Shown here: one piece after another, positions 1-64,000 of the stretch | Layout of the letters: every line of letters begins with the position of its first letter | How positions within the stretch are numbered: position 1 is the stretch's first letter | From: an uncultured Planctomycetia bacterium | Lineage (GTDB): Bacteria; Omnitrophota; Gorgyraeia; CAYVEO01 | DNA length: 64,000 nt | Direction of reading: 5' to 3' | Assembly (NCBI GenBank): GCA_964449965.1 | Contig: CAYVEO010000006.1 | Span: forward strand, 308 to 64,307 | Translations under genes and position numbers: made by a program | The notes under the pieces: model-generated | Told to the model about the DNA's origin: nothing | Seen by the model: the letters and a program-made list of their open reading frames with translations, nothing else | The model's database searches: none

Positions 1-197
1 GTACAGTCAGATGGATTGAAGGAGAAAACCAGTTTCACTGCCCCTGCCACGGCTCTTTCTTCACAAATGACGGCAAGGTAAAAGGAGGTCCTGCCCCAAG
101 ACCATTGGACTGTTTTGCAATGAGTCTAAGCCAGGATGGTGAACTGGTGGTTGATACGGCAAAGATTGTTGACAGGGAAACAAGGCTACAGGCATGA
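1..197 (+). CDS. Rieske [2Fe-2S] protein, C-terminal fragment (5' part lies outside the window)
   Basis: The frame-3 translation [38 protein letters not shown] contains Rieske box II (CPCHGS). The TGA at 195-197 overlaps the ATG of the next gene (ATGA), indicating translational coupling. Confidence 0.7.
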
Positions 198-913
198 AAA
201 ATTTATTTGGCTTGTTAATAAATTCGCGCATCGGCAAATCCATATTCAGGCGTGACTTCTCGGATACTGAGAAAGACCGCTCTGAACGGGTTTATAATAA
301 TTTCTTCTTCCATATCTATCCCGTAAAGGTAGGGAAACACGGCGTTAAGACATGTTACACCTTTTGCTTAGGAGGAATAAGTTTTCTGTTATTTATCATC
401 CTGACTATTACTGGATTTTTACTCATGTTCTATTATCACCCGTCTGTCCCCAGGGCATACGAGGATATGAAGGATATACAATATGTAGTGTCATCAGGGA
501 TTTTCTTGAGGAATATGCACAGGTGGTCTGCGCACCTCATGGTCCTGACAGTCTTTTTACATCTATGCCGTGTATTTTTTACCGCATCTTATCGTCCGCC
601 GAGAGAATTTAACTGGATAGTTGGCGTCTTGCTGCTCGTCCTGACGTTAGGCTTGAGTTTCACGGGATATTTACTACCATGGGACCAACTCTCTTACTGG
701 GCTATTACGGTTGGGACCACAATGGCAGGCTATGCACCGATGATAGGTAATAAGATGAGGTTCTTGCTCCTCGGAGGAAATGTGGTAAACGAGAATGCAT
801 TATTAAGATTTTATGTCTTACACTGTATCTTGCTTCCTGCCTTGATTGTTGTCCTCATGGGGATCCATTTCTGGAGGGTAAGGAAGGATGGAGGGATATC
901 TAAGCCGTTGTAA
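194..913 (+). CDS. cytochrome b6-type subunit (N-terminal b-heme domain) of a Rieske/cyt b complex
   Basis: 239 aa, four hydrophobic helices with conserved His pairs ([15 protein letters not shown] ... [16 protein letters not shown]) typical of cytochrome b/b6. Directly coupled to the Rieske gene. Confidence 0.85.
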
Positions 914-1629
914 TGGAAGATAAAACAAAAGAATCTAACGAAATATTTCCCAAAGACCCTGACAAGACCTATGGTCTTATGGAAGTGGTAAAGGGAACAA
1001 CGCCGCTCGTTGAAAAAGAGCCGGAAGATACAATCTTTACCTTCCCATGGCTTATCATAAAAGAGGTAATCTGCTGTTTTCTCGTAATAGCCGCTTTAGC
1101 AATTATCTCCATCTATTTTGACGCCCCTCTGGAAGAATTGGCAAATCCATCTAAGACGCCCAATCCTGCCAAGGCGCCATGGTATTTCCTGGGATTACAA
1201 GAGATGCTGCATTACTTCCCGCCTGTTGTGGCAGGTGTGTTATTGCCTACGTTAATCGTTATAGCACTTATAGTAATCCCATACTTTGAGATTAATATAA
1301 AGAGGGAAGGACTATGGAAAAAAAACAGGGAACCAACACTATTGCTCCTATTCTTGAGTGTCCTGGCAGTATCCATATTCTTATGGCGATTCCACGTCTG
1401 GCCTGTCATCATTCCCACGTGGCTTATTACAGTTCTTATGCTTATCCCTCTCTTTTTACATAAAGAGAAAGGCATAATAGGATGGTTCTCGAAAAGGAGT
1501 CTTGCTGAATGGATAATGGCATGGTTCATTCTTGTGGCGTTTACTTTGACTATTATAGGGATATTCTTCCGCGGACCTGGATGGGAATGGGTCTGGCCAT
1601 GGAAGGAAGGGCTATACTATAGTTTATGA
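913..1629 (+). CDS. cyt b C-terminal / subunit IV (PetD)-like polytopic membrane subunit
   Basis: 238 aa multi-TM protein. The APWYFLGLQEML segment resembles the PEWY region of the cyt b C-terminal half/PetD. Its start overlaps the cyt b stop (ATGA-type coupling at 910-915). Confidence 0.65.
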   Translation: MEDKTKESNEIFPKDPDKTYGLMEVVKGTTPLVEKEPEDTIFTFPWLIIKEVICCFLVIAALAIISIYFDAPLEELANPSKTPNPAKAPWYFLGLQEMLHYFPPVVAGVLLPTLIVIALIVIPYFEINIKREGLWKKNREPTLLLLFLSVLAVSIFLWRFHVWPVIIPTWLITVLMLIPLFLHKEKGIIGWFSKRSLAEWIMAWFILVAFTLTIIGIFFRGPGWEWVWPWKEGLYYSL

Positions 1630-2408
1630 ATAACGAGATTAAATTATGGACATGGTTTGGTATAACAGGGATAATCTGTCTTGTCACACTCGCAGTCTCA
1701 CCTGCCAAGGACTATTTTAAGGAGTGGAAAAGATACCAGAAGGTTTTTTATGAAAAGGTCCAAATGGGAAATAGCCATATCGCCGTAAAACAGATAGTCG
1801 TTGATGAATTAGGAAAGGTTGACAGGTGTGTAACATGCCATCTTGGCGTGGAAGACCCAAATCTCAAAACCGAAGAGAATCCTTATAAATATCATACTAA
1901 CCATGGACGGCATCCCTTTGAAAGGTTTGGGTGCACCATCTGTCATGAAGGGCAGGGCAGGGCAACTACTGTCAGGGATGCACATGGCTATAATAAACAT
2001 TGGGAAAAACCTATGCTGCCTTTATATTATATTCAAGCCTCATGCGGCAAGTGCCATTTTGAGACCGAATTAAAAGGAGCAACCCTTTTGACAGAGGGCA
2101 GAAGATTATATAAAGAAAAGTCCTGTGACCTCTGTCACAAGATTGGAGGGATTGGAGAAAGCGTTGGACCTGAGATTACTTACGAAGGTTCCAAAACGAT
2201 AGATGATTTTAACTTTGGGAATGACATGGATATTGAACGGACCCCGTGGGCATGGCACTTTGCCCATTTAAAGAACCCGCAGATTTTTGACCCAAACTCT
2301 CAGATGCCAAATCTTGAGTTATCAGATGAAGAGGCGAAGGCGCTGACTGTCTATATACTCAGTCTTACCAAAGAAAAGATTCCTTATGAATACAGGAGAG
2401 GACTATGA
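1626..2408 (+). CDS. membrane-anchored tetraheme c-type cytochrome
   Basis: N-terminal TM helix. Four CxxCH motifs (CVTCH, CTICH, CGKCH, CDLCH). Overlaps the upstream gene by 4 nt. Confidence 0.7.
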   Translation: MNNEIKLWTWFGITGIICLVTLAVSPAKDYFKEWKRYQKVFYEKVQMGNSHIAVKQIVVDELGKVDRCVTCHLGVEDPNLKTEENPYKYHTNHGRHPFERFGCTICHEGQGRATTVRDAHGYNKHWEKPMLPLYYIQASCGKCHFETELKGATLLTEGRRLYKEKSCDLCHKIGGIGESVGPEITYEGSKTIDDFNFGNDMDIERTPWAWHFAHLKNPQIFDPNSQMPNLELSDEEAKALTVYILSLTKEKIPYEYRRGL

Positions 2409-3550
2409 TGAAAAGTTTTGTATTTAGTATGGTCTTATATTTATTATTCGCTGCAAATAGTTATGTAATTGCAGCAGAAGATGTGGATTATAAAATAGAA
2501 GAATCTAACTATACATCAAGCCTTGTCTGCGGGAAGTGCCATGAGGCGATTTATAGTAAGTGGAAGAACTCTATGCATGCACAATCCATCCTTGACCCCA
2601 TTTTTAATCTGGCTTATATGCAGGCTGTCCAGGAGTCAGGTGAAGAGGCAAAAAAATTATGCCTGAGCTGTCATGCCCCGGCTGTCAGGGCAAATAATGA
2701 CTATGAATTAAATAAGGCGATTACTAACGAAGGCATCATGTGTGATTTCTGCCATACCGTTAAAGGGGTGGATTTGAATAATCAGGAGAACCCTTACATT
2801 ATAGATGTGGGTGAGGTTAAAAGGAGCACCATAAAGGATGCAGAGTCTCCTGTCCATAAAGTGGAACATTCAGAATTACATGCGAGGTCAGAATTTTGTG
2901 CCGGCTGCCACGAATTTAATAAGGATAAGGTTACCATAATAGGGACTTATAGCGAATGGAAGGAAGGACCGTATTCAAAAGAAGGCGTTCAATGTCAGGA
3001 TTGCCACATGCCGGCAATTAAGGGTTTGATAGTAAGGTCAGACATAAAGGAGGTTACGGGTGAGATTAATTTACACGATTTACAAGGGGGCCATTCAGTA
3101 GAACAACTTCGTAAGGCAATGAGGGTCAGGATAGTAGATACGGCACGGTCCGGCGACGGGGTCACGGTCAAGGTGGAGATAACAAATATTGGTTCAGGTC
3201 ATACGGTCCCTACAGGGCTGCCATCAAGGGAATTAGTTCTACAGATGATAGTCAAAGACTCAAAGGGAAGGATTATATCACGGGATGAGAAGATATACAA
3301 GAAGGTATTGGCAGATGAGAATGGAAATGAACTAAAGAAGGACCATGAGTTTTTCTTAAAAGGCAGGACCATACTTTCAGATAACAGGATTAAACCCCGC
3401 GAGACTAAGGAAACGGTATTTTATTTTTCCTATCCGAAACGTGAGGAATTGTCTGTTGAGACAAAACTTTTCTACCGCTATGAGCCAGAGGTTATTTCAA
3501 CACAGGAGATGTTCATTGAGATGGGGGGTGATAGCAGGGTAATTAGATAA
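2405..3550 (+). CDS. secreted pentaheme c-type cytochrome
   Basis: Signal peptide. Five CxxCH motifs (CGKCH, CLSCH, CDFCH, CAGCH, CQDCH). Overlaps the upstream gene by 4 nt. Confidence 0.7.
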   Translation: MMKSFVFSMVLYLLFAANSYVIAAEDVDYKIEESNYTSSLVCGKCHEAIYSKWKNSMHAQSILDPIFNLAYMQAVQESGEEAKKLCLSCHAPAVRANNDYELNKAITNEGIMCDFCHTVKGVDLNNQENPYIIDVGEVKRSTIKDAESPVHKVEHSELHARSEFCAGCHEFNKDKVTIIGTYSEWKEGPYSKEGVQCQDCHMPAIKGLIVRSDIKEVTGEINLHDLQGGHSVEQLRKAMRVRIVDTARSGDGVTVKVEITNIGSGHTVPTGLPSRELVLQMIVKDSKGRIISRDEKIYKKVLADENGNELKKDHEFFLKGRTILSDNRIKPRETKETVFYFSYPKREELSVETKLFYRYEPEVISTQEMFIEMGGDSRVIR

Positions 3551-3554
3551 AGAA

Positions 3555-3589
3555 GTTTACAGTTTACAGTTAACAGTTTACAGTATAAG
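3555..3589. promoter_or_regulatory. tandem heptamer array GTTTACA-GTTTACA-GTTAACA-GTTTACA immediately upstream of the RBS (AGAGGGGGAA) of the 3604 gene
   Basis: Read directly from the sequence. A related array containing the identical 19-mer ACAGTTAACAGTTTACAGT recurs at 33390-33408. Confidence 0.4.
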
Positions 3590-3603
3590 AAGAGGGGGAA
3601 AAT

Positions 3604-4104
3604 ATGAATAAGGTTTGGTTTGGTTTGGCTGTTGTTGGGGTAATTGGGGTATTTGTCACTCGTGGTAATGCAGAAGAGTCCCATAAGTATATAGGGGTAA
3701 AGAAGTGTAAGATGTGTCATATGCAGCAATATAAGATCTGGGAAGGGTTAAAGATGGCGAAGGCATTAGACCTGTTAAAGGCTGAGAATAATACGAGAAC
3801 CAAAAAAGATGAGACCCAGAACCCGGAATGTATCAAATGTCACGTAACAGGTTTTGGTAAAGGCGGCTATGAGATTGGTAAAGCTGACCCGGACCTTGCC
3901 AATGTCCAGTGCGAGGCATGCCATGGACCCGGCAGCGACTACGGGAAGATGGATGTTATGAAGGATAAGGAGAAATCAACCGCAACAGGACTTGTGATTC
4001 CAACTGAGGCTACCTGTAAGGAATGTCATACGCCCGAGTTTAGCCCGGACTTTGATTTTGCAAAGGCATACAAGGAGATAGACCACAAAAAGAAAACAGA
4101 ATAA
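3604..4104 (+). CDS. secreted tetraheme c-type cytochrome
   Basis: Signal peptide (LAVVGVIGVFVTRGNA). Four CxxCH motifs (CKMCH, CIKCH, CEACH, CKECH). Confidence 0.75.
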   Translation: MNKVWFGLAVVGVIGVFVTRGNAEESHKYIGVKKCKMCHMQQYKIWEGLKMAKALDLLKAENNTRTKKDETQNPECIKCHVTGFGKGGYEIGKADPDLANVQCEACHGPGSDYGKMDVMKDKEKSTATGLVIPTEATCKECHTPEFSPDFDFAKAYKEIDHKKKTE

Positions 4105-4140
4105 GTAATAAGGTGTACAGGAATTTCAAAATTGAGATTC

Positions 4141-4196
4141 TTCGGCTACGCCTCAGAATGACAATACAATAATGTCACTTTGAGCGTAGCGAAGAG
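4141..4196. repeat. imperfect inverted repeat (REP-like hairpin) CTTCGGCTACGCCTCAGAATGACA ... TGTCACTTTGAGCGTAGCGAAG
   Basis: About 20 of 24 positions pair. Lies between the tetraheme gene and ccsB; may act as a terminator or attenuator. Confidence 0.35.
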
Positions 4197-5298
4197 TCTA
4201 ATTAAAGGAATCAATTATTTGAAAAAATCCTCAAACTGGCTTACCAATAATCCCATCTGGAAGTTTTTCTCTTCTATAAATGCAGGGATAACGCTGCTTT
4301 CTATTATTGCAATCGCCTCCTGCATAGGAACTATTATCCCGCAGGATTTAACTAAGGATGAATATTTATCTAAATATAGCCGTGAAGCATACGATATTCT
4401 AAATGCGTTTAAACTTACAACATTGTTCCATTCATGGTGGTTCATCACATTATTAGTCCTCTTGATACTGAACCTCGCGGTAGCAACCATCAATAGGTTT
4501 TCCTTTAAACTGAAATCAATCGGTTTTTTAATCACGCATTCCAGTATAATAATTATCATAATTGGTGCTATCATAGGAAATGTTAATGGAGAGAGAGGCT
4601 TCTTATGGCTCAAAGAAGGGGAAACCAAATCCACGTTCTCTATAGGGGATGTTTCCAGGAAATTGAATTTTAACCTTCGCCTGAAAGACTTTATATTAGA
4701 GCACTATAACTCTGATTCCCAGAAAATTACAGTGAGCGTAGTCAAGGAAGGGAAGAGTTTTGAATACGTATATCCGGTAGAGATAGGAAAGGAATACAAC
4801 GTTCAGGGTACGGATTATAAAATCAAGATGCTTCGTTACGTACCGGATTTCGTAATAGATATTGAGACTAAGGAGGCCGTAACCAGAACAGATGAGCCTA
4901 ATAATCCCGCCTTACAGGTTGAAATTATTTCACCTGAAGGTAACGTCTCTAACAGATGGCTTTTTGCCAGATACCCTGGTATGCATGGTGATAAGGAAAA
5001 GGATATAGAAATTGTATATCACTGGGCACAAGAGAGAATAAAGGATTTCAAGAGTGAACTGGAAGTATTAGAAGGAGATAGGCTCGTCCAATCTAAAATG
5101 ATAGAGGTAAACCATCCCTTAGAGTATAAGGGCTATGTCTTCTATCAGGCAAGTTACAATCCTCAGGATTTGACTGTTACAGGACTTCAGGTAACAAAAG
5201 ACCCCGGCGTGCCTGTGGTTTATACGGGGTTTATTATGTTAGTGGGGGGATTAGTAGTTGTGTTCTATATAAATCCATTGCTGAGAATAAAAAAATGA
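4180..5298 (+). CDS. ccsB: cytochrome c biogenesis protein ResB/Ccs1 (system II), short form
   Basis: N-terminal IWKFFSS...LLSIIAIASCIGTIIPQ helix typical of ResB. Large periplasmic domain and a C-terminal TM. Immediately upstream of ccsA. Confidence 0.65.
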   Translation: MSVAKSLIKGINYLKKSSNWLTNNPIWKFFSSINAGITLLSIIAIASCIGTIIPQDLTKDEYLSKYSREAYDILNAFKLTTLFHSWWFITLLVLLILNLAVATINRFSFKLKSIGFLITHSSIIIIIIGAIIGNVNGERGFLWLKEGETKSTFSIGDVSRKLNFNLRLKDFILEHYNSDSQKITVSVVKEGKSFEYVYPVEIGKEYNVQGTDYKIKMLRYVPDFVIDIETKEAVTRTDEPNNPALQVEIISPEGNVSNRWLFARYPGMHGDKEKDIEIVYHWAQERIKDFKSELEVLEGDRLVQSKMIEVNHPLEYKGYVFYQASYNPQDLTVTGLQVTKDPGVPVVYTGFIMLVGGLVVVFYINPLLRIKK

Positions 5299-5320
5299 TA
5301 AAAAGGAGCGTGGCAATCTC

Positions 5321-6301
5321 ATGTTCATCAACCTAACGTTTGCAGGTTATTTTTTAGCACTCATAGTTTACAGTATAAGTTTATTCGTAAAGAAAAAGTT
5401 AGTATCTAACGGTGCAGTGGCATTATACATCCTTGGTTTTATTTTCAACACTATCGTTATTATAAGAAGATGGCAGGAAGGGGGACGTCCACCTTTTTCC
5501 AATATGTATGAGTCACTTCTTCTGCTCGCATGGGCAATAACATTGGTTTATCTGGTGTTTGATTTTATTTATAACCTGAAGGCGTTAGGAACATTTGCTG
5601 CATTATCTTCTTTGGTATTTCTTGGCTATACATCTCTATTAGATAGTTCTATAGAGCCGTTAGTGCCGGCCCTTCAGTCAAATTGGCTTACTATACACGT
5701 TGTAGCCCTCTTTATATCTTATGCAGCCTTTGCCGTATCGTACGTGGCAGCAGTTGTATATCTTATCAAGAGAAAAGGCATAGAGGCAGGACTGGCTATA
5801 TACTCAATGTGCCTGATGGCAGTTGGGCCAATCTTGATATTTGAACTTGCCAGAAGCGGACACTTAGGACAATGGACTCAAAACGTAGGATGGATTATAC
5901 TGTTGGGATTGATTGATGCGGCAATATCATTGATATTGTGGGCACCTCTTTATTTTATAATAAGGTTCCTGAAAATAGAAGACCATATACCAGAAGAGGG
6001 TCTATTGGACAATGCCGTATATAAATCTGTCGCCTTTGGTTTTCCATTCCTTGCCTTTGGAATTATTGCGGGTGCAGTATGGGCAAATAAGGCATGGGGA
6101 AGATACTGGGGATGGGACCCAAAGGAGACATGGTCGTTTATCACGCTCCTCGTCTATGCCATATACCTGCACCTCAGGTATGTAAGGGGATGGAAGGGAA
6201 GGAAGGCAAATTGGTTCAGCATCATAGGATTCCTGGTGGTGATAATTACGTTCATAGGGGTGAATTATATTATTTCAGGGTTACACAGTTATGCGGAATG
6301 A
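5321..6301 (+). CDS. ccsA: cytochrome c-type biogenesis protein CcsA (heme handling/lyase subunit)
   Basis: 326 aa polytopic protein. The WANKAWGRYWGWDPKETWSFITLLVYAIYLHLR segment is the Trp-rich WWD-type signature of CcsA/ResC. Confidence 0.85.
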   Translation: MFINLTFAGYFLALIVYSISLFVKKKLVSNGAVALYILGFIFNTIVIIRRWQEGGRPPFSNMYESLLLLAWAITLVYLVFDFIYNLKALGTFAALSSLVFLGYTSLLDSSIEPLVPALQSNWLTIHVVALFISYAAFAVSYVAAVVYLIKRKGIEAGLAIYSMCLMAVGPILIFELARSGHLGQWTQNVGWIILLGLIDAAISLILWAPLYFIIRFLKIEDHIPEEGLLDNAVYKSVAFGFPFLAFGIIAGAVWANKAWGRYWGWDPKETWSFITLLVYAIYLHLRYVRGWKGRKANWFSIIGFLVVIITFIGVNYIISGLHSYAE

Positions 6302-6326
6302 TAAAGTAAGCATATTTGCACAAAAG

Positions 6327-6752
6327 ATGCCTCTTCAAGACAAATATGCCTACTTTTTACATATAAATGTGATGTTCGTTGTCCTTTCTCTTTTAAATTT
6401 AACTGTCGCGGGCTGCGAAAAGGGTCCAGGGTCTATAAAACTTATCATCCGTCACATAGAAAACAAGGATTTTGCAGAGGAGCATGTTGTGAAATTCGGG
6501 GAAGATTTTTTTATCTCAGATACAGACTATTCTGCTAAGGTGATTAAATTCATTCCGGACTTCGTGATGAATGAAAAAACAAAAAAGGTGTCTTCTCGTT
6601 CTAAGAAACCGAATAACCCTGCGGTCATGGTGAGGGTGTATTATAAGGGCAAGTTTTTGTATGACTCATGGGTATTGCAAAAGGCTGATACTATCCACTA
6701 TGTCCGAAAACCAGGTTTCTATTTTGAGTTTATTGGATTGGAGACTAAATGA
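6327..6752 (+). CDS. lipoprotein carrying a ResB-like periplasmic segment (ORF-track start 6291; start 6327 MPLQDKYAYF preferred)
   Basis: Lipobox LTVAGC. The segment KFIPDFVMNEKTKKVSSRSKKPNNPAVMVRVY parallels RYVPDFVIDIETKEAVTRTDEPNNPALQVEII of the ResB at 4180. Confidence 0.45.
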   Translation: MPLQDKYAYFLHINVMFVVLSLLNLTVAGCEKGPGSIKLIIRHIENKDFAEEHVVKFGEDFFISDTDYSAKVIKFIPDFVMNEKTKKVSSRSKKPNNPAVMVRVYYKGKFLYDSWVLQKADTIHYVRKPGFYFEFIGLETK

Positions 6753-9700
6753 GTTGCAGAAAGACGTTACTAATAACGATTGCTTTTTCTCTTATTTTTG
6801 CAATATCTTCTGACGATGGATTTGCTGCCAGGCGTGCAAAAAAGAAAGAATGTCTGGAATGTCATGCCGAGAAAAAACCGCAGCTTAAGGAAAAGTTTGT
6901 TCACAAACCTTTCTCAAAGAAGGAATGCCTTAAGTGTCATGAAACCCATGGGTTTACCAATGCCCTTAAATTAAAGAAATGGGATGCAGAACTTTGTTTT
7001 GACTGCCATTCTGACAAAAAAGGAGAGTTTACCAAATCTCACGTCCACCCGGCAATTACCAAAGGCAGGTGCTGGGACTGCCATGACCCGCATGCCTCTT
7101 CCAATCCTAAATTGCTTGTCAAGACAGACAGTGACCTGTGCTACGCTTGCCATAGTAAAGAAAAGACGGAATTTGCAAAGGAGAATATTCACCCTCTGGT
7201 GAAGGACGGCAAATGTTTGACCTGCCATATGCCTCATTCTTCAGAGAATGAATCACAATTGAGGAATACCGGCAATGGAAATTGCACCTCATGTCATGAG
7301 ACAGCAAAGGAAGAATTTGTCTCAGCCCACGCAGGGTATGATGCGGGAAAAATCAACTGCACAGACTGCCACAACCCGCATTCATCCAGTCATAAGAAAC
7401 TTTTTAAGGAAAGTGTGCATGTGCCTGTATCAGAGAAGAAGTGTGATACCTGCCATGATGCTGTTAGTTCCGAAGAGCCTCTTCGCTTAAAGATTCCCGG
7501 AAACCGGTTATGCACTATATGCCATTTAGACAAAGAGAAGGATTTAGGGAAAAAGCACGTTCATGCGCCTTTTTCATCAGGTCCGTGTTTAGACTGCCAT
7601 ACGCCGCATGCCTCTGGTAATAAAGATTTGCTTATTAAAAAAGAAAAAGACGTATGTCTATCCTGCCACGATACAGAAAAATCCCAGATGAAGTTGGCAC
7701 ATACCCATACGCCTTTCAGGGACGGGGAGTGCAGTTCCTGTCATAATCCGCATGCAAGTAATGAAGAAAAACTTCTTTCCGATTCTGCGGATAAATTATG
7801 TTTCTCATGCCATAAGGCAGAAGAAGAAAGGTTAAAAAGTTCTCATACCCATAAGCCTTTCAAAGAAGGGGAGTGTCTTTCATGTCATAACCCTCATGCC
7901 TCAGAGAATAATTATCAGTTGATAAAGGTTGGAAAGGAACTATGTCTAAAGTGCCATACGGTAACAGAAGAGAAAAAGAAAAAATATACACATGACCCGT
8001 TTCAGATAGGCGATTGCAGCAGCTGCCATGACAGTCATGCGAGTGACTTTGATGGTCAGTTAAAGAAGGCAGATGGTGAAGTATGTTACACATGCCATAA
8101 AAATGAAATGGAGGAGCTATCAAAGAAACACCCTCATACACCTGCAAAAGAAGGTAAATGTCTGGGCTGCCATAAGCCGCATTCATCAGACGAAAGAAAT
8201 CTTCTAACTACTTCTCCTGATAACCTATGCTATACCTGTCACAGTGCCTTAGTCCAAAAATTTACCAAGAAGCACATCCATAAGCCGGTTCAGGAAAAAG
8301 ATTGCCTGAAATGCCATAACCCGCATTCAGGGGATAATAAGTTCCAGGTAAAGAAGGAGGGTGCTGACCTTTGCTTTTCATGCCATGCAGGAATAGAATC
8401 ACAATTCAAGAAAGAATCTGTCCATTTTCCTGTCAAACAGGGAAGGTGCAGTACCTGTCATAACTCTCATGCTTCAGAAGAGGCGCTCTTGCTGAATAAT
8501 CCTTTATCCAAATTATGCTCTACATGTCACGTCCAGGATAAAAAGTTTCAGGATGCACATTTAAACTTTGCGGTAGAAGCAGCAGATTGTTTAGGATGCC
8601 ATAATCCCCATGCCTCAGATGCTAAGAAGGGCCTTCCAAATGAGTATATCCATCCGCCTTATGAAAAGAAAGACTGTAAGACCTGCCATGAGGAAGAAAA
8701 TGGATTGGCTAAGACGGCGTTAAAAAAGGATATTGCCCGGGTATGCTTAAGTTGTCATACCAGCGAGAAAGAGATATTTACGAAAGACGTTGTCCACACG
8801 CCATTCAAGGAAGGCAAGTGCCCCACATGTCATAATCCACATACTTCCAAAAACAAATCCCTGATGAAGGATACAGGGAGCCAATTGTGTTTTAACTGCC
8901 ATAAAGATAAACTCAAGGAGTTTTCAAAGGGATATGCACATACGCCTGTCCAAGAGGGTAAATGCACAGGCTGTCACCAGGCTCATGGCTCTGGTGATAA
9001 AGCCTTGTTGACAAATACAGGGGCTAAATTATGTTATACCTGCCATAAAGACTTTGAAAACCGCCTTAATAAACCTGTAGTTCATAATCCCGTGAAGAAA
9101 GGTGAATGCCTTACGTGCCACAGCCCTCACGTCTCAGATAATCCTGGCGGTATCAGGAAACCTGAAACAGAATTATGCCTGTCCTGCCATGATAGTTCGT
9201 CAGGTCCATTCAAATCTGCACATGCTACCTATCCGGTTGAAAAAGCCAAGTGCGTCACATGTCATGACCCCCATTCCTCTGACTCTAAAGGACTATTTCG
9301 TTCCCATCTCCATGCGCCTGTGGGCGAGAAGAAATGTAATTTATGCCATGCACCGGCTCAAGGAGTAAAGCCGTTCAGTCTGGTAAAGCCTGAGGATGAA
9401 CTTTGCTATAGTTGCCATGGTGATAAGGTCCAGGCATTTAAAAAGGGACACGTCCATGCACCGGTAGCGTCCGGAGGATGCACGACATGCCATGCCCCGC
9501 ATGCCTCAGATTATAAATTCCTGCTGGAAGATACCGGTGGTATGCAGTGTTTTAAATGCCATACAGAGGCAAAGAAAAAATTTGACGCCAAATACGTCCA
9601 TACCCCTGTAGCAAAGGGTGAATGCACATCCTGCCATAACCCGCACAGCACTGATTTTCCAAATCTTACAATGAAAGAGAGTATAGAACTATGTAACTCA

Positions 9701-9877
9701 TGCCATCCTACCCAGGGAACATTTGTCCATCCTGTGGGTGAAAAATATATAGACCCGAGGACAGGTTCTATGCTCACATGCCTCTCATGCCACAACCCGC
9801 ACGGGACAGAGAATGAATATGTCCTGTATTACAAGAAAGATAGGGAGTTGTGTATACAATGTCACAAGGTAGAGTAA
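6749..9877 (+). CDS. giant multiheme c-type cytochrome (about 42 CxxCH motifs in 1042 aa)
   Basis: Signal peptide. I counted 42 CxxCH motifs, arranged in a repeating unit of about 25 aa (K..C..CH.PH.S....LL) reminiscent of polymerised c7-type domains. Confidence 0.85.
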   Translation: MSCRKTLLITIAFSLIFAISSDDGFAARRAKKKECLECHAEKKPQLKEKFVHKPFSKKECLKCHETHGFTNALKLKKWDAELCFDCHSDKKGEFTKSHVHPAITKGRCWDCHDPHASSNPKLLVKTDSDLCYACHSKEKTEFAKENIHPLVKDGKCLTCHMPHSSENESQLRNTGNGNCTSCHETAKEEFVSAHAGYDAGKINCTDCHNPHSSSHKKLFKESVHVPVSEKKCDTCHDAVSSEEPLRLKIPGNRLCTICHLDKEKDLGKKHVHAPFSSGPCLDCHTPHASGNKDLLIKKEKDVCLSCHDTEKSQMKLAHTHTPFRDGECSSCHNPHASNEEKLLSDSADKLCFSCHKAEEERLKSSHTHKPFKEGECLSCHNPHASENNYQLIKVGKELCLKCHTVTEEKKKKYTHDPFQIGDCSSCHDSHASDFDGQLKKADGEVCYTCHKNEMEELSKKHPHTPAKEGKCLGCHKPHSSDERNLLTTSPDNLCYTCHSALVQKFTKKHIHKPVQEKDCLKCHNPHSGDNKFQVKKEGADLCFSCHAGIESQFKKESVHFPVKQGRCSTCHNSHASEEALLLNNPLSKLCSTCHVQDKKFQDAHLNFAVEAADCLGCHNPHASDAKKGLPNEYIHPPYEKKDCKTCHEEENGLAKTALKKDIARVCLSCHTSEKEIFTKDVVHTPFKEGKCPTCHNPHTSKNKSLMKDTGSQLCFNCHKDKLKEFSKGYAHTPVQEGKCTGCHQAHGSGDKALLTNTGAKLCYTCHKDFENRLNKPVVHNPVKKGECLTCHSPHVSDNPGGIRKPETELCLSCHDSSSGPFKSAHATYPVEKAKCVTCHDPHSSDSKGLFRSHLHAPVGEKKCNLCHAPAQGVKPFSLVKPEDELCYSCHGDKVQAFKKGHVHAPVASGGCTTCHAPHASDYKFLLEDTGGMQCFKCHTEAKKKFDAKYVHTPVAKGECTSCHNPHSTDFPNLTMKESIELCNSCHPTQGTFVHPVGEKYIDPRTGSMLTCLSCHNPHGTENEYVLYYKKDRELCIQCHKVE

Positions 9878-11328
9878 TAAAAGGCGGGTTAAAACTAAAA
9901 TTAATATTGTCTGTATGTATTACTATTGCCTTCCTGATAGGTTTGCTCACATATCTTATAGTCCACATCCAGACTGATGCCATGCTGAAAAAAACCAGGA
10001 ATTCCAATCGTATGATGAGCCAGATGTTCTATCAGCATCTGGAACTTGCGATGCTCACAGGCAAAAGAGAAGAGATCCAAAGGTTATTGCAGGATGTTGG
10101 CAAATATGAAGGTATCAGAGCCATCAAGATATTTGATGAAACAGGCAGGATAGTATTTTGTTCAAATCCCCAGTTTATCGGACAGAAGATAGACTTTCAT
10201 CACATGGATATATTTAAAGAAGAAAATATACATAGGACACTTGATTTTACGGAAAGTCATGATGAGTTCCACCTCGTTACACCTATCAGGAACAAAAGGG
10301 AATGTCAGAGATGCCATGGTGTTGAAAAAGAATTCATGGGGGCATTGGACCTGGATATATCATTGGCATCTATGATAAAAGATGTTGCCACGAACAGAAA
10401 CGTTATGATTTCATTTGCAATACTGACAATACTTGTTGTATCATTAGTAATATCCCTCTTTACTATGAAATTCGTCAGCCGTCCCATAACGCATCTCATA
10501 GGCACAATGCAGGAGGTAGAAAAAGGTAATTTAAACAAACGGGTAAATCTGGCAACCAACGATGAATTGGGCATGTTAGGTGAAAGTTTTAATTCAATGA
10601 TATCTAAGTTAGATGAGGCAAAAAAAGAACTGCAAGTCCTGCACGAGAGCGAACTCGCGAGGGCAGACAGATTAGCTTCTATAGGAGAACTTGCCTCTGG
10701 TATAGCCCATGAGATAAAGAATCCATTAGCAGGAATAGGTGCTGCCATTCAAGTTCTATCTGAAGGTGTCGCAAAAGATGACCCCCAAAAAGAGGTGCTG
10801 GATGAGATAATAAAGCAGATAGAAAGACTGAACAAGACGATAAAGGATTTCTTGGCTTATGCCAGACCGACTGAGCCCCGTATGGCAATATACGACATAA
10901 CTGATGTTGCGAAAAAGGCGGCCTTCTTGATAAGGAAACAGGCAGAAAACCAGAAGGTTGCAATAGAAGAGAATTATAAATACAATATCCCGGGATTACT
11001 GATAGACCCGGAACAGGTCCAGCAGGTTATGGTAAATATCATGCTCAACGCGGTTCAGGCGATGCCTGAGGGGGGCAGGTTAATAATATCAGCGAAGGCT
11101 GAACCTAAATTCGCAGAACTCTCCATCACCGATACAGGCAAAGGTATTCCAAAAGATAATCTTGCTAAAATCTTTACACCATTTTATACTACAAAACATC
11201 AAGGGACCGGATTAGGGCTCTCTATCAGTAACAGGATTATAGAGAAGCATAATGGGAGTATAAGGGTGGAGAGTGAGGTAGGGAAAGGCACTACATTCAG
11301 GATTAGGCTGCCAATAAAAGATGTCTAA
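9850..11328 (+). CDS. sensor histidine kinase with periplasmic heme-c (CxxCH) sensor domain
   Basis: Two TM helices flank a periplasmic domain of about 165 aa containing CQRCH. HAMP region, HisKA H-box (ELASGIAHEIKNPL) and HATPase_c motifs (DTGKGI, GTGLGL). Confidence 0.8.
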   Translation: MYTMSQGRVIKGGLKLKLILSVCITIAFLIGLLTYLIVHIQTDAMLKKTRNSNRMMSQMFYQHLELAMLTGKREEIQRLLQDVGKYEGIRAIKIFDETGRIVFCSNPQFIGQKIDFHHMDIFKEENIHRTLDFTESHDEFHLVTPIRNKRECQRCHGVEKEFMGALDLDISLASMIKDVATNRNVMISFAILTILVVSLVISLFTMKFVSRPITHLIGTMQEVEKGNLNKRVNLATNDELGMLGESFNSMISKLDEAKKELQVLHESELARADRLASIGELASGIAHEIKNPLAGIGAAIQVLSEGVAKDDPQKEVLDEIIKQIERLNKTIKDFLAYARPTEPRMAIYDITDVAKKAAFLIRKQAENQKVAIEENYKYNIPGLLIDPEQVQQVMVNIMLNAVQAMPEGGRLIISAKAEPKFAELSITDTGKGIPKDNLAKIFTPFYTTKHQGTGLGLSISNRIIEKHNGSIRVESEVGKGTTFRIRLPIKDV

Positions 11329-12706
11329 ATTTAAAATCCTTGTCGTAGATGATGAAAAACTGGTAAGGTGGTCATTAGAACATGCCCTTACCATGGAGGG
11401 GTATGCCGTATCCACTGCTGAGACAGGTGAGGAGGCAATCCATAAGATTAAGGGTGAGTCTCCTGACCTCATCCTGCTTGATGTAAAACTTCCTGGTGGA
11501 ATTGACGGTATCGCAGTATTGGCAAAACTCAGGGAATTTGATAAAGAGGCGATAGCGATTATGCTCACAGCCCATGATACAGCAGAGGCTGCAGTCCGTG
11601 CATTGAAATTAGGGGCGTATGAATATATATGCAAACCTTTTAATCTTGATGAATTGAAGATTATTATCAAAAATGCCTTTGAAACGGTAAGCTTACGGCG
11701 GCAGGTGGCGATTATCCGCTCAAGACAGGAAGCAGAGTTTGGATTTGACAACATTATTGGAAAGAGCCCGGCAATGCATGAGGTATTCACTATGATTAAA
11801 AAGGTATCAGAGACTGATACTACGACAATCCTCCTCTTGGGTGAAAGCGGAACCGGGAAGGACCTGGTTGCAAGGACGATTCATTATTCTGGCTCAAGAA
11901 AAGACAGCCCTTTTCTTGAGGTAAATTGTGCCGCACTTCCGGAGAACCTTCTGGAGAGTGAGTTGTTAGGATACGAAAAAGGAGCCTTCACCGATGCCAA
12001 GTCACAGAAGAAGGGCATGTTTGAATTAGCAGACGGAGGTTCTATATTTCTTGACGAGATAGGCGATATGAAGTTATCAATGCAGGTAAAACTCTTGAAG
12101 GTGATTGAGGATAAAAGATTCAAAAGGATTGGTGGGACGAGCGATGTAGAGGTTGACGTCCGGATTATCGCTGCCAGTAACAGGGACTTAGCAAAGGCTG
12201 TTAAAGAAGAGAAGTTCAGGGAAGACCTTTACTACAGGTTGAATATAGTGCCCATTACCATTCCGCCGCTGCGGGAACGAAAAGAGGATATCCCTCTATT
12301 AATAAAATTCTTCATTGATAAATTTAATAGTGAGTTCAAAAAGGATGTTAAAGGTATATCAAAAAAAGCTGAGGAACTACTTCTCAACTACGCATGGCCC
12401 GGAAACGTGAGAGAGATAAAGAACGTCATAGAACGGGCAATGATTTTAGAGAACATTGGAATTATATCAGACAGTCATCTGCCTATAGAGATAGGGGGTT
12501 ACGAATCAGTTCCTGTTAAAGAAATAAAGGGTTTGTTTAAAATACCTCTTCAGGGAATTGATATGGAAGAGGTTGAAAAAGAATTAGTCCGGCAGGCATT
12601 GGACATGGCGGTCGGGAATCAGACCAGGGCAGCAAAACTTCTCAACATTAAAAGAGATGCGCTCAGATACAAGATGCAAAAATTCGGATTTCTTGCAGAA
12701 AAGTAG
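11321..12706 (+). CDS. sigma-54-dependent response regulator (NtrC family)
   Basis: REC domain (ILVVDDE...LLDVKLPG). AAA+ sigma-54 activator domain (GESGTGKD, GAFTDA, ESELFGYEKGAFT). C-terminal Fis-type HTH. Confidence 0.9.
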   Translation: MSKFKILVVDDEKLVRWSLEHALTMEGYAVSTAETGEEAIHKIKGESPDLILLDVKLPGGIDGIAVLAKLREFDKEAIAIMLTAHDTAEAAVRALKLGAYEYICKPFNLDELKIIIKNAFETVSLRRQVAIIRSRQEAEFGFDNIIGKSPAMHEVFTMIKKVSETDTTTILLLGESGTGKDLVARTIHYSGSRKDSPFLEVNCAALPENLLESELLGYEKGAFTDAKSQKKGMFELADGGSIFLDEIGDMKLSMQVKLLKVIEDKRFKRIGGTSDVEVDVRIIAASNRDLAKAVKEEKFREDLYYRLNIVPITIPPLRERKEDIPLLIKFFIDKFNSEFKKDVKGISKKAEELLLNYAWPGNVREIKNVIERAMILENIGIISDSHLPIEIGGYESVPVKEIKGLFKIPLQGIDMEEVEKELVRQALDMAVGNQTRAAKLLNIKRDALRYKMQKFGFLAEK

Positions 12707-12794
12707 GAGGCATATTTACCTCTCATCGGACGTTTGTTTGCCCCTGCGTGTCAAACTTCACTCATTTTTTGCGCTCGCTCGTCCGCCAAAAAGA

Positions 12795-12810
12795 TGGCGG
12801 ACACCGTGCC
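12795..12810 (+). promoter_or_regulatory. candidate sigma-54 promoter TGGCGGACACCGTGCC (GG/GC 12 nt apart)
   Basis: -24 TGGC and -12 TGC at the consensus spacing. The predicted start (about 12821) lies 4 nt before the ATG at 12825. Overlaps a GTCCGCC/GGCGGAC hairpin that may terminate the upstream regulator gene. Confidence 0.35.
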
Positions 12811-12824
12811 CGCTCGCACAAAAG

Positions 12825-13751
12825 ATGCCTCTTCAAGGCAAATATGCCTCCTACTTAATTATAATATTACTGTACGCTTTCCCTGGTTTTTGTGAAGAGG
12901 TTAACCCAGCCAAATTCATATTCAGTATTGAGAGAGAGGCAAGCGAGGCATTAGAGAAACCAAAAGAAATATTTATAGACGTAGAGCATAGAGAAATCTA
13001 CGTGATAGACAATAAGGGAAAGGTAAGGCTCCAGGTATTTAATCTGGAAGGCTCATTTCTATACGACTTAGATATAGGGACAAAATTTAGCCTTATATCC
13101 GGTATTGGGGTATCAAAATCCGGCAGGATTTACATATCAGTCCCCGCTGCAAAAGAGGTGACAATCCTTGATTTTCGCGGGAAATTTATCAATAAACTGG
13201 ATTTCTCCGATATTCCTGAAACAAAAGAACTTCTCCCCGGGAAACTAACCCTTGATGCGGATGGAAACCTGTATTGCATTGACCACAAGAATCAACAGGT
13301 TCTGGTATTTGATGATAGGGATGGTTTCAAATTTAAATTCGGGTCAAAGGGAAATGATGACGGTAAATTTCAAAATATTTCAGACATAACGGTTTCTCAC
13401 AGCAATATATTTGTCTTAGATGCTTATCTGGGACGCATCTCAGTCTTTGATAAGGAAGGGAAGTTCCTGTTAAAATTCGGGCAAAAGGGCAGCGGTGTAG
13501 GCAAGATGAGCCAGCCATCAGGAATTGCCGTAGATAAGGACGGGAATATTTTTATAGCAGATAGTTTCAGGCACAATGTTCTTGTATTTAATAAGGATTA
13601 TAACCTGTGGTTTGAATTTGGTGGATTAGGAACAGGAACTAACTGGTTTATAAATCCTTCTGAGATAGCCATTGACGAAACGGGACGTATCTATGTAGTT
13701 GACTGGGGCAATGGCCGTATACAGGTATTTGAAATTGAGAAACCAAAATAA
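12825..13751 (+). CDS. secreted NHL-repeat beta-propeller protein (ORF-track start 12657 rejected)
   Basis: Signal peptide YLIIILLYAFPGFC followed by six repeats of the Y.[VA]D..N.R[IV]..F type. It is the gene immediately downstream of the sigma-54 regulator. Confidence 0.75.
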   Translation: MPLQGKYASYLIIILLYAFPGFCEEVNPAKFIFSIEREASEALEKPKEIFIDVEHREIYVIDNKGKVRLQVFNLEGSFLYDLDIGTKFSLISGIGVSKSGRIYISVPAAKEVTILDFRGKFINKLDFSDIPETKELLPGKLTLDADGNLYCIDHKNQQVLVFDDRDGFKFKFGSKGNDDGKFQNISDITVSHSNIFVLDAYLGRISVFDKEGKFLLKFGQKGSGVGKMSQPSGIAVDKDGNIFIADSFRHNVLVFNKDYNLWFEFGGLGTGTNWFINPSEIAIDETGRIYVVDWGNGRIQVFEIEKPK

Positions 13752-13817
13752 ATCCAATAAAGTTTTTGAGGTGGAAATTTCTTGCTTTTAGAGGGGATTT
13801 CTGGTAAGATATAAATA

Positions 13818-14120
13818 ATGAAAAAACTTCCTGGGTTCCTAAAAAAATATTTTTGGGATGTAGAATTTAAAAAAATAGACCCGAATAAAACTAAGATATA
13901 CGTTCTGAGGCGAATTCTTGATTATGGAGATGAGAAAGCAGTTACCTGGATGTACAAGAATTTTAAAAAATCAGAGATAAAAAATGCCTTGTCTAATTTT
14001 CGTGGCTATTCTCAAAAAAGTGCTAATTACTGGGCTCTTATATTAGATATACCAAAGGAAGAGGTATTATGTTTGAAGAAACGCTCATTAAGGGAGCGAA
14101 GGATATTCTGGCCTTATTAG
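13818..14120 (+). CDS. small hypothetical protein, possible cognate partner (antitoxin-like) of the downstream nucleotidyltransferase
   Basis: 100 aa basic protein overlapping the start of the next gene. No recognisable motif. Confidence 0.3.
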   Translation: MKKLPGFLKKYFWDVEFKKIDPNKTKIYVLRRILDYGDEKAVTWMYKNFKKSEIKNALSNFRGYSQKSANYWALILDIPKEEVLCLKKRSLRERRIFWPY

Positions 14121-14692
14121 GTCGTTCAAATATCTTAAAAGATGCATATTTGGCAGGTGGTACGGCAGCAGCCCTCCAATTAGGACACCGTATTTCTGTA
14201 GATTTTGACTTTTTTACTTCTAAGGAATTTGTGCCCAGAGTTTTTTCTACTGAACTATCAAAATTGGGTTCCTTTGACGAGGAACAGGCAGACAAAGGGA
14301 CCGTCTTAGGGGAATTTAAGGGGATAAAATTCAGCCTTTTTATCTATAAATACCCCTTAATTTTTCCTCCTAAAAAATATTTGTCATTGAATATAGCCGA
14401 TATTAGAGACATTGCCGCAATGAAAATAGACGCTATAGCAACTCGTGGGGCAAAGAGGGATTTTATTGATTCGTATTTTATATGTAAAGATGGTTACGGA
14501 TTAGATGAAATATTGGGGTTTTACAATAAAAAATACGGGAAATTGGTTTCTAATCTTATTCATCTTCAGAAAAGTTTAGTATATTTTAATGATGCTGAAC
14601 CAGAGATAATGCCAAAGATGTTAAAGAAAGTGAAGTGGGAAGAAATAAAAAAATATTTTGAGAACGAAGTAAAGAGATTGACAAGAGAATAA
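14069..14692 (+). CDS. nucleotidyltransferase of the AbiEii/DUF1814 toxin-like family
   Basis: LAGGTAAALQLGHRISVDFDFF ... DIRDIAAMKIDAIATRGAKRDFIDSYFI matches the minimal nucleotidyltransferase fold of AbiEii-type type IV toxins. Confidence 0.55.
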   Translation: MFEETLIKGAKDILALLGRSNILKDAYLAGGTAAALQLGHRISVDFDFFTSKEFVPRVFSTELSKLGSFDEEQADKGTVLGEFKGIKFSLFIYKYPLIFPPKKYLSLNIADIRDIAAMKIDAIATRGAKRDFIDSYFICKDGYGLDEILGFYNKKYGKLVSNLIHLQKSLVYFNDAEPEIMPKMLKKVKWEEIKKYFENEVKRLTRE

Positions 14693-14912
14693 GAAAAATT
14701 ACGCAAGAGTGCGTGAAATGCCGCAAGACATATCTTTAATAATTACAAAGTATTACGCTATTTTCCATGAGTTTTTGGATTAAACTGTGAATAATTTCGC
14801 AACCTGCATGATTTAAAACCTTCCTTAATGGGACGTCTCCCAAAAATATTTCCATATATAACCATATAATCCACATTGGGTTACATAAACACATTCCTTA
14901 AAATTATAGATT

Positions 14913-14928
14913 TGGCACGGAAATTGCT
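14913..14928 (+). promoter_or_regulatory. sigma-54 promoter TGGCACGGAAATTGCT (perfect -24/-12 consensus)
   Basis: TGGCAC-N5-TTGC with GG and GC 12 nt apart. The predicted start (about 14939) lies 2 nt before the ATG at 14941, giving an essentially leaderless transcript. Confidence 0.6.
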
Positions 14929-14940
14929 AATAATATAGGT

Positions 14941-15318
14941 ATGGTTGAAAAATATAGAATCCTGATAGTAGATGATGACAAATTAGTCAGGTGGTCTTTG
15001 ATAGAGGTTTTAAATAAAAATGGCTACGAGGCTACTTCTACTGAAACAGGAGAAGAGGCTATTAATAAGATTGAAGATGTAAAGTTTGATTTGGTTATAA
15101 CTGATTTGAGACTACCCGGGATAGGCGGATTTGAGGTCTTAAACAGGGTAAAAGAAATCAATCCATCTACAAAGGTAATCATGATTACTGCTTATGGCAG
15201 TGAAGGTGTAGCAAATGAGGCAAGGGAAAAGGGAGCCGAACTATTCGTGAATAAGCCTTTTGAGATAAATAGGATTAGAGAAGAGGTAAAGGAGATATTA
15301 TTAAAGGGAGGGGATTAG
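14941..15318 (+). CDS. single-domain response regulator (CheY-like receiver)
   Basis: 125 aa with RILIVDDD and the phospho-acceptor region DLVITDLRLPG. No output domain. Confidence 0.85.
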   Translation: MVEKYRILIVDDDKLVRWSLIEVLNKNGYEATSTETGEEAINKIEDVKFDLVITDLRLPGIGGFEVLNRVKEINPSTKVIMITAYGSEGVANEAREKGAELFVNKPFEINRIREEVKEILLKGGD

Positions 15319-15376
15319 AATGTGTAAGACTAAAGATATAAGGATTAAAAAAATAAGAGAGAAAGGAGGGATAGAG

Positions 15377-16393
15377 ATGAAGGGGATAGCAAGATATATT
15401 CTGATAGTGATGGGTGTAATAGCACTGGCAATGATTCTACCAATGGATAGTGTCTATGCAGTTCATAAGGGGGCAGGCGGATTGGACTGTTCAGGATGCC
15501 ATACTATGCACAATAGCCAGCAGGGTTCAACAATGGGTGGCGGTCCAACAGGGAGACTTTTAAAGGCAGCCGATACAGAAGGGCTATGTCTCTCGTGTCA
15601 TGATACTGCAGGCTCTCAATATACCACATATCAGGCGACTGTTCCGGCAGTGAAAGGAACCCCGTCTGGTACACCTGCGGCAGGAAATTTCACGGATTTA
15701 GACGGGACGAATGATGCCGCAGGGCAGACAGCCAAGGGTAAAGGGCATAACTTAGGTGAGGGGGCAGCTACATTAACTCCTCCGGGTGGAGCATCAATGA
15801 CTGGCTTTACCTGCACAAATTGCCACGACCCGCATGGTGTATCTACCGACAGTACTTCAGTTTCTGCATTCAGAAATCTGAGATTTAATCCAACTGGCTC
15901 AGGTGGTGGTGGACCATCAGTAATCAATGCAGGTCCTGCTGAAGGGACATTGGCAAGTGCAGTATATCCTGAGACGACTTACTATTATGGAAAGGTAACT
16001 GGTGGAGCCGCACTGAGTAATATATCCCAGTGGTGCGGGACATGCCATGATTCATTCTATGGCGATTCCAATACTGGTACAGCATCGCCTTATACACGTC
16101 ATGCGACCGGGAATCCTACAACGGCTCATAATTTGAGCGCTGTTGACTATACAAATTACTCTGGTGTAACAGAGGCAAGCAGGTTCCCTGCTGAAGATAG
16201 TGCTACAAGTGCAACTGCCAATAGTAGTAATACTACCAATAAGGCGGCAGGAAATGAGTCTGCTGATGGAGTTTTATGCTTATCATGCCATAAGGCACAT
16301 GCTACGGCTAATACTGATAGCTTGAGGTGGAGTTATGCAGCTGCGGCACAGTCCTCACCAGGCAGCGCTTGCCAGCAGTGTCATAACAAGTAA
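15377..16393 (+). CDS. hexaheme c-type cytochrome, Gly/Thr/Ser-rich (start at 15377 with a GGAGG RBS preferred over 15320)
   Basis: Signal anchor. Six CxxCH motifs (CSGCH, CLSCH, CTNCH, CGTCH, CLSCH, CQQCH). Low-complexity G/T/S-rich linkers. Confidence 0.75.
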   Translation: MKGIARYILIVMGVIALAMILPMDSVYAVHKGAGGLDCSGCHTMHNSQQGSTMGGGPTGRLLKAADTEGLCLSCHDTAGSQYTTYQATVPAVKGTPSGTPAAGNFTDLDGTNDAAGQTAKGKGHNLGEGAATLTPPGGASMTGFTCTNCHDPHGVSTDSTSVSAFRNLRFNPTGSGGGGPSVINAGPAEGTLASAVYPETTYYYGKVTGGAALSNISQWCGTCHDSFYGDSNTGTASPYTRHATGNPTTAHNLSAVDYTNYSGVTEASRFPAEDSATSATANSSNTTNKAAGNESADGVLCLSCHKAHATANTDSLRWSYAAAAQSSPGSACQQCHNK

Positions 16394-16522
16394 GTGAGAC
16401 GCAGGAAGGTAGTGAATTACCTTCTGAAGGTAACAAAAGGGTGTCAGTAGGTTTTCTACCTTTGACACCCTTTTTTCTTGCTTGACTTTGGGAGCAGAAT
16501 ATGCTAATTTGTATATAACATT

Positions 16523-17431
16523 ATGATGCTGCCTATAGTTATATTGTTTATTCTGACCAGGCAATTAGTTGCAGTTGCAGATGATACGCCTAAATTAAAA
16601 TATCTATATTCTATAAGTGAGTTAACTAAAAGCGAGGGCATATCAGAACCCCAGTCAATATTTATTGATAAACTGCATGATGAGATATATATAAGTGATA
16701 CAGGGAATAACCGTATTCTTGTATTTAACAAGGATGGATTACTAATTCAGAAGATTGATGGAGCAAAAAATATAATCTCACCTCTGGGGATAGCTGTTGA
16801 CGTTAAATTAGGTAACATCTACGTTAGCGAAAGAGAAAGCGGAAAATTAAAAGTCTTAAATTTTAGGGGTGAAGGAATCTTAGATATAGATCTTTCTAAA
16901 TTAGGCAGAAGTAGTATATCAATTGGCAGGCTCACACTTGATAAGTCGGGGAATTTATACGCTATTGATGGTATGAATCAGGAAATTCTTTCTTTTGACA
17001 TGTCAGGAAATTTCAGATTTAGATTTGGCGGCATCGGAACTAAAGAAGGACAATTTGAGATGTTACAGGATATAGGGATAGATGAAGACGGCAGGGTCTA
17101 TGCAGTCAGTTCCTTGGGGACTTCTGTTCAGGTATTTGACCGTGACGGCAGATACCTATCTGGTTTTGGTAAACATGGGGCTGATGAAGCAAAACTATCA
17201 TTTCCAGCAGGTATAGGGATAGACAGAAATAATAGACTTTGGCTTACTGACAGTTTCCAGCATTCTTTAAAGGTATTTGACCATAACGGGAAGTTTCTCT
17301 TTAAATGGGGAAATATGGGGAGCGGGAATGGTGACTTTTTATTCCCGGTAGACATTGATTTTGATAGTAAGGGGAATATCTATGTCCTGGAAAAAGGGAA
17401 TAGTCGTGTTCAAGTATTTGAGGAACAATGA
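16523..17431 (+). CDS. secreted NHL-repeat beta-propeller protein
   Basis: Signal peptide. Six NHL-type repeats (YISDTGNNRILVFN, YVSERESGKLKVLNF, LYAIDGMNQEILSFD, VYAVSSLGTSVQVFD, LWLTDSFQHSLKVFD, IYVLEKGNSRVQVFE). Confidence 0.8.
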   Translation: MMLPIVILFILTRQLVAVADDTPKLKYLYSISELTKSEGISEPQSIFIDKLHDEIYISDTGNNRILVFNKDGLLIQKIDGAKNIISPLGIAVDVKLGNIYVSERESGKLKVLNFRGEGILDIDLSKLGRSSISIGRLTLDKSGNLYAIDGMNQEILSFDMSGNFRFRFGGIGTKEGQFEMLQDIGIDEDGRVYAVSSLGTSVQVFDRDGRYLSGFGKHGADEAKLSFPAGIGIDRNNRLWLTDSFQHSLKVFDHNGKFLFKWGNMGSGNGDFLFPVDIDFDSKGNIYVLEKGNSRVQVFEEQ

Positions 17432-18356
17432 AATTCTTCCTGCAATTCTTGCAATCATTGTGTGGTCTGTTGCTGTCCCTGTTTCAGCAGGAGACTATCA
17501 CACTGTAGGCACTTCAAGTCTTATATGTTCGGACTGCCACACTATTCACTACACCCAGTTAGGGACAAGATATGAGGCAGGTGGACCATGGCCAAGGTTA
17601 CTGTTATATTCTGCTATAACAGGATTATGTCTATCCTGCCATGATGGGCAGACATCCATCCCTGATGTCCTGCAGGCAGCGGGTGCAGGCCAGCCTGCTA
17701 ACAGGGCTGCAGGTGCATTTCAGGCATTGTCCGGAAACTCTACGCCTAACGGTCATAATTTAGGTGTGGCAGGGACGCCTCCCGGAGGGACAGGCTCAAT
17801 GACTCTTACATGCACATCCTGTCATGACCCGCATGGTACTACTAATTACAGGAATCTTAAAACAAGCGTTGGCAGTGGTGGGGCAGCAATTACGTATTCT
17901 GCAGGTGGTTCTAATGACCTTGCTAAATGGGTGTGGGAGATTGCAACGACGCCGATGGCAACACACTATGATGTGAGCAATATAAGGTATAATGAACCCG
18001 TTACAACTGACTCCACATTCAGCGGGTGGTGTGGAGGCTGCCATGGGGATTTTCATGGACTCGTAAACACAGGCGACCCTGAACCATGGACCAGACACCC
18101 TACGGCAAAGGCAAATGTCTCTGCAACTACAAAAACCGATTATACTAACTGGAGCGGGATTACAGGCTCACGTGTTCCTGTAATGAGTGCAAGCGGGACT
18201 GTCCCTGCAACTGATAACACACCCTCGTGTCCATCGTGCCATAAGGCACATGGGTCAGGAAACAAATACGGACTTATATTTGATAATCCGTCAACTGCGT
18301 CATTAGAGGATGGGACGAGCATATTACAGACATGCCAGCAGTGTCATAATCAATAA
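17355..18356 (+). CDS. hexaheme c-type cytochrome, paralog of the 15377 gene
   Basis: Six CxxCH motifs (CSDCH, CLSCH, CTSCH, CGGCH, CPSCH, CQQCH). Same architecture and G/T/S-rich linkers as 15377-16393. The true start may be M10 at 17382. Confidence 0.7.
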   Translation: MILIVRGISMSWKKGIVVFKYLRNNEILPAILAIIVWSVAVPVSAGDYHTVGTSSLICSDCHTIHYTQLGTRYEAGGPWPRLLLYSAITGLCLSCHDGQTSIPDVLQAAGAGQPANRAAGAFQALSGNSTPNGHNLGVAGTPPGGTGSMTLTCTSCHDPHGTTNYRNLKTSVGSGGAAITYSAGGSNDLAKWVWEIATTPMATHYDVSNIRYNEPVTTDSTFSGWCGGCHGDFHGLVNTGDPEPWTRHPTAKANVSATTKTDYTNWSGITGSRVPVMSASGTVPATDNTPSCPSCHKAHGSGNKYGLIFDNPSTASLEDGTSILQTCQQCHNQ

Positions 18357-18364
18357 GGGGTTAT

Positions 18365-20014
18365 ATGAAAAAAATACTAATATCCACAGGAATATTGGTG
18401 CTCGTAATATCCCTTGCATTCTATCTCAAGAATGTGCTTGGCAGCGGTGGGTCATTCACCAAGACTGAACATGGCGGGACCGATGTAAATAGTAATTCAA
18501 CTACAGGTGTATATCGTTCTTCAGTAGATAAAACTGCTACAGGACATCCTGCAGCGGCAGGCGAATGTGTCCACTGCCACGAGCAGCATGCCAGCGTAGA
18601 GGGGACAGAACCTGTTCCTACAGGCGGTCCGGATGATTATCTGTTAATGCGTGCCAATGATAATAATCTATGCTATGAGTGTCATACCGGCAGTCTGAAC
18701 AGAATCTGGCCGGGTTCAGGCGCGTTGAATTATGACGGGTCAGGACATGGAAGTACAACCGCATTGTATAACAGCAGGGATGTTAAATTGTGTGTCCAGT
18801 GCCATAACCCGCACGGGGCCATTGATACAGATTACAGTGCCACAAATCCATCCCCGAGAATGACGAGATACATTGAAGAGAAGACCTGCCTGTCTAATAG
18901 CGGTGTCGCAGGTTCAGGGTGCCATGGAAGTTCAGGTAACCCTACAGGCGCAAAAAATATATATTCACTTTTCTATTCCAAAACATACAGGCACCCGCTT
19001 TCTCCTGCATTGGACGCTGTAAAAGGCAAGACAGGCGTGCATAGTTCGTTAGAATCCCAGTCAGCATATCCTACAGGGACTGCCTTTTATGGCGCTAACC
19101 GGCACGTGGAATGTGTTGACTGCCATAATCCTCACATGGCGAGAAATAATGGGACTGCCGGCAATAGTACCCATACGGCGACAGGCGCCGCATATCCTGC
19201 CCCGACTAACATTGCATCAAGGGCACTCTTAGGCACATGGGGTGTAGCGCCGACATACGGAGGGACTGCATGGGTAGCGCCTACCAGTTGGACTGTGCGG
19301 AATTTTACAACCGTGGATGATACAGCCAACAAAGAACATCAACTTTGTTTTAAATGTCATTCATCTTTTGCCTACGGCGGGACGCCGCCGACAGGTTATA
19401 CAGACCAGTCCATTGAATTTAACCCGAATAACAAGTCCTTTCACCCGGTCTATCAGGCATTTAATGTAGCCCCTCTGCATACCAATTCCTATACTACGCC
19501 TTCTGCTAATAATGGAAACATACAAACGATGGCAGCCCCGTTTAATACAACCAGCCCAAAGACGATGTATTGCAGTGACTGCCATGGGAGCGAGACTGAT
19601 GCAGACCCCGAGGGTCCGCATGGGTCAAATAATCAGTATATCATAATACGTTCCACGTCTGCTACAGATAATACATTATGTCTGAAGTGTCATCTAAGTA
19701 CTGTTTATACCCCGGCAAGCGCCCCTGGGTCGGGAACTGAGACAGGGACTAGATTTGACCAGCAGACAACAGGTGATGGTAGTGCAAATCATTATAACCA
19801 TGCAGTAAGCCGTGGTAAGTTCTGCCGGGACTGCCATGCAGGGACACAAATAGCGGCAGTGGGTAACAACCCTGCGGCATTAGCACCAGGGTCTGTTCAT
19901 GGAACAAACCTGGCTACAGGTTTTATGAACGGTGTAAATATAAATGTTTATTCAGCAGGCAGTTGTGACCCAGCCTGCCATGCCACTAAGACATACACTG
20001 CAGGCGTAGAATGA
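18365..20014 (+). CDS. multiheme c-type cytochrome (8 CxxCH plus one CX3CH-type CDPACH)
   Basis: Signal anchor. Motifs CVHCH, CYECH, CVQCH, CVDCH, CFKCH, CSDCH, CLKCH, CRDCH and an atypical CDPACH near the C-terminus. Confidence 0.75.
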   Translation: MKKILISTGILVLVISLAFYLKNVLGSGGSFTKTEHGGTDVNSNSTTGVYRSSVDKTATGHPAAAGECVHCHEQHASVEGTEPVPTGGPDDYLLMRANDNNLCYECHTGSLNRIWPGSGALNYDGSGHGSTTALYNSRDVKLCVQCHNPHGAIDTDYSATNPSPRMTRYIEEKTCLSNSGVAGSGCHGSSGNPTGAKNIYSLFYSKTYRHPLSPALDAVKGKTGVHSSLESQSAYPTGTAFYGANRHVECVDCHNPHMARNNGTAGNSTHTATGAAYPAPTNIASRALLGTWGVAPTYGGTAWVAPTSWTVRNFTTVDDTANKEHQLCFKCHSSFAYGGTPPTGYTDQSIEFNPNNKSFHPVYQAFNVAPLHTNSYTTPSANNGNIQTMAAPFNTTSPKTMYCSDCHGSETDADPEGPHGSNNQYIIIRSTSATDNTLCLKCHLSTVYTPASAPGSGTETGTRFDQQTTGDGSANHYNHAVSRGKFCRDCHAGTQIAAVGNNPAALAPGSVHGTNLATGFMNGVNINVYSAGSCDPACHATKTYTAGVE

Positions 20015-20835
20015 GATGGCTGCTCACAGGTCTTATCTTTGCAGGATTAGTCTGGGGGACAGTCTTTTTGGTCTTTCGCCAGTTAAAGCATCCAAAGAGA
20101 CTGAGGGGTTGGCTGATTACAGGGTTTCATGTATCTCTGGCTTTAGGTTTTTTGTTTCTCATATTAAGTAAACTGTTCAGGTTTGATGGAGAAATTGTTC
20201 TGGCTGAAGGACAGACTTTAAGGGAGGTTCATTCCGATTATATTTTTACACATGAGGGTCCGCTTTTTAAAGAGAATCACAAGGGTTTTTCATTGAGGTT
20301 AGATAAATTAGAATTAAGGCGTCCTCAGGGCATAGAAGAATATGTGAGCCATGTTACCTTACAATCAGGAAACAATAGTCCCATAAAAGCAGACGTGAGA
20401 GTCAATCACCCGTATAAATTTGAAGGGTTTTATATATATCATTTCAGGCAGGGTTTTTCTCCGTCTCTACTCATTAAAGATGCAGAGGGCAAAATTTTAT
20501 TGAATTCATTTGTGAATCTAAGCATAGTGAAGGATGAAAAAAACAGGGAAATCTCTCAGGATGAGGTGCGGTTAAGTAGTGAACGTCTTAACTTAAACTT
20601 GAAGTATTTCCCGGATAAAAAGAATTTACATATAGCTATTAAAGAGCATGAAGAATCCTCAAGTGAAGAAGTTATGGCACTCGGGGAGACCAGAAAGATA
20701 GGCGATTATAATCTCACCTTTAAGGAACTCAGGCGATGGAGCGGTCTCCGCTTGGTAAAAGACCCGTATCTTAATATGGTGTACTTCGGCTTTGTCTTAG
20801 GGATTATCTTTTTAGCAGGGATTATACTGATATGA
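20011..20835 (+). CDS. ResB/Ccs1-like cytochrome c biogenesis protein, second short copy
   Basis: N-terminal TM pair, periplasmic domain and C-terminal TM. Positioned directly upstream of a second ccsA, mirroring the 4180-6301 arrangement. Confidence 0.55.
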   Translation: MRWLLTGLIFAGLVWGTVFLVFRQLKHPKRLRGWLITGFHVSLALGFLFLILSKLFRFDGEIVLAEGQTLREVHSDYIFTHEGPLFKENHKGFSLRLDKLELRRPQGIEEYVSHVTLQSGNNSPIKADVRVNHPYKFEGFYIYHFRQGFSPSLLIKDAEGKILLNSFVNLSIVKDEKNREISQDEVRLSSERLNLNLKYFPDKKNLHIAIKEHEESSSEEVMALGETRKIGDYNLTFKELRRWSGLRLVKDPYLNMVYFGFVLGIIFLAGIILI

Positions 20836-21605
20836 AGTTAGAGTTTTTACTTATCTGGCTCACCATTCTCTTATATGCAATTGCTGCATTCGGGTATTTA
20901 GTGAGCGTTGTATTTGATAAGAAAAAAAGAATGGATATTTTAACATGGTCAGGCTGGCTCATCCATACATTTGCGATTATATGGCGTTGGTTCCGTATTG
21001 GCCATCCGCCATTTTTAAGTTTATTTGAATTGGTATCCTTAGGTGCATGGTTGACAATCCTGATATTTTTACTATTCAGTATAAGGCAGAGTAAAGGACG
21101 GGTATTAGGAGCAATAGTCCTGCCCTGGACATTTATATCTTTGGGCGTAGTCCTAAATACCCCAACTGCACCGGTTCCGTTAAATCCGGCGTTAAAGAGT
21201 TTCTGGCTATATATCCATATCGGGTTTGCTTTATTTACATACGGCTCTTATATCCTTTCAGCATCAGCGGCTGTCCTGTATCTGACAAAAAGAATGGAAG
21301 AGATGGATAAACTAAGTTATCGCTTTATACTCTTAGGTTTTTTGACACACGCCATCATGATAGTATCCGGTGCTGTCTGGGCAAATTTGGCATGGGGCAG
21401 ATACTGGGCATGGGACCCTATTGAGACATGGTCACTTCTTACGTGGATTTTATACGGGGGGTATCTACACTTAAGGTTAATTAAAGGGTGGAGAGGGAAA
21501 AGGTGTGCATGGATTTCCATTATCTCTTTGATTTTAATCATAATCTGTTTCTGGGGTGTGCCGGTCTTTTCCAGGACAATCCATGCTTTTGGAAAATTTT
21601 TTTAA
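20832..21605 (+). CDS. ccsA: CcsA-type cytochrome c biogenesis protein, second copy
   Basis: The WANLAWGRYWAWDPIETWSLLTWILYGGYLHLR Trp-rich signature. Polytopic. Confidence 0.8.
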   Translation: MKLEFLLIWLTILLYAIAAFGYLVSVVFDKKKRMDILTWSGWLIHTFAIIWRWFRIGHPPFLSLFELVSLGAWLTILIFLLFSIRQSKGRVLGAIVLPWTFISLGVVLNTPTAPVPLNPALKSFWLYIHIGFALFTYGSYILSASAAVLYLTKRMEEMDKLSYRFILLGFLTHAIMIVSGAVWANLAWGRYWAWDPIETWSLLTWILYGGYLHLRLIKGWRGKRCAWISIISLILIIICFWGVPVFSRTIHAFGKFF

Positions 21606-21608
21606 ATT

Positions 21609-22607
21609 ATGTTAAACTTACTTAATAATTATCTCCATGATTTATCATCCGCCTGCTGGTTTGTTACAGTCATAGTGGTATGGTTTTTATATCAGGAAAT
21701 TTCAAAAGAAGGCAGTGAGACTGCCTATAAAATATGGCAAAGGTTTTTTGGCAAGGCAAATATTTTATTCTGGGTAAGTCTGGTTTTAGTGCTTGTGACA
21801 GGTGTCCTCCGTGCTTTAACCTACCAGAGATTAGAATGGGTAGATAGTTTAGGGACAAAACAGGTTTACCTCTTAATCATAAAGCATATTTTTTTCGCAA
21901 TCATGGTGTTTAGCGGTATCTTCATCTGGCATAGATTAGCAAGGAGAATGCAAATCAAATCCTCAGTTCTAATCTGGCTCGGTATAACACTGCTCCTTTT
22001 AATGGTATCCTTTAATATCGGCTGGAAGGTAACTGAAAATAATATGAAGACCCGCAGTAAATTAGTCCTTTTCCATGCCATGCCTTTGAGTTATTTCTAC
22101 CATGGAGAGACTGGTAAGAATCTGGAGGAATTAAGTTATAAGCGGACAGAAGGTAGATATGGGTGGAGTATCCCTTGCAATAATTGCCAGTTTGACGGGA
22201 AGAAGGGATTTGTTGAAGATTGTGAGGTAGGGAACTTCTGTTTAATACCTTTTGAAGGAATAGAGGTTTTGCTCTGGGTTGGTATGGATTTTTATGGTGA
22301 CCAGTATAAAGTGACAATAGACCCTGGCGGAAAAAATGAATTAGACGCAGGGTTGATTAATACCTGTGCAAATGCTGAATTAAAAGAGGTCTATCAATCA
22401 GGCAGAGAGCCGATGAAAAGAATTATTGACCCAAATAAACCGTTAGAGAGGTTTACTCAGGGAGAAAGATACATTCAGGCTTTTAAACTCTGCTCCGGTC
22501 TGAAGCCAGGCAAACACATACTCCGACTTGAACATATATGGAGAGAAGAACTTGATTCTGGAGGCCCTGATTTTAACCACCTTTATGCTGTGGAGATAAG
22601 AAGATGA
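21609..22607 (+). CDS. membrane protein of unknown function (about 4 N-terminal TM helices plus a Cys-containing periplasmic domain)
   Basis: Hydrophobic N-terminal 150 aa. C-terminal soluble domain with CNNCQ...C..C spacing. No family recognised. Confidence 0.4.
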   Translation: MLNLLNNYLHDLSSACWFVTVIVVWFLYQEISKEGSETAYKIWQRFFGKANILFWVSLVLVLVTGVLRALTYQRLEWVDSLGTKQVYLLIIKHIFFAIMVFSGIFIWHRLARRMQIKSSVLIWLGITLLLLMVSFNIGWKVTENNMKTRSKLVLFHAMPLSYFYHGETGKNLEELSYKRTEGRYGWSIPCNNCQFDGKKGFVEDCEVGNFCLIPFEGIEVLLWVGMDFYGDQYKVTIDPGGKNELDAGLINTCANAELKEVYQSGREPMKRIIDPNKPLERFTQGERYIQAFKLCSGLKPGKHILRLEHIWREELDSGGPDFNHLYAVEIRR

Positions 22608-23329
22608 AAAAAATCATAATCGGGTTTTCTCTGGTTGGGATGAGTATTTTATGGACATCTACATGGGGTGAGTCTGAAAAAGAGGCGTCAGCAAAACTGG
22701 AAGAGATGATTCATGTGCCGGCAGGTAAATTTATCATGGGTGCGAACGATGGTGAAGATGATGAAAAGCCCATGCACGATGTTTCTTTAAAAGGATTTTA
22801 CATAGATAAGTATGAGGTCACAAATGGCCAGTATAAGAAATTTAAACCGGACCATACCTTCCCTGCGGGGAGGGAAGATTTTCCTGTAGTGAACGTTTCG
22901 TGGTATGATGCAAATGAATATGCCAAATGGGCGGGTAAGCGTCTGCCTGCACAGGCGGAATGGGAAAAGGCTTCAAGAGGGACAGACGGCAGAAAATGGC
23001 CATGGGGAAATGTATGGGACAAGAATAAGTGTAATACCAGTGACAGTGAAATATGGGATTCTCTAAAAGTTGGAAGTTATCCGCAAGGGGTATCACCTTA
23101 TGGCTGCTATGATATGGCAGGCAATGTATGGGAATGGACATACGAAGACTATGAGCCATATCCAGGCAATACTATAAAAAATTCACATTATGGAGAAGGA
23201 CAAAAGGTAATGAAAGGCGGTTCATGGTTTGGATATGGCGACCATGGGGCACGGTGCAGCGACAGATACATAAGCATGCCTTATGTTAAGGATGAGATGA
23301 TAGGGTTCAGGTGCGCGAAAGATGAATAA
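22604..23329 (+). CDS. secreted FGE-sulfatase (SUMF1/formylglycine-generating-enzyme-like) domain protein
   Basis: Signal peptide. Segments KGFYIDKYEVTNGQYKKF, NVSWYDANEYAKWAGKRLP, YDMAGNVWEWT and MKGGSWFGYGDHGARCSDR are characteristic of the FGE-sulfatase fold. Confidence 0.7.
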   Translation: MKKIIIGFSLVGMSILWTSTWGESEKEASAKLEEMIHVPAGKFIMGANDGEDDEKPMHDVSLKGFYIDKYEVTNGQYKKFKPDHTFPAGREDFPVVNVSWYDANEYAKWAGKRLPAQAEWEKASRGTDGRKWPWGNVWDKNKCNTSDSEIWDSLKVGSYPQGVSPYGCYDMAGNVWEWTYEDYEPYPGNTIKNSHYGEGQKVMKGGSWFGYGDHGARCSDRYISMPYVKDEMIGFRCAKDE

Positions 23330-24794
23330 ACGGGTCCTTCTGATAACGCCGCCGTACCACTGCGGGGTTGTAGAATCTGCAGGAAGGTGGCCTAACTTAG
23401 CATTCATTTACATTGCAGGAGAGTTACGCAAGGCAGGTTTTGAGGTGGCTATATACGATGCCATGTCAAAGTTTACAGGATATGACGAGATTGAGACTGA
23501 GATATATGAGTTCAAGCCGGATTTTGTAGGGTCAACTGCTATTACTGCTACTCTCTATGCCGCCGTAGAGGTGCTGAAAAGGGCAAAGAGGATTAACAAT
23601 AAAATTATTACCCTTTTAGGAGGGGTCCACCCAACATTCATGTGGGAGGAGGTTCTTAGAGATTATCATGAGGATGTTGATTTCTGCATATTAGGTGAAG
23701 GTGAGAGGACAATCCCTGAGTTACTCGGCACTATTCTAAAAGAAGGAGATGTATCAAAGATAAAGGGGGTAGCTTACTGGGAAAAAGAAAGAGCAGTCAG
23801 TACCCAGCCGAGGGAATTTATTCAAGACCTTGATTCAATAGACGGGGCATGGGACATTGTGGACTGGAGTGATTATCCATTATATTTCATTGACAATTCT
23901 CACGTCTCCATTGTAAGTTCCTCAAGGGGGTGTATTCATGAGTGCGCCTTCTGTTCCCAGCATAAATTCTGGCAGGGAAGTTACAGGGAAAGAAATCCAT
24001 TTCAGTTTACAGATGAGATAGAATATATCCATAAAAGATTCGGCGTTAACGTATTCTTTATAGCAGATGAATATCCGACGAGAAACAGGGAACGCTGGCT
24101 AAAAATACTTGACACATTGATTGAAAGGAATCTGGGCATATACATCCTGTTAGAGACATGCGTTGAGGATATAATACGTGACAGTGATATCCTGTGGAAA
24201 TACAGGGCGGCAGGCGTTCTCTTCATATACGTCGGGGTGGAGGCTACGAGTCAGAAAAGGCTTGACCTGTTCAAAAAAGAGCTCAAGTTTGAACAGTCCA
24301 GGGAGGCAATAAGATTAATTAAAGATGCAGGAATGATATGCGAGAGTTCGCTTATACTTGGTATGCCTGATGAGACTAAGGAGACAATTGCCGAGACCTT
24401 ACAGCTTGCTAAGATATACGATTCTGACTATATGCACTTTTTAATGATAGCCCCGTGGCCCTATGCAAATATATACAAGGACCTTGAGCCTTTTATTGAG
24501 ATAAAGGATTATTCTAAGTATAACTTAGTATACCCCATAATAAAACCAAAGGGAATGGTCCGGGATGATGTCCTGAAAGAGGTCCTAACCTGTTATAAGA
24601 GTTATTATATGGATAAATTGCCGTCGTGGTATTGGATGACTGGCAATGACCTGAAACGCGATTGTTTGTTAAAGGGCATGAAGGCTATTGTGGAGAACTC
24701 ATTCCTGAAAGACCACATGAAAGGATTAGGCAGTATGCCGGAGGAATTGAGGAAATATATTATAACAGCAAAGACAGAAGAGGTGTACTTTTAA
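23322..24794 (+). CDS. B12-binding-domain radical SAM protein
   Basis: N-terminal Rossmann-like B12-binding region (LLITPP..., LLGGVHPT). CIHECAFC (CX3CX2C) radical SAM cluster motif. Confidence 0.8.
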   Translation: MNKRVLLITPPYHCGVVESAGRWPNLAFIYIAGELRKAGFEVAIYDAMSKFTGYDEIETEIYEFKPDFVGSTAITATLYAAVEVLKRAKRINNKIITLLGGVHPTFMWEEVLRDYHEDVDFCILGEGERTIPELLGTILKEGDVSKIKGVAYWEKERAVSTQPREFIQDLDSIDGAWDIVDWSDYPLYFIDNSHVSIVSSSRGCIHECAFCSQHKFWQGSYRERNPFQFTDEIEYIHKRFGVNVFFIADEYPTRNRERWLKILDTLIERNLGIYILLETCVEDIIRDSDILWKYRAAGVLFIYVGVEATSQKRLDLFKKELKFEQSREAIRLIKDAGMICESSLILGMPDETKETIAETLQLAKIYDSDYMHFLMIAPWPYANIYKDLEPFIEIKDYSKYNLVYPIIKPKGMVRDDVLKEVLTCYKSYYMDKLPSWYWMTGNDLKRDCLLKGMKAIVENSFLKDHMKGLGSMPEELRKYIITAKTEEVYF

Positions 24795-24796
24795 AG

Positions 24797-27259
24797 GTGC
24801 GGGAAATTATATCATGCGTGATTCTTACTGTAATATTGTTATTATGGACACATCCTGCATCAGGAGCAGATTTCAAAGGTTACACAAGCGTTACCTACGA
24901 AAATGTGGACCAGGACGTCCAGTCTTATTACCGGTGGCAGGAGAGTATGCACCTTAGTTTTAAGGACCAGTTTATGGGCAAAAACATATTGGGTATAGAT
25001 ACAGACACAATATTGGACCAGAGAAGTGACAGGTCTTACAGTGATTTTTTACCATCAGGGTATCTTACTTTACAGGGAGAGGATTACAATTTTTACACCA
25101 GATACAGTGAATTTGAAAACAAGGGCTATCAGCAAGGGGGAAGCCTTAAGACAGATACGATTGATACTACATTGAGATTAACTATGGATAAAATACCAGA
25201 GATGACATTAAGTTATAGCGAGAACAACTCTATAGATGGACTTGACCCTCACCTTTCAGATAATACGAGTCAGACAAAATCTATCATAACCAATTATCCT
25301 TTAGGCACAAGCAAGGTATTCCTCACCTATTCAGAGCAGGATTTTATTAACCGAGCCACAGGTGTAGTCAGTTCTACTCTTCTTAACCCTGCCGGTATAG
25401 CAGTTGATGGGGCAGGAAACATATATGCAGCAGACAGGGGTAATAACAGAATCGTAAAGTTCGATTCATCAGGCAACCTGCTTAATACCTATGGCAGTTT
25501 TGGCGGGGGTGACGGACAATTCAATGCCCCGGAGGGTATAGCCATTGACAGCGGCGGTAATATCTACGTAGCAGATACACAAAACAATAGAGTCCAGAAA
25601 TTAAGGTCTGATGGAACATTCTTATTATCATGGGGAAGGATAGGCTCAAACGATGGTGAGTTCCTCTATCCCGAAGGGATAGCGGTTGATTCAAGCGGCA
25701 ATGTATATGTGGCAGATACTGAGAACCACAGGATTCAAAAATTTGATTCAGATGGTAACCATATTTTGTCATGGGGAAGTCTTGGTTCAGGTAATCAACA
25801 GTTCTCTGACCCTGCAGGTATAGCAATTGATTCAAGCGGCAATGTATATGTGGCAGATACTGAGAATCACAGGGTGATTAAATTTGATTCATCAGGTAAT
25901 TTTATTACCAAATGGGGAAGTTTTGGCACTGATAACGGGTTCTTCTCATCGCCTGAGGGCATAGCAGTGGATGGTAGTTTTTTTGTCTATGTAGCTGACA
26001 CAAATAACCACAGGGTCCAGAAATTTGACTTGTTTGGCACTTTTATTACAAAATGGGGGGGATTTGGTTCAGGCGACGCACAATTTTCCGCGCCCCAGGG
26101 TATAACTGCTGACAGGTTCGGATTTGTCTATGCAGCAGATACGTTGAATAACAGGGTGCAAAAGTTCCAGGCAGACGGAACATTTGTTACCAAGTGGGGC
26201 GGTTTTGAGACAACTGCAATACCTGAGGAACGCCGGTCTACAAGCAGTTCTTTAGGATATAATTTTTCTCTGGAACCCTTTGAGGTAGTGAATATATCAG
26301 GTAATTATAGCATATACGAATACAGGAACATGATTCAGGACATTCTCCAGAGTGAAACACTGACCCAGAATATATCTATTCAGACCAATATTACCCCTAT
26401 GGATAAGGTTACGCTCTCTGCCAGGTTTTCAGGTAACCTGCTTGAATTTGAAGATACTAATAGCACGAGTGAGAGTTCTAATATAACTGAATCATATACG
26501 ATTGGGTTAGAGCCTTACAATAATACCTTCGTTTCCACAGGTTATACCACGTACCTGTCAAAGATTGAGGGGGGCAGCAAGAGTGAGAATAACTCAGTAT
26601 TTATCAATTTCTCAGGTAAACTATCTAATATAGCCGATATAAATACGAATTATTCCAATTCAAGAAATGAATTAGATTCCGTGCTTGTTTCTGAGACAGA
26701 TGCAGGAGGAATATCAACGAGTCTTGGGGTTAGAGAGGGGATAGACCTGAATTTAGCCTACAATATCACCTCAACAAAAAGTATCCAGTCAAATTCCAAA
26801 AGTTTGACTGATACATTGAGCACCAATCTCTATACAACACCCACTCGTAAATCCTCCAGTATATTGAGTTATAATATATCTGATACAAGGATTAAATCCG
26901 AGGATTCTTCATCCAAGGCAGGGCAGGAGAATCTCTCGTTTGACCTGACGTATAAATTTACTCCTGCATTATTCGCATCCAGCGGCATTGACTACTACCT
27001 GAACAAACCGGATAGCGGAGATAAAAGCGACGAGATAGTCTTGTCAGGCGGATTGAGCTGGAGATGGAAGGAATGGCTTGACCTGAATTTATCCTATTTA
27101 GACAGACAGGATACCAGTTCGAACCAGACCCTTAACGGGCAGATGGTATTCAGGCTCAAAAACCAGACCTATATAAACCTGAGCCATCAGATATATAGCC
27201 AGGAAGAATCTACCGGTAATAGACAGGTTACGTATATACAGGTAACGAAGAGTTTTTAA
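24797..27259 (+). CDS. large secreted protein: N-terminal NHL-repeat propeller fused to a C-terminal beta-rich outer-membrane-like domain (GTG start at 24797 preferred over 24662)
   Basis: Signal peptide CVILTVILLLWTHPASGA. About seven NHL repeats (IYAADRGNNRIVKFD, IYVADTQNNRVQKL, VYVADTENHRIQKFD and others). Ser/Thr/Asn-rich beta-strand-like C-terminal 450 aa ending in ...VTKSF (aromatic terminus typical of OM barrels). Confidence 0.6.
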   Translation: MREIISCVILTVILLLWTHPASGADFKGYTSVTYENVDQDVQSYYRWQESMHLSFKDQFMGKNILGIDTDTILDQRSDRSYSDFLPSGYLTLQGEDYNFYTRYSEFENKGYQQGGSLKTDTIDTTLRLTMDKIPEMTLSYSENNSIDGLDPHLSDNTSQTKSIITNYPLGTSKVFLTYSEQDFINRATGVVSSTLLNPAGIAVDGAGNIYAADRGNNRIVKFDSSGNLLNTYGSFGGGDGQFNAPEGIAIDSGGNIYVADTQNNRVQKLRSDGTFLLSWGRIGSNDGEFLYPEGIAVDSSGNVYVADTENHRIQKFDSDGNHILSWGSLGSGNQQFSDPAGIAIDSSGNVYVADTENHRVIKFDSSGNFITKWGSFGTDNGFFSSPEGIAVDGSFFVYVADTNNHRVQKFDLFGTFITKWGGFGSGDAQFSAPQGITADRFGFVYAADTLNNRVQKFQADGTFVTKWGGFETTAIPEERRSTSSSLGYNFSLEPFEVVNISGNYSIYEYRNMIQDILQSETLTQNISIQTNITPMDKVTLSARFSGNLLEFEDTNSTSESSNITESYTIGLEPYNNTFVSTGYTTYLSKIEGGSKSENNSVFINFSGKLSNIADINTNYSNSRNELDSVLVSETDAGGISTSLGVREGIDLNLAYNITSTKSIQSNSKSLTDTLSTNLYTTPTRKSSSILSYNISDTRIKSEDSSSKAGQENLSFDLTYKFTPALFASSGIDYYLNKPDSGDKSDEIVLSGGLSWRWKEWLDLNLSYLDRQDTSSNQTLNGQMVFRLKNQTYINLSHQIYSQEESTGNRQVTYIQVTKSF

Positions 27260-27260
27260 T

Positions 27261-27283
27261 GTAGGACGGGCGTCTCGCCTGTC
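27261..27283. repeat. GC-rich palindromic hairpin GTAGGACGGGCGTCTCGCCTGTC just after the stop codon (terminator-like); near-identical copy at 49018-49040
   Basis: The stem GACGGGCG/CGCCTGTC is read from the sequence. The second copy GTAGGACAGGCGTCCCGCCTGTC is a perfect palindrome. Confidence 0.5.
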
Positions 27284-27305
27284 AACCTAATTCACAGGAG
27301 GTATT

Positions 27306-27893
27306 ATGAAATTTATCAGATGTTATTTACTTATAATCGTTCTGATATTTTTATGTGGCTGCGGCTCGGCATTGAGGGTTTATCTCCATCCCCAGACTGA
27401 TATCGGAGGCATAAAAAAGGTTGCAGTGGTCCCATTTTCCAATCTCTCAGCTGACCATTTTGCAGGTGAGCGTGTAACTAATGCATTTATAACCGAACTC
27501 TTGATAAGGACAAACGTGGAGATAGTTGAGGAAGGAGAGTTGGTTAAGGGATTAAAAGAAATCGGAATAGACCATGGTTCCGGGGTTAATTTAGAAAAAT
27601 CTCTTGATGTGGCTAAACTTCAAAAATTGGGAAAATCACTCGGTGCCCAGGGAATAGTCCTGGGTTCAGTGGACCAGTATGATATGGTTAGGATAGGGGC
27701 AGAGTCATACCCGGTTATCACATTGACTGTCCGGCTTTTAGACGTAGAGACCGGTGGTATTATGTGGATGTCAAGCTTTTCAAAAAAAGGCGGACCTGGC
27801 AGTATCCCATTCATAAGTGCAGGAGAGGTCTATACGTTGAGTGAACTTACCCAGAAGGTAGCAAGACAGATTGTGTCGTCGCTGGGAGAATAA
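27306..27893 (+). CDS. lipoprotein of unknown function (VAVVPFSN motif family)
   Basis: Lipobox LCGCGS. The KKVAVVPFSNLS...GERV...EL...VEIVE pattern is shared with the next gene. Confidence 0.5.
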   Translation: MKFIRCYLLIIVLIFLCGCGSALRVYLHPQTDIGGIKKVAVVPFSNLSADHFAGERVTNAFITELLIRTNVEIVEEGELVKGLKEIGIDHGSGVNLEKSLDVAKLQKLGKSLGAQGIVLGSVDQYDMVRIGAESYPVITLTVRLLDVETGGIMWMSSFSKKGGPGSIPFISAGEVYTLSELTQKVARQIVSSLGE

Positions 27894-27906
27894 TAATGGA
27901 GGAATT

Positions 27907-28713
27907 ATGGGATTTAAAAATACTTTATTGATTATTATATGTCTCTTTGTAATATTGGCTGGCTGCGGCAGGACTACACGGGTCTATTTAAGAACCGATA
28001 CAAGAATCTCCCGTTTAGAACAAGTGGCAATCCTGCCTTTTGATAACATAAGCGGTGAGGCAGATGCAGGGGAAAAGGTCAGGAATGTTTTTCTAACGGG
28101 CTTATATAACTTAGGGGTTTTGGGTGTAGTTGAATCAGGAGAAGTGGAAAGGTTTCTTTTAGAAGAGAGGCTCAGGTCCACAGCCCAGCTAAATACCGAA
28201 ATCATTCAGAAGATGGGTAAAAAACTCAAGGTGGATGGAATTATATTAGGGGCTGTGCAAGAGTATAAATATACGAGGATAGGAAATGAAGACGTTCCTG
28301 TAGTATCAATCAGCATCAGGATTGTAGATACCGGGACCGGCAGTATCATTATGGCTGTTACCCATTCCAGGGCTGGAAATGACAGGGAAAAAGTATTCGG
28401 GCTCGGAAGAATCAGGACGTTAAGCCAGATGACGGATATCGTAATTGATGAATTGCTTAACTCATTGGCAGTAAAACTCCCGCCGAGGTATGCAATGAGA
28501 AAGAAGATAATCACGGAGACTACAATGCCCTCAAAACCTTCAGAAGAGACGGTAAAGATTCCTGAAGAACCAGGAAAGATTGAGGAGGAAAAGAAACAAG
28601 AAGAGGCTGTTCCTGTAGAAAAAAGTGCAGATGAATTAAAGGAAGAATCGCGAAAGTTGTCCAAGGAATATTTTGAAAAGATTAAAGAAGAGAGGGGTGT
28701 GACAGAAAAGTGA
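27907..28713 (+). CDS. lipoprotein paralog of the 27306 gene with a Lys/Glu-rich C-terminal tail (start at 27907 with GGAGG RBS preferred over 27871)
   Basis: Lipobox LAGCG. VAILPFDNISGEADAGEKV...VVESGEVERF parallels the upstream paralog. C-terminal EEKKQEEAVPVEKSADELKEE. Confidence 0.5.
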   Translation: MGFKNTLLIIICLFVILAGCGRTTRVYLRTDTRISRLEQVAILPFDNISGEADAGEKVRNVFLTGLYNLGVLGVVESGEVERFLLEERLRSTAQLNTEIIQKMGKKLKVDGIILGAVQEYKYTRIGNEDVPVVSISIRIVDTGTGSIIMAVTHSRAGNDREKVFGLGRIRTLSQMTDIVIDELLNSLAVKLPPRYAMRKKIITETTMPSKPSEETVKIPEEPGKIEEEKKQEEAVPVEKSADELKEESRKLSKEYFEKIKEERGVTEK

Positions 28714-29291
28714 AAACAAAGAAGGATTACAAGAGAAGAAAGTTTTTCATAAGAGAAGGTTCGCAGTTGAGAATAGTCTTTGGGATACAGTTGATATTTT
28801 TTATCATGATGGTAATATGCGGCGGAATATTTTACAAGATAGCCAACAAAGACCTGACAGAGAGCTATTTTTCAGCTCACTGGAAGATAAAGAAGACTAT
28901 GGAGCTGCTCCTGCCAAGTCTCCTTATTATAAATTTTGCAGGGCTTATCGTGGGAACAATTGTAAATATATTCTTTGTGCATAGAATCACAGGGCCTATT
29001 CACAGGTTATGCCGCATCTTGAAAGATACGGGTAACGGCAATCTATCTCACACCATTAAGTTCAGGGATTATGACGAATTAAAAGAACTTGCTTTTGCAT
29101 CTAATGAGATGATGGCTTTGCTTAAGGAAAGGATACAGAGACTAAAGGCAATATCAGTTTCACTGGAGAAGGATATAAAGGAGACGAATGCAATAGAAAA
29201 TAAATTGCCTTCAGATTTGAAACTAACAGTAGATAAATTAGTTAAGGATTCGCAGGATTTTGTTAAGGAGATGTCAAGATATAAGGTGTAA
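28710..29291 (+). CDS. membrane protein with HAMP-like linker domain and coiled-coil tail
   Basis: Two TM helices followed by HRITGPIHRLCRILKDTGNGNLSHTIKFRDYDELKELAFASNEMMALL (HAMP-like). No kinase domain. Confidence 0.45.
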   Translation: MKTKKDYKRRKFFIREGSQLRIVFGIQLIFFIMMVICGGIFYKIANKDLTESYFSAHWKIKKTMELLLPSLLIINFAGLIVGTIVNIFFVHRITGPIHRLCRILKDTGNGNLSHTIKFRDYDELKELAFASNEMMALLKERIQRLKAISVSLEKDIKETNAIENKLPSDLKLTVDKLVKDSQDFVKEMSRYKV

Positions 29292-29298
29292 ATTATAA

Positions 29299-29784
29299 AT
29301 GCAAAATGACAATGGAAAATTTAGATTTTTAGTTATCTTAATAATTACTTTAGTTTTTATCTTTAGCATGGTTTCTTTACATTCCCAGAATGAGGGAAAG
29401 GCTGAGCGCGGCAGTCTATGTTTTCCGTGCCACGCTGATTTTAAGGACAAAAATGTTGGATATGAACATAAGCCTTTTATACAGGAGGACTGCAGCAGGT
29501 GCCATAAGTTTCATGGTGACAATCCCAGGAAAGGTAACCTTAAAAAGAATTTTTCCCAGGCAGATATTGATTTGTGTTACTCATGCCACCCCAACGATAA
29601 ATTAGGGCTGTCCCATCCAGTAGGCGGTAATATGAGGGACCCTAACACAGGTTATCTGATGACGTGCACCTCTACGTGCCATGACCCGCATGGAAGTGAT
29701 TACAGGTTTATACTGCGACAGGAGGGTGGTAAAAATTTATGTATAAGTTGTCACAAAGAACTTATAGAAGGAAGGGGACGATGA
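29299..29784 (+). CDS. small c-type cytochrome (4 CxxCH plus one CX3CH, CTSTCH)
   Basis: Signal anchor. CFPCH, CSRCH, CYSCH, CISCH and an atypical CTSTCH. Confidence 0.7.
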   Translation: MQNDNGKFRFLVILIITLVFIFSMVSLHSQNEGKAERGSLCFPCHADFKDKNVGYEHKPFIQEDCSRCHKFHGDNPRKGNLKKNFSQADIDLCYSCHPNDKLGLSHPVGGNMRDPNTGYLMTCTSTCHDPHGSDYRFILRQEGGKNLCISCHKELIEGRGR

Positions 29785-29785
29785 G

Positions 29786-30529
29786 ATGAATAAGTTCATG
29801 GTGGTTATTACTATAGCAGCCATTTGTATCACACCATCTCTTGCATTCGGCTACAATACCATGTGGCAGGAGAGAGGGGAAAAGCCGTGTCTTCAATGTC
29901 ACGGTGAAAAGATGGAGGGATTGTTCAAGAAGAAGAACGTCCATTTTCCATTCGCTCAAAAAGAATGTGAATCATGCCATGACCCAAAGGCATTTTCATT
30001 AGTAGCCCAGGGTTCTGAACTATGTTTTGGCTGCCACAGTGATAAGGCTGATGAATTCAAAAAAGGGCATACCCATACCCCTGTCAAAAACGGTCAGTGT
30101 ATTAAGTGCCACAGCCCCCATGCCTCAGATAATAAATATCAATTAACCAATGATGTTCCAAAACTCTGTTTTTCCTGCCATAAAGAAGACAGATTTACAA
30201 AGGTTAAATTTACCCATTTCCCTGTAGAAGAGGGCAATTGCCTCTTATGCCACGGCCATCATAATGGGATAGATAGAAGTAACCTTAAAAGCGCTGTCTC
30301 AGACCTATGCACCACCTGCCATGATAAGGATAGCATGATAATCCCGCACCCCACAGATGTCATTCCAACTGATAAGATAGTAATCCCTAAGGATAGCCAG
30401 ATGAAGTTAGATGAGAAAGGTATGGTTACTTGTGTGACCTGCCATAACCAGCATGGCTCAAATCTTGCATTCTTTTTGAAAGAGAGTATGGAAGATGGGG
30501 CAATGTGTTATAAGTGCCACAAGAAATGA
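29786..30529 (+). CDS. nonaheme c-type cytochrome
   Basis: Signal peptide. Nine CxxCH motifs (CLQCH, CESCH, CFGCH, CIKCH, CFSCH, CLLCH, CTTCH, CVTCH, CYKCH). Confidence 0.75.
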   Translation: MNKFMVVITIAAICITPSLAFGYNTMWQERGEKPCLQCHGEKMEGLFKKKNVHFPFAQKECESCHDPKAFSLVAQGSELCFGCHSDKADEFKKGHTHTPVKNGQCIKCHSPHASDNKYQLTNDVPKLCFSCHKEDRFTKVKFTHFPVEEGNCLLCHGHHNGIDRSNLKSAVSDLCTTCHDKDSMIIPHPTDVIPTDKIVIPKDSQMKLDEKGMVTCVTCHNQHGSNLAFFLKESMEDGAMCYKCHKK

Positions 30530-30560
30530 TTACACAAATTAAAAATGTTTAGATGTCTTA

Positions 30561-30860
30561 ATGGGATACCAATGGCCTGGTAATATCAGGGAATTGAAAC
30601 ATTTGATAGAACGTCTTAGCCTGCTAAAAGTTGGAAAGAACATTAAACTAACAGACCTACCCCATGAGATGAGATTGCCTGTAGTTAACGGGAGAATATT
30701 AGAACCTGGTAAGTATTCTTTTCAGGAGGTAATTTCTTCTACCGAGAGAGAATTTATAACCTCTGCTCTCCAGATGGCAGGAGGCAACAAAAGCAAAGCA
30801 GCAGAGATATTGAAAATGAAACCCTCCACATTTCGGGATAAATTAAAAAAGATACGGTAA
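30561..30860 (+). pseudogene. C-terminal remnant of a sigma-54 activator (WPGNIREL plus Fis-type HTH only)
   Basis: The 99-aa ORF begins exactly at the YQWPGNIRELKHLIERL motif and ends with an HTH (AAEILKMKPSTFRDKLKKI). REC and AAA+ domains are absent. An intact paralog lies at 41368-42720 in the same relative position of the duplicated module. Confidence 0.55.
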
Positions 30861-30996
30861 CCCGTCATTCTCACGCAATTCCGTGAGATATTGTTATGAA
30901 GTCATTGCGAGGAACGTAGTGACGAAGCAATCTAATATTTATGTAACACATTTATAAACAACATGTTATATAAATCAGACATATCTGAATTTAACT

Positions 30997-31013
30997 TTGG
31001 CATGAAAATTGCT
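30997..31013 (+). promoter_or_regulatory. sigma-54 promoter TTGGCATGAAAATTGCT
   Basis: TGGCAT-N5-TTGCT with canonical GG/GC spacing. The predicted start (about 31024) lies 5 nt before the ATG at 31029. The ATGs at 30963 and 31002 fall inside or upstream of the promoter and are therefore rejected as starts. Confidence 0.55.
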
Positions 31014-31028
31014 ATAATTATGTATTAT

Positions 31029-32342
31029 ATGAAATACAGTTTGTGTTTAATATGGTTACTCATAATAATATGTGTCCTTGGTGTAGGATTAGAAGCAGCA
31101 ACTATGCCTGAGATACATGGTTATAGCCGTCAGGAATACCGGGTGCGCTGGAGTGAAACCCAGGAAGACCAGGATTTCTACCAGTATCTTTCGTTAAATT
31201 TGGGTAAGGAAGGAAAGGATAAAGTCACAGGCTCCTTCTTTAGCCGGCTCTCCGCTGATATTGACGGCCGCCAGTCAGGCAATAGTTTCTATCCCTTCGC
31301 TGATATTACCGATACTTATCAGGATAATATAAATGGGCGCATCTATCAGGCATACCTGGATTTTAATGATGTGAAGTATTTGTCAAAACTGCGGTTAGGC
31401 AGGCAATATGTCTATGAAGGCGAGACGGTCCAGTTTGATGGGGCGAGATTAGAACTAAAGCCCTACTGGGAGAATATTGATTTCTCTTTCTACGGGGGCG
31501 TGCCTACGCATCTTTACGAATCTTCTCTTTCAGGCGACTGGATTTTAGGAACCGGTATTGAAGGGCACCCATTAGATGGGACAAGACTGAGATTGGATTA
31601 TGTCTATGTAGAGGATGATAATGCCACCTGGGGTGACCACAACGATGACCTCTGGGTTTTAAGCGGATGGCAGAGGGTTATGGACAACTTAAACCTGAAT
31701 GGAAAATACTCTTTCTTGGATAAAAAAGAAAGGGACGCATCTTTACGCGCAAATCTGAACTATCCTGACAAAGACCTCTCTTTTCAGGCGTCTTATTTCA
31801 GGCAACTGGAGACCTTAAGGGATTTTTCCGTAGAATTTTCTCCATTTTATCCGGTGGCTGGCGAATATTTCCCGTTCCATCAGTATGATTTTTCCTGCCG
31901 TAAAGGGTTCGGGGAAAAATTGGGAATAGAGGCAGGGGTTAGCACACGGGATTTGGTAGAAGATACAACTGAGACTAATTTTAATCACGAATATGATAGG
32001 TATTTTATTACCATTTCTATTTATGAATTCTTGCTTGAAGATACAGAGTTCTCTCTCACTGCCGAGCAATGGAGTTCAAACGACGATATAAGGACTTTAG
32101 GTTTTGAGGCGGAGAAGAAATTTAATAAAAACGTAGAAGTCAAGGCAGGCTCATATTATTCTCTTTACAAATATGATTATTATACAAGCCAGGAGAGGGA
32201 TGATGTGCGGACTGCTTTTCTTGAATTGGAATTAAAGCCGTGGAAGAAAAAAGATGTAAAGTGGGAAATAAGATACGAAGCCGAAGACGATGATTTTGAT
32301 GTGTATCATACACTTAAAACAGGGATAAAATGTAATTTTTGA
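31029..32342 (+). CDS. predicted outer-membrane beta-barrel (porin-like) protein, paralog of the 42923 gene
   Basis: Signal peptide MKYSLCLIWLLIIICVLGVGLEAA. Alternating amphipathic beta-strand character and a C-terminal ...KCNF. Shares about 40% identity by eye with 42923-44233 (for example YRVRWSE, DIDGR, LYKYDYYT, IRYEAEDDDF). Confidence 0.5.
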   Translation: MKYSLCLIWLLIIICVLGVGLEAATMPEIHGYSRQEYRVRWSETQEDQDFYQYLSLNLGKEGKDKVTGSFFSRLSADIDGRQSGNSFYPFADITDTYQDNINGRIYQAYLDFNDVKYLSKLRLGRQYVYEGETVQFDGARLELKPYWENIDFSFYGGVPTHLYESSLSGDWILGTGIEGHPLDGTRLRLDYVYVEDDNATWGDHNDDLWVLSGWQRVMDNLNLNGKYSFLDKKERDASLRANLNYPDKDLSFQASYFRQLETLRDFSVEFSPFYPVAGEYFPFHQYDFSCRKGFGEKLGIEAGVSTRDLVEDTTETNFNHEYDRYFITISIYEFLLEDTEFSLTAEQWSSNDDIRTLGFEAEKKFNKNVEVKAGSYYSLYKYDYYTSQERDDVRTAFLELELKPWKKKDVKWEIRYEAEDDDFDVYHTLKTGIKCNF

Positions 32343-32354
32343 CAGGAGGCTGTC

Positions 32355-33380
32355 TTGAAAAGAAGGACAATAGTGATATTCTTAGGGGTGTTAATTCTGG
32401 GACTTTTATCCTCAGGCTGTAAAGAATGGCCAATAAAGTTCAGCCATAAGAACCACCTCAAGCAGAGAATAGAGTGTGAATCCTGCCATGCCATTAAGCC
32501 AGGATACGAACTCCCTGCAATACCTGATATGACAGTCTGTACCACATGCCATGATGTTGATAAAGAGGCAGGTTTAAAAGAAATCAAAGAACATAAGACT
32601 GCACCAGCCGAGTGTGGTAAATGCCATATAGGAATACCAGGTGAGAAGAAGATAGAGTGGGCAAAATGGTGTGAATTCCCGGACGTCAGATTCTCGCATG
32701 AAAATCACTATAAAGAACGTCATATAGACTGTAAAATCTGCCATGAGGGAATAGATAAAGTAGATAAGCCAACCATGCTACAGGTTCCCCGTATGGAAAC
32801 CTGTATGGGATGTCATGAAAAGAATAAGAAAGAAATTAACTGCCAGCAATGCCATAGCGAGAAGGCAAAAGAGACCCGTCCACAGGACCATCTGGTTGGT
32901 TGGCAGAAGAGACATGGTGATTTAATAAAAGAAGGGATTGACCCGCGCGGTGAGGCAAAATGTTACCGTTGTCACAGAAAAGATTCCTGCGTTGACTGCC
33001 ATCAGAATGAAGCACCGGCTGACCATACCAACCACTGGAGACAGCGCGGGCATGGGATTGCATCGGAGATTGACAGGGACAGGTGTGCAAAGTGTCATCA
33101 GATGGACGAGTGTGTGCGGTGCCACGAACAGACTGCACCGCGGAATCATACCGCAGGGTGGAGTGGAAGCAGTCAGAGGCATTGTTCAGTCTGCCACTGG
33201 CCCCTTAATGCTGTTGGTTGTTCTGCGTGTCATAAAGGAACGCCAGGACACGATGCTGCGCCGGACAGGCCGGGCGGGACTGCACACACATCGGGAAGCG
33301 ATTGCAGGGCATGTCATATGCCCGGTACCGGGTTACCACACCCGGATGACGGTGGGAGTTGTGAACGTTGCCATAGATGA
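32355..33380 (+). CDS. lipoprotein multiheme c-type cytochrome (14 CxxCH in 341 aa)
   Basis: Lipobox LLSSGC. I counted 14 CxxCH motifs. Paralogous to 44178-45050 in the N-terminal region (NHL.QRIECESCH versus NHLERGLECPTCH). Confidence 0.8.
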   Translation: MKRRTIVIFLGVLILGLLSSGCKEWPIKFSHKNHLKQRIECESCHAIKPGYELPAIPDMTVCTTCHDVDKEAGLKEIKEHKTAPAECGKCHIGIPGEKKIEWAKWCEFPDVRFSHENHYKERHIDCKICHEGIDKVDKPTMLQVPRMETCMGCHEKNKKEINCQQCHSEKAKETRPQDHLVGWQKRHGDLIKEGIDPRGEAKCYRCHRKDSCVDCHQNEAPADHTNHWRQRGHGIASEIDRDRCAKCHQMDECVRCHEQTAPRNHTAGWSGSSQRHCSVCHWPLNAVGCSACHKGTPGHDAAPDRPGGTAHTSGSDCRACHMPGTGLPHPDDGGSCERCHR

Positions 33381-33387
33381 AATAAAG

Positions 33388-33437
33388 TTGACAGTTAACA
33401 GTTTACAGTTGAAATGCCATAGTTGTTTACTGTAAAT
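33388..33437. promoter_or_regulatory. heptamer array GTTGACA-GTTAACA-GTTTACA-GTTGAAA plus inverted copy ACTGTAAA (TTTACAGT-N19-ACTGTAAA dyad)
   Basis: Shares the 19-mer ACAGTTAACAGTTTACAGT with 3565-3583. Sits between two cytochrome genes upstream of the 33480 RBS. Confidence 0.4.
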
Positions 33438-33479
33438 TAGAAAGTCATGGCTAAATTTATGTAAAAGGAGGTTTTTGAA

Positions 33480-36293
33480 ATGTTTAAAGATGAATTTAGA
33501 GAACGGTGTTTAATAATAATTGCATTGTTATTGGCCGTAGGATTAGCCCTGGCGTGCGGCGGTGGTGGAGGAGGTGACAAAGGAGAGGAGACCACGGGCA
33601 AGGTCTCAGGGACTGTTACAGGGAGTGGGGGACTGGCAAATGTAACAGTATCCACAGACAAAGGTGACCATACCACGACCACAGATAGCAGCGGTAATTA
33701 TACCCTCTCAGGCGTTGAACCCAATACATATACCCTGCGCGCCTCTTTGAATAATTATGAGACAACAACTGCTATTGATAAGGTAATAACTGCCGGCAAT
33801 ACCACGTCACAGAATTTTGAACTTTCTACTTTCAATGACAAACCATATGTAGGTTCTGTGCGCTGTAAGGTATGCCATAATGCCCTGTATCAATCATGGA
33901 AAGATACCCTGCATACCAAGAAACTGCGTTATCCAACAGACTCACCGGGAGTAGTGGCGGATAGCGATGCTGATGGGACAGATGATTTTAAAGAAGGGTT
34001 AGACCTTTCAACTGACAGCAGTTTCAGCGCCTACGGAACCAATGCCCCTGTTTTAGGTTATTCAGATGGAAACTATACTGTTAAGATTGGCCAGGTTACC
34101 TATACAGTCAATAAGACCATAGGTGGTAAGTGGAAACAGAGATACGTCACACAGCAGGGAAATAGCCACTATATCTTACCAGTCCACTATAATGTAGAAG
34201 CCAGGGACTGGACAACATATGATGCATCAAACTGGTATGACAGTTCTAACCTTCCTATATATGGTCCAGGTGATACATTTGTCTCCAAGGGAAATCAGAA
34301 TGATGCATATGAAAGGCGATGCGGCGGATGCCATGTTTCAGACTATGTGCCGAATTACATTGCTTCTACAGGGGAATGGCAGCACAGTTATCTTGAAATG
34401 CCTATCGGCTGCGAAATGTGTCATGGACCTGGTGGTAAGCATATCGTTACCCAGAGTCCGGAAGATATTATAGACCCCGGAAATTCAAGTGACCTTACCA
34501 CTGATCTGGCAAACCAGGTCTGCGGAATGTGCCATACCCGCGGGACAGGCGAAGCAGGCAGCGGGGCCCCCTCTAATTATGATTTCCCATTTGATACCAC
34601 ATTACAGAGGATTTTCAGACCAGGCGATACATTAACTAATTTCTATACTCATACAACAACATCCAGTGAGTATTGGGGACTAGATTTTCTTTCATCAACT
34701 TATCTGATTAATTCTACCAATGTCTTAGGTAAGAACTTTGTGACCTCTAAAGGTCATCATCAGCAGTATCTTGACCTGTATAACGGACCTCATGCCGCGG
34801 CTGGTCTTTCCTGTTTTGATTGCCATGACCCTCATGGTGCAACACAGGAAGGACAGATAATTACCAGCCGTAGTGACAATGACGGCGAGAATATTACAAT
34901 CCAAACCGGGACTGATAATAATACACTATGCCTTTCCTGTCATGCTGAGGATACTCCTTTTACAACAGTGACCAATGAAATGGTAAGAGATGTTTCGTCC
35001 GGTACAGTAAACGATACCTTGAAAAATGCTGTATTAGACCATATGGGTGAAGAGGCAGTGATGCGTGATGAGGATGAGATTACTTATGACCCTGAAGGGA
35101 CAGGCGTGGGCAGATGCACAAAATGTCATATGCCAAAGACTGCAAAGACTGCGGCCGATTGGTTAGATGATGAGGCCGGGTTTGATAAAGGGGACTTACA
35201 CTCCCATACATTCCGGGTTATATTTCCCAATGTGAACCGCGTCCTTGGTCTTACTATGACAAATTCATGCACAGAATGTCACGCCACAACAAGTGAACAT
35301 TTCAAAGAGGCGTGGCAGTGGTCAATCTCAGGACATGCAGATTTGAGTGCAAGTCATTATAAATATGCCACTGGGTCAACCCGTACGTCCTGTGTGAGAT
35401 GCCATTCCGGTGAAGGTTTTGTTGACAGCATCGCTGATGGTGTGGGCGGCAAATCTGACTCTACCGAGGAGGCTACTCTTAGAACAGACTATAAACTCCA
35501 TTCCTGCTACACCTGCCATGACCCGACAGCGAGTTCGCCCACAGCACGTCGTTCTATTCCTACAGTGAAATTCCCGTCTGACGTCACAAAAACACAGGCT
35601 GAGGTTGGGGATTCTGCTTTATGTATCTCCTGCCATCAGTATAGAACTGCAGGAGCTACAGCAGTTGCAGACGCGATAGCCAGCCGCGACAGCGGCGGTA
35701 GTTTCAGCACAGTCGCAGGAAAGGTTAATCCGCATTATCGCGGCGGAGCCGCCATGTTGTATGGTTCAGGCGTGGACGGCGGATATGAATATACAGGCAA
35801 GACCTATTCTAACGGTATAACCGCGCACCAGACCACGAACTGTGTTGGCTGTCACATGGCTGATGCCAGCAGCAATAATGTCGGCGGCCATACATGGGCT
35901 ATGCACACCGCGGATGAGAGCGAACTTAACAACGCTATCTGTGCCACATGCCATACAGGCGGCGTGTCGTCATTTGACACATTCCGTTCAGGCAGCACAG
36001 GAAAGGATTATGACGGTGACGGGAACAGTACAGAGGGCATTCAGGAAGAGATTGCAGGTTTAAAGACCGCCCTTTTAACCCAGTTGAGCACTCTGGGTAT
36101 AACCAGCACCACCATTTATCCTTACTGGAGCGGGACCGCCTGGGTTGATAAAGCAATAAAGGGCGCCTATACCTATAATTTTGTTGACCATGACCCCGGG
36201 GCAGGGATTCATAACTTTGCCTATGCAATTCAACTCTTACGTGATGCTATAGAAGATATTAGCGGGGCAGCTCCAGCAGGTGTTCGTCCCTAA
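33480..36293 (+). CDS. large lipoprotein multiheme c-type cytochrome (13 CxxCH) with N-terminal Gly linker and Ig/PEGA-like domain
   Basis: Lipobox LALACGGGGGG. N-terminal beta-sandwich-like segment (GKVSGTVTGSGGLANVTVSTDKGDHTTTTDSSGNYTLSGVEPNTYTLRAS). 13 CxxCH motifs spread over about 800 aa, consistent with an extracellular decaheme-type cytochrome. Confidence 0.75.
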   Translation: MFKDEFRERCLIIIALLLAVGLALACGGGGGGDKGEETTGKVSGTVTGSGGLANVTVSTDKGDHTTTTDSSGNYTLSGVEPNTYTLRASLNNYETTTAIDKVITAGNTTSQNFELSTFNDKPYVGSVRCKVCHNALYQSWKDTLHTKKLRYPTDSPGVVADSDADGTDDFKEGLDLSTDSSFSAYGTNAPVLGYSDGNYTVKIGQVTYTVNKTIGGKWKQRYVTQQGNSHYILPVHYNVEARDWTTYDASNWYDSSNLPIYGPGDTFVSKGNQNDAYERRCGGCHVSDYVPNYIASTGEWQHSYLEMPIGCEMCHGPGGKHIVTQSPEDIIDPGNSSDLTTDLANQVCGMCHTRGTGEAGSGAPSNYDFPFDTTLQRIFRPGDTLTNFYTHTTTSSEYWGLDFLSSTYLINSTNVLGKNFVTSKGHHQQYLDLYNGPHAAAGLSCFDCHDPHGATQEGQIITSRSDNDGENITIQTGTDNNTLCLSCHAEDTPFTTVTNEMVRDVSSGTVNDTLKNAVLDHMGEEAVMRDEDEITYDPEGTGVGRCTKCHMPKTAKTAADWLDDEAGFDKGDLHSHTFRVIFPNVNRVLGLTMTNSCTECHATTSEHFKEAWQWSISGHADLSASHYKYATGSTRTSCVRCHSGEGFVDSIADGVGGKSDSTEEATLRTDYKLHSCYTCHDPTASSPTARRSIPTVKFPSDVTKTQAEVGDSALCISCHQYRTAGATAVADAIASRDSGGSFSTVAGKVNPHYRGGAAMLYGSGVDGGYEYTGKTYSNGITAHQTTNCVGCHMADASSNNVGGHTWAMHTADESELNNAICATCHTGGVSSFDTFRSGSTGKDYDGDGNSTEGIQEEIAGLKTALLTQLSTLGITSTTIYPYWSGTAWVDKAIKGAYTYNFVDHDPGAGIHNFAYAIQLLRDAIEDISGAAPAGVRP

Positions 36294-36294
36294 G

Positions 36295-36414
36295 AAAAAA
36301 GGGGACGGTTCTATTTTTGGGAAAATTCTTAACTTTAAAACCTCATTGGTTACAGTCATAATAATTAAGTATTTCATCCCTTTCTCGCATTAAAAATAGA
36401 ACCGTCCCCTTTTT
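36295..36414. repeat. 120-bp element bounded by perfect 23-bp inverted repeats (AAAAAGGGGACGGTTCTATTTTT ... AAAAATAGAACCGTCCCCTTTTT)
   Basis: The arms at 36296-36318 and 36392-36414 are exact reverse complements, separated by 73 nt of AT-rich sequence. Lies directly after the cytochrome stop codon. Confidence 0.6.
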
Positions 36415-36455
36415 CCATTGACTTTTTTATTTTTACAAAGTAAAATACAGTCATC

Positions 36456-37086
36456 GTGGAGATACTACATTATTTTGCATCAGGGTTGTGCCACCAGATA
36501 CAGGACAGGAGTTTTCAGTTTGGCAGTTTTACCCTTCCATTCTGTGTTAGATGTACCGGGGTCTATTGGGGGGTGCTTTCTGGTTTCATCGGTGTCTGGT
36601 TAGCAGGTGGTGGAAAGAGAAGCGGGTTACCTGTCTCTACCATGAGATGGGTATCGCTTTTGTTGCTGTGCATATTTCCTGACAGAGAGGCTCTTGCCTT
36701 TCTCAGTCCCGCTTTTCGTTCGCACTTATATTGGCGTGGGATTTGGCATATCCTTCTCTATATATTTGATTCCACTCTTTAATTATTTTTTCTGGTATAA
36801 CAAAAGGGATAATAAACCAATACTTGATAAATTTACGGTATTTATCCTGATTTTATTTATGAGTCTAAGTATCTTTGAGTTTGGACGGTTTTCGGATTCT
36901 GTGGTCGCCGGATATATATTGGGAATTTTGTCTGTGGCTGGGGCAATGATTCTTTATCTTGTTCTTAATCTTACTATAATAAGTTCAATACCCTGGTTTC
37001 GCAGATTTCCCAGGAGTTATCTTGTCCGGATTCCTTTAAGTTTATTTTTAGCAATGGGAGAAATCACACTGATAAAAATATGGTAA
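36456..37086 (+). pseudogene. DUF2085-like small membrane protein, apparently split into two overlapping ORFs (36456-36782 and 36694-37086) by a frameshift
   Basis: The first ORF carries the CHQ...RSF...G..PFCVRCTGVYWG signature. Both ORFs are hydrophobic and overlap in different frames over 36694-36782. Confidence 0.35.
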
Positions 37087-38495
37087 AAGATACCATATCT
37101 TCATTATTTGGAAAAATCGGCATATATCTTCCTGCCCGGAAAGGAGAAGGTTTGAGAATCGGCAGGAGGTTCCTTACCTTTCTCGGGATATTATTTTTCC
37201 TGTCAATATTTGGCTTTATTGGACTTTTGGAATACAGCACAAGTCCAACATTCTGTAATTCCTGCCATGTGATGCACCCATATTACAACGCATGGAAGAC
37301 GTCAAGCCATAATTTTGTATCGTGCGTAGATTGTCACTATCCACCCGGACTTACAAAGGAATTCAAGGGTAAGATACAGGCAATCACGCAGGTGGCAAAA
37401 TTCGTGACACGGACATACAGCACCAAACCCTATGCTGAGATAGAGGATTCAAGCTGTCTCAGAAAAGGCTGTCATGAAAAAAGGCTGTTAGAAGGCAAGG
37501 TTACGTTCAAACGCGGTATCCAATTTGACCATAAGCCTCATCTTGTAGGTATGCGAAGAGGCAAGAAATTACGCTGTACCTCCTGCCATTCCCAGATAGT
37601 CCAGGGTCAGCATATTGCGGTTACTGAGGAGGTATGCTTCATCTGCCATTTCAAGGGTGAAAAGAACGGCAGGGAAATAACCCCTGTCGGTGGCTGCCCG
37701 CTCTGCCATGGTGCACCTGAGAAGGAAATAAAAGTTGCAGGGATGAGTTTTAATCACAAGGATTTCGTAGGTAGAGGAGTTGAATGCCAGAAGTGTCACC
37801 TTGATGCTGTCCAGGGAGAAGGCGAAGTTCCCAGGGAGATGTGTCTCACGTGCCATGGCGAACCTGAGAGACTATCTAAGTATGAAGACCATGAATTTAT
37901 CCACGAGAATCATGTAACAAAACATAAGGTGGAATGTTTCCAGTGCCATCTCACTATAAAACATGCTGTCCAGACTACTATCAAACCTCTGGAATATAGC
38001 TGTGATGTCTGTCACCTATCAAAACATGCAGGTGAAAAAGAGATGTATATGGGTAAAGGAGGCAGGGGAGTGGACGATATGCCAAGCCTTATGTTTCTGG
38101 CACAGGTAGACTGTGTGGCATGCCACATCAATCCTGGAGAGGAATTACCTGCTACGCACTTTGCAGGTAAAACCTATAAGGCTACCGGCGCTGCATGTTT
38201 TGGATGCCATGGCAAGGGCTACGCAGAGATGTTAGATAGTTGGAAAATTAGTATTCAGGAATCATTGGATGAGTTAGGACCTATTTTAGAAAAGGCAAGA
38301 GGATTGGTTCAATATTTAAATAAAGATGACTCTAAGTATAAAGAAGTATCCAGACTATTAGAGGATGCAGAATATAACTATAATTTTGTCAAGTTTGGAA
38401 AAGGTATCCATAACGTCTCTTATGCAGACTCATTGATAGAGGTATCTAAGAACAATGCCAGGAATATTATATCTATTATTTCTGAACAAAGGTGA
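37080..38495 (+). CDS. NapC/NirT-like membrane-anchored multiheme c-type cytochrome (11 CxxCH)
   Basis: An N-terminal TM followed immediately by CNSCHVMH and CVDCH, as in the NapC/NrfH/CymA family. I counted 11 CxxCH motifs. Confidence 0.75.
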   Translation: MVKDTISSLFGKIGIYLPARKGEGLRIGRRFLTFLGILFFLSIFGFIGLLEYSTSPTFCNSCHVMHPYYNAWKTSSHNFVSCVDCHYPPGLTKEFKGKIQAITQVAKFVTRTYSTKPYAEIEDSSCLRKGCHEKRLLEGKVTFKRGIQFDHKPHLVGMRRGKKLRCTSCHSQIVQGQHIAVTEEVCFICHFKGEKNGREITPVGGCPLCHGAPEKEIKVAGMSFNHKDFVGRGVECQKCHLDAVQGEGEVPREMCLTCHGEPERLSKYEDHEFIHENHVTKHKVECFQCHLTIKHAVQTTIKPLEYSCDVCHLSKHAGEKEMYMGKGGRGVDDMPSLMFLAQVDCVACHINPGEELPATHFAGKTYKATGAACFGCHGKGYAEMLDSWKISIQESLDELGPILEKARGLVQYLNKDDSKYKEVSRLLEDAEYNYNFVKFGKGIHNVSYADSLIEVSKNNARNIISIISEQR

Positions 38496-38899
38496 AAGAT
38501 ATGAATCGTCAATCCGAAAAAAGGTTATTAGTAGTAGATGATGAAGACCTACTAAGAAACTCTCTCGCCAAACTTCTTGCAATGAGAGGATATTCTGTCT
38601 TATCAGCTGCCGATGGCAACGAGGCGCTCAAATTAATTAAAGAAAATATGTTTCAATTGGTAATCACAGACCTTAAGATGCCTGGCATGAACGGTATGGA
38701 ACTTATCCATGAGGTTCGGAAATTGTCACCGGATACAAAGGTAGTGGTTATTACCGCCCATGGTGAGTGGAATACCTATCTTGAGGCTATGGAAAGAGGG
38801 GCGTTTGCATATCTTAATAAGCCTATCAATACGGGCGAGTTGTTTTCTACGATTAAAAGGGCATTGTTAGAAGGTGAAGGAAAAAATAAATTTACATAG
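38492..38899 (+). CDS. single-domain response regulator (CheY-like receiver)
   Basis: RLLVVDDE, the DLKMPGMNG phospho-acceptor region and a conserved Lys region. No output domain. Confidence 0.85.
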   Translation: MKDMNRQSEKRLLVVDDEDLLRNSLAKLLAMRGYSVLSAADGNEALKLIKENMFQLVITDLKMPGMNGMELIHEVRKLSPDTKVVVITAHGEWNTYLEAMERGAFAYLNKPINTGELFSTIKRALLEGEGKNKFT

Positions 38900-38948
38900 G
38901 GACAGAAAATAATAGACAGGGATGGTTTTTGGTGATAAAATATATATT

Positions 38949-39878
38949 ATGAATACAATAAAAAGAGTAATTGAAATATTACTGATATTCTTATTCGGAA
39001 CGGTTTTCTGTGGATGCGGAGAGCAGGAGAAGGCATTAAAAATAAAGTTTAAGGAAATAGACACATCCACCGGCCAGAAATCGTTAGATAGGGAACAGGG
39101 AGTTTTACGACTCGCCATCTCTTCTATGATATCACCGCGTGAAACAATTCACTGTTATCAGGATATATTTAATTATGTTGGCGAGAAACTAAACCGAAAG
39201 ATAAAAATAGTCCAGAAAGAGTCCTATGGAGAGACCAACGAACTTCTTCGTCAGGGAGAAGTTGACGTAGCGATGGTCTGCAGCGGCGCATATGTGGAGG
39301 CGCATGCCTCTTATGGCGCCGAACTCCTGTCGGCTCCCAAGCCACTCAGTGACAGGACATATTGTTCATACATCATCGTCCACAGAGACAGCCAGATAAA
39401 TTCAATTGAAGAGTTAAAGGGCAAGACATTTGCTTTCACTGACTCCCTGTCTAATACCGGGAGGCTTTATCCTGTATGGTTGCTTTCCCAGAAAGGATAT
39501 AAGCCTGAGACTTATTTTGCAAGATACATCTATTCAGGCAGTCATGATAATTCAATCCGTGCTGTCAGCGATGGTTTAATTGACGGGGCGGCAGTAGATT
39601 CTCTCGTATTTCTTTATATGAATACCAATCAGCCTGATGTTGTATCTCTCACCAGGGTAATAGCAGTATCACCTGTTTTTGGACTTCCTCCCTTAATTGT
39701 CCATCCCAGGATGGATGTTGAGTTAAAAAAGATTTTGCAGGAAATTCTGTTGAATATGCACAGCGATGAAAAAGGGAAGGTTCTACTTAGCAGGATAAAA
39801 ATAGAACGGTTTATTATTCCACAGGATATGGATTATGACCCTATAAGAGAAATGAAGAAGGCAGTGGGGTATGAATAA
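38949..39878 (+). CDS. periplasmic PhnD/SsuA-type (phosphonate-binding-like, AioX/ArxX-like) solute-binding lipoprotein (ORF-track start 38922)
   Basis: Lipobox FCGCG. LRLAISSMISP...ETNELLRQGEVDVAMVCSGAYVEA...GKTFAFTDSLSNTG...DGAAVDSLVF matches the PhnD-like type 2 periplasmic binding fold. Immediately upstream of the kinase and sigma-54 regulator. Confidence 0.65.
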   Translation: MNTIKRVIEILLIFLFGTVFCGCGEQEKALKIKFKEIDTSTGQKSLDREQGVLRLAISSMISPRETIHCYQDIFNYVGEKLNRKIKIVQKESYGETNELLRQGEVDVAMVCSGAYVEAHASYGAELLSAPKPLSDRTYCSYIIVHRDSQINSIEELKGKTFAFTDSLSNTGRLYPVWLLSQKGYKPETYFARYIYSGSHDNSIRAVSDGLIDGAAVDSLVFLYMNTNQPDVVSLTRVIAVSPVFGLPPLIVHPRMDVELKKILQEILLNMHSDEKGKVLLSRIKIERFIIPQDMDYDPIREMKKAVGYE

Positions 39879-41367
39879 AAAAAAGATAGAGAATGAATCA
39901 CTGAAGGTGCGGCCTATCTCCAGTTTGAAGTTCCGTATTCTGACAGGTGTCATAGGATTGGTTCTGCTTCCGGGAATAGTGGCGATTGTTATAGCACGGG
40001 GCAGACTCGGGTCCGCACTGGAAAAAGAATTGGTAGAACGCGGAGTAGCCATTACACGTACCGTGGCAGTCCGTAGTACAAAACCGGTTCTTACCACTGA
40101 TTTGTTTACATTGCATGAACTTATCAGAAATATTATTGACAGTAACAAAGACGTTAGATATGTGATAATCTACTACCCTGAAGAACAAATTTTAATCCAT
40201 TCATTTAAAAAAGGTATTCCTAAAGGATTATTGGAGGCTAATTATATACCAGAGGGGAAAGAATTTCACCATGTTTTGTTAGAGACAGAAGAGGGTAGTA
40301 TCCGGGATGTTATAGTTCCGCTCTGGGATAAGGGTAAGGGTGTAGTCAGGGTGGGTATGTCAGAACGGAGAATCAATCACCTCCTTTCCGGTGTTACCTA
40401 TCAAATGATTGGAGTCATAGGTCTGGTTTTATTGCTCGGTATAAGCGGGGCATACATTTTAACGACCATACTCACACGCCGGCTCTTCAACCTGGTAGAT
40501 ATGGCTGCAGCAGTTGGAAAAGGTGACCTTGATGCCAAAGCACCGCAAGAGAGCAATGATGAGGTAGGAAGTCTGACATCAGCGTTTAATTCTATGGTAG
40601 AAGACCTCAAACGCCACATTACCGAACAGAAGAAGATGCAGAGTCAGTTATTTCATTCAGGTAAATTAGCAGCGATGGGGGAATTAGCCAGTTGTGTTGC
40701 TCACGAGATTAACAACCCGCTTAGTTCTATAGCAGTTTGTGCTGAATCCCTTTTAGAACGGTTGTCTCAGGGTGCATTAAACTGCTGTCTTTCTGAGAGA
40801 GAAGAATGGACAGAGTATTTAAAGAGTATAGAGAAAGAAATTCATAGATGCAAGAAAATTACAACAGCCCTTCTCAGTCTATCAAATCTGAAAGAGCCGC
40901 AGATTGCACTAATTGACATAAACCAGTTACTTGAGAACATGCTACTTTTAGTAAAGTACCAGGCTGACCGCACAGGGAAGAAAATAATAATTAAACTCGG
41001 TTCAGAGTTGCCGCTTGTCCTGGCTGATGGTGACAGTCTCCAGCAGGTATTTTTAAATCTTATGATAAACGCATTAGACCATACAAACGGCGGAGGTAAG
41101 ATAGATATTTCCACACGTATCACCCGGAGAGAGGATAAACCCTGGGTTGAGGTTGTATTAGCAGACAATGGATGCGGAATTCCCAGGGAAAATCTGGATA
41201 AAATCTTTCAGCCATTTTTTACCACAAAGAAAGACGGTACTGGCAGCGGATTAGGATTGTCCATCTCTAAACGTATTGTTGAAGAACACAATGGGCAAAT
41301 TGTTGTGACGAGTCAACTGAATAAAGGTTCTGTTTTTTCTGTCTATTTACCACTGGAGAAAGATTAG
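39871..41367 (+). CDS. sensor histidine kinase (two TM helices, periplasmic domain of about 130 aa, HAMP, HisKA, HATPase_c)
   Basis: H-box ELASCVAHEINNPL. N/G boxes (LMINALDHT, DNGCGIP, GSGLGLSI). Confidence 0.85.
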   Translation: MNKKKIENESLKVRPISSLKFRILTGVIGLVLLPGIVAIVIARGRLGSALEKELVERGVAITRTVAVRSTKPVLTTDLFTLHELIRNIIDSNKDVRYVIIYYPEEQILIHSFKKGIPKGLLEANYIPEGKEFHHVLLETEEGSIRDVIVPLWDKGKGVVRVGMSERRINHLLSGVTYQMIGVIGLVLLLGISGAYILTTILTRRLFNLVDMAAAVGKGDLDAKAPQESNDEVGSLTSAFNSMVEDLKRHITEQKKMQSQLFHSGKLAAMGELASCVAHEINNPLSSIAVCAESLLERLSQGALNCCLSEREEWTEYLKSIEKEIHRCKKITTALLSLSNLKEPQIALIDINQLLENMLLLVKYQADRTGKKIIIKLGSELPLVLADGDSLQQVFLNLMINALDHTNGGGKIDISTRITRREDKPWVEVVLADNGCGIPRENLDKIFQPFFTTKKDGTGSGLGLSISKRIVEEHNGQIVVTSQLNKGSVFSVYLPLEKD

Positions 41368-42720
41368 ATGAATACTAAGATAAATCTGCTCATAGTTGAT
41401 GATGAAGAGACCCTTCGCCTGCATTTGAAAAAGGAGTTCCTGCGTAAGGACTACGAGGTCCATGAAGCAGGAGAAGGGCAGGCTGCTTTAAACATACTTA
41501 AAGAACATCATATAGATGTGGTTTTATTAGACCTCGTTATGCCAGGGTTAAGCGGTCTTGATGCATTAAAAGAGATTAAGGCAAATTATCCTCTCGTAGA
41601 GGTCATCGTCCTTACAGGAAATGCAACGATTGACACCGCTATCGCCTCTATGAAATTAGGCGCTTATGATTATCTGATGAAACCCTACAACATTGCGGAG
41701 TTATCCATGATTATAGAGCGGGCTCACAATCATGCCCTTCTTTCCAGAGATAGCCAGCGGTTACAGCACGAGTTGGCACGCCAGGCTAAGTTTGAAGACT
41801 TTATTCATGGAGATGAGAAAATGAAGTCAGTCTTTAAATTGATAGAAAAGGTGGCGCCGACTAATTCCACAGTCTTATTATACGGTGAGACAGGGACAGG
41901 AAAAGAACTCGCTGCCAAGTCTATTCACAAGAACAGTAATAGAAAAGAAAATTCTTTTATAGCAGTTGACTGCGGGGCTTTACAGGATACGTTGTTGGAA
42001 AGCGAGTTGTTCGGGCATGAACGCGGGGCGTTTACCGGAGCAATAAGGGATAAACAGGGGTTAATTGAAGTAGCAGACAGCGGAACACTTTTCCTGGATG
42101 AAATCGGCGATATCTCTCCTGCGATGCAGGTCAAACTCCTCCGATTCTTAGAATCAGGCGAGTACCGTATGGTGGGCAGTACCAGAGTTTTGAAAATAGA
42201 TGTGCGGATTATCGCCGCTACAAATCGGAATCTGGAAAGAATAGTGAAGGAGGGCAGATTCCGTGAAGACCTCTATTACCGGCTGAACGTTGTTAAGATA
42301 GAGATTCCGCCATTAAGAGAAAGAAAAGATGACATTATGCCTCTGGCAGAGCATTTTCTCAAAAAATATAATTCATCACTTGGAAGACATATTAAAGGTA
42401 TTTCTAAAGATGCGGAAGAGAAACTGTTAAGTTATGCCTGGCCAGGAAATGTTCGGGAACTTGAGAATGCCATTGAACGGGTCTCCATTCTTTGTGATAG
42501 TGACTGGATTACGATAGAAGACCTGCCTTTTCTTACCCCTAAAGGTACTCTGAATATAGAAAAAGGCAGTCTTGACTCTATGCCCCTTTCTGAATTGGAG
42601 AAAATGCACATTATTAATGTCCTTAAATCCTGTGATGGCAACAAGACCAGGGCTGCAGGTATCTTAGGTATTGAAGTCCGCACCCTTTACAATAAACTGA
42701 AAACTTACGATGTAACATAG
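41368..42720 (+). CDS. sigma-54-dependent response regulator (NtrC family)
   Basis: REC domain (LLIVDDEE, DVVLLDLVMPG). AAA+ domain with GETGTGKE, GAFTGA and ESELFGHERGAFTGA. C-terminal HTH. Confidence 0.9.
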   Translation: MNTKINLLIVDDEETLRLHLKKEFLRKDYEVHEAGEGQAALNILKEHHIDVVLLDLVMPGLSGLDALKEIKANYPLVEVIVLTGNATIDTAIASMKLGAYDYLMKPYNIAELSMIIERAHNHALLSRDSQRLQHELARQAKFEDFIHGDEKMKSVFKLIEKVAPTNSTVLLYGETGTGKELAAKSIHKNSNRKENSFIAVDCGALQDTLLESELFGHERGAFTGAIRDKQGLIEVADSGTLFLDEIGDISPAMQVKLLRFLESGEYRMVGSTRVLKIDVRIIAATNRNLERIVKEGRFREDLYYRLNVVKIEIPPLRERKDDIMPLAEHFLKKYNSSLGRHIKGISKDAEEKLLSYAWPGNVRELENAIERVSILCDSDWITIEDLPFLTPKGTLNIEKGSLDSMPLSELEKMHIINVLKSCDGNKTRAAGILGIEVRTLYNKLKTYDVT

Positions 42721-42868
42721 AGATGTTCTTAATACTGTGAAAAAAATTCCGTGTGTGTGAAAAAAATTCATGGTTTTGTTCCCACTGTTAATAACCTGCA
42801 TCCACATAAGACAATCTTAACATATTTAAATTTAATCAGTTACAAAAAATATAAGGTTTTTACGTTCT

Positions 42869-42886
42869 TTGGCATGAATTATGCTT
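42869..42886 (+). promoter_or_regulatory. sigma-54 promoter TTGGCATGAATTATGCTT
   Basis: TGGCAT-N5-ATGCT with GG/GC 12 nt apart. Predicted start about 42896, a 27-nt leader with a GAGGAG RBS before the ATG at 42923. Confidence 0.6.
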
Positions 42887-42922
42887 ATATATTGACTAAT
42901 AGTCATTGCGAGGAGTGCCAGA

Positions 42923-44233
42923 TTGATGAATATTAATTTTAAATTGTGGATTATTATTTTGACGATGCTTGTCCTGTGCACAGGCGGTTGGGCAGATGAT
43001 TTTAATATCCACGGTTATTTAGATACAAAATACCGGGTTAGGTGGAGCGAGAATGAAACTGACCAGGATATTTATGAATATCTCTCCATATATGCGGGAG
43101 ATGAAACAACTGATAAGGTAAGCGCCTCAATATATGGAAGGGTGTCAGGAGACATAGACGGAAGGCGTGAACCAGACGCATTCTCTGAATTCAGGGAAAT
43201 CACGGATACTTACAATGATAATATTAATGGCAGGTTGTATCATGCATATCTTACGATAAGGGAATTGGGAACTCTATCTAAGGTCCGGTTTGGCAGACAG
43301 GAAGTCTATAGCGGCGAGACGCTGTATTTTGACGGCGTAAAACTTGACAGTAAGGAAATGTGGGAATTCTTATCTGTCTCATTATACGGAGGTGTGCCTG
43401 TGCACCTGTATGAATCTCCTTCGTCAGGTGATTACCTCTGGGGAAGCGGTATAGAGGTCAAACCCATGGAGGGGACTTTATTGAGATTGGATTCCATATA
43501 CGTTGAAGATGATAGTGATGAATGGGGAGACCACAACGATGAACTCTTTATCTTAAGTCTCTGGCAGGATATTACAAAGAATGCTAAGATATACGGTAAA
43601 TATTCTTTCCTGGAAAAAAAGGAACGTGATGCCCAGTTAGGATGTTTTATTGATGTCCCTGAACACCGCCTGACAATAGATGGAAGTTACTTCAGGCAAT
43701 TAGAAGAGTTAAGGGATTTCAGTCTGGAATTTTCACCTTACTATCCAGTAGCAGGAAGTTATCTACCGTTTCACCAGTATGATGTGAACGTGAATAAGCG
43801 GCTCTGTGATAATTTCGGGGTTGGTGCAGGCGCCACAATCAGGGAATTGATAGAGGCTGCTCAGGAGACAACTTATAACCATGCATTTCAGAGATACTAT
43901 CTGAGCGGCTCAATATATGATTTGCCAATCAAAGGGCTTAATCTTACAATAACTCTGGATGACTGGGAGACCAGCACTGATGATATTAGAACCGCTGGAA
44001 TAGATGGGGAATACGTCTTAAAGAAAGGATGGAAACTTAAAGCAGGCAGTTACTATTCATTATACAAATATGATTATTATACCGGAGAGGAAAATGACGA
44101 TGTCCGGACAGCATACGGTGAAATTAGAATAAACCTTACTAAAAACGTAGATTGGAAACTTAGATACGAGGCTGAGGATGACGATTTTAACGTCTATCAC
44201 AAGGTGGAGACAAGTGTCAAATACAATTTTTAA
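42923..44233 (+). CDS. predicted outer-membrane beta-barrel (porin-like) protein, paralog of the 31029 gene
   Basis: Signal peptide LWIIILTMLVLCTGGWA. C-terminal ...KYNF. Paralogous to 31029-32342. Confidence 0.5.
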   Translation: MMNINFKLWIIILTMLVLCTGGWADDFNIHGYLDTKYRVRWSENETDQDIYEYLSIYAGDETTDKVSASIYGRVSGDIDGRREPDAFSEFREITDTYNDNINGRLYHAYLTIRELGTLSKVRFGRQEVYSGETLYFDGVKLDSKEMWEFLSVSLYGGVPVHLYESPSSGDYLWGSGIEVKPMEGTLLRLDSIYVEDDSDEWGDHNDELFILSLWQDITKNAKIYGKYSFLEKKERDAQLGCFIDVPEHRLTIDGSYFRQLEELRDFSLEFSPYYPVAGSYLPFHQYDVNVNKRLCDNFGVGAGATIRELIEAAQETTYNHAFQRYYLSGSIYDLPIKGLNLTITLDDWETSTDDIRTAGIDGEYVLKKGWKLKAGSYYSLYKYDYYTGEENDDVRTAYGEIRINLTKNVDWKLRYEAEDDDFNVYHKVETSVKYNF

Positions 44234-45050
44234 ACCTATTTTACCTATAATATTCTTAGCGTTACTCGTGGCAGGATGTAAAGAGGAAGGGCTGAATTTC
44301 ATCCATAACAACCATTTAGAACGCGGGTTAGAGTGTCCTACCTGTCATATACAAACTGAAGATTTACCGTCTCTGCCAGATGAAGACATATGTCGGACAT
44401 GCCATGAAATAGACAGGAACAATCCGTCTGACAAATGCAGATTGTGCCACCGGGGAAAAGAAGAGAAATCAAAACCGCGTGATAGGAAAAACTATGCAGA
44501 CTTGCAGTTCTCGCATAAGAACCATTTAGAAAGAGAAATTAAGTGTGAAGAGTGCCACGGGACAGCAAAAGACGGATATTCTATCCCTGTGATGGAAGAC
44601 TGCATAAGATGCCATTCACAGATAGAACAAAAGATAGACTGTTCTAAATGCCACATGAAACTTAAAAAGGATGAAAGACCCCAGAACCATGATTATGACT
44701 GGAAGACAAGGCATGGCAAGGAGATAACATTAGAAGGCGGTTCTCCGGAAAATCAAAGATGTTACATTTGCCATAACCAGGCGAGTTGCGATACATGCCA
44801 TAAGGACGAGAAGCCCCAGAACCATACAAACCAGTGGAGATTAAGAGGACATCAGGTGATGGGCAGGATTAACAGGTCTCAATGTGCAGCATGTCATCGG
44901 CAGGACTTCTGTGTTAGTTGTCACAGTGAGGCTCCTGCTATACCCAATAACAGTTCGCACCGCCCGGGCAGGTCATGCAGTTTGTGCCACGTCCGGCTCT
45001 CGCACAGCGTTACAGATGAAACAGGCTGCACACGGTGTCATGCGAATTAA
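44178..45050 (+). CDS. lipoprotein multiheme c-type cytochrome (12 CxxCH)
   Basis: Lipobox LLVAGC. I counted 12 CxxCH motifs. The true start is uncertain (the ORF overlaps the upstream gene by 56 nt). Confidence 0.75.
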   Translation: MTILTSITRWRQVSNTIFKPILPIIFLALLVAGCKEEGLNFIHNNHLERGLECPTCHIQTEDLPSLPDEDICRTCHEIDRNNPSDKCRLCHRGKEEKSKPRDRKNYADLQFSHKNHLEREIKCEECHGTAKDGYSIPVMEDCIRCHSQIEQKIDCSKCHMKLKKDERPQNHDYDWKTRHGKEITLEGGSPENQRCYICHNQASCDTCHKDEKPQNHTNQWRLRGHQVMGRINRSQCAACHRQDFCVSCHSEAPAIPNNSSHRPGRSCSLCHVRLSHSVTDETGCTRCHAN

Positions 45051-45065
45051 AAGGAGGAAGTGAAA

Positions 45066-45467
45066 ATGCGTGAGGATATTAAGTTAACGTTCCTGTCTAT
45101 AGCAGGTCTTATTATAATAGTATTCATGTCTATGGCGTGCGGCGGTGGCGGCGGCAGCGGCGGCGATAGTGAAGGAGAGTCCATTGAGGCAACTAATGAC
45201 AATGATGTAGCGATTCATTTAAATGCATCCCGATACGCCTCAAGTGAGTGTATAAAATGCCATGGAAATATGCAGGACCAGACAACATTAGATTCAAACG
45301 TAGAAGGGATACATCCTAAACATACACGTGTTACCACGCTTACATGCACTGACTGCCATAAGAGCGTAGATTTACTCCAGAAGTCAGGTGCGAACTTAAG
45401 AAGGCAGGTGGATGTTCAAAAGTGTGTTGATTGCCACGGAACTACATTTTATCAAGGGGCGTCATAA
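45066..45467 (+). CDS. small triheme lipoprotein c-type cytochrome with poly-Gly linker
   Basis: AAGGAGG RBS 8 nt upstream of the ATG at 45066. Lipobox SMACGGGGGSGGD. Motifs CIKCH, CTDCH, CVDCH. Confidence 0.6.
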   Translation: MREDIKLTFLSIAGLIIIVFMSMACGGGGGSGGDSEGESIEATNDNDVAIHLNASRYASSECIKCHGNMQDQTTLDSNVEGIHPKHTRVTTLTCTDCHKSVDLLQKSGANLRRQVDVQKCVDCHGTTFYQGAS

Positions 45468-45481
45468 TGGAGGGTAAGTTT

Positions 45482-48421
45482 ATGAAAACGATTGAAACCA
45501 AAGAGAAGAAAGAGTTATTGAACAAAGAGATTGACAGACGGACATTCATAAAGGTTGGAGGCGCCACTGCTGCAGGAATAACTGCCTTTTCTAAATTCTT
45601 TACGGTCCGGAATTCAGAGGCAGCAACAGGAGAAAACGCCCCTGATACAGTCTCAGGGAGTAACGTTAAATTCAGGTTAAGTGTATGCCAGAATTGCCAC
45701 TCCCGCTGCGGAATTATGGGTAAGGTGGTAGATGGAACGTTAGTCAAGATAGACGGGAATCCATATCACCCAAACAATATGGAAGAGGACGAACGTCTTA
45801 CATTTGCTACGGCTGTAGCGACTGCAGAGGCTACACCGGGGCGGCTATGCCCCAAAGGGCATTCCGGGGTTCAGGTGCTTTATGACCCCTACAGGATTAA
45901 ACATCCACTAAAACGTGTTGGTAACCGCGGCTCTGGCAGATGGGAGGTTATATCATGGGCAACCGCCTTCAGTGAAATTGCCAGCCAGATAAGTAGTCTG
46001 ATTCCAACATCCACGAGACTGACTACCTATATAAATTCAAGTGTTCCGGAACTTGGACCTATTGCCAACCAGTTGATGTTTGCGCCGGGGCGTTCTACAG
46101 ATGGTGAGATTATTGAACGCATATTCAAGAATACGTACGGGACAACGAACTATCGTTTAGACCACACGAGTATCTGTGAGGTGAGTCACCACGTAGCAAA
46201 CGAACTTATGACATGGAATGAATCTACAAACAGCGGAAGAAAGAACCACTTCAAACCCGATTTAATCAGTGCAGAGTTCATTATACTCTTCGGCGCCAAT
46301 TATGCTGAAGCGAATTTCCCTATGTTAGCATTAGGGCGTAAACTCGCCGAATTTATAAAAGGTGGTGGGAAGTTAGCAGTAGTTGACCCTCGGTTTTCAA
46401 ATTCTGCCGCGAAGGCAGACTGGTGGGTTGCTGCAAAACCCGGAACAGATGCCGCAGTGGCATTAGGCATGGCTCACTATATTATTTCAAATTCACTCTA
46501 TAATTCTACGTATTTGACAAATGCCAACTCAGCGGCTGCAACGGCAGATAGCGAAAAGACATGGACTGATGCCGTACGTCTGGTAATTACAGCCAAATCT
46601 TCTGGCGCTCCCTCAAGTATTACGGTAGGGAAGTATCTTAGATGGGGTGATATTTATCCTGTTACTGCGGCAGGAAATACAAATAAAGTTGCATGGTCAA
46701 GCAGCACACCTGTTGAGATTGGAACATCTGCTGTTGAAGGAACGCTATTGCCTGGAGAAAAAACAATCACAATTGAAGGGACAAGTGAGACTGTTACAGT
46801 CAAAACAGTCTTTGAACTTCTTAAGGAAAAGATAGTAACAGGTAAGACAGTCGCATACTACGCTAATATCGCAGGCGTCAGCGAAACCACGCTGACAACG
46901 CTGGCTACTGAATTTACCTCTCATGGAAAGAAGTCCGTCGCTAATGCTTACCGTGGGACAGTCCAGCATACCAACGGTGTGTATAGCCAGATGTCAGTTA
47001 TGTTATTAAATACACTCATTGGAAATTATGACTGGAAAGGTGGAAATGCGGTAGGCGGTGGAGGCTATTCGTATGATTCTGGAATGAAGGGAACAGGAAT
47101 GAGTGGTATCCCAACTGGTCCAAGGATTGACAGGACAAAGGTTTCAACTACATTTTATAACACGCTCGTTACTAACTATCCGACTATCTACTCTTATCCT
47201 GCACAGCGTCCATGGTTCCCTTATGGTACGCACGGTAACTTTCAAGAGGTAATTCCGAGTATTGCAGAAGGTTACCCATATCCATGTAAGGTTCTTATTA
47301 CCTACTGGAACGCATGGCCATATTCTACGCCTGCATTAAGACAGGTTTTTGAAGCGACAGTTGCGGATACTAATAAGGTTCCTCTCTTTGTTGCAATAAG
47401 TCCTGATATGGGTGAAGTTGCTTCATGGGCAGATTATATCCTGCCTGATACGACCTATCTTGAAAAGTGGTCATTTCCAGGCATGACTCCCACAATACTT
47501 ACAAAAGCAACGTCTTTCAGGCAGCCATTGGTTGGTACTTACGATGGAAATGCATGGGATGCAGATTTCAACCCGAGTGCAACAAATGCCTACACGCCTG
47601 TTTATCCTGATACAAAGATGTTTGAAGATATACTAATCGGATTGATGAATGCACTCAGTTTAACAACAGACCTCAGTGGTAGCGCACTTCCTACAAGGGC
47701 ATGGGCGCATGTGTCAACTGGCGTAAATAACCTTGCTACATCAAGCAGTAAGACTGCGGCAGATATCGTAGCCAAAGGCGGCGCATTTGAGGACCCTGGT
47801 AATTCATACAACGGAGATTACTTGAAATCTACCTATGGCAACGAAATCAAAATTTATATTGAACAACTCCTCACTCAAATAGACAGTATGGGAGACGGGA
47901 GTGCAAAGTTTGACCCTATGCCTCATTATGAGACTATAAAAGATATAGTGGGAAATGAAGTGAGCGTTAGTTCCAGTTATCCCTACCAACTTGTCACGTA
48001 TAAACCTGTTCTTCATGCCCAGGCACGTACCCAGGCATTGCCATGGCTCACAGTATGGCAGCCGGAGAATTTTATTGAAATCAATACTCAGGATGCAGCA
48101 ACGCTCGGGATAGAGACTTATGACCAGGTGCGTGTTTCTTCTCCAAGTTATACAAGTGGGGTAATTGGACGAGCCAAGGTAACAGAGGCACTAAGACCTG
48201 GAGTAGTTGCAATTTCACATTCATTCGGACATTGGCAGTTGGGTTCAAGTCCATGGTATGAAGACAGCGTTATTCAATCATCTGATTCCACCCGGACTCT
48301 CGGTGTCCAGCCAACTGTCCTCATGCAACTTGACCCGTATTTAGGGGATGTGACCCTTCAGGACAAGATTGGCTGCAGTGCATCGTTTTATGATACGTGG
48401 GTAAAGATAGAGAAGGTATAA
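45482..48421 (+). CDS. Tat-exported molybdopterin oxidoreductase catalytic subunit (DMSO reductase family, Cys-ligand Psr/Ttr/Arr-like type)
   Basis: GGAGGG RBS. Twin-arginine motif DRRTFIKVGGATAAG. N-terminal 4Fe-4S motif CQNCHSRCGIMGKV...CPKGH. Candidate Mo ligand in DHTSICEVSH. MopB-type segments (DWWVAAKPGTDAAVALGMAHYII). Confidence 0.85.
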   Translation: MKTIETKEKKELLNKEIDRRTFIKVGGATAAGITAFSKFFTVRNSEAATGENAPDTVSGSNVKFRLSVCQNCHSRCGIMGKVVDGTLVKIDGNPYHPNNMEEDERLTFATAVATAEATPGRLCPKGHSGVQVLYDPYRIKHPLKRVGNRGSGRWEVISWATAFSEIASQISSLIPTSTRLTTYINSSVPELGPIANQLMFAPGRSTDGEIIERIFKNTYGTTNYRLDHTSICEVSHHVANELMTWNESTNSGRKNHFKPDLISAEFIILFGANYAEANFPMLALGRKLAEFIKGGGKLAVVDPRFSNSAAKADWWVAAKPGTDAAVALGMAHYIISNSLYNSTYLTNANSAAATADSEKTWTDAVRLVITAKSSGAPSSITVGKYLRWGDIYPVTAAGNTNKVAWSSSTPVEIGTSAVEGTLLPGEKTITIEGTSETVTVKTVFELLKEKIVTGKTVAYYANIAGVSETTLTTLATEFTSHGKKSVANAYRGTVQHTNGVYSQMSVMLLNTLIGNYDWKGGNAVGGGGYSYDSGMKGTGMSGIPTGPRIDRTKVSTTFYNTLVTNYPTIYSYPAQRPWFPYGTHGNFQEVIPSIAEGYPYPCKVLITYWNAWPYSTPALRQVFEATVADTNKVPLFVAISPDMGEVASWADYILPDTTYLEKWSFPGMTPTILTKATSFRQPLVGTYDGNAWDADFNPSATNAYTPVYPDTKMFEDILIGLMNALSLTTDLSGSALPTRAWAHVSTGVNNLATSSSKTAADIVAKGGAFEDPGNSYNGDYLKSTYGNEIKIYIEQLLTQIDSMGDGSAKFDPMPHYETIKDIVGNEVSVSSSYPYQLVTYKPVLHAQARTQALPWLTVWQPENFIEINTQDAATLGIETYDQVRVSSPSYTSGVIGRAKVTEALRPGVVAISHSFGHWQLGSSPWYEDSVIQSSDSTRTLGVQPTVLMQLDPYLGDVTLQDKIGCSASFYDTWVKIEKV

Positions 48422-48437
48422 AAGGGAGGATTGAAAT

Positions 48438-49001
48438 ATGGCTCAACTCGGATGGAGTATAGATTTGAAAAAATGTATAGGCTGTCATGCTTGTGCTGTT
48501 GCTTGTAAGGCAGAGATGAATACTGCACCACAGACCTCGCCACTTGAGGTTGATGATGTTACTGCAGAGGCAGTAAACTACAGGCGGGTGTCATATTTAG
48601 AAAGCGGTTCTTACCCTGATGTAGCACGCACGTTCGTAACTATGTCATGCCAGCACTGTTATTATCCGTCTTGCATGAAGGCGTGTCCTGTGGGTGCAAT
48701 TACTAAACGCGCCTCTGACGGCATAGTGCTCATAGACTATGATAAATGTATAGGATGTAAGTATTGTATCTGGGCATGCCCTTATGGCGCTCCGCAGTTT
48801 AATGAGACAACTAAGAAGGTGGAAAAATGCACTTTCTGTTCCCACCGTATAGATGCAGGTTTAAAACCGGCGTGCGTTACGACATGTGCAGGGCGTGCAC
48901 TGAACTACGAGACATTTACCCAGTCAAACAGCGGGCAGAACGCACCTTCAGGATTCGCCGACCCGGACCTTACGACACCTGCGGTTCGTTTCAGCACATA
49001 A
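48438..49001 (+). CDS. four-cluster 4Fe-4S electron-transfer subunit (PsrB/DmsB/ArrB-like)
   Basis: CIGCHACAVAC, CQHCYYPSCMKACP, CIGCKYCIWACP and CTFCSHR...CVTTCAGRA ferredoxin motifs. Confidence 0.85.
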   Translation: MAQLGWSIDLKKCIGCHACAVACKAEMNTAPQTSPLEVDDVTAEAVNYRRVSYLESGSYPDVARTFVTMSCQHCYYPSCMKACPVGAITKRASDGIVLIDYDKCIGCKYCIWACPYGAPQFNETTKKVEKCTFCSHRIDAGLKPACVTTCAGRALNYETFTQSNSGQNAPSGFADPDLTTPAVRFST

Positions 49002-49017
49002 ATGAATTACGTATAAA

Positions 49018-49040
49018 GTAGGACAGGCGTCCCGCCTGTC
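49018..49040. repeat. perfect palindromic hairpin GTAGGACAGGCGTCCCGCCTGTC after the FeS-subunit stop (terminator-like); copy of the 27261-27283 element
   Basis: GACAGGCG/CGCCTGTC is an exact reverse complement. The same 23-nt motif (2 mismatches) occurs downstream of the 24797 gene. Confidence 0.5.
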
Positions 49041-49064
49041 TATTGAATAAAGTGAGCCTAATTT

Positions 49065-49718
49065 ATGAGAGTTGAGTCTGGAATATCTTCTAACGCAGTT
49101 GCAGTCTGGCGCAGGGATGTATATGGGATTTTATCTTTTCTTTACCACCGTCAGCCTACAGATGAAGACCTGGACAGAATTTTAAGTCTTTCAAAATTTC
49201 AGGACGGAACTCCGCGTGTTTGCAACTTGTTAGGATGCTGTGCCCAGTGGGCAAAAGAAGAAAATTCCCGGGATATACGCCAGGATTTTAATGACCTCTT
49301 TATGGTGCCTGCCAGCCATTATGTAACGCCTTATGAATCAGTCTATACTGACACCTCAGTAGATGCTAAAGGACGTCCGGCTCATCTGACATTTGGTCCC
49401 TCAACACGAAAAGTTCAGGAATTTTATAAGAAGATAGGTTTACAGATATCTACAGATTACACTGAATTACCTGACTATATCGGCCTGGAGTTAGCATGTA
49501 TGGAATACCTGTGTTCAAGAGAATCAGAATTAGACTCTGGCAGTAAGGAGATACATAATGTCCGTTGTTATCAAAAACAATTTTTAACTGAACACATGAT
49601 TTGCTGGGTTTCTCATCTTTGTAAGAGAATAAAAAATAACGCACAAACCAGGTTCTACCGGGACCTGGCAGAGGCTACTGAGGAGTTTGTCATACACGAT
49701 GAACATAGATTCGGTTGA
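49065..49718 (+). CDS. TorD/DmsD-family redox enzyme maturation chaperone
   Basis: LDRILSL...FNDLFMVP...PYESVYTD...ELPDYIGLELACMEYL matches the TorD-like chaperone family that accompanies MopB enzymes. Confidence 0.6.
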   Translation: MRVESGISSNAVAVWRRDVYGILSFLYHRQPTDEDLDRILSLSKFQDGTPRVCNLLGCCAQWAKEENSRDIRQDFNDLFMVPASHYVTPYESVYTDTSVDAKGRPAHLTFGPSTRKVQEFYKKIGLQISTDYTELPDYIGLELACMEYLCSRESELDSGSKEIHNVRCYQKQFLTEHMICWVSHLCKRIKNNAQTRFYRDLAEATEEFVIHDEHRFG

Positions 49719-50754
49719 TAAATATTTTAATAACCAGACACTTGCTTTTGAGCCGAGACTCTGCCCTTCAGTCCGCAGCCCTAAGTCTATCTGCTACCTA
49801 TGTGTTGATAACTGTCCCTCTAAATCATTGACTTTGAAAAACCATGAGTTAGTTATTGGTGAAACCTGTCAATCTTGCGGTATATGCACATCTCTATGCC
49901 CTACAGGTGCTCTGGAATTAAAGAAGGGAAAAGAGAGTAAGGTAATTAATAGAGTAAAGACCTATTTAGATGAACAACCGGCAAAAATCGTCCGTTTCAA
50001 ATGCCATAAAGATATTAAATATGAAGATGCTGTTATTTTACCCTGTGTATATAGCCTAACCGAGAATATATTTTTAGCAGCATTCTTATATGGTGCAAAA
50101 CATCTGGAACTTAAACTTTCAAATTGTTCTAATTGTCCATCAGGTCCATCGGATTTTTCACTGAGAAAAAGTATTGCAACTGCACAATCTATACTTAACT
50201 GGCTCGGCGTTCCTAACGTAGAAATAAAAACTGTAACTAATTTTAGCGTTTGTGAGTCTGTCACTGAAAAGGGTTTCTCACCCGGTCGCCGTAATTTTCT
50301 GGCGGACATTAGAGAAGAGATGGGACACGTGATAAGCGCTGTCTTACCTCAATCCAGTGATAATTTTCATCCTCCAGGACCAAAGAGAGAACGCCTGTTA
50401 AACATTTTAAGGAAGATAACGGAAAGAATTGGACAGGATAACCATACAATCAATTACGAAGAAAATTTACCATTCACTATGGTAGATATAGATGATAATT
50501 GTCTGGGATGCAATGTCTGTTCAACCTTATGTCCTACATCTGCCTTACAAAGGACTGTAGACAAGGGCTCAGTCAGCATTAAATTCCTTACTCGTTTTTG
50601 TGTTAAGTGCGGATTATGCCATGAGGTTTGTCTACCTAAGGCTATTAAACCGAGCAAGACCCTTCCTCCTCGGACATCGATGACGTCTGATTACCATGAA
50701 TTAATCAGACTGGAAAAAGAGAAAGAGTTTTCAGTTAGACCAAAAAATGTTTGA
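49687..50754 (+). CDS. multi-cluster ferredoxin-like FeS protein (additional FeS subunit)
   Basis: CYLCVDNCP, CQSCGICTSLCP, CLGCNVCSTLCP and CVKCGLCHEVC ferredoxin motifs. No TM helices detected. Confidence 0.6.
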   Translation: MSYTMNIDSVDKYFNNQTLAFEPRLCPSVRSPKSICYLCVDNCPSKSLTLKNHELVIGETCQSCGICTSLCPTGALELKKGKESKVINRVKTYLDEQPAKIVRFKCHKDIKYEDAVILPCVYSLTENIFLAAFLYGAKHLELKLSNCSNCPSGPSDFSLRKSIATAQSILNWLGVPNVEIKTVTNFSVCESVTEKGFSPGRRNFLADIREEMGHVISAVLPQSSDNFHPPGPKRERLLNILRKITERIGQDNHTINYEENLPFTMVDIDDNCLGCNVCSTLCPTSALQRTVDKGSVSIKFLTRFCVKCGLCHEVCLPKAIKPSKTLPPRTSMTSDYHELIRLEKEKEFSVRPKNV

Positions 50755-50780
50755 CAATGGTTATTGACCTATGATATAAT
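50751..50780 (+). promoter_or_regulatory. near-consensus sigma-70 promoter (TTGACA, 18 nt, TATAAT) upstream of the moaA leader
   Basis: TTGACA at 50751-50756 overlaps the stop codon of the upstream gene. TATAAT at 50775-50780. Confidence 0.5.
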
Positions 50781-50794
50781 TATTTTAACATAAT

Positions 50795-50955
50795 TAAGAA
50801 TTTCTCCGAGCTGTTGTGCCTACGGGGTGGTAACTATGGCACCTCAGCCGATTCGGGTAGAGGACGAAAGGACTCTGCCTCCTCGTGTTTGGAAAGGAGA
50901 CGACCAATATAAAGGCTTCCTTATGCACCGATACGAGGAAGCCTTTTTTATTATT
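50795..50955 (+). ncRNA. candidate molybdenum-cofactor (Moco) riboswitch with intrinsic-terminator expression platform
   Basis: Structured leader upstream of moaA containing CCGAGC, CCGATTCGGGTAGAGGACGAAAGGA and GCCUCC...GGAAAGGAG elements that I recall from the Moco RNA motif. It is followed by a GGCTTCCT-N13-AGGAAGCC hairpin plus a T-run (50913-50950). Confidence 0.4.
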
Positions 50956-51942
50956 ATGAGAGACCGTTATAATCGCCAGATAGATACGTTGAGGATTTCA
51001 GTAACTGACAGGTGTAACCTGAGGTGCACCTATTGTATGCCTGAAAAGGGTGTTATTGCAAAGGACCCTGATGAGATACTCAGTTTTGAAGAGATAGAAA
51101 AGGTAGTTCGAATAGTCGCTACACTCGGCATTACTAAAATAAAGATAACCGGCGGGGAGCCATTAGCAAGGAAGGGTATTGCTCATCTTATAGAAATGTT
51201 ATCAGGAGTTAAAGGAATTAATGACATATCCATGACCAGTAATGGTATTTCCCTTGCAAAATTTGTTAGGGATTTAAAGGATTCAGGACTCAACAGGGTT
51301 AATATTAGTTTAGATAGTCTGAATAAGGATAGATTTACCTCTATAACACGCGGGGGAGATATAAGGTATGTCTGGCAGGGTATTGAAGAGGCAATTAAGG
51401 CAGGGCTTGAGCCTGTTAAAATAAACGTGGTCATGATAAAGGGTTTTAACGATGATGAAATTGTAGATTTTGCAGGATTGACTTATAATATGCATATCCA
51501 TATAAGGTTCATAGAATTTATGCCAATGTTAAATGGTCTATTATGGGATGAGGAAAAGTTTATATCCAATGAGGACGTTAAAAAGCAGTGCGAGACATTA
51601 GGAGAACTTTTCCAGGCTGGTAAAATTCCTGGTAGCGGCCCTGCAGTCTATTATCGCCTGAAAGGTGCCAGGGGTAGCATCGGGTTTATCAGTCCTCTAT
51701 CTAATAGTTTCTGCACCAATTGTAATCGGTTGAGACTGACCTCAGATGGTAATTTGAGGTTATGCTTACACCATGAAGATAGTCTAAACTTAAAAGAGAT
51801 GTTTCGCAAAGGGTTTAGAGATGAGGAAATTAGTAAAGCAATAGAAGTGGCAATGAATACCAAGCCAAAAGGACACAATCTATGCAGTCCAACAGGTGCA
51901 TTCCATTATTCAAATGGTGCGATGTCATCCATAGGCGGGTAA
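50956..51942 (+). CDS. moaA: GTP 3',8-cyclase MoaA (molybdenum cofactor biosynthesis, radical SAM)
   Basis: LRISVTDRCNLRCTYCMPEKG (CX3CX2C) N-terminal cluster and the C-terminal second cluster region (CTNCNRLRLTSDGNLRLCL). The ORF track starts at 50827. M33 (50923) and M44 (50956) are the plausible starts. Confidence 0.85.
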   Translation: MRDRYNRQIDTLRISVTDRCNLRCTYCMPEKGVIAKDPDEILSFEEIEKVVRIVATLGITKIKITGGEPLARKGIAHLIEMLSGVKGINDISMTSNGISLAKFVRDLKDSGLNRVNISLDSLNKDRFTSITRGGDIRYVWQGIEEAIKAGLEPVKINVVMIKGFNDDEIVDFAGLTYNMHIHIRFIEFMPMLNGLLWDEEKFISNEDVKKQCETLGELFQAGKIPGSGPAVYYRLKGARGSIGFISPLSNSFCTNCNRLRLTSDGNLRLCLHHEDSLNLKEMFRKGFRDEEISKAIEVAMNTKPKGHNLCSPTGAFHYSNGAMSSIGG

Positions 51943-53117
51943 AATATTACAGATTTGATAGAACAGAACTCGCTGGTTCATTCGGGGACCTGGGGACTTT
52001 ACTGCCTCTTACGTTTGCCCTTGTTTCTATAAACGGGCTCAACCCTACTATCCTGTTTTTATTGGTAGGGATGTTTTATATATTTGCAGGGTTATATTAT
52101 CGGCTCCCCATATCTGTCCAGCCATTGAAATTGGTAGCCATCCTTGCTATATCACTGAAACTCATCCCTTCAGTAATTGCAGCATCCGGGATATTGATAG
52201 GTCTTATCCTCCTTTTCCTTGTATCTACTGGATTGATTGATAAACTCTCTAAATTATTCTGTAAATCCACTCTAAGAGGAGTCCAGTTAGGGGTAGGGCT
52301 TTTATTAATTGTAAAAGGTGCAACACTCGTTATGTCTCATGAATTGTTTTTTGATAAAACCAATTTTTCTACTGCGGCACAAGGCATGTCTGGATTCATA
52401 GGTTTAGGTATTGCATTTCTAACAATATCCCTAATTTTTCTGCTGAGAAAAAAAGACAGGTTTCCTGTTGCCTTAATAGCAGTATGTATGGGAATTATAT
52501 GTGGTCTTGTTTTGAAGGCAAAATACTCTCTGACTATCCCATCCCCATCTAATTTTAATCCTCTTCTCATCAGCCTTCCATCTCAGAAAGATTTCCTTGA
52601 TGCGTTGATACTCTTGGTAATTCCCCAGATTCCGATTACCCTTGGGAATGCAGGTTATGCAGCCAGTGACCTTGCAAAGAGATATTATGGTGAAAGGGCG
52701 TCCCGTGTTACTCCACGGAAACTTTCCGCCAGCATGGGGCTATTCAATATAATATCAGGACTCTGCGGCAGTATGCCTGTATGCCACGGTTCAGGAGGAA
52801 TTGCTGCCCATTACAGGTTCGGGGCACGGACAGGCGGGGCAAATATTATGTTAGGGGCAATATTTCTTGCAATAGCCCTGATATTCAAGGATTCGGTAAG
52901 TTACGTAATAACCCTGATTCCTGTGCCTGTGTTAGGGGTTCTGCTTTTCTTTGCAGGGATAGAGATGCTGAAATTAATCCTTGACCTTGATGGCAAGAAG
53001 GAATATTGCATAGCCATAAGTATAGCAGGCATTGCCCTCTTAACCAGTAATCTGACATTAGCCATAGCATGTGGAATCTTTACGAAGTTCATCTTGAACC
53101 GCATTTCATGGATGTAA
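51882..53117 (+). CDS. MOT1-type (SulP-related) molybdate transporter
   Basis: ELAGSFGDLGTLLPLTFALVSINGLNPTILFLLVGMFYIFAGLYYRLPISVQPLKLVAILAIS closely parallels the ELSGAVGDLGT...P.PVQPMK signature of MOT1 molybdate transporters. About 10 TM helices. Confidence 0.6.
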   Translation: MQSNRCIPLFKWCDVIHRRVKYYRFDRTELAGSFGDLGTLLPLTFALVSINGLNPTILFLLVGMFYIFAGLYYRLPISVQPLKLVAILAISLKLIPSVIAASGILIGLILLFLVSTGLIDKLSKLFCKSTLRGVQLGVGLLLIVKGATLVMSHELFFDKTNFSTAAQGMSGFIGLGIAFLTISLIFLLRKKDRFPVALIAVCMGIICGLVLKAKYSLTIPSPSNFNPLLISLPSQKDFLDALILLVIPQIPITLGNAGYAASDLAKRYYGERASRVTPRKLSASMGLFNIISGLCGSMPVCHGSGGIAAHYRFGARTGGANIMLGAIFLAIALIFKDSVSYVITLIPVPVLGVLLFFAGIEMLKLILDLDGKKEYCIAISIAGIALLTSNLTLAIACGIFTKFILNRISWM

Positions 53118-53119
53118 GT

Positions 53120-54160
53120 TCAAAAATACCTTTTTCTGAATTTTAATGCTACATTCACAAGACTTATTAAAACAGGCACCTCTACCAATGGTCCGATTAC
53201 CGCAGCAAATGCTGCCCTTGAGTTTATTCCAAAAACTGCGACTGCAACCGCAATCGCAAGTTCAAAATTGTTGCTGGCAGCTGTAAAAGAAAGCGTTGCT
53301 GTCTTTGCATAGTCCGCACCGAATTTCTTACCCATGAAAAACGAGAGCAGGAACATTACTACAAAATAAATTAAGAGAGGTATTGCTATTCTCGCTACAT
53401 CAAGAGGTATTTTTACAATGTATTCTCCTTTTAATGAAAACATGACAAGGATTGTGAATAAAAGTGCTATAAGTGTTATCGGGCTTATAGTTGGAATAAA
53501 TTTTTTATCGTACCACTCTTTGGTTTTTATTTTTACAAGCGTGAAACGGGTTATTATTCCCGCAAGAAAAGGAATGCCGAGATAAACAAATACGCTCATG
53601 GCAATTTGCCTGATAGTGATATCTACAACGGTACCTTTTAATCCGAACCAGCCCGGTAAAACTGTAATAAAAACCCATGCATACACAGAATAAAACAAAA
53701 CCTGAAAGATAGAATTAAAAGCGACCAGTCCGGCACAGTACTCTGTATCGCCGCCGGCGAGTTCGTTCCAGACAATCACCATTGCAATGCACCGTGCGAG
53801 TCCAATCATAATCAAACCAACCATATATTCAGGATAATTCACGAGGAAGATAATTGCTAAGAAAAACATCAAAACCGGACCTATTAGCCAGTTCTGGACA
53901 AGCGAAAGTACGAGGACTTTGACATCACGGAAAACGTCTCCGAGTTCCTCGTATTTCACTTTTGCGAGCGGGGGGTACATCATCAGAATCAGACCTATTG
54001 CTATGGGAATGTTTGTAGTTCCAACCTGAAATGTGTTCCAGAAACCAACAATCCCGGGATAGAAATATCCACCCAGGACGCCTGCTGCCATTGCCAGAAA
54101 AATCCACAAGGTTAAGAATCTGTCTAAAAAAGAGAGTCTTTTTACAATACCTTCTGCCAT
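53120..54160 (-). CDS. acr3: arsenite efflux permease, ACR3 family
   Basis: [25 protein letters not shown]...[30 protein letters not shown] is the conserved ACR3 N-terminal region. 10 TM helices. Confidence 0.9.
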
Positions 54161-54166
54161 TTTATA

Positions 54167-54523
54167 TTACTTTCCCGAACATAATTTTTCTAACGGCTGA
54201 GCAAGACACTTTTTCATACTGGTTAAGTCTTTTCTAAATAAATCGTACCTTTTTGTGAAGTATTCTCTCAAATATTTATGGATGGATTTTTCAAGTTCAT
54301 TCCTGGGTTTAGATAAGGAATAGAATATCCATAAGCCTTTTCGCCTGTCCTGCACAAGCCCTGCATTCTTCAGTACGGTCAGATGGCGCGATACCATTGC
54401 CTGCGAAAACCCTAAAACCCATTGAATCTGGCAGACACAAAGTTCTTTCCTTGATAATAAAACCGTTATGCGAAGCCGTGTTTCATCAGACAATGCCTTA
54501 AATAAATTCAATTCTTCTTTCAT
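54167..54523 (-). CDS. arsR: ArsR/SmtB-family metalloregulator
   Basis: FKALSDETRLRITVLLSRKELCVCQIQWVLGFSQAMVSRHLTVLKNAGLV contains the ELCVC metal-binding motif and the winged HTH of ArsR. Directly upstream of acr3 on the same strand. Confidence 0.85.
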   Translation of the reverse strand: MKEELNLFKALSDETRLRITVLLSRKELCVCQIQWVLGFSQAMVSRHLTVLKNAGLVQDRRKGLWIFYSLSKPRNELEKSIHKYLREYFTKRYDLFRKDLTSMKKCLAQPLEKLCSGK

Positions 54524-54682
54524 TAGCTGCCTCCAATATATAACTATAAGCGATTATACATATATAGTAACATATATTTAATTTTTGTCAAGGTTTTTTA
54601 ATTATACGATATTTCTTCTTGACTTATTATTTTATCATGTTATAATAACCTTACTAAAATTACATATAATAATGGTTGGAAT

Positions 54683-55987
54683 ATGAGAGAAGATAATAAT
54701 ATAAGAAAGAGACTGGAAAAGTCCGGGGCAAAACTACCGGAAAGAGTTGTCCAGAGAAAACTAAAGAGAGAAATACTCCCGTGGATGGGAAGAGAAGAAA
54801 TAATTGTGCTGACAGGCGCACGCCAGACAGGTAAAAGTGTCCTCATTTACCAGTTAATTTATGATTACCTTATCCCCAAGACAAAGAACATATATTATTT
54901 CAACCTTGATATTCCGCATCATCTTGATTTTATTTCTGATATAGACCATTTGATAAACTTAATAACCGGATCCCGGGGTAAGGTTTATCTGTTCATTGAT
55001 GAAATCCAGCGTTTGAAAGAACCTGGCCTTTTTCTAAAAGGACTTTACGACCTGCACTTGCCGTTAAAGATAGTAGTTTCAGGGTCAAGTTCATTGGAGA
55101 TAAAAAGTAAAATCCATGAGGCGCTCACAGGAAGAAAGATACTCTTTCATTTGAATCCCTTTGACTTTGAAGAACTTTCATGGGTACTGTTTCCAGGAAG
55201 AAACTTTACCGATGTAGCGAAAAATACAACTGATTTTCAGAAGGTTTTATACCATTACCTTACATACGGTAGTTATCCTGCTGTGGCTATGGAAAAAAAT
55301 GAAAGGAAGAAATTACGTCTCCTTGAGGAGATATTCCAGAGTTATTTAGATAAGGATATAAAAGCGTTCCTCAATGTAGAAAACGAAAATGCCTTCCGTA
55401 ATTTAATCAGACTTCTTTCTTCACAAATCGGCAGTTTAATAAATAAAGACGAATTATCCAATACTTTGGGTATCCATAAAAATACCCTGGATAATTATCT
55501 CTTTTTTTTAGAACAAACCTTTGTGCTGGATTTTGTAAGGCCCTTTTATAGGAATCCGAGAAAAGAACTTTTGAAGAATCCTAAGGTTTATTTCCGTGAC
55601 CTTGGAATGAGAAATTACACCATAGGAAGTTTTGGAGATTTTGAATTTCGTCCGGATAAAGGCAGCCTGTTTGAGAATTTTTCTTATCTCTGCCTGAGAG
55701 AAAAATTAAGCCCTTCGGTTCCAATTCATTTTTGGCGGACCAAGGCAGGGGCAGAGGTGGACTTTGTCATACTCCAGGGGCTTAAACCTATCCCCTTTGA
55801 AATTAAATCTACGAAATTGAAACAATTTAATATTACTAAATCACTCCGCAGTTTTTTAAAAATCTATCAATGTCAAAAGGCCTATTGTGTTAATCTATCT
55901 TTAAGTGGTTCTCGCAGACTTGGGAAAACAGAGGTAACTTTTCTTACACCGGCGGTTTTGACCAAAACAAAATTGCAACGTCAGTAA
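54683..55987 (+). CDS. AAA+ ATPase of the DUF4143 family
   Basis: Walker A GARQTGKS. Walker B LFIDEIQ. The C-terminal DUF4143-like region has no other domains. Confidence 0.75.
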   Translation: MREDNNIRKRLEKSGAKLPERVVQRKLKREILPWMGREEIIVLTGARQTGKSVLIYQLIYDYLIPKTKNIYYFNLDIPHHLDFISDIDHLINLITGSRGKVYLFIDEIQRLKEPGLFLKGLYDLHLPLKIVVSGSSSLEIKSKIHEALTGRKILFHLNPFDFEELSWVLFPGRNFTDVAKNTTDFQKVLYHYLTYGSYPAVAMEKNERKKLRLLEEIFQSYLDKDIKAFLNVENENAFRNLIRLLSSQIGSLINKDELSNTLGIHKNTLDNYLFFLEQTFVLDFVRPFYRNPRKELLKNPKVYFRDLGMRNYTIGSFGDFEFRPDKGSLFENFSYLCLREKLSPSVPIHFWRTKAGAEVDFVILQGLKPIPFEIKSTKLKQFNITKSLRSFLKIYQCQKAYCVNLSLSGSRRLGKTEVTFLTPAVLTKTKLQRQ

Positions 55988-56126
55988 ATAAATGATGCCG
56001 CTAAAATATTAGGCATAAGCAGAAAAACCTTGTGGGAAAAGATGAAGTTATATAGATTGGGCTGATAGTACAAACACCTCTTTAGAAAAAAATTTACGTC
56101 AGATTAATTCGCTAAAAATTTTTGGC

Positions 56127-56155
56127 TTGACTTTTGACTCCAAAAGTGGTAAACT
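56127..56155 (+). promoter_or_regulatory. putative sigma-70 promoter (TTGACT, 17 nt, TAAACT) giving a leaderless transcript for the 56162 gene
   Basis: The -10 element ends 6 nt before the ATG at 56162. No Shine-Dalgarno sequence is present. Confidence 0.35.
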
Positions 56156-56161
56156 TATACT

Positions 56162-56599
56162 ATGAGAGATGATATTATAGAGATTGATTTAGGGGGAATT
56201 TTAGGAGCTGTAGAATCGCCTTCGACACAACAGTTGACTTTATATATTTCCAATAAAGATAAGGATGGTAAAGAGATAAAGCACTTTCGTAGTTGGGTCA
56301 AGGAAGCGCAAAAAGTGCTCACAATTATCGGGAGAGGTTCAACTACGATGCCTCCTGCGGATGGCACTTGGTTAAGTCAAGAGAAAGACATTGATACCAT
56401 TGATGATTTAAATAATGAGGATATACTTTGGGAAAAGACTACATCAATATACACATATATTTATCCAGATAGATTTGAAAAGAATTTAAAATCGCTTAGG
56501 GAATTTCTACATAGATTTGGTCGGGAAACGAATCAAGGAGAAGTGGTATTTGAGTTTTCTGGTGAATTTTTCAGAATTCGTGAATACGATTCAAAATGA
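56162..56599 (+). CDS. hypothetical protein (145 aa), no recognisable domain
   Basis: Intact ORF with acceptable codon usage. Paired with the downstream 129-aa ORF. Confidence 0.4.
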   Translation: MRDDIIEIDLGGILGAVESPSTQQLTLYISNKDKDGKEIKHFRSWVKEAQKVLTIIGRGSTTMPPADGTWLSQEKDIDTIDDLNNEDILWEKTTSIYTYIYPDRFEKNLKSLREFLHRFGRETNQGEVVFEFSGEFFRIREYDSK

Positions 56600-56620
56600 A
56601 AATGAAACTTTGAGAAAGAG

Positions 56621-57010
56621 GTGAGTAAAATGGTAAAGGTAATTAAGAATATAGGACCAACTCAGAGACATATTAATCCTAAAGTTGTTGCTAAGACTTT
56701 GGGTGCAGATAGAATAGGAGTTAAGATAGATACGAGGCAAGGGCCGCTTTCTTTATTCTCTTTGCGGCAGTTTCTTGTAAACCGGTTGCGATCCAGTGGA
56801 GGTAGACCTGCATTGGTAGGGACTACAAAAAGGCGGAATAAAATACCTTTATTTGATGAAGATTGGATTAAACTTGAAATGATTGCTAAATATTACAAGG
56901 AAAAAGAAGGGATTAATGTAAGTCCTGGTCAAATAGCATCTGTTTTAGTTCATACAGATATATCAAAAATGGATACATCAAAGATGGCGTCTGTTTTAAA
57001 GGGTAGATAG
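56621..57010 (+). CDS. hypothetical basic protein (129 aa), no recognisable domain
   Basis: GAGGTGAG RBS 8 nt upstream of the ATG. Intact ORF. Confidence 0.4.
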   Translation: MSKMVKVIKNIGPTQRHINPKVVAKTLGADRIGVKIDTRQGPLSLFSLRQFLVNRLRSSGGRPALVGTTKRRNKIPLFDEDWIKLEMIAKYYKEKEGINVSPGQIASVLVHTDISKMDTSKMASVLKGR

Positions 57011-57076
57011 GTTTTAACAAAATCCTTATAATAAACTGTTGGGTAACATCTTCACAGATTTTGTCACGAAAAATAC

Positions 57077-57104
57077 TTGACAAAATTAAAGGATATGCTA
57101 TAAT
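57077..57104 (+). promoter_or_regulatory. consensus sigma-70 promoter with extended -10 (TTGACA, 16 nt, TGCTATAAT) overlapped by a TTGTCA-N10-TGACAA dyad
   Basis: Read from the sequence. Lies 34 nt upstream of the GTG start of the Rrf2 gene. Confidence 0.55.
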
Positions 57105-57137
57105 GTCCATAGAATTGATAGACATTGAGGGGAAAGA

Positions 57138-57590
57138 GTGAAGATATCAAAAAAGGGATTATATGCAATAGAGGCATTAATGTATTTGACAGATAATTTT
57201 GAAAAGGGTGTTGTCCCGATTCATGTAATTTCTGAAAACGAGCAAATACCCAAGAAATTTCTGGAACAGATTCTCTTGTTTTTAAAGAATGCGGACATAG
57301 TGGAAAGCGAGAAGGGAAAAGAAGGGGGATACCGTTTGAAAAATCACCCGAAAGAGATATCTTTAGGAAAAGTAATTCGTTTAATTGATGGACCTCTTGC
57401 TCCATTGAGCAATGCAAAATATTTGGAAGAGATGTCGGTAAAAGACGAAAGGCATTGCGGACTTTATCGGCTTTTGTTAGAAGTGAGAAACTGTGCAGCG
57501 AGACTATTGGACCAAACCAATTTTTATGATTTGTGCAGGTTGACAGAAGATATTAGAGAGAAGAGAAAAACAGCACAGCGTGCAAAGTAG
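57138..57590 (+). CDS. Rrf2-family transcriptional regulator
   Basis: MKISKKGLYAIEALMYLT...PIHVISENEQIPKKFLEQILLFLKNADIVESEKGKEGGYRL is the Rrf2 winged HTH. GTG start with a GAGGGGAAAGA RBS. Confidence 0.75.
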   Translation: MKISKKGLYAIEALMYLTDNFEKGVVPIHVISENEQIPKKFLEQILLFLKNADIVESEKGKEGGYRLKNHPKEISLGKVIRLIDGPLAPLSNAKYLEEMSVKDERHCGLYRLLLEVRNCAARLLDQTNFYDLCRLTEDIREKRKTAQRAK

Positions 57591-57651
57591 ATATTATTTT
57601 TTAAATAATAGTCTACTAATTAGATAGATATTATATAGATTTGGAGAATCA

Positions 57652-57897
57652 ATGGAAAATACACTTATAGATAAAGGCGAAGATAATCAAAAAGGGGAGA
57701 TAAATGTTTTTGATGATGTCCTAAAAAGAATCTCGCCAAAATTAAAAAGGATAACAAAAAAACTTGATGGATATTACTCGTTTATAGATGATGACGATTT
57801 ATTCCAGGAAGCATTGATTTATCTCTGGAATAATTTTAATGCTGGTAAATTAATAGACAAAACAGATGATCTTCCCCCGAAAAAGTGGACACAATGA
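57652..57897 (+). CDS. sigma-70 region-2-like N-terminal fragment, possibly truncated by the IS insertion
   Basis: DDDDLFQEALIYLWNNFNAGK resembles sigma region 2.1/2.2. The ORF stops at the left boundary of the IS3 element. Confidence 0.3.
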   Translation: MENTLIDKGEDNQKGEINVFDDVLKRISPKLKRITKKLDGYYSFIDDDDLFQEALIYLWNNFNAGKLIDKTDDLPPKKWTQ

Positions 57898-57944
57898 AGA
57901 GTTAGTGGTATGATAACTACTGGCTCTAAAAGAGGAGGTGTCCA

Positions 57945-58253
57945 ATGGAGGGAGAGAGGGGTAAGCATAAGCGTTTTGACAAAGATTTTAAGCTTTCGGC
58001 GGTAAAGATGATTACCGAAGGTGGCTATAAAGCGTCTGAGGTGGCAAGAAACCTTGATATTCATCCCAGCATGCTTTACAGCTGGAAGCGTAAATATGCC
58101 GATAACGGCGAGAAGGCCTTTCCGGGCAAAGGCCACTTAACAGAGATTGCCGCGCTCCGTAAGAGATTAAGAGAAGCCGAGATGGAGCGTGACATACTAA
58201 AAAAAGCAGTTGGCATATTTTCAAAAACAACGGAGAACGGTTCAGGTTCATAG
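57945..58253 (+). CDS. IS3-family transposase OrfA (HTH/leucine-zipper protein)
   Basis: FDKDFKLSAVKMITEGGYKASEVARNLDIHPSMLYSWKRKY is typical of IS3/IS911 OrfA. Confidence 0.85.
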   Translation: MEGERGKHKRFDKDFKLSAVKMITEGGYKASEVARNLDIHPSMLYSWKRKYADNGEKAFPGKGHLTEIAALRKRLREAEMERDILKKAVGIFSKTTENGSGS

Positions 58254-58267
58254 ATAGTCAGCGTTCT

Positions 58268-59113
58268 TTGTTTCCGCTCGGGAAGATGTGCCGGGTGCTG
58301 GAAGTATCGACGAGCGGTTATTACGCTTGGCGGAATAGGTCCAAGAGCCGCCGCGTGATAGATAACGAACGATTGCTCATTGAGATAAGACGTGTGTTTC
58401 TGGAACACAACCAGAATTACGGCAGTCCCAGGATATATCACGCTTTGCATAGGTCAGGCATACCATGTTCAGAGAACCGCATAGCCCGCCTCATGAGGGA
58501 GGATAATCTCGTGGCTGTGCAAAGGCGTAAGTTCCGCGCTACGACGGACTCTAAACATAACTGGCCGGTAGCGCCCAATATCCTGAATCGTGATTTCGTG
58601 ACGGATGCTCCCAGCAGGATATGGCTTACGGATATAACCTATGTCTGGACATGGGAAGGATGGCTGTATCTGGCGTTTGTGCTTGACTTGTATTATAGGG
58701 GCGTGATAGGATTATCAATGGCATCCAGAGTGACGGATGAGCTTACGCAGAAGGCGTTAAAACAGGCACTCTTGCGGCGTAATCCTCCTAATGGGCTAAT
58801 ACATCACTCAGACAGAGGCAGTCAGTATGCCAGCGGAGATTATCAGGAGCTTCTTAAGAAGCATGATATAATCCCGAGCATGAGTCGTAAGGGCGACTGC
58901 TGGGATAACGCCGTTGGAGAGAGTTTCGTGCATACGCTTAAGGTAGAGAAGATCAACCGGTGCCGGTTCAGGACAAGAGAACAGGCGAAGCAGGAGATAT
59001 TTGAATACATTGAGATGTATTATAACCGAAAAAGAGATCATTCGTCATTAGGTTATATGAGCCCTTTTGAGTTCGAAAAACGGCTCTTTACATCTCTACA
59101 AATAGTCCACTAA
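58268..59113 (+). CDS. IS3-family transposase OrfB (DDE integrase core); the reading frame actually opens at about 58199 via a -1 frameshift
   Basis: The -1 frame from 58199 reads KKSSWHIFKNNGERFRFIDSQRSLFPLGKMCRVLEVSTSGYYAW. IWLTDITYV...HSDRGSQYAS...GDCWDNAVGESF gives the D, D, E catalytic triad context. Confidence 0.9.
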   Translation: MFPLGKMCRVLEVSTSGYYAWRNRSKSRRVIDNERLLIEIRRVFLEHNQNYGSPRIYHALHRSGIPCSENRIARLMREDNLVAVQRRKFRATTDSKHNWPVAPNILNRDFVTDAPSRIWLTDITYVWTWEGWLYLAFVLDLYYRGVIGLSMASRVTDELTQKALKQALLRRNPPNGLIHHSDRGSQYASGDYQELLKKHDIIPSMSRKGDCWDNAVGESFVHTLKVEKINRCRFRTREQAKQEIFEYIEMYYNRKRDHSSLGYMSPFEFEKRLFTSLQIVH

Positions 59114-59173
59114 AAAGGGGAAGGTCAAGATAGTTATATTTTACAGGGGTGTTATTTCCATCTAAAGAACTAT

Positions 59174-59464
59174 TTGCGAAAGGTAAGAGACAAATTTGAG
59201 CGGGTGAGTCTTGATAATTTTATTGATGAAGATGGCAATTTATTTTTAGATGTTTTATCTAATAATAGGCTGGAAAATTTTGATAAGGAAGAAAATGAAA
59301 TATTACAAGATGATAACTTAACTGAAAGAGAGAAAGAGGTCTTGGCATTTTTGTTAGAAGGGTTGACATTAAGGGAGATTGGGGAAAAGATTGGCGTCTC
59401 ACATGTGATGGTCGTTAAAATAAAGAAAACCCTTCGCAGAAAACTTTCTGGTTACCAAAATTAA
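59174..59464 (+). CDS. small HTH protein with sigma-70 region-4/LuxR-type helix-turn-helix; possibly the C-terminal half of the IS-disrupted sigma-like gene
   Basis: LTEREKEVLAFLLEGLTLREIGEKIGVSHVMVVKIKKTLRRKL fits the region 4/GerE-type HTH. TTG start in the ORF track. Confidence 0.4.
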   Translation: MRKVRDKFERVSLDNFIDEDGNLFLDVLSNNRLENFDKEENEILQDDNLTEREKEVLAFLLEGLTLREIGEKIGVSHVMVVKIKKTLRRKLSGYQN

Positions 59465-59534
59465 GTTTTTTATACTTGTAATAGCATAATACCTTATTAC
59501 TTAACGAAGCAGGTATGGGGGATAGGTAGGTAAG

Positions 59535-59648
59535 ATGAAGAAACTAACAAACATAGAAAACCGTGAGTTTGAAGTCCATAACAGAGTTATGATGATGTGT
59601 TGCATGGCAATGTGTTGTCTTTGCGGTAGGGGAGGTCCGCCCATGTAG
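59535..59648 (+). CDS. 37-aa Cys/Met-rich micro-ORF (MKKLTNIENREFEVHNRVMMMCCMAMCCLCGRGGPPM)
   Basis: ATG at 59535 preceded by an AGGTAGGTAAG purine-rich RBS. Six Met and five Cys lie within 12 residues. Followed within 35 nt by an intrinsic terminator. Confidence 0.25.
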   Translation: MKKLTNIENREFEVHNRVMMMCCMAMCCLCGRGGPPM

Positions 59649-59680
59649 ACATAGTCAAATATAACTCATAGGGCGTGATA

Positions 59681-59730
59681 ACCCACTACCGAAAAAAGAA
59701 TAAAGCGGTAAGTGGGTTTTTTGTTTTTGT
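59681..59730 (+). terminator. intrinsic terminator / attenuator hairpin (ACCCACTACCG-loop-CGGTAAGTGGGT plus TTTTTTGTTTTTG)
   Basis: An 11-bp stem with one bulge followed by a T-run. It ends only 9 nt before the RBS of the porin gene, so no promoter can lie between it and that gene. Confidence 0.55.
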
Positions 59731-59745
59731 AGAAAGGAGAAAAAG

Positions 59746-60876
59746 ATGAAAGGTATTTCAGTTTTGACTTGGTTGTCAGTCAGTATTTTGGTCTTAACGA
59801 CTGCTTCCTGGGCAGCTGAATCTGACGTGGATAAGTTACTTGACCTTCTTGTAGAAAAGGGAGTGGTTAACAAAGATGATGCGGCAGGATTCAGGGCAGA
59901 TTTAGCAGTGAAAAAACAGGGGGAAAAGGAGACACAAAAAGAGTTTAATGTGATTTCAGGTAAGCCGATTAAGATAAGCGGCTATACCCAACTACGTTAC
60001 CAATTTCTTGAAGAGGATAAAAAGATAGATTCATTTGATATCAGAAGGGCAAGACTTGATATCAAGGGCGACGTAACGGAGAGGTTTGACTACCGTCTTC
60101 AGACAGACTTTGCGGGTTCTTCTGCTAAAGTACTTGATGCCACCATTGGCTATAAGTTTAATCCTTATCTGAAATTCACAGGGGGTCAATTTAAGATTCC
60201 ATTCAGCCAGGAGAACCTGATTTCAAGTCCGAAGTTAGAAACGATTAATCGTTCGCAAGTAGTAGAGGCATTGGTAGCACGAGGCAAGGATGTTATAGGT
60301 AACCAGAATGGACGGGATATTGGAATCCAGGTAGGCGGAAGTTCCCTGCAGTCAGGGGATAGATACCTTTTAGATTACGCATTAGGCGTATTTAATGGAG
60401 CAGGTATTAACACTTCAGATACCAATGAACAGAAGGACTTCGTGGGAAGACTGGTTTTTCATCCTTTAAAGGGGCTGGATATAGGTGGTTCTTACTATGA
60501 TGGAAAGGGTATTTGGGGGACGTCTTCAACAGGTCAAAACAGGGATAGAATTGGTGGTGAGTTTGCATATCAATATGAATCCCTGTCCTTGAAGAGTGAA
60601 TATATTACAGGGGAAGATGGAGCAACCGAAAAAGACGGCTGGTATCTGCAGGCTGGTTACTTCTTTATCCCAAAAAAATTACAGGGGGTATTGAAGTATG
60701 ACACCTATGACCCTGATACCAGTGTGGGTAGTGACGTAACTGATGTTTCTACCTTTGGCGTCAACTGGTATTTCAACAAGTGGGCATTCTTGCAGGTGAA
60801 CTATGAATTGAAAGATGAAGAAGGGAAAGAAAAAGACAACAATACCTTGGTTGGGCAGTTGACTTCACAATTCTGA
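59746..60876 (+). CDS. phosphate-selective porin (OprO/OprP family)
   Basis: Signal peptide. ISGYTQLRYQF...FDIRRARLDIKGDV...FKIPFSQENLISS and a C-terminal ...LTSQF match the Porin_O_P family. Directly upstream of pstS. Confidence 0.8.
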   Translation: MKGISVLTWLSVSILVLTTASWAAESDVDKLLDLLVEKGVVNKDDAAGFRADLAVKKQGEKETQKEFNVISGKPIKISGYTQLRYQFLEEDKKIDSFDIRRARLDIKGDVTERFDYRLQTDFAGSSAKVLDATIGYKFNPYLKFTGGQFKIPFSQENLISSPKLETINRSQVVEALVARGKDVIGNQNGRDIGIQVGGSSLQSGDRYLLDYALGVFNGAGINTSDTNEQKDFVGRLVFHPLKGLDIGGSYYDGKGIWGTSSTGQNRDRIGGEFAYQYESLSLKSEYITGEDGATEKDGWYLQAGYFFIPKKLQGVLKYDTYDPDTSVGSDVTDVSTFGVNWYFNKWAFLQVNYELKDEEGKEKDNNTLVGQLTSQF

Positions 60877-60880
60877 TAAC

Positions 60881-60916
60881 ACAGATTACACAGATGAAAG
60901 AACAGATTACACAGAT
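60881..60916. promoter_or_regulatory. four ACAGAT hexamers (as two copies of ACAGATTACACAGAT) between the porin gene and pstS, a possible PhoB-family regulator site
   Basis: Hexamers at 60881, 60890, 60902 and 60911 (spacing 9/12/9). Lie 18 nt upstream of the pstS RBS. Confidence 0.3.
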
Positions 60917-60933
60917 TAAAACTGGAGGATAAG

Positions 60934-61869
60934 ATGAGAAAAATAATCAGTGGTTTGTTGGTAATAAGTTTTTTACTTTTGTTGGTTAATGTAGGAAAAG
61001 CCGAGGAAAGACTTGAGGGCACAGTAACCCTATCAGGTGCATGGGCGATCTATCCTACTGCCGTTGCCTGGGCTGAAGGTTTCCAGAAATTGTATCCGAA
61101 GGTAAAGATTGATGTTTCTGCAGGCGGCGCAGGTAAGGGCGCTGCTGATGCCATTGCAGGATTGGTGGATATTGGGATGGTTTCACGAGACCCGGACCCG
61201 GCAGAGATTAAAAAAGGTATTCTGCCAGTTTACATCCTGCATGATGCAGTTTTTCCGGTAATAAGTGATAAAAATCCGGCTTTAGCCGATTTACTTAAAA
61301 GAGGTGTGAGAAGACAGGCTTGGATTGACGCTTATATTAGCGGCATAACCACTACCTGGGATGGGATAACCGGCGGTAAAGTAAATAAATCCCTTCATGT
61401 CTATACCCGCTCTGACTCTTGCGGTGCAGCAGCGAGTTGGGCGGCATATTTAGGTAAGAAACAAGAAGATTTACGTGGCGTGGGTGTTTATGGGGACCCG
61501 GGGCTACTTGAGGCAGCAAAAAGAGACCCTATAGGCATAGGTTATTCTAACTTTAGTTATGTATTTACTCGCGAAGGAACTGTGGTAAAAGGTGCAAAGT
61601 TAGTTCCTATTGACTCTAATGAAAACGGCATTGCTGACCCGGATGAAATTTACAATGACCGTGAAACAGCAATTAAAGCAATCCGTGCTGGCAGGTATCC
61701 TGCTACAAGAAAGAATTATTTCTTTGTCAAAGGCAAACCCAAAGATTTGGTGAAGGAATTCATTGAGTTTTCACTTTCTGACGAAGGCACTAAAATTGTT
61801 GATGAAGTAGGAACGAGTTTGTCTCTTCCCAAGACAGAAAGAGAAAAGATATTAAAGAGTCTGGAGTAA
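60934..61869 (+). CDS. pstS: phosphate ABC transporter substrate-binding protein PstS
   Basis: Signal peptide. TLSGAWAIYP...VSAGGAGKGAADAIAGLVDIGMVSRDP is the PstS family signature. Confidence 0.85.
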   Translation: MRKIISGLLVISFLLLLVNVGKAEERLEGTVTLSGAWAIYPTAVAWAEGFQKLYPKVKIDVSAGGAGKGAADAIAGLVDIGMVSRDPDPAEIKKGILPVYILHDAVFPVISDKNPALADLLKRGVRRQAWIDAYISGITTTWDGITGGKVNKSLHVYTRSDSCGAAASWAAYLGKKQEDLRGVGVYGDPGLLEAAKRDPIGIGYSNFSYVFTREGTVVKGAKLVPIDSNENGIADPDEIYNDRETAIKAIRAGRYPATRKNYFFVKGKPKDLVKEFIEFSLSDEGTKIVDEVGTSLSLPKTEREKILKSLE

Positions 61870-61879
61870 GAGGTGTAAT

Positions 61880-62803
61880 TTGGATAAGAGAAATTTCAAA
61901 GATGTTTTTGCAAGAAAGTTGATGTTTCTTCTTTGCGTGTTTGTTTTAAGTCTTGCTTTTCTTATGGCGTTTGGTTTATATCAAAAAGCCAAACCGATAT
62001 TAGCAATCAAATCAGTAAAAGAATTGCTCTTTTCAAGTACGTGGCATCCTACGCAAGGAGAATTTGGGCTGGCAAGTTTTATTACTGGCACACTCTGGGT
62101 TACTGGTATTGCTATGCTCATTGCTGTGCCACTGAGCATTTTGACAGCGCTCTTTCTTTCAGAATATGCGCCTAAGAGAATTCGTGATTTGGTTAAGCCA
62201 ATAATTGATTTACTTGCAGGAATTTCTCCGGTTGTCTATGGTGTCTGGGGAATAATTGCTATTGTGCCATTGGTCAGAGATTATCTTATGCCTTTCTTCA
62301 GTGAAAAGTTGCCATTCTTTCCTTTTGCCTCAGATAATTATACGGGCTTTACTGCTTTAACTGGAGGCATTGTTTTAGCCGTGATGACCTTTCCAATAAT
62401 CATTTCTGTTGTTGAAGAGGTGGTTAGGTCTGTACCTTTTGAGATAAGAGAGGCATCATTGGCTTTGGGTGCAACTAAGTGGCAGACCATAAAACATACA
62501 GTTTTACGAAAGGTTCGGCCAGGCATTATTGCAGCGATAATCCTGGGTTTATCCAGAGCATTCGGTGAAACTATGGCAGTTTTAATGGTTGCGGGTTGCG
62601 ATTTACACGGATTCCCTAAGTCAATCTTTGATACTGCCTACCCATTGCCAGCGCTTATTGCTAATACATATGGAGAGATGATGTCCATACCTTTATATGA
62701 TAGTGCAGTGCTTTTAGCTGCATTGTTCTTATTGATTGTAACAACTTTATTTAATATGCTTGGTTGGGGAATCTTACTTCGCATTGAAAGGGGAGAATCT
62801 TAA
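61880..62803 (+). CDS. pstC: phosphate ABC transporter permease PstC
   Basis: Six TM helices. EAA-like loop (EASLALGATKWQTIKHTVLRKVRPGI). Confidence 0.85.
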   Translation: MDKRNFKDVFARKLMFLLCVFVLSLAFLMAFGLYQKAKPILAIKSVKELLFSSTWHPTQGEFGLASFITGTLWVTGIAMLIAVPLSILTALFLSEYAPKRIRDLVKPIIDLLAGISPVVYGVWGIIAIVPLVRDYLMPFFSEKLPFFPFASDNYTGFTALTGGIVLAVMTFPIIISVVEEVVRSVPFEIREASLALGATKWQTIKHTVLRKVRPGIIAAIILGLSRAFGETMAVLMVAGCDLHGFPKSIFDTAYPLPALIANTYGEMMSIPLYDSAVLLAALFLLIVTTLFNMLGWGILLRIERGES

Positions 62804-62804
62804 T

Positions 62805-63656
62805 ATGGATAAGAGGAAGATAGAAGAAAATATTTTTAAAACTCTGATGATATTCTCTACATCTATAGTTGTAGGGAGTTTAATCCTTATTTTAGTAACC
62901 ATATTCTTAAAAGGCTTTCCCGCCTTAAATTTGGATATGCTTATTAAGACACCTAAAGGTGGTTATTATTTAGGTAAAGAAGGAGGGATACTCAATGCCA
63001 TTTTGGGTTCAATTGTGTTAGGAATAGGGGCTACTCTCTTAGCACTTATGGTTGGTCTTCCCCTGGTTTTTTATTTAAATCTATATTTAAAAAGAAATTC
63101 AAAGTTTGCTTTCTGGGTACGATTTTTTCTGGATGTCCTCTGGGGAATACCTTCTATTGTTTATGGCGCATTTGGTTTTATAGTGATGGTTTTCTTTGGT
63201 CTTAGAGCATCACTTTTAGCTGGAATAATTACAGTAGCATTACTAATACTTCCTCTTATAGCAAGAAGTATAGATGAAGTTTTAAAGATGATTTCACAAG
63301 AATTAAAAGAGGCATCTTATGCCTTAGGTGCAACGAAATTAGAAACTGCAGTCAAGGTAGTTTTTAAGCAGGCGTTACCTGGTATATTGACATCTATATT
63401 AATTGCTTTTGGCCGTGGTGTCGGTGATGCCGCCGCGGTCTTATTTACAGCAAGTTTTACTGATTCTCTGCCATATTCTTTATTTAAGCCAGTGGCGACT
63501 TTACCTTTAGCAATATTTTTTCAATTGGGCACACCATTTCCTGAGGTTCAAGCACGCGGTTATGCCTCAGCCCTGATATTAACAGCACTAATTTTATTTA
63601 TAAGCATATTATCAAGGATTTTGTCCAAAAAATTTACCAAGCATGTAATCAAATAG
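62805..63656 (+). CDS. pstA: phosphate ABC transporter permease PstA (start at 62805 with GGGGAG RBS preferred over 62760)
   Basis: Six TM helices. [26 protein letters not shown] permease signature. Paralogous to PstC. Confidence 0.85.
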
Positions 63657-63666
63657 GGGGGGCATT

Positions 63667-64000
63667 ATGGAATTTAAAACGCATATCAGCATTAAGAATC
63701 TAAGCGTAACTTATGGTCAACACCAGGCATTAAATAACATTACTATTGATATCCCCGATAAAAGGATAACTGCAATAATCGGCCCATCCGGCTGCGGTAA
63801 GACAACACTGCTTAAGTCTTTTAATCGTCTGATTGACCTGCAAGATGGAGTGAGGGTAAGCGGAAAAGTGTTAGTGGATGGCGAAGATATTTATGCTCCC
63901 AAAGTAGAAGTAACACATTTAAGAAAAAAGATGGGATATCTTTCACAAAGACCTCAGGTTCTGCCTATGTCTATTTACGATAACGTGGCTTATGGACCAA
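63667..64000 (+). CDS. pstB: phosphate ABC transporter ATP-binding protein PstB, N-terminal part (continues beyond the window)
   Basis: Walker [10 protein letters not shown]. The N-terminal part matches the PstB family ([15 protein letters not shown]...). Confidence 0.85.

Follow-up and report, generated by a model that had tools for sequence, protein, structure and literature searches.

Gene content of the locus

The window analysed here, a stretch of 64,000 nt from an uncultured groundwater bacterium, carries sensory, cytochrome and molybdoenzyme genes followed by moaA, a MOT1 gene and an arsR-acr3 unit (Table 1). All genes listed in an initial annotation of this DNA are present at or near the positions it gave, and their families were confirmed in Pfam/NCBIfam searches. 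Its description of arsR and acr3 as a divergent pair did not hold, since they form a two-gene minus-strand unit, convergent with the plus-strand genes. ArsR is an arsenite-responsive repressor and ACR3 an arsenite efflux pump; MoaA and the MOT1 transporter supply cofactor. We found no NrfD/PsrC gene at the reductase locus, and the genes around that of the enzyme include those for cytochromes and an outer-membrane barrel, both points as originally described.

Table 1. Features of the locus, with positions in the window
Feature	Position	Strand	Evidence
Neighbouring three-component porin-cytochrome cluster, own sigma-54 site TGGCATgaaaaTTGCT at 30998	30998-36293	+	
Barrel of neighbouring cluster	31029-32342	+	
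14-CXXCH cytochrome of neighbouring cluster	32355-33380	+	
937-aa MtrC-like lipoprotein of neighbouring cluster	33480-36293	+	
NapC/NirT/NrfH-like membrane-anchored cytochrome	37080-38495	+	11 CXXCH motifs; Pfam Cytochrom_NNT 44 bits
Stand-alone receiver (REC) protein	38492-38899	+	Pfam Response_reg 110 bits
ArrX-type periplasmic binding protein, possible lipoprotein	38922-39878	+	Pfam Phosphonate-bd 210 bits
Sensor histidine kinase	39871-41367	+	Pfam sCache_3_2 + HAMP + HisKA + HATPase
NtrC-type sigma-54 response regulator	41368-42720	+	REC + Sigma54_activat 236 bits + HTH_8
Two exact GTGAAAAAAATTC copies, candidate activator-binding site	42737-42769	+	Sequence
Sigma-54 (-24/-12) promoter TGGCATgaattATGCT	42870-42885	+	Sequence pattern
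Outer-membrane beta-barrel	42923-44233	+	AlphaFold model and Foldseek; no Pfam match
12-haem lipoprotein cytochrome, lipobox	44178-45050	+	12 CXXCH motifs; Pfam c7/c3 families
Three-haem lipoprotein cytochrome, lipobox, poly-Gly/Ser linker	45060-45467	+	3 CXXCH motifs
MopB catalytic subunit	45482-48421	+	Tat signal, FS0 cysteine motif, Cys Mo ligand
Four-cluster FeS electron-transfer subunit	48438-49001	+	Pfam Fer4_11; NCBIfam DmsB/TtrB/ArrB-like matches
TorD/NarJ-family maturation chaperone	49065-49718	+	Pfam Nitrate_red_del 87 bits
Cytoplasmic polyferredoxin	49687-50754	+	Pfam Fer4 families
Sigma-70-type promoter before moaA	50751-50780	+	12/12 matches, TG extension
MoaA	50827-51942	+	Pfam
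MOT1-family molybdate transporter (MFS_MOT1)	51882-53117	+	Pfam
ACR3	53120-54160	-	TIGR00832 acr3, 462 bits vs cutoff 283
ArsR, ELCVCQ motif	54167-54523	-	HTH_5

Sensing genes and promoters

The periplasmic binder scores 211-213 bits against ArrX (PDB 6x6b), 140 against ArxX, 107-108 against AioX, and no more than 71 against PhnD, PtxB and HtxB. The seven ligand-pocket positions compared are all conserved, six with identical residues (Y88, C106, Y131, S161, H192 and D210) and S163 as Thr; the signalling loop, SSMISPxET, resembles that of ArrX and is unlike that of AioX. Score and pocket comparisons had been proposed in the initial annotation; the scores set the binder apart from phosphonate and phosphite binders. 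The Kd of ArrX for arsenate is 1 uM (PMC5908839); the protein also binds phosphate, weakly. Judged by its sequence, the PhnD-like protein is a sensor of arsenate of the ArrX type. The earlier proposal that binder, kinase and sigma-54 regulator make up an arsenic-oxyanion sensing module is supported, the best solved relative of the binder being ArrX, well ahead of the others. The kinase, whose gene adjoins that of the binder in many related loci, is predicted to act in an ArrS/AioS-like role. The regulator is of the sigma-54 type, like AioR and ArxR of arsenite-oxidase systems and in contrast to the ArrR of Chrysiogenes. The NapC-like gene ends just inside the start of the REC gene, and a REC protein occupies the same position in a syntenic relative (L088) that has no arsenic module.

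The predicted sigma-54 promoter is present, with correct GG-N10-GC spacing and two departures from the consensus TGGCAC-N5-TTGCW. It lies 37 nt upstream of a GAGGAG ribosome-binding site and TTG start, and sites of the same pattern stand upstream of the operon in ~22 related loci. The GTGAAAAAAATTC copies, 20 bp apart and ~100-130 bp upstream of the promoter, are the only exact ones in the window; if two mismatches are permitted, their number does not exceed chance. What had been read as a single sigma-54 regulon keeps its promoter before 42923, but the REC, binder, kinase and regulator genes are all upstream of this promoter and so not behind it. moaA-MOT1 is probably also outside the sigma-54 transcript, because a perfect sigma-70-type promoter of its own (TTGACA-18-TATAAT) precedes it.

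The probable reductase, its cytochromes and their relatives

The best curated NCBIfam model for the catalytic subunit is TtrA, at 360 bits far below the cutoff of 1750, followed by PhsA (216 bits), while the ArrA score is 129 bits (cutoff 1600). These scores rule out both a true TtrA and an ArrA/ArxA, and of the Arr/Arx-like arsenic molybdoenzyme first suggested, the arsenic reading stands but the family does not. By sequence comparison the protein belongs to the Ttr-like arsenate-reductase group, whose members in Pyrobaculum, Anaeromyxobacter PSR-1, Geobacter OR-1 and Melioribacter are either induced by arsenate or active; SrdA (selenate) falls in the same superclade as TtrA. Its Gly-Arg motif, reported to tell arsenic enzymes and true TtrA apart (PMC12949373), aligns to ArrA R165 and stands 28 residues before the Mo-Cys, the same spacing as in ArrA, although ArrA Tyr166 and Lys198 are not kept (Ser and His are aligned instead). 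This motif and HT[SN]ICExSHH are essentially invariant across 82 relatives, L040 being the one divergent sequence. The enzyme of the Citrobacter arsenic island has both as well; both are altered in TtrA of an E. coli plasmid. Homologs lie within arsenic islands of Citrobacter arsenatis plasmids and of Desulfitobacterium hafniense, whose enzyme is 37% identical to ours. The initial annotation would have abandoned the arsenic reading had the catalytic subunit clustered robustly with polysulfide, thiosulfate or tetrathionate reductases and the binder with phosphonate or phosphite binders. The Ttr-like placement goes part of the way to the first of these, but it does not refute the reading, because the group includes described arsenate reductases and the protein carries the Gly-Arg motif. 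We infer that the enzyme is periplasmic and reduces arsenate. The four-cluster FeS subunit has no signal peptide and is presumably co-exported with it.

Among the 82 related loci compared, an ArrX-like binder is present in 34, a sigma-54 activator homolog in 32 and ACR3 in 11; ars transport or reductase genes were seen in 13, counting the fetched flanks only, and MoaA and/or MOT1 adjoin the reductase in more than 20. A large clade, mostly of uncultured genomes, has a small lipoprotein cytochrome in place of the NrfD anchor. The cytochrome-type clade has 63% bootstrap support in a neighbour-joining tree built without full-length ArrA, ArxA, SrdA, Pyrobaculum and PSR-1 sequences. In nearly all 65 cytochrome-type loci a cytochrome of 2-4 haems is encoded directly upstream of the MopB gene, and (L/I)xA(L/I)HD..S..Y before haem 1 is common to these small cytochromes. 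The three-haem cytochrome would be the conserved subunit that tethers the reductase and lets electrons in. The polyferredoxin follows the chaperone in about half of the cytochrome-type loci; a NapF-like maturation function is our guess.

The barrel model (AlphaFold, AF2) has ~22-24 strands (pLDDT 86, pTM 0.78), matches only outer-membrane barrels in Foldseek, and ends in ...YNF. The protein is a paralog of the neighbouring cluster's barrel (52% identity), and elsewhere a cytochrome of ~330 aa invariably comes after its homologs. The 12-haem cytochrome, 38% identical to the one after the barrel in L088, is the barrel's probable periplasmic partner. Operons containing an outer-membrane barrel and a 12-13-haem cytochrome were found in the present window and two Planctomycetota MAGs. 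L005 (MopB 58% identical) shares the gene order X-S-R-barrel-multihaem cytochrome-small cytochrome-A-B-D-FeS, despite a G+C content of 63-65% (from related MAG names) against ~42% here. The NapC-like cytochrome scores 63 bits with the NrfH model TIGR03153, below cutoff; its N terminus matches NrfH 2j7a, and close homologs lie beside reductase genes in L003 and L048. It is a candidate quinol dehydrogenase feeding the periplasmic chain.

Probable arsenate respiration and alternative readings

We somewhat favour the reading, drawn from sequence comparisons, that the locus encodes a Ttr-like respiratory arsenate reductase system induced by arsenate. Periplasmic arsenate would be bound by the ArrX-type protein, which would signal through the sCache/HAMP kinase to the NtrC-type activator and so open the sigma-54 promoter. 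The Tat-exported Mo-bisPGD subunit and its four-cluster FeS partner would be matured by the TorD-like chaperone and, in place of an NrfD quinol-oxidising anchor, the three-haem lipoprotein cytochrome would tether and feed the enzyme. In the electron route we infer as most likely, menaquinol would donate electrons by way of the 11-haem NapC/NirT-like protein and periplasmic haems to the three-haem subunit, from which they would pass through the FeS clusters to the Mo site and As(V), with the arsenite product dealt with by ArsR-ACR3. The operon-leading barrel and 12-13-haem cytochrome may link the reductase electrically to the cell exterior.

It is possible, if rather doubtful, that the barrel and 12-haem cytochrome are functionally separate from the reductase and merely co-regulated: arsenate sensing would induce an Fe(III)/Mn(IV)-reducing conduit, dissolution of the host mineral would free sorbed As(V), and a purely periplasmic reductase would respire it. 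The barrel family otherwise always occurs in three-component porin-cytochrome clusters, and most members of the reductase clade have no barrel at all; lineages lacking the barrel have a small lipoprotein cytochrome that shares this linker, so an extracellular location is not required for it. However, the module in the reductase operon comes without the large extracellular MtrC-like cytochrome that makes the other clusters complete, and the recurrence of its gene order with the reductase in L005 and L006, at 56-58% MopB identity, suggests a physical or functional unit.

We think it unlikely that another substrate (tetrathionate, thiosulfate, polysulfide, selenate or antimonate) is reduced and that the nearby arsenic genes are coincidental or serve cross-resistance. 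ACR3 and ArsR do also handle Sb(III). TtrA and PhsA are the top NCBIfam models, the TtrA/SrdA/alternative-Arr clade is catalytically versatile, and in Desulfolithobacter, where TtrAB clusters without TtrC have been noted, TtrBCA-type proteins are the most abundant of those specific to thiosulfate disproportionation. Yet the score is five-fold under the TtrA cutoff, the active-site motifs are unlike those of true TtrA, and the locus has an ArrX-type sensor and no TtrS/TtrR; ArrX showed no binding of tetrathionate, thiosulfate, selenate, sulfate or antimonite. Furthermore, ars genes are ~20-fold enriched over a rough genomic expectation (the background being an estimate), and the arsenic islands with homologs belong to two unrelated cultured lineages.

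Least likely of all is an anaerobic oxidase working in the Arx direction, in which electrons from periplasmic arsenite would leave through the three-haem subunit, 12-haem cytochrome and barrel to an extracellular acceptor (Mn(IV)/Fe(III) oxides or a partner cell): Arr/Arx-type enzymes are reportedly bidirectional (PMC7327174), the activator is of the sigma-54 type as in AioXSR/ArxXSR, the enzyme's wiring includes cytochromes and a porin-cytochrome module in an island rich in extracellular-electron-transfer genes, and 5 of 36 family-linked binders score equally against ArxX and ArrX, but the binder here is nearer the arsenate sensor ArrX (211 bits) than ArxX (140) or AioX (107) and has the ArrX-like loop, the experimentally studied Ttr-like arsenic enzymes are all reductases, and ACR3 efflux nearby fits an arsenite product.

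The initial annotation did not recognise this combination as described. Ttr-like enzymes beside ArrTSR/ArrXSR and ars genes are already published for Melioribacter (PMC5492636), and NapC/NirT-cytochrome-dependent arsenate reductases are known from Shewanella CymA (PMC2762525). The novelty is limited to the wiring, which does look new: neither the small-cytochrome architecture nor the operonic porin-cytochrome module was found in the searchable literature. Cytochrome-wired arsenate respiration with an outer-membrane conduit would bear on the microbial release of arsenic from minerals.

Gene organization and the ArrX-like sensor

All genes listed in the initial annotation were recovered by the ORF map and the Pfam/NCBIfam scans, and its haem counts are borne out by 11, 12, and 3 CXXCH motifs in the NapC-like protein and the two cytochromes of the reductase operon. 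The arsR-acr3 genes, described there as a divergent pair, instead form one minus-strand unit that is convergent with the operon. A single sigma-54 regulon had also been proposed. The reductase operon does follow a good sigma-54 promoter (TGGCATgaattATGCT), with the right GG-N10-GC spacing and with a GAGGAG ribosome-binding site and a start codon after it; however, moaA-MOT1 has its own perfect sigma-70-type promoter, and the sensor genes stand before the sigma-54 promoter, in a row with the NapC-like gene.

Positions of features in the window (strand in brackets where recorded)
Feature	Position	Remark
ResB/CcsA cytochrome-maturation gene pair	4180-6301	near the 1042-aa cytochrome
Multihaem cytochrome, 1042 aa	6749-9877 (+)	21 separate doubled-CXXCH Pfam matches (790 bits), implying ~40 haems
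Second kinase + sigma-54 activator pair	9850-12706
Perfect sigma-54 consensus	14913-14928 (+)	TGGCACggaaaTTGCT
Multihaem cytochrome + NHL-protein cluster	15320-20014
ResB/CcsA cytochrome-maturation gene pair	20011-21605	near the 1042-aa cytochrome
Sigma-54 activator fragment	30561-30860 (+)	99 aa, C-terminal (lid + HTH_8)
14-mer, first copy	30900-30913 (+)	98 bp upstream of first porin-cytochrome promoter
Sigma-54 promoter, first porin-cytochrome cluster	30998
Three-component porin-cytochrome cluster	30998-36293
Split DUF2085 membrane-protein gene	36456-37086 (+)	two overlapping frames (108 and 130 aa)
NapC-like 11-haem protein	37080-38495
Stand-alone REC protein	38492-38899
Binder	38922-39878
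Sensor kinase	from 39871
Sigma-54 activator	from 41368
Sigma-54 promoter, reductase operon	42870-42885	TGGCATgaattATGCT
14-mer, second copy	42901-42914 (+)	between promoter and start codon, overlaps ribosome-binding site
Reductase operon	42923-50754
Outer-membrane barrel	42923-44233
Catalytic subunit	45482-48421
moaA-MOT1 promoter	50751-50780	sigma-70 type
arsR-acr3	53120-54523 (-)
Region beyond arsR	54683-58253	several small unassigned ORFs, G+C down to 35-36%
DUF4143/AAA_14 ATPase gene	54683-55987
IS3-type transposase OrfA-like fragment	57945-58253	resemblance judged by eye

The binder gene adjoins the sensor kinase and response regulator genes, and no phnC or phnE was found in the window region around it. 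When AioX and ArxX were weighed against PhnD, PtxB, and HtxB, the binder fell on the AioX/ArxX/ArrX side, as the initial annotation had expected, with ArrX the top match. Against all solved structures, ArrX scores 213 bits (E = 7e-62), AioX 108, and phosphonate/phosphite binders at most 71; with an ArxX sequence taken from the supplement of PMC5908839, the order is ArrX (211 bits), ArxX (140), and AioX (107). In a HMMER alignment to 6esv, the pocket residues Y88, C106, Y131, S161, H192, and D210 (AioX numbering) are identical and S163 is replaced by Thr; the loop that distinguishes AioX from ArrX has the ArrX form. ArrX is the arsenate-binding sensor of Chrysiogenes arsenatis (arsenate 1 uM, phosphate 150 uM) and showed no binding of arsenite, antimonite, selenate, sulfate, thiosulfate, or tetrathionate (PMC5908839).

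The module shares with AioXSR, ArxXSR, and ArrXSR a periplasmic binder of the PhnD fold with a conserved pocket, a histidine kinase, and a response regulator controlling molybdoenzyme genes, and shares with Aio and Arx a sigma-54 promoter as target. Unlike the CitB/FixJ-like ArrR of Chrysiogenes, the regulator is of the sigma-54 AAA+ type, as are AioR and ArxR. The sensing module is thus a hybrid, combining an ArrX-like binder with an Aio/Arx-style activator; a further difference is the extra stand-alone REC protein encoded upstream. In four Methylomirabilota (NC10) MAG loci (L008, L009, L010, and L033), with acr3, arsR, and arsC directly upstream, the ArrX-like binder and kinase occur with a response regulator of 230-270 aa in place of a sigma-54 activator, so that one reductase module is plugged into differing regulator types.

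The catalytic subunit and its probable link to arsenic

The catalytic subunit carries a Tat signal, the FS0 cysteine motif, and a Cys Mo ligand. Its NCBIfam scores are 360 bits for TtrA (NF011567, in two stretches; cutoff 1750), 216 for PhsA, and 129 for ArrA (NF041714; cutoff 1600); it lies below the TtrA and ArrA cutoffs and is a member of none of the three families. In a PDB search ArrA reaches 110 bits, below PsrA at 135, and the alignment to true TtrA covers only 65% of the query. Together, the NCBIfam ranking and a neighbor-joining tree indicate an enzyme closer to TtrA than to ArrA or PsrA that nonetheless does not belong to true TtrA. In the tree, which is distance-based and from which key reference sequences are absent, it groups with ArrX-linked NrfD-type enzymes, the Citrobacter arsenic-island enzyme, and TtrA, while standing apart from TtrA itself. 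The ArrA score argues against the Arr/Arx-like enzyme suggested earlier; judged by its sequence, the enzyme is in the Ttr-like group instead.

The active site provides a second criterion. A Gly-Arg pair (G203-R204) precedes the Mo ligand Cys232 by 28 residues, a spacing equal to that between R165 and C193 of ArrA, and HMMER aligns the two. This Gly-Arg, in which Arg corresponds to ArrA R165, is reported to occur in all arsenic-metabolizing Arr, Arx, and Ttr-like enzymes and to be missing from true TtrA (PMC12949373). Among the 82 relatives, where L040 is the one divergent sequence, Gly-Arg and the motif HT[SN]ICExSHH are kept, as they are in the Citrobacter arsenic-island enzyme; the bona fide TtrA of an E. 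coli plasmid (L085) departs at both sites. Among the arsenate-binding residues of ArrA from Shewanella ANA-3 (R165, H189, S190, K198, and Y166), the Gly-Arg, the His at -4, and a Thr for Ser at -3 are aligned and conserved; Y166 is replaced by Ser and K198 by His. In published phylogenies TtrA, the selenate reductase SrdA, and the "alternative" arsenate reductase form one versatile clade, beside which lies an unnamed MAG lineage (PMC10100899).

The true tetrathionate reductase TtrRSBCA, of Salmonella and of the E. coli plasmid, supplies the top-scoring curated family model for the catalytic subunit; the window's system agrees with it in size and domain order, and TtrS likewise has a PhnD-like periplasmic domain. 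It differs in its active-site motifs and in its score (360 against 1750 bits), and TtrC, TtrS, and TtrR are missing; the ORF map and the Pfam/NCBIfam scans show no NrfD, TtrS, or TtrR in the locus.

Near-identical protein fragments are labeled Omnitrophota, and the closest full-length relatives (56-65% identity) are labeled Planctomycetota. An anammox origin, suggested at first by base composition (G+C) and the abundance of haem proteins, was dropped in view of the Omnitrophota labels. A scan of one genome per species returned 546 relatives; the best 80 of these and two earlier loci gave 82 loci (1.34 Mb), whose ORFs were scored against the window's proteins and the ars genes of a Citrobacter plasmid. 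An ArrX-like binder lies near the reductase in 34 of the 82 loci (23 of 35 among loci of at least 20 kb), a sigma-54 activator in 32, ars transport or reductase genes in 13, and ACR3 in 11. The ACR3 count is ~20-fold above expectation, assuming one or two ACR3 genes per genome of a few Mb. Out of 36 linked binders, 31 match ArrX best.

Two cultured lineages show the same association. In Citrobacter arsenatis and C. freundii plasmids, arsRDABC is divergent from an FeS-anchor-MopB-chaperone cluster whose MopB has 29.7% identity over 98% of the query, a better coverage than that of true TtrA. In Desulfitobacterium hafniense, arsRDA adjoins ArrX-HK-RR-FeS-NrfD-MopB-TorD; at 37% identity, DCB-2 P0248 of this species is the nearest cultured anchor. 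The D. hafniense contig (L091, 3562-20794) carries, one after the other, two sets each made up of genes for a PhnD-like binder, a kinase, a GerE-type regulator, an FeS protein, and NrfD; the first set serves the Ttr-like enzyme, and ArsR and methyltransferase genes lie between the sets. The Citrobacter arsenatis LY-1 plasmid cluster (L004; NZ_CP037863.1, 10154-15549) has Gly-Arg and HTNICELSHH, and the same FeS-anchor-MopB-chaperone cluster occurs on conjugative IncFII plasmids of Citrobacter, Enterobacter, Salmonella, and E. coli, annotated merely as "molybdopterin-dependent oxidoreductase." It may represent an unrecognized plasmid-borne respiratory arsenate reductase.

The arsenic link drawn by the initial annotation holds up: sensor, active-site motif, gene neighborhoods, and literature are four independent lines that agree, and the arsenic assignment is well supported by them, within a superclade that is catalytically versatile. 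The ArrX-like nature of the sensor makes reduction more likely than oxidation.

Anchor-less reductases and the outer-membrane barrel

The neighbor-joining tree separates two architectures. The NrfD-type clade (17 loci, 100% bootstrap), whose genes run FeS-NrfD-MopB-TorD, includes Desulfobacterota, among them Desulfacinum infernum, and one Methanosarcinales MAG. In the cytochrome-type clade (65 loci, 63% bootstrap), a 2-4-haem cytochrome gene directly precedes the MopB gene, the FeS gene follows it, and no NrfD occurs across the 65 loci. A lipobox and a linker that is Gly-rich or acidic are frequent in the small cytochrome, which shares (L/I)xA(L/I)HD..S..Y before the first haem. In three loci from Gammaproteobacteria MAGs (L016, L019, and L021), the pre-reductase cytochrome is 480-618 aa long, with 5-9 CXXCH motifs and long poly-Asp or Asp-Gly low-complexity linkers before HD..S..Y. 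In two other loci (L003 and L048), the reductase has a homolog of the NapC-like 11-haem protein as its neighbor, which fits a role for this protein as quinol dehydrogenase, by analogy with CymA for Shewanella ArrAB.

Ttr-like arsenate reductases have been documented or proposed in Pyrobaculum aerophilum (PAE1265), Anaeromyxobacter PSR-1 (WP_059435911), and Geobacter OR-1 (WP_041969781), whose likeness to the window's enzyme is drawn from secondary descriptions only, and also in Melioribacter roseus (MROS_1076, with ArrTSR and ars adjacent) and Limisphaera. The window's system resembles these in its Cys ligand, its Gly-Arg, its greater closeness to TtrA than to ArrA, its TorD-like chaperone, its ArrX/ArrT-type binder and two-component system upstream, and the ars genes alongside. 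The described systems, however, are arranged as TtrBCA or TtrABC, with an NrfD-type quinol-oxidizing anchor and the FeS subunit gene first. In the window's locus there is no NrfD, the FeS gene follows the catalytic gene, a small lipoprotein cytochrome gene precedes it, and a barrel and a 12-haem cytochrome are added.

ArrAB of Shewanella ANA-3 is also anchor-less: a soluble periplasmic two-subunit enzyme fed by the NapC/NirT-family quinol dehydrogenase CymA (PMC2762525). Besides the missing membrane anchor, the two enzymes share the GR and H-x-x-x-C active-site context; they belong to separate MopB clades, and the Shewanella enzyme has no dedicated small cytochrome subunit. We know of no ArrXSR system in Shewanella and of no porin-cytochrome genes in its arr operon.

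The barrel protein has no Pfam or NCBIfam match and ends in ...YNF. An AlphaFold model built with 39 homologs (pLDDT 86, pTM 0.78) is a beta-barrel of ~22-24 strands whose structural neighbors are all outer-membrane barrels, with MtrB absent from the top 50 matches. Sequence and fold searches with the 12-haem protein, encoded in the same operon, match c7- and ActA-like chains and not MtrA. The barrel family is rare, the 39 homologs being all that were found. Elsewhere, a ~330-aa cytochrome is always encoded after the barrel, usually followed by a ~940-aa MtrC-like cytochrome, often behind a sigma-54 activator. To judge from these gene orders, barrel and both cytochromes together are a three-component porin-cytochrome conduit, and a cluster of this kind lies upstream of the arsenic genes in the window. 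The window's reductase subclade comprises six loci (100% bootstrap), in three of which (the window and two Planctomycetota MAG loci, L005 and L006) the barrel and a 12-13-haem cytochrome open the operon. L005, from a MAG of very different G+C, has the full order of binder, kinase, activator, barrel, cytochrome, small cytochrome, MopB (58% identity), FeS subunit, chaperone, and polyferredoxin.

We put forward only tentatively, as a reading with rather less than even chances, that here and in a few Planctomycetota relatives a Ttr-like arsenate reductase has a porin-cytochrome module of its own that couples it electrically across the outer membrane. Shewanella DmsEFAB is an extracellular DMSO reductase on an MtrAB-type conduit, with a Ser ligand in DmsA. 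As in DmsEFAB, one operon encodes a barrel, a periplasmic multihaem cytochrome, a Tat-exported DMSO-reductase-family subunit, an FeS subunit, and a chaperone; neither the barrel nor the cytochrome is of a related family, however, the enzyme is Ttr-like with a Cys ligand, there is an extra three-haem lipoprotein, and surface placement is only a possibility. One possibility, by this analogy, is that the complex of three-haem cytochrome, catalytic subunit, and FeS subunit would sit on the cell surface as an arsenic counterpart of DmsEFAB. If so, arsenate could be respired while sorbed to iron minerals, and arsenite kept outside the cell. Alternatively, the conduit could join arsenic redox reactions in the periplasm to donors or acceptors outside the cell. 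That the three-haem cytochrome has a lipobox and a poly-Gly linker was rejected as an argument for surface location, since barrel-less loci of Methylomirabilota, Myxococcota, Desulfurellales, and Nitrospirota have the same features.

TtrAB clusters without TtrC are mentioned in passing in earlier literature. The searchable literature, outside which most subscription journals lie, yielded no description of the anchor-less small-cytochrome architecture and none of an arsenate reductase wired by a porin-cytochrome module or multihaem cytochromes, which is weak evidence of absence. Both this small-cytochrome architecture and the way it is joined to a porin-cytochrome module appear to be novel.

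Genomic setting and implications

A closely related locus (L088; 80-90% protein identity) is syntenic over 24.6-38.9 kb and lacks the entire arsenic module after the REC gene, so the module is a variable insertion in a cytochrome-rich island. Together with the features of the region beyond arsR, this absence hints at an arrival of the module on mobile DNA.

Other parts of the island have also changed. Just upstream of the first porin-cytochrome cluster lies the activator fragment; L088 has an intact kinase and activator at the matching position (79% identity to the fragment), and the window's cluster has kept its sigma-54 promoter and lost its own regulator. The split DUF2085 gene, a single 213-aa gene in L088, reflects either a frameshift mutation or an assembly error. 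A shared activator site was sought between both porin-cytochrome promoters, and only the core CTTTGGCATGAA and one 14-mer were found, at differing relative positions; the repeat GTGAAAAAAATTC shows no enrichment once mismatches are allowed. There is thus no evidence that the arsenate regulator drives the upstream cluster. The 14-mer (AGTCATTGCGAGGA) has exactly two copies in the window, against an expectation of 0.01. Downstream of the second kinase and activator pair, the TGGCACggaaaTTGCT site stands before the multihaem cytochrome and NHL-protein cluster, and the window therefore has three sigma-54-driven cytochrome operons.

Arsenic release into groundwater depends on microbial As(V) reduction, and much As(V) is bound to iron minerals; field surveys count mostly arrA. 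The window's locus is a member of a Ttr-like reductase family that escapes arrA primers and models. Transcript data from paddy soil suggest that Ttr-like genes can exceed arrA in number (PMC11462812). The form that is fed by a cytochrome and has no anchor is widespread among uncultured lineages, which include Methylomirabilota, Planctomycetota, Nitrospinota, Myxococcota, and Acidobacteriota, with many of the genomes from groundwater. In many uncultured groundwater phyla this form may be the chief arsenate reductase, in which case arrA-based surveys would overlook it. Coupling across the outer membrane, if true, would provide a direct molecular route to the respiration of solid-phase arsenate, or would tie arsenic redox chemistry to extracellular electron transfer.
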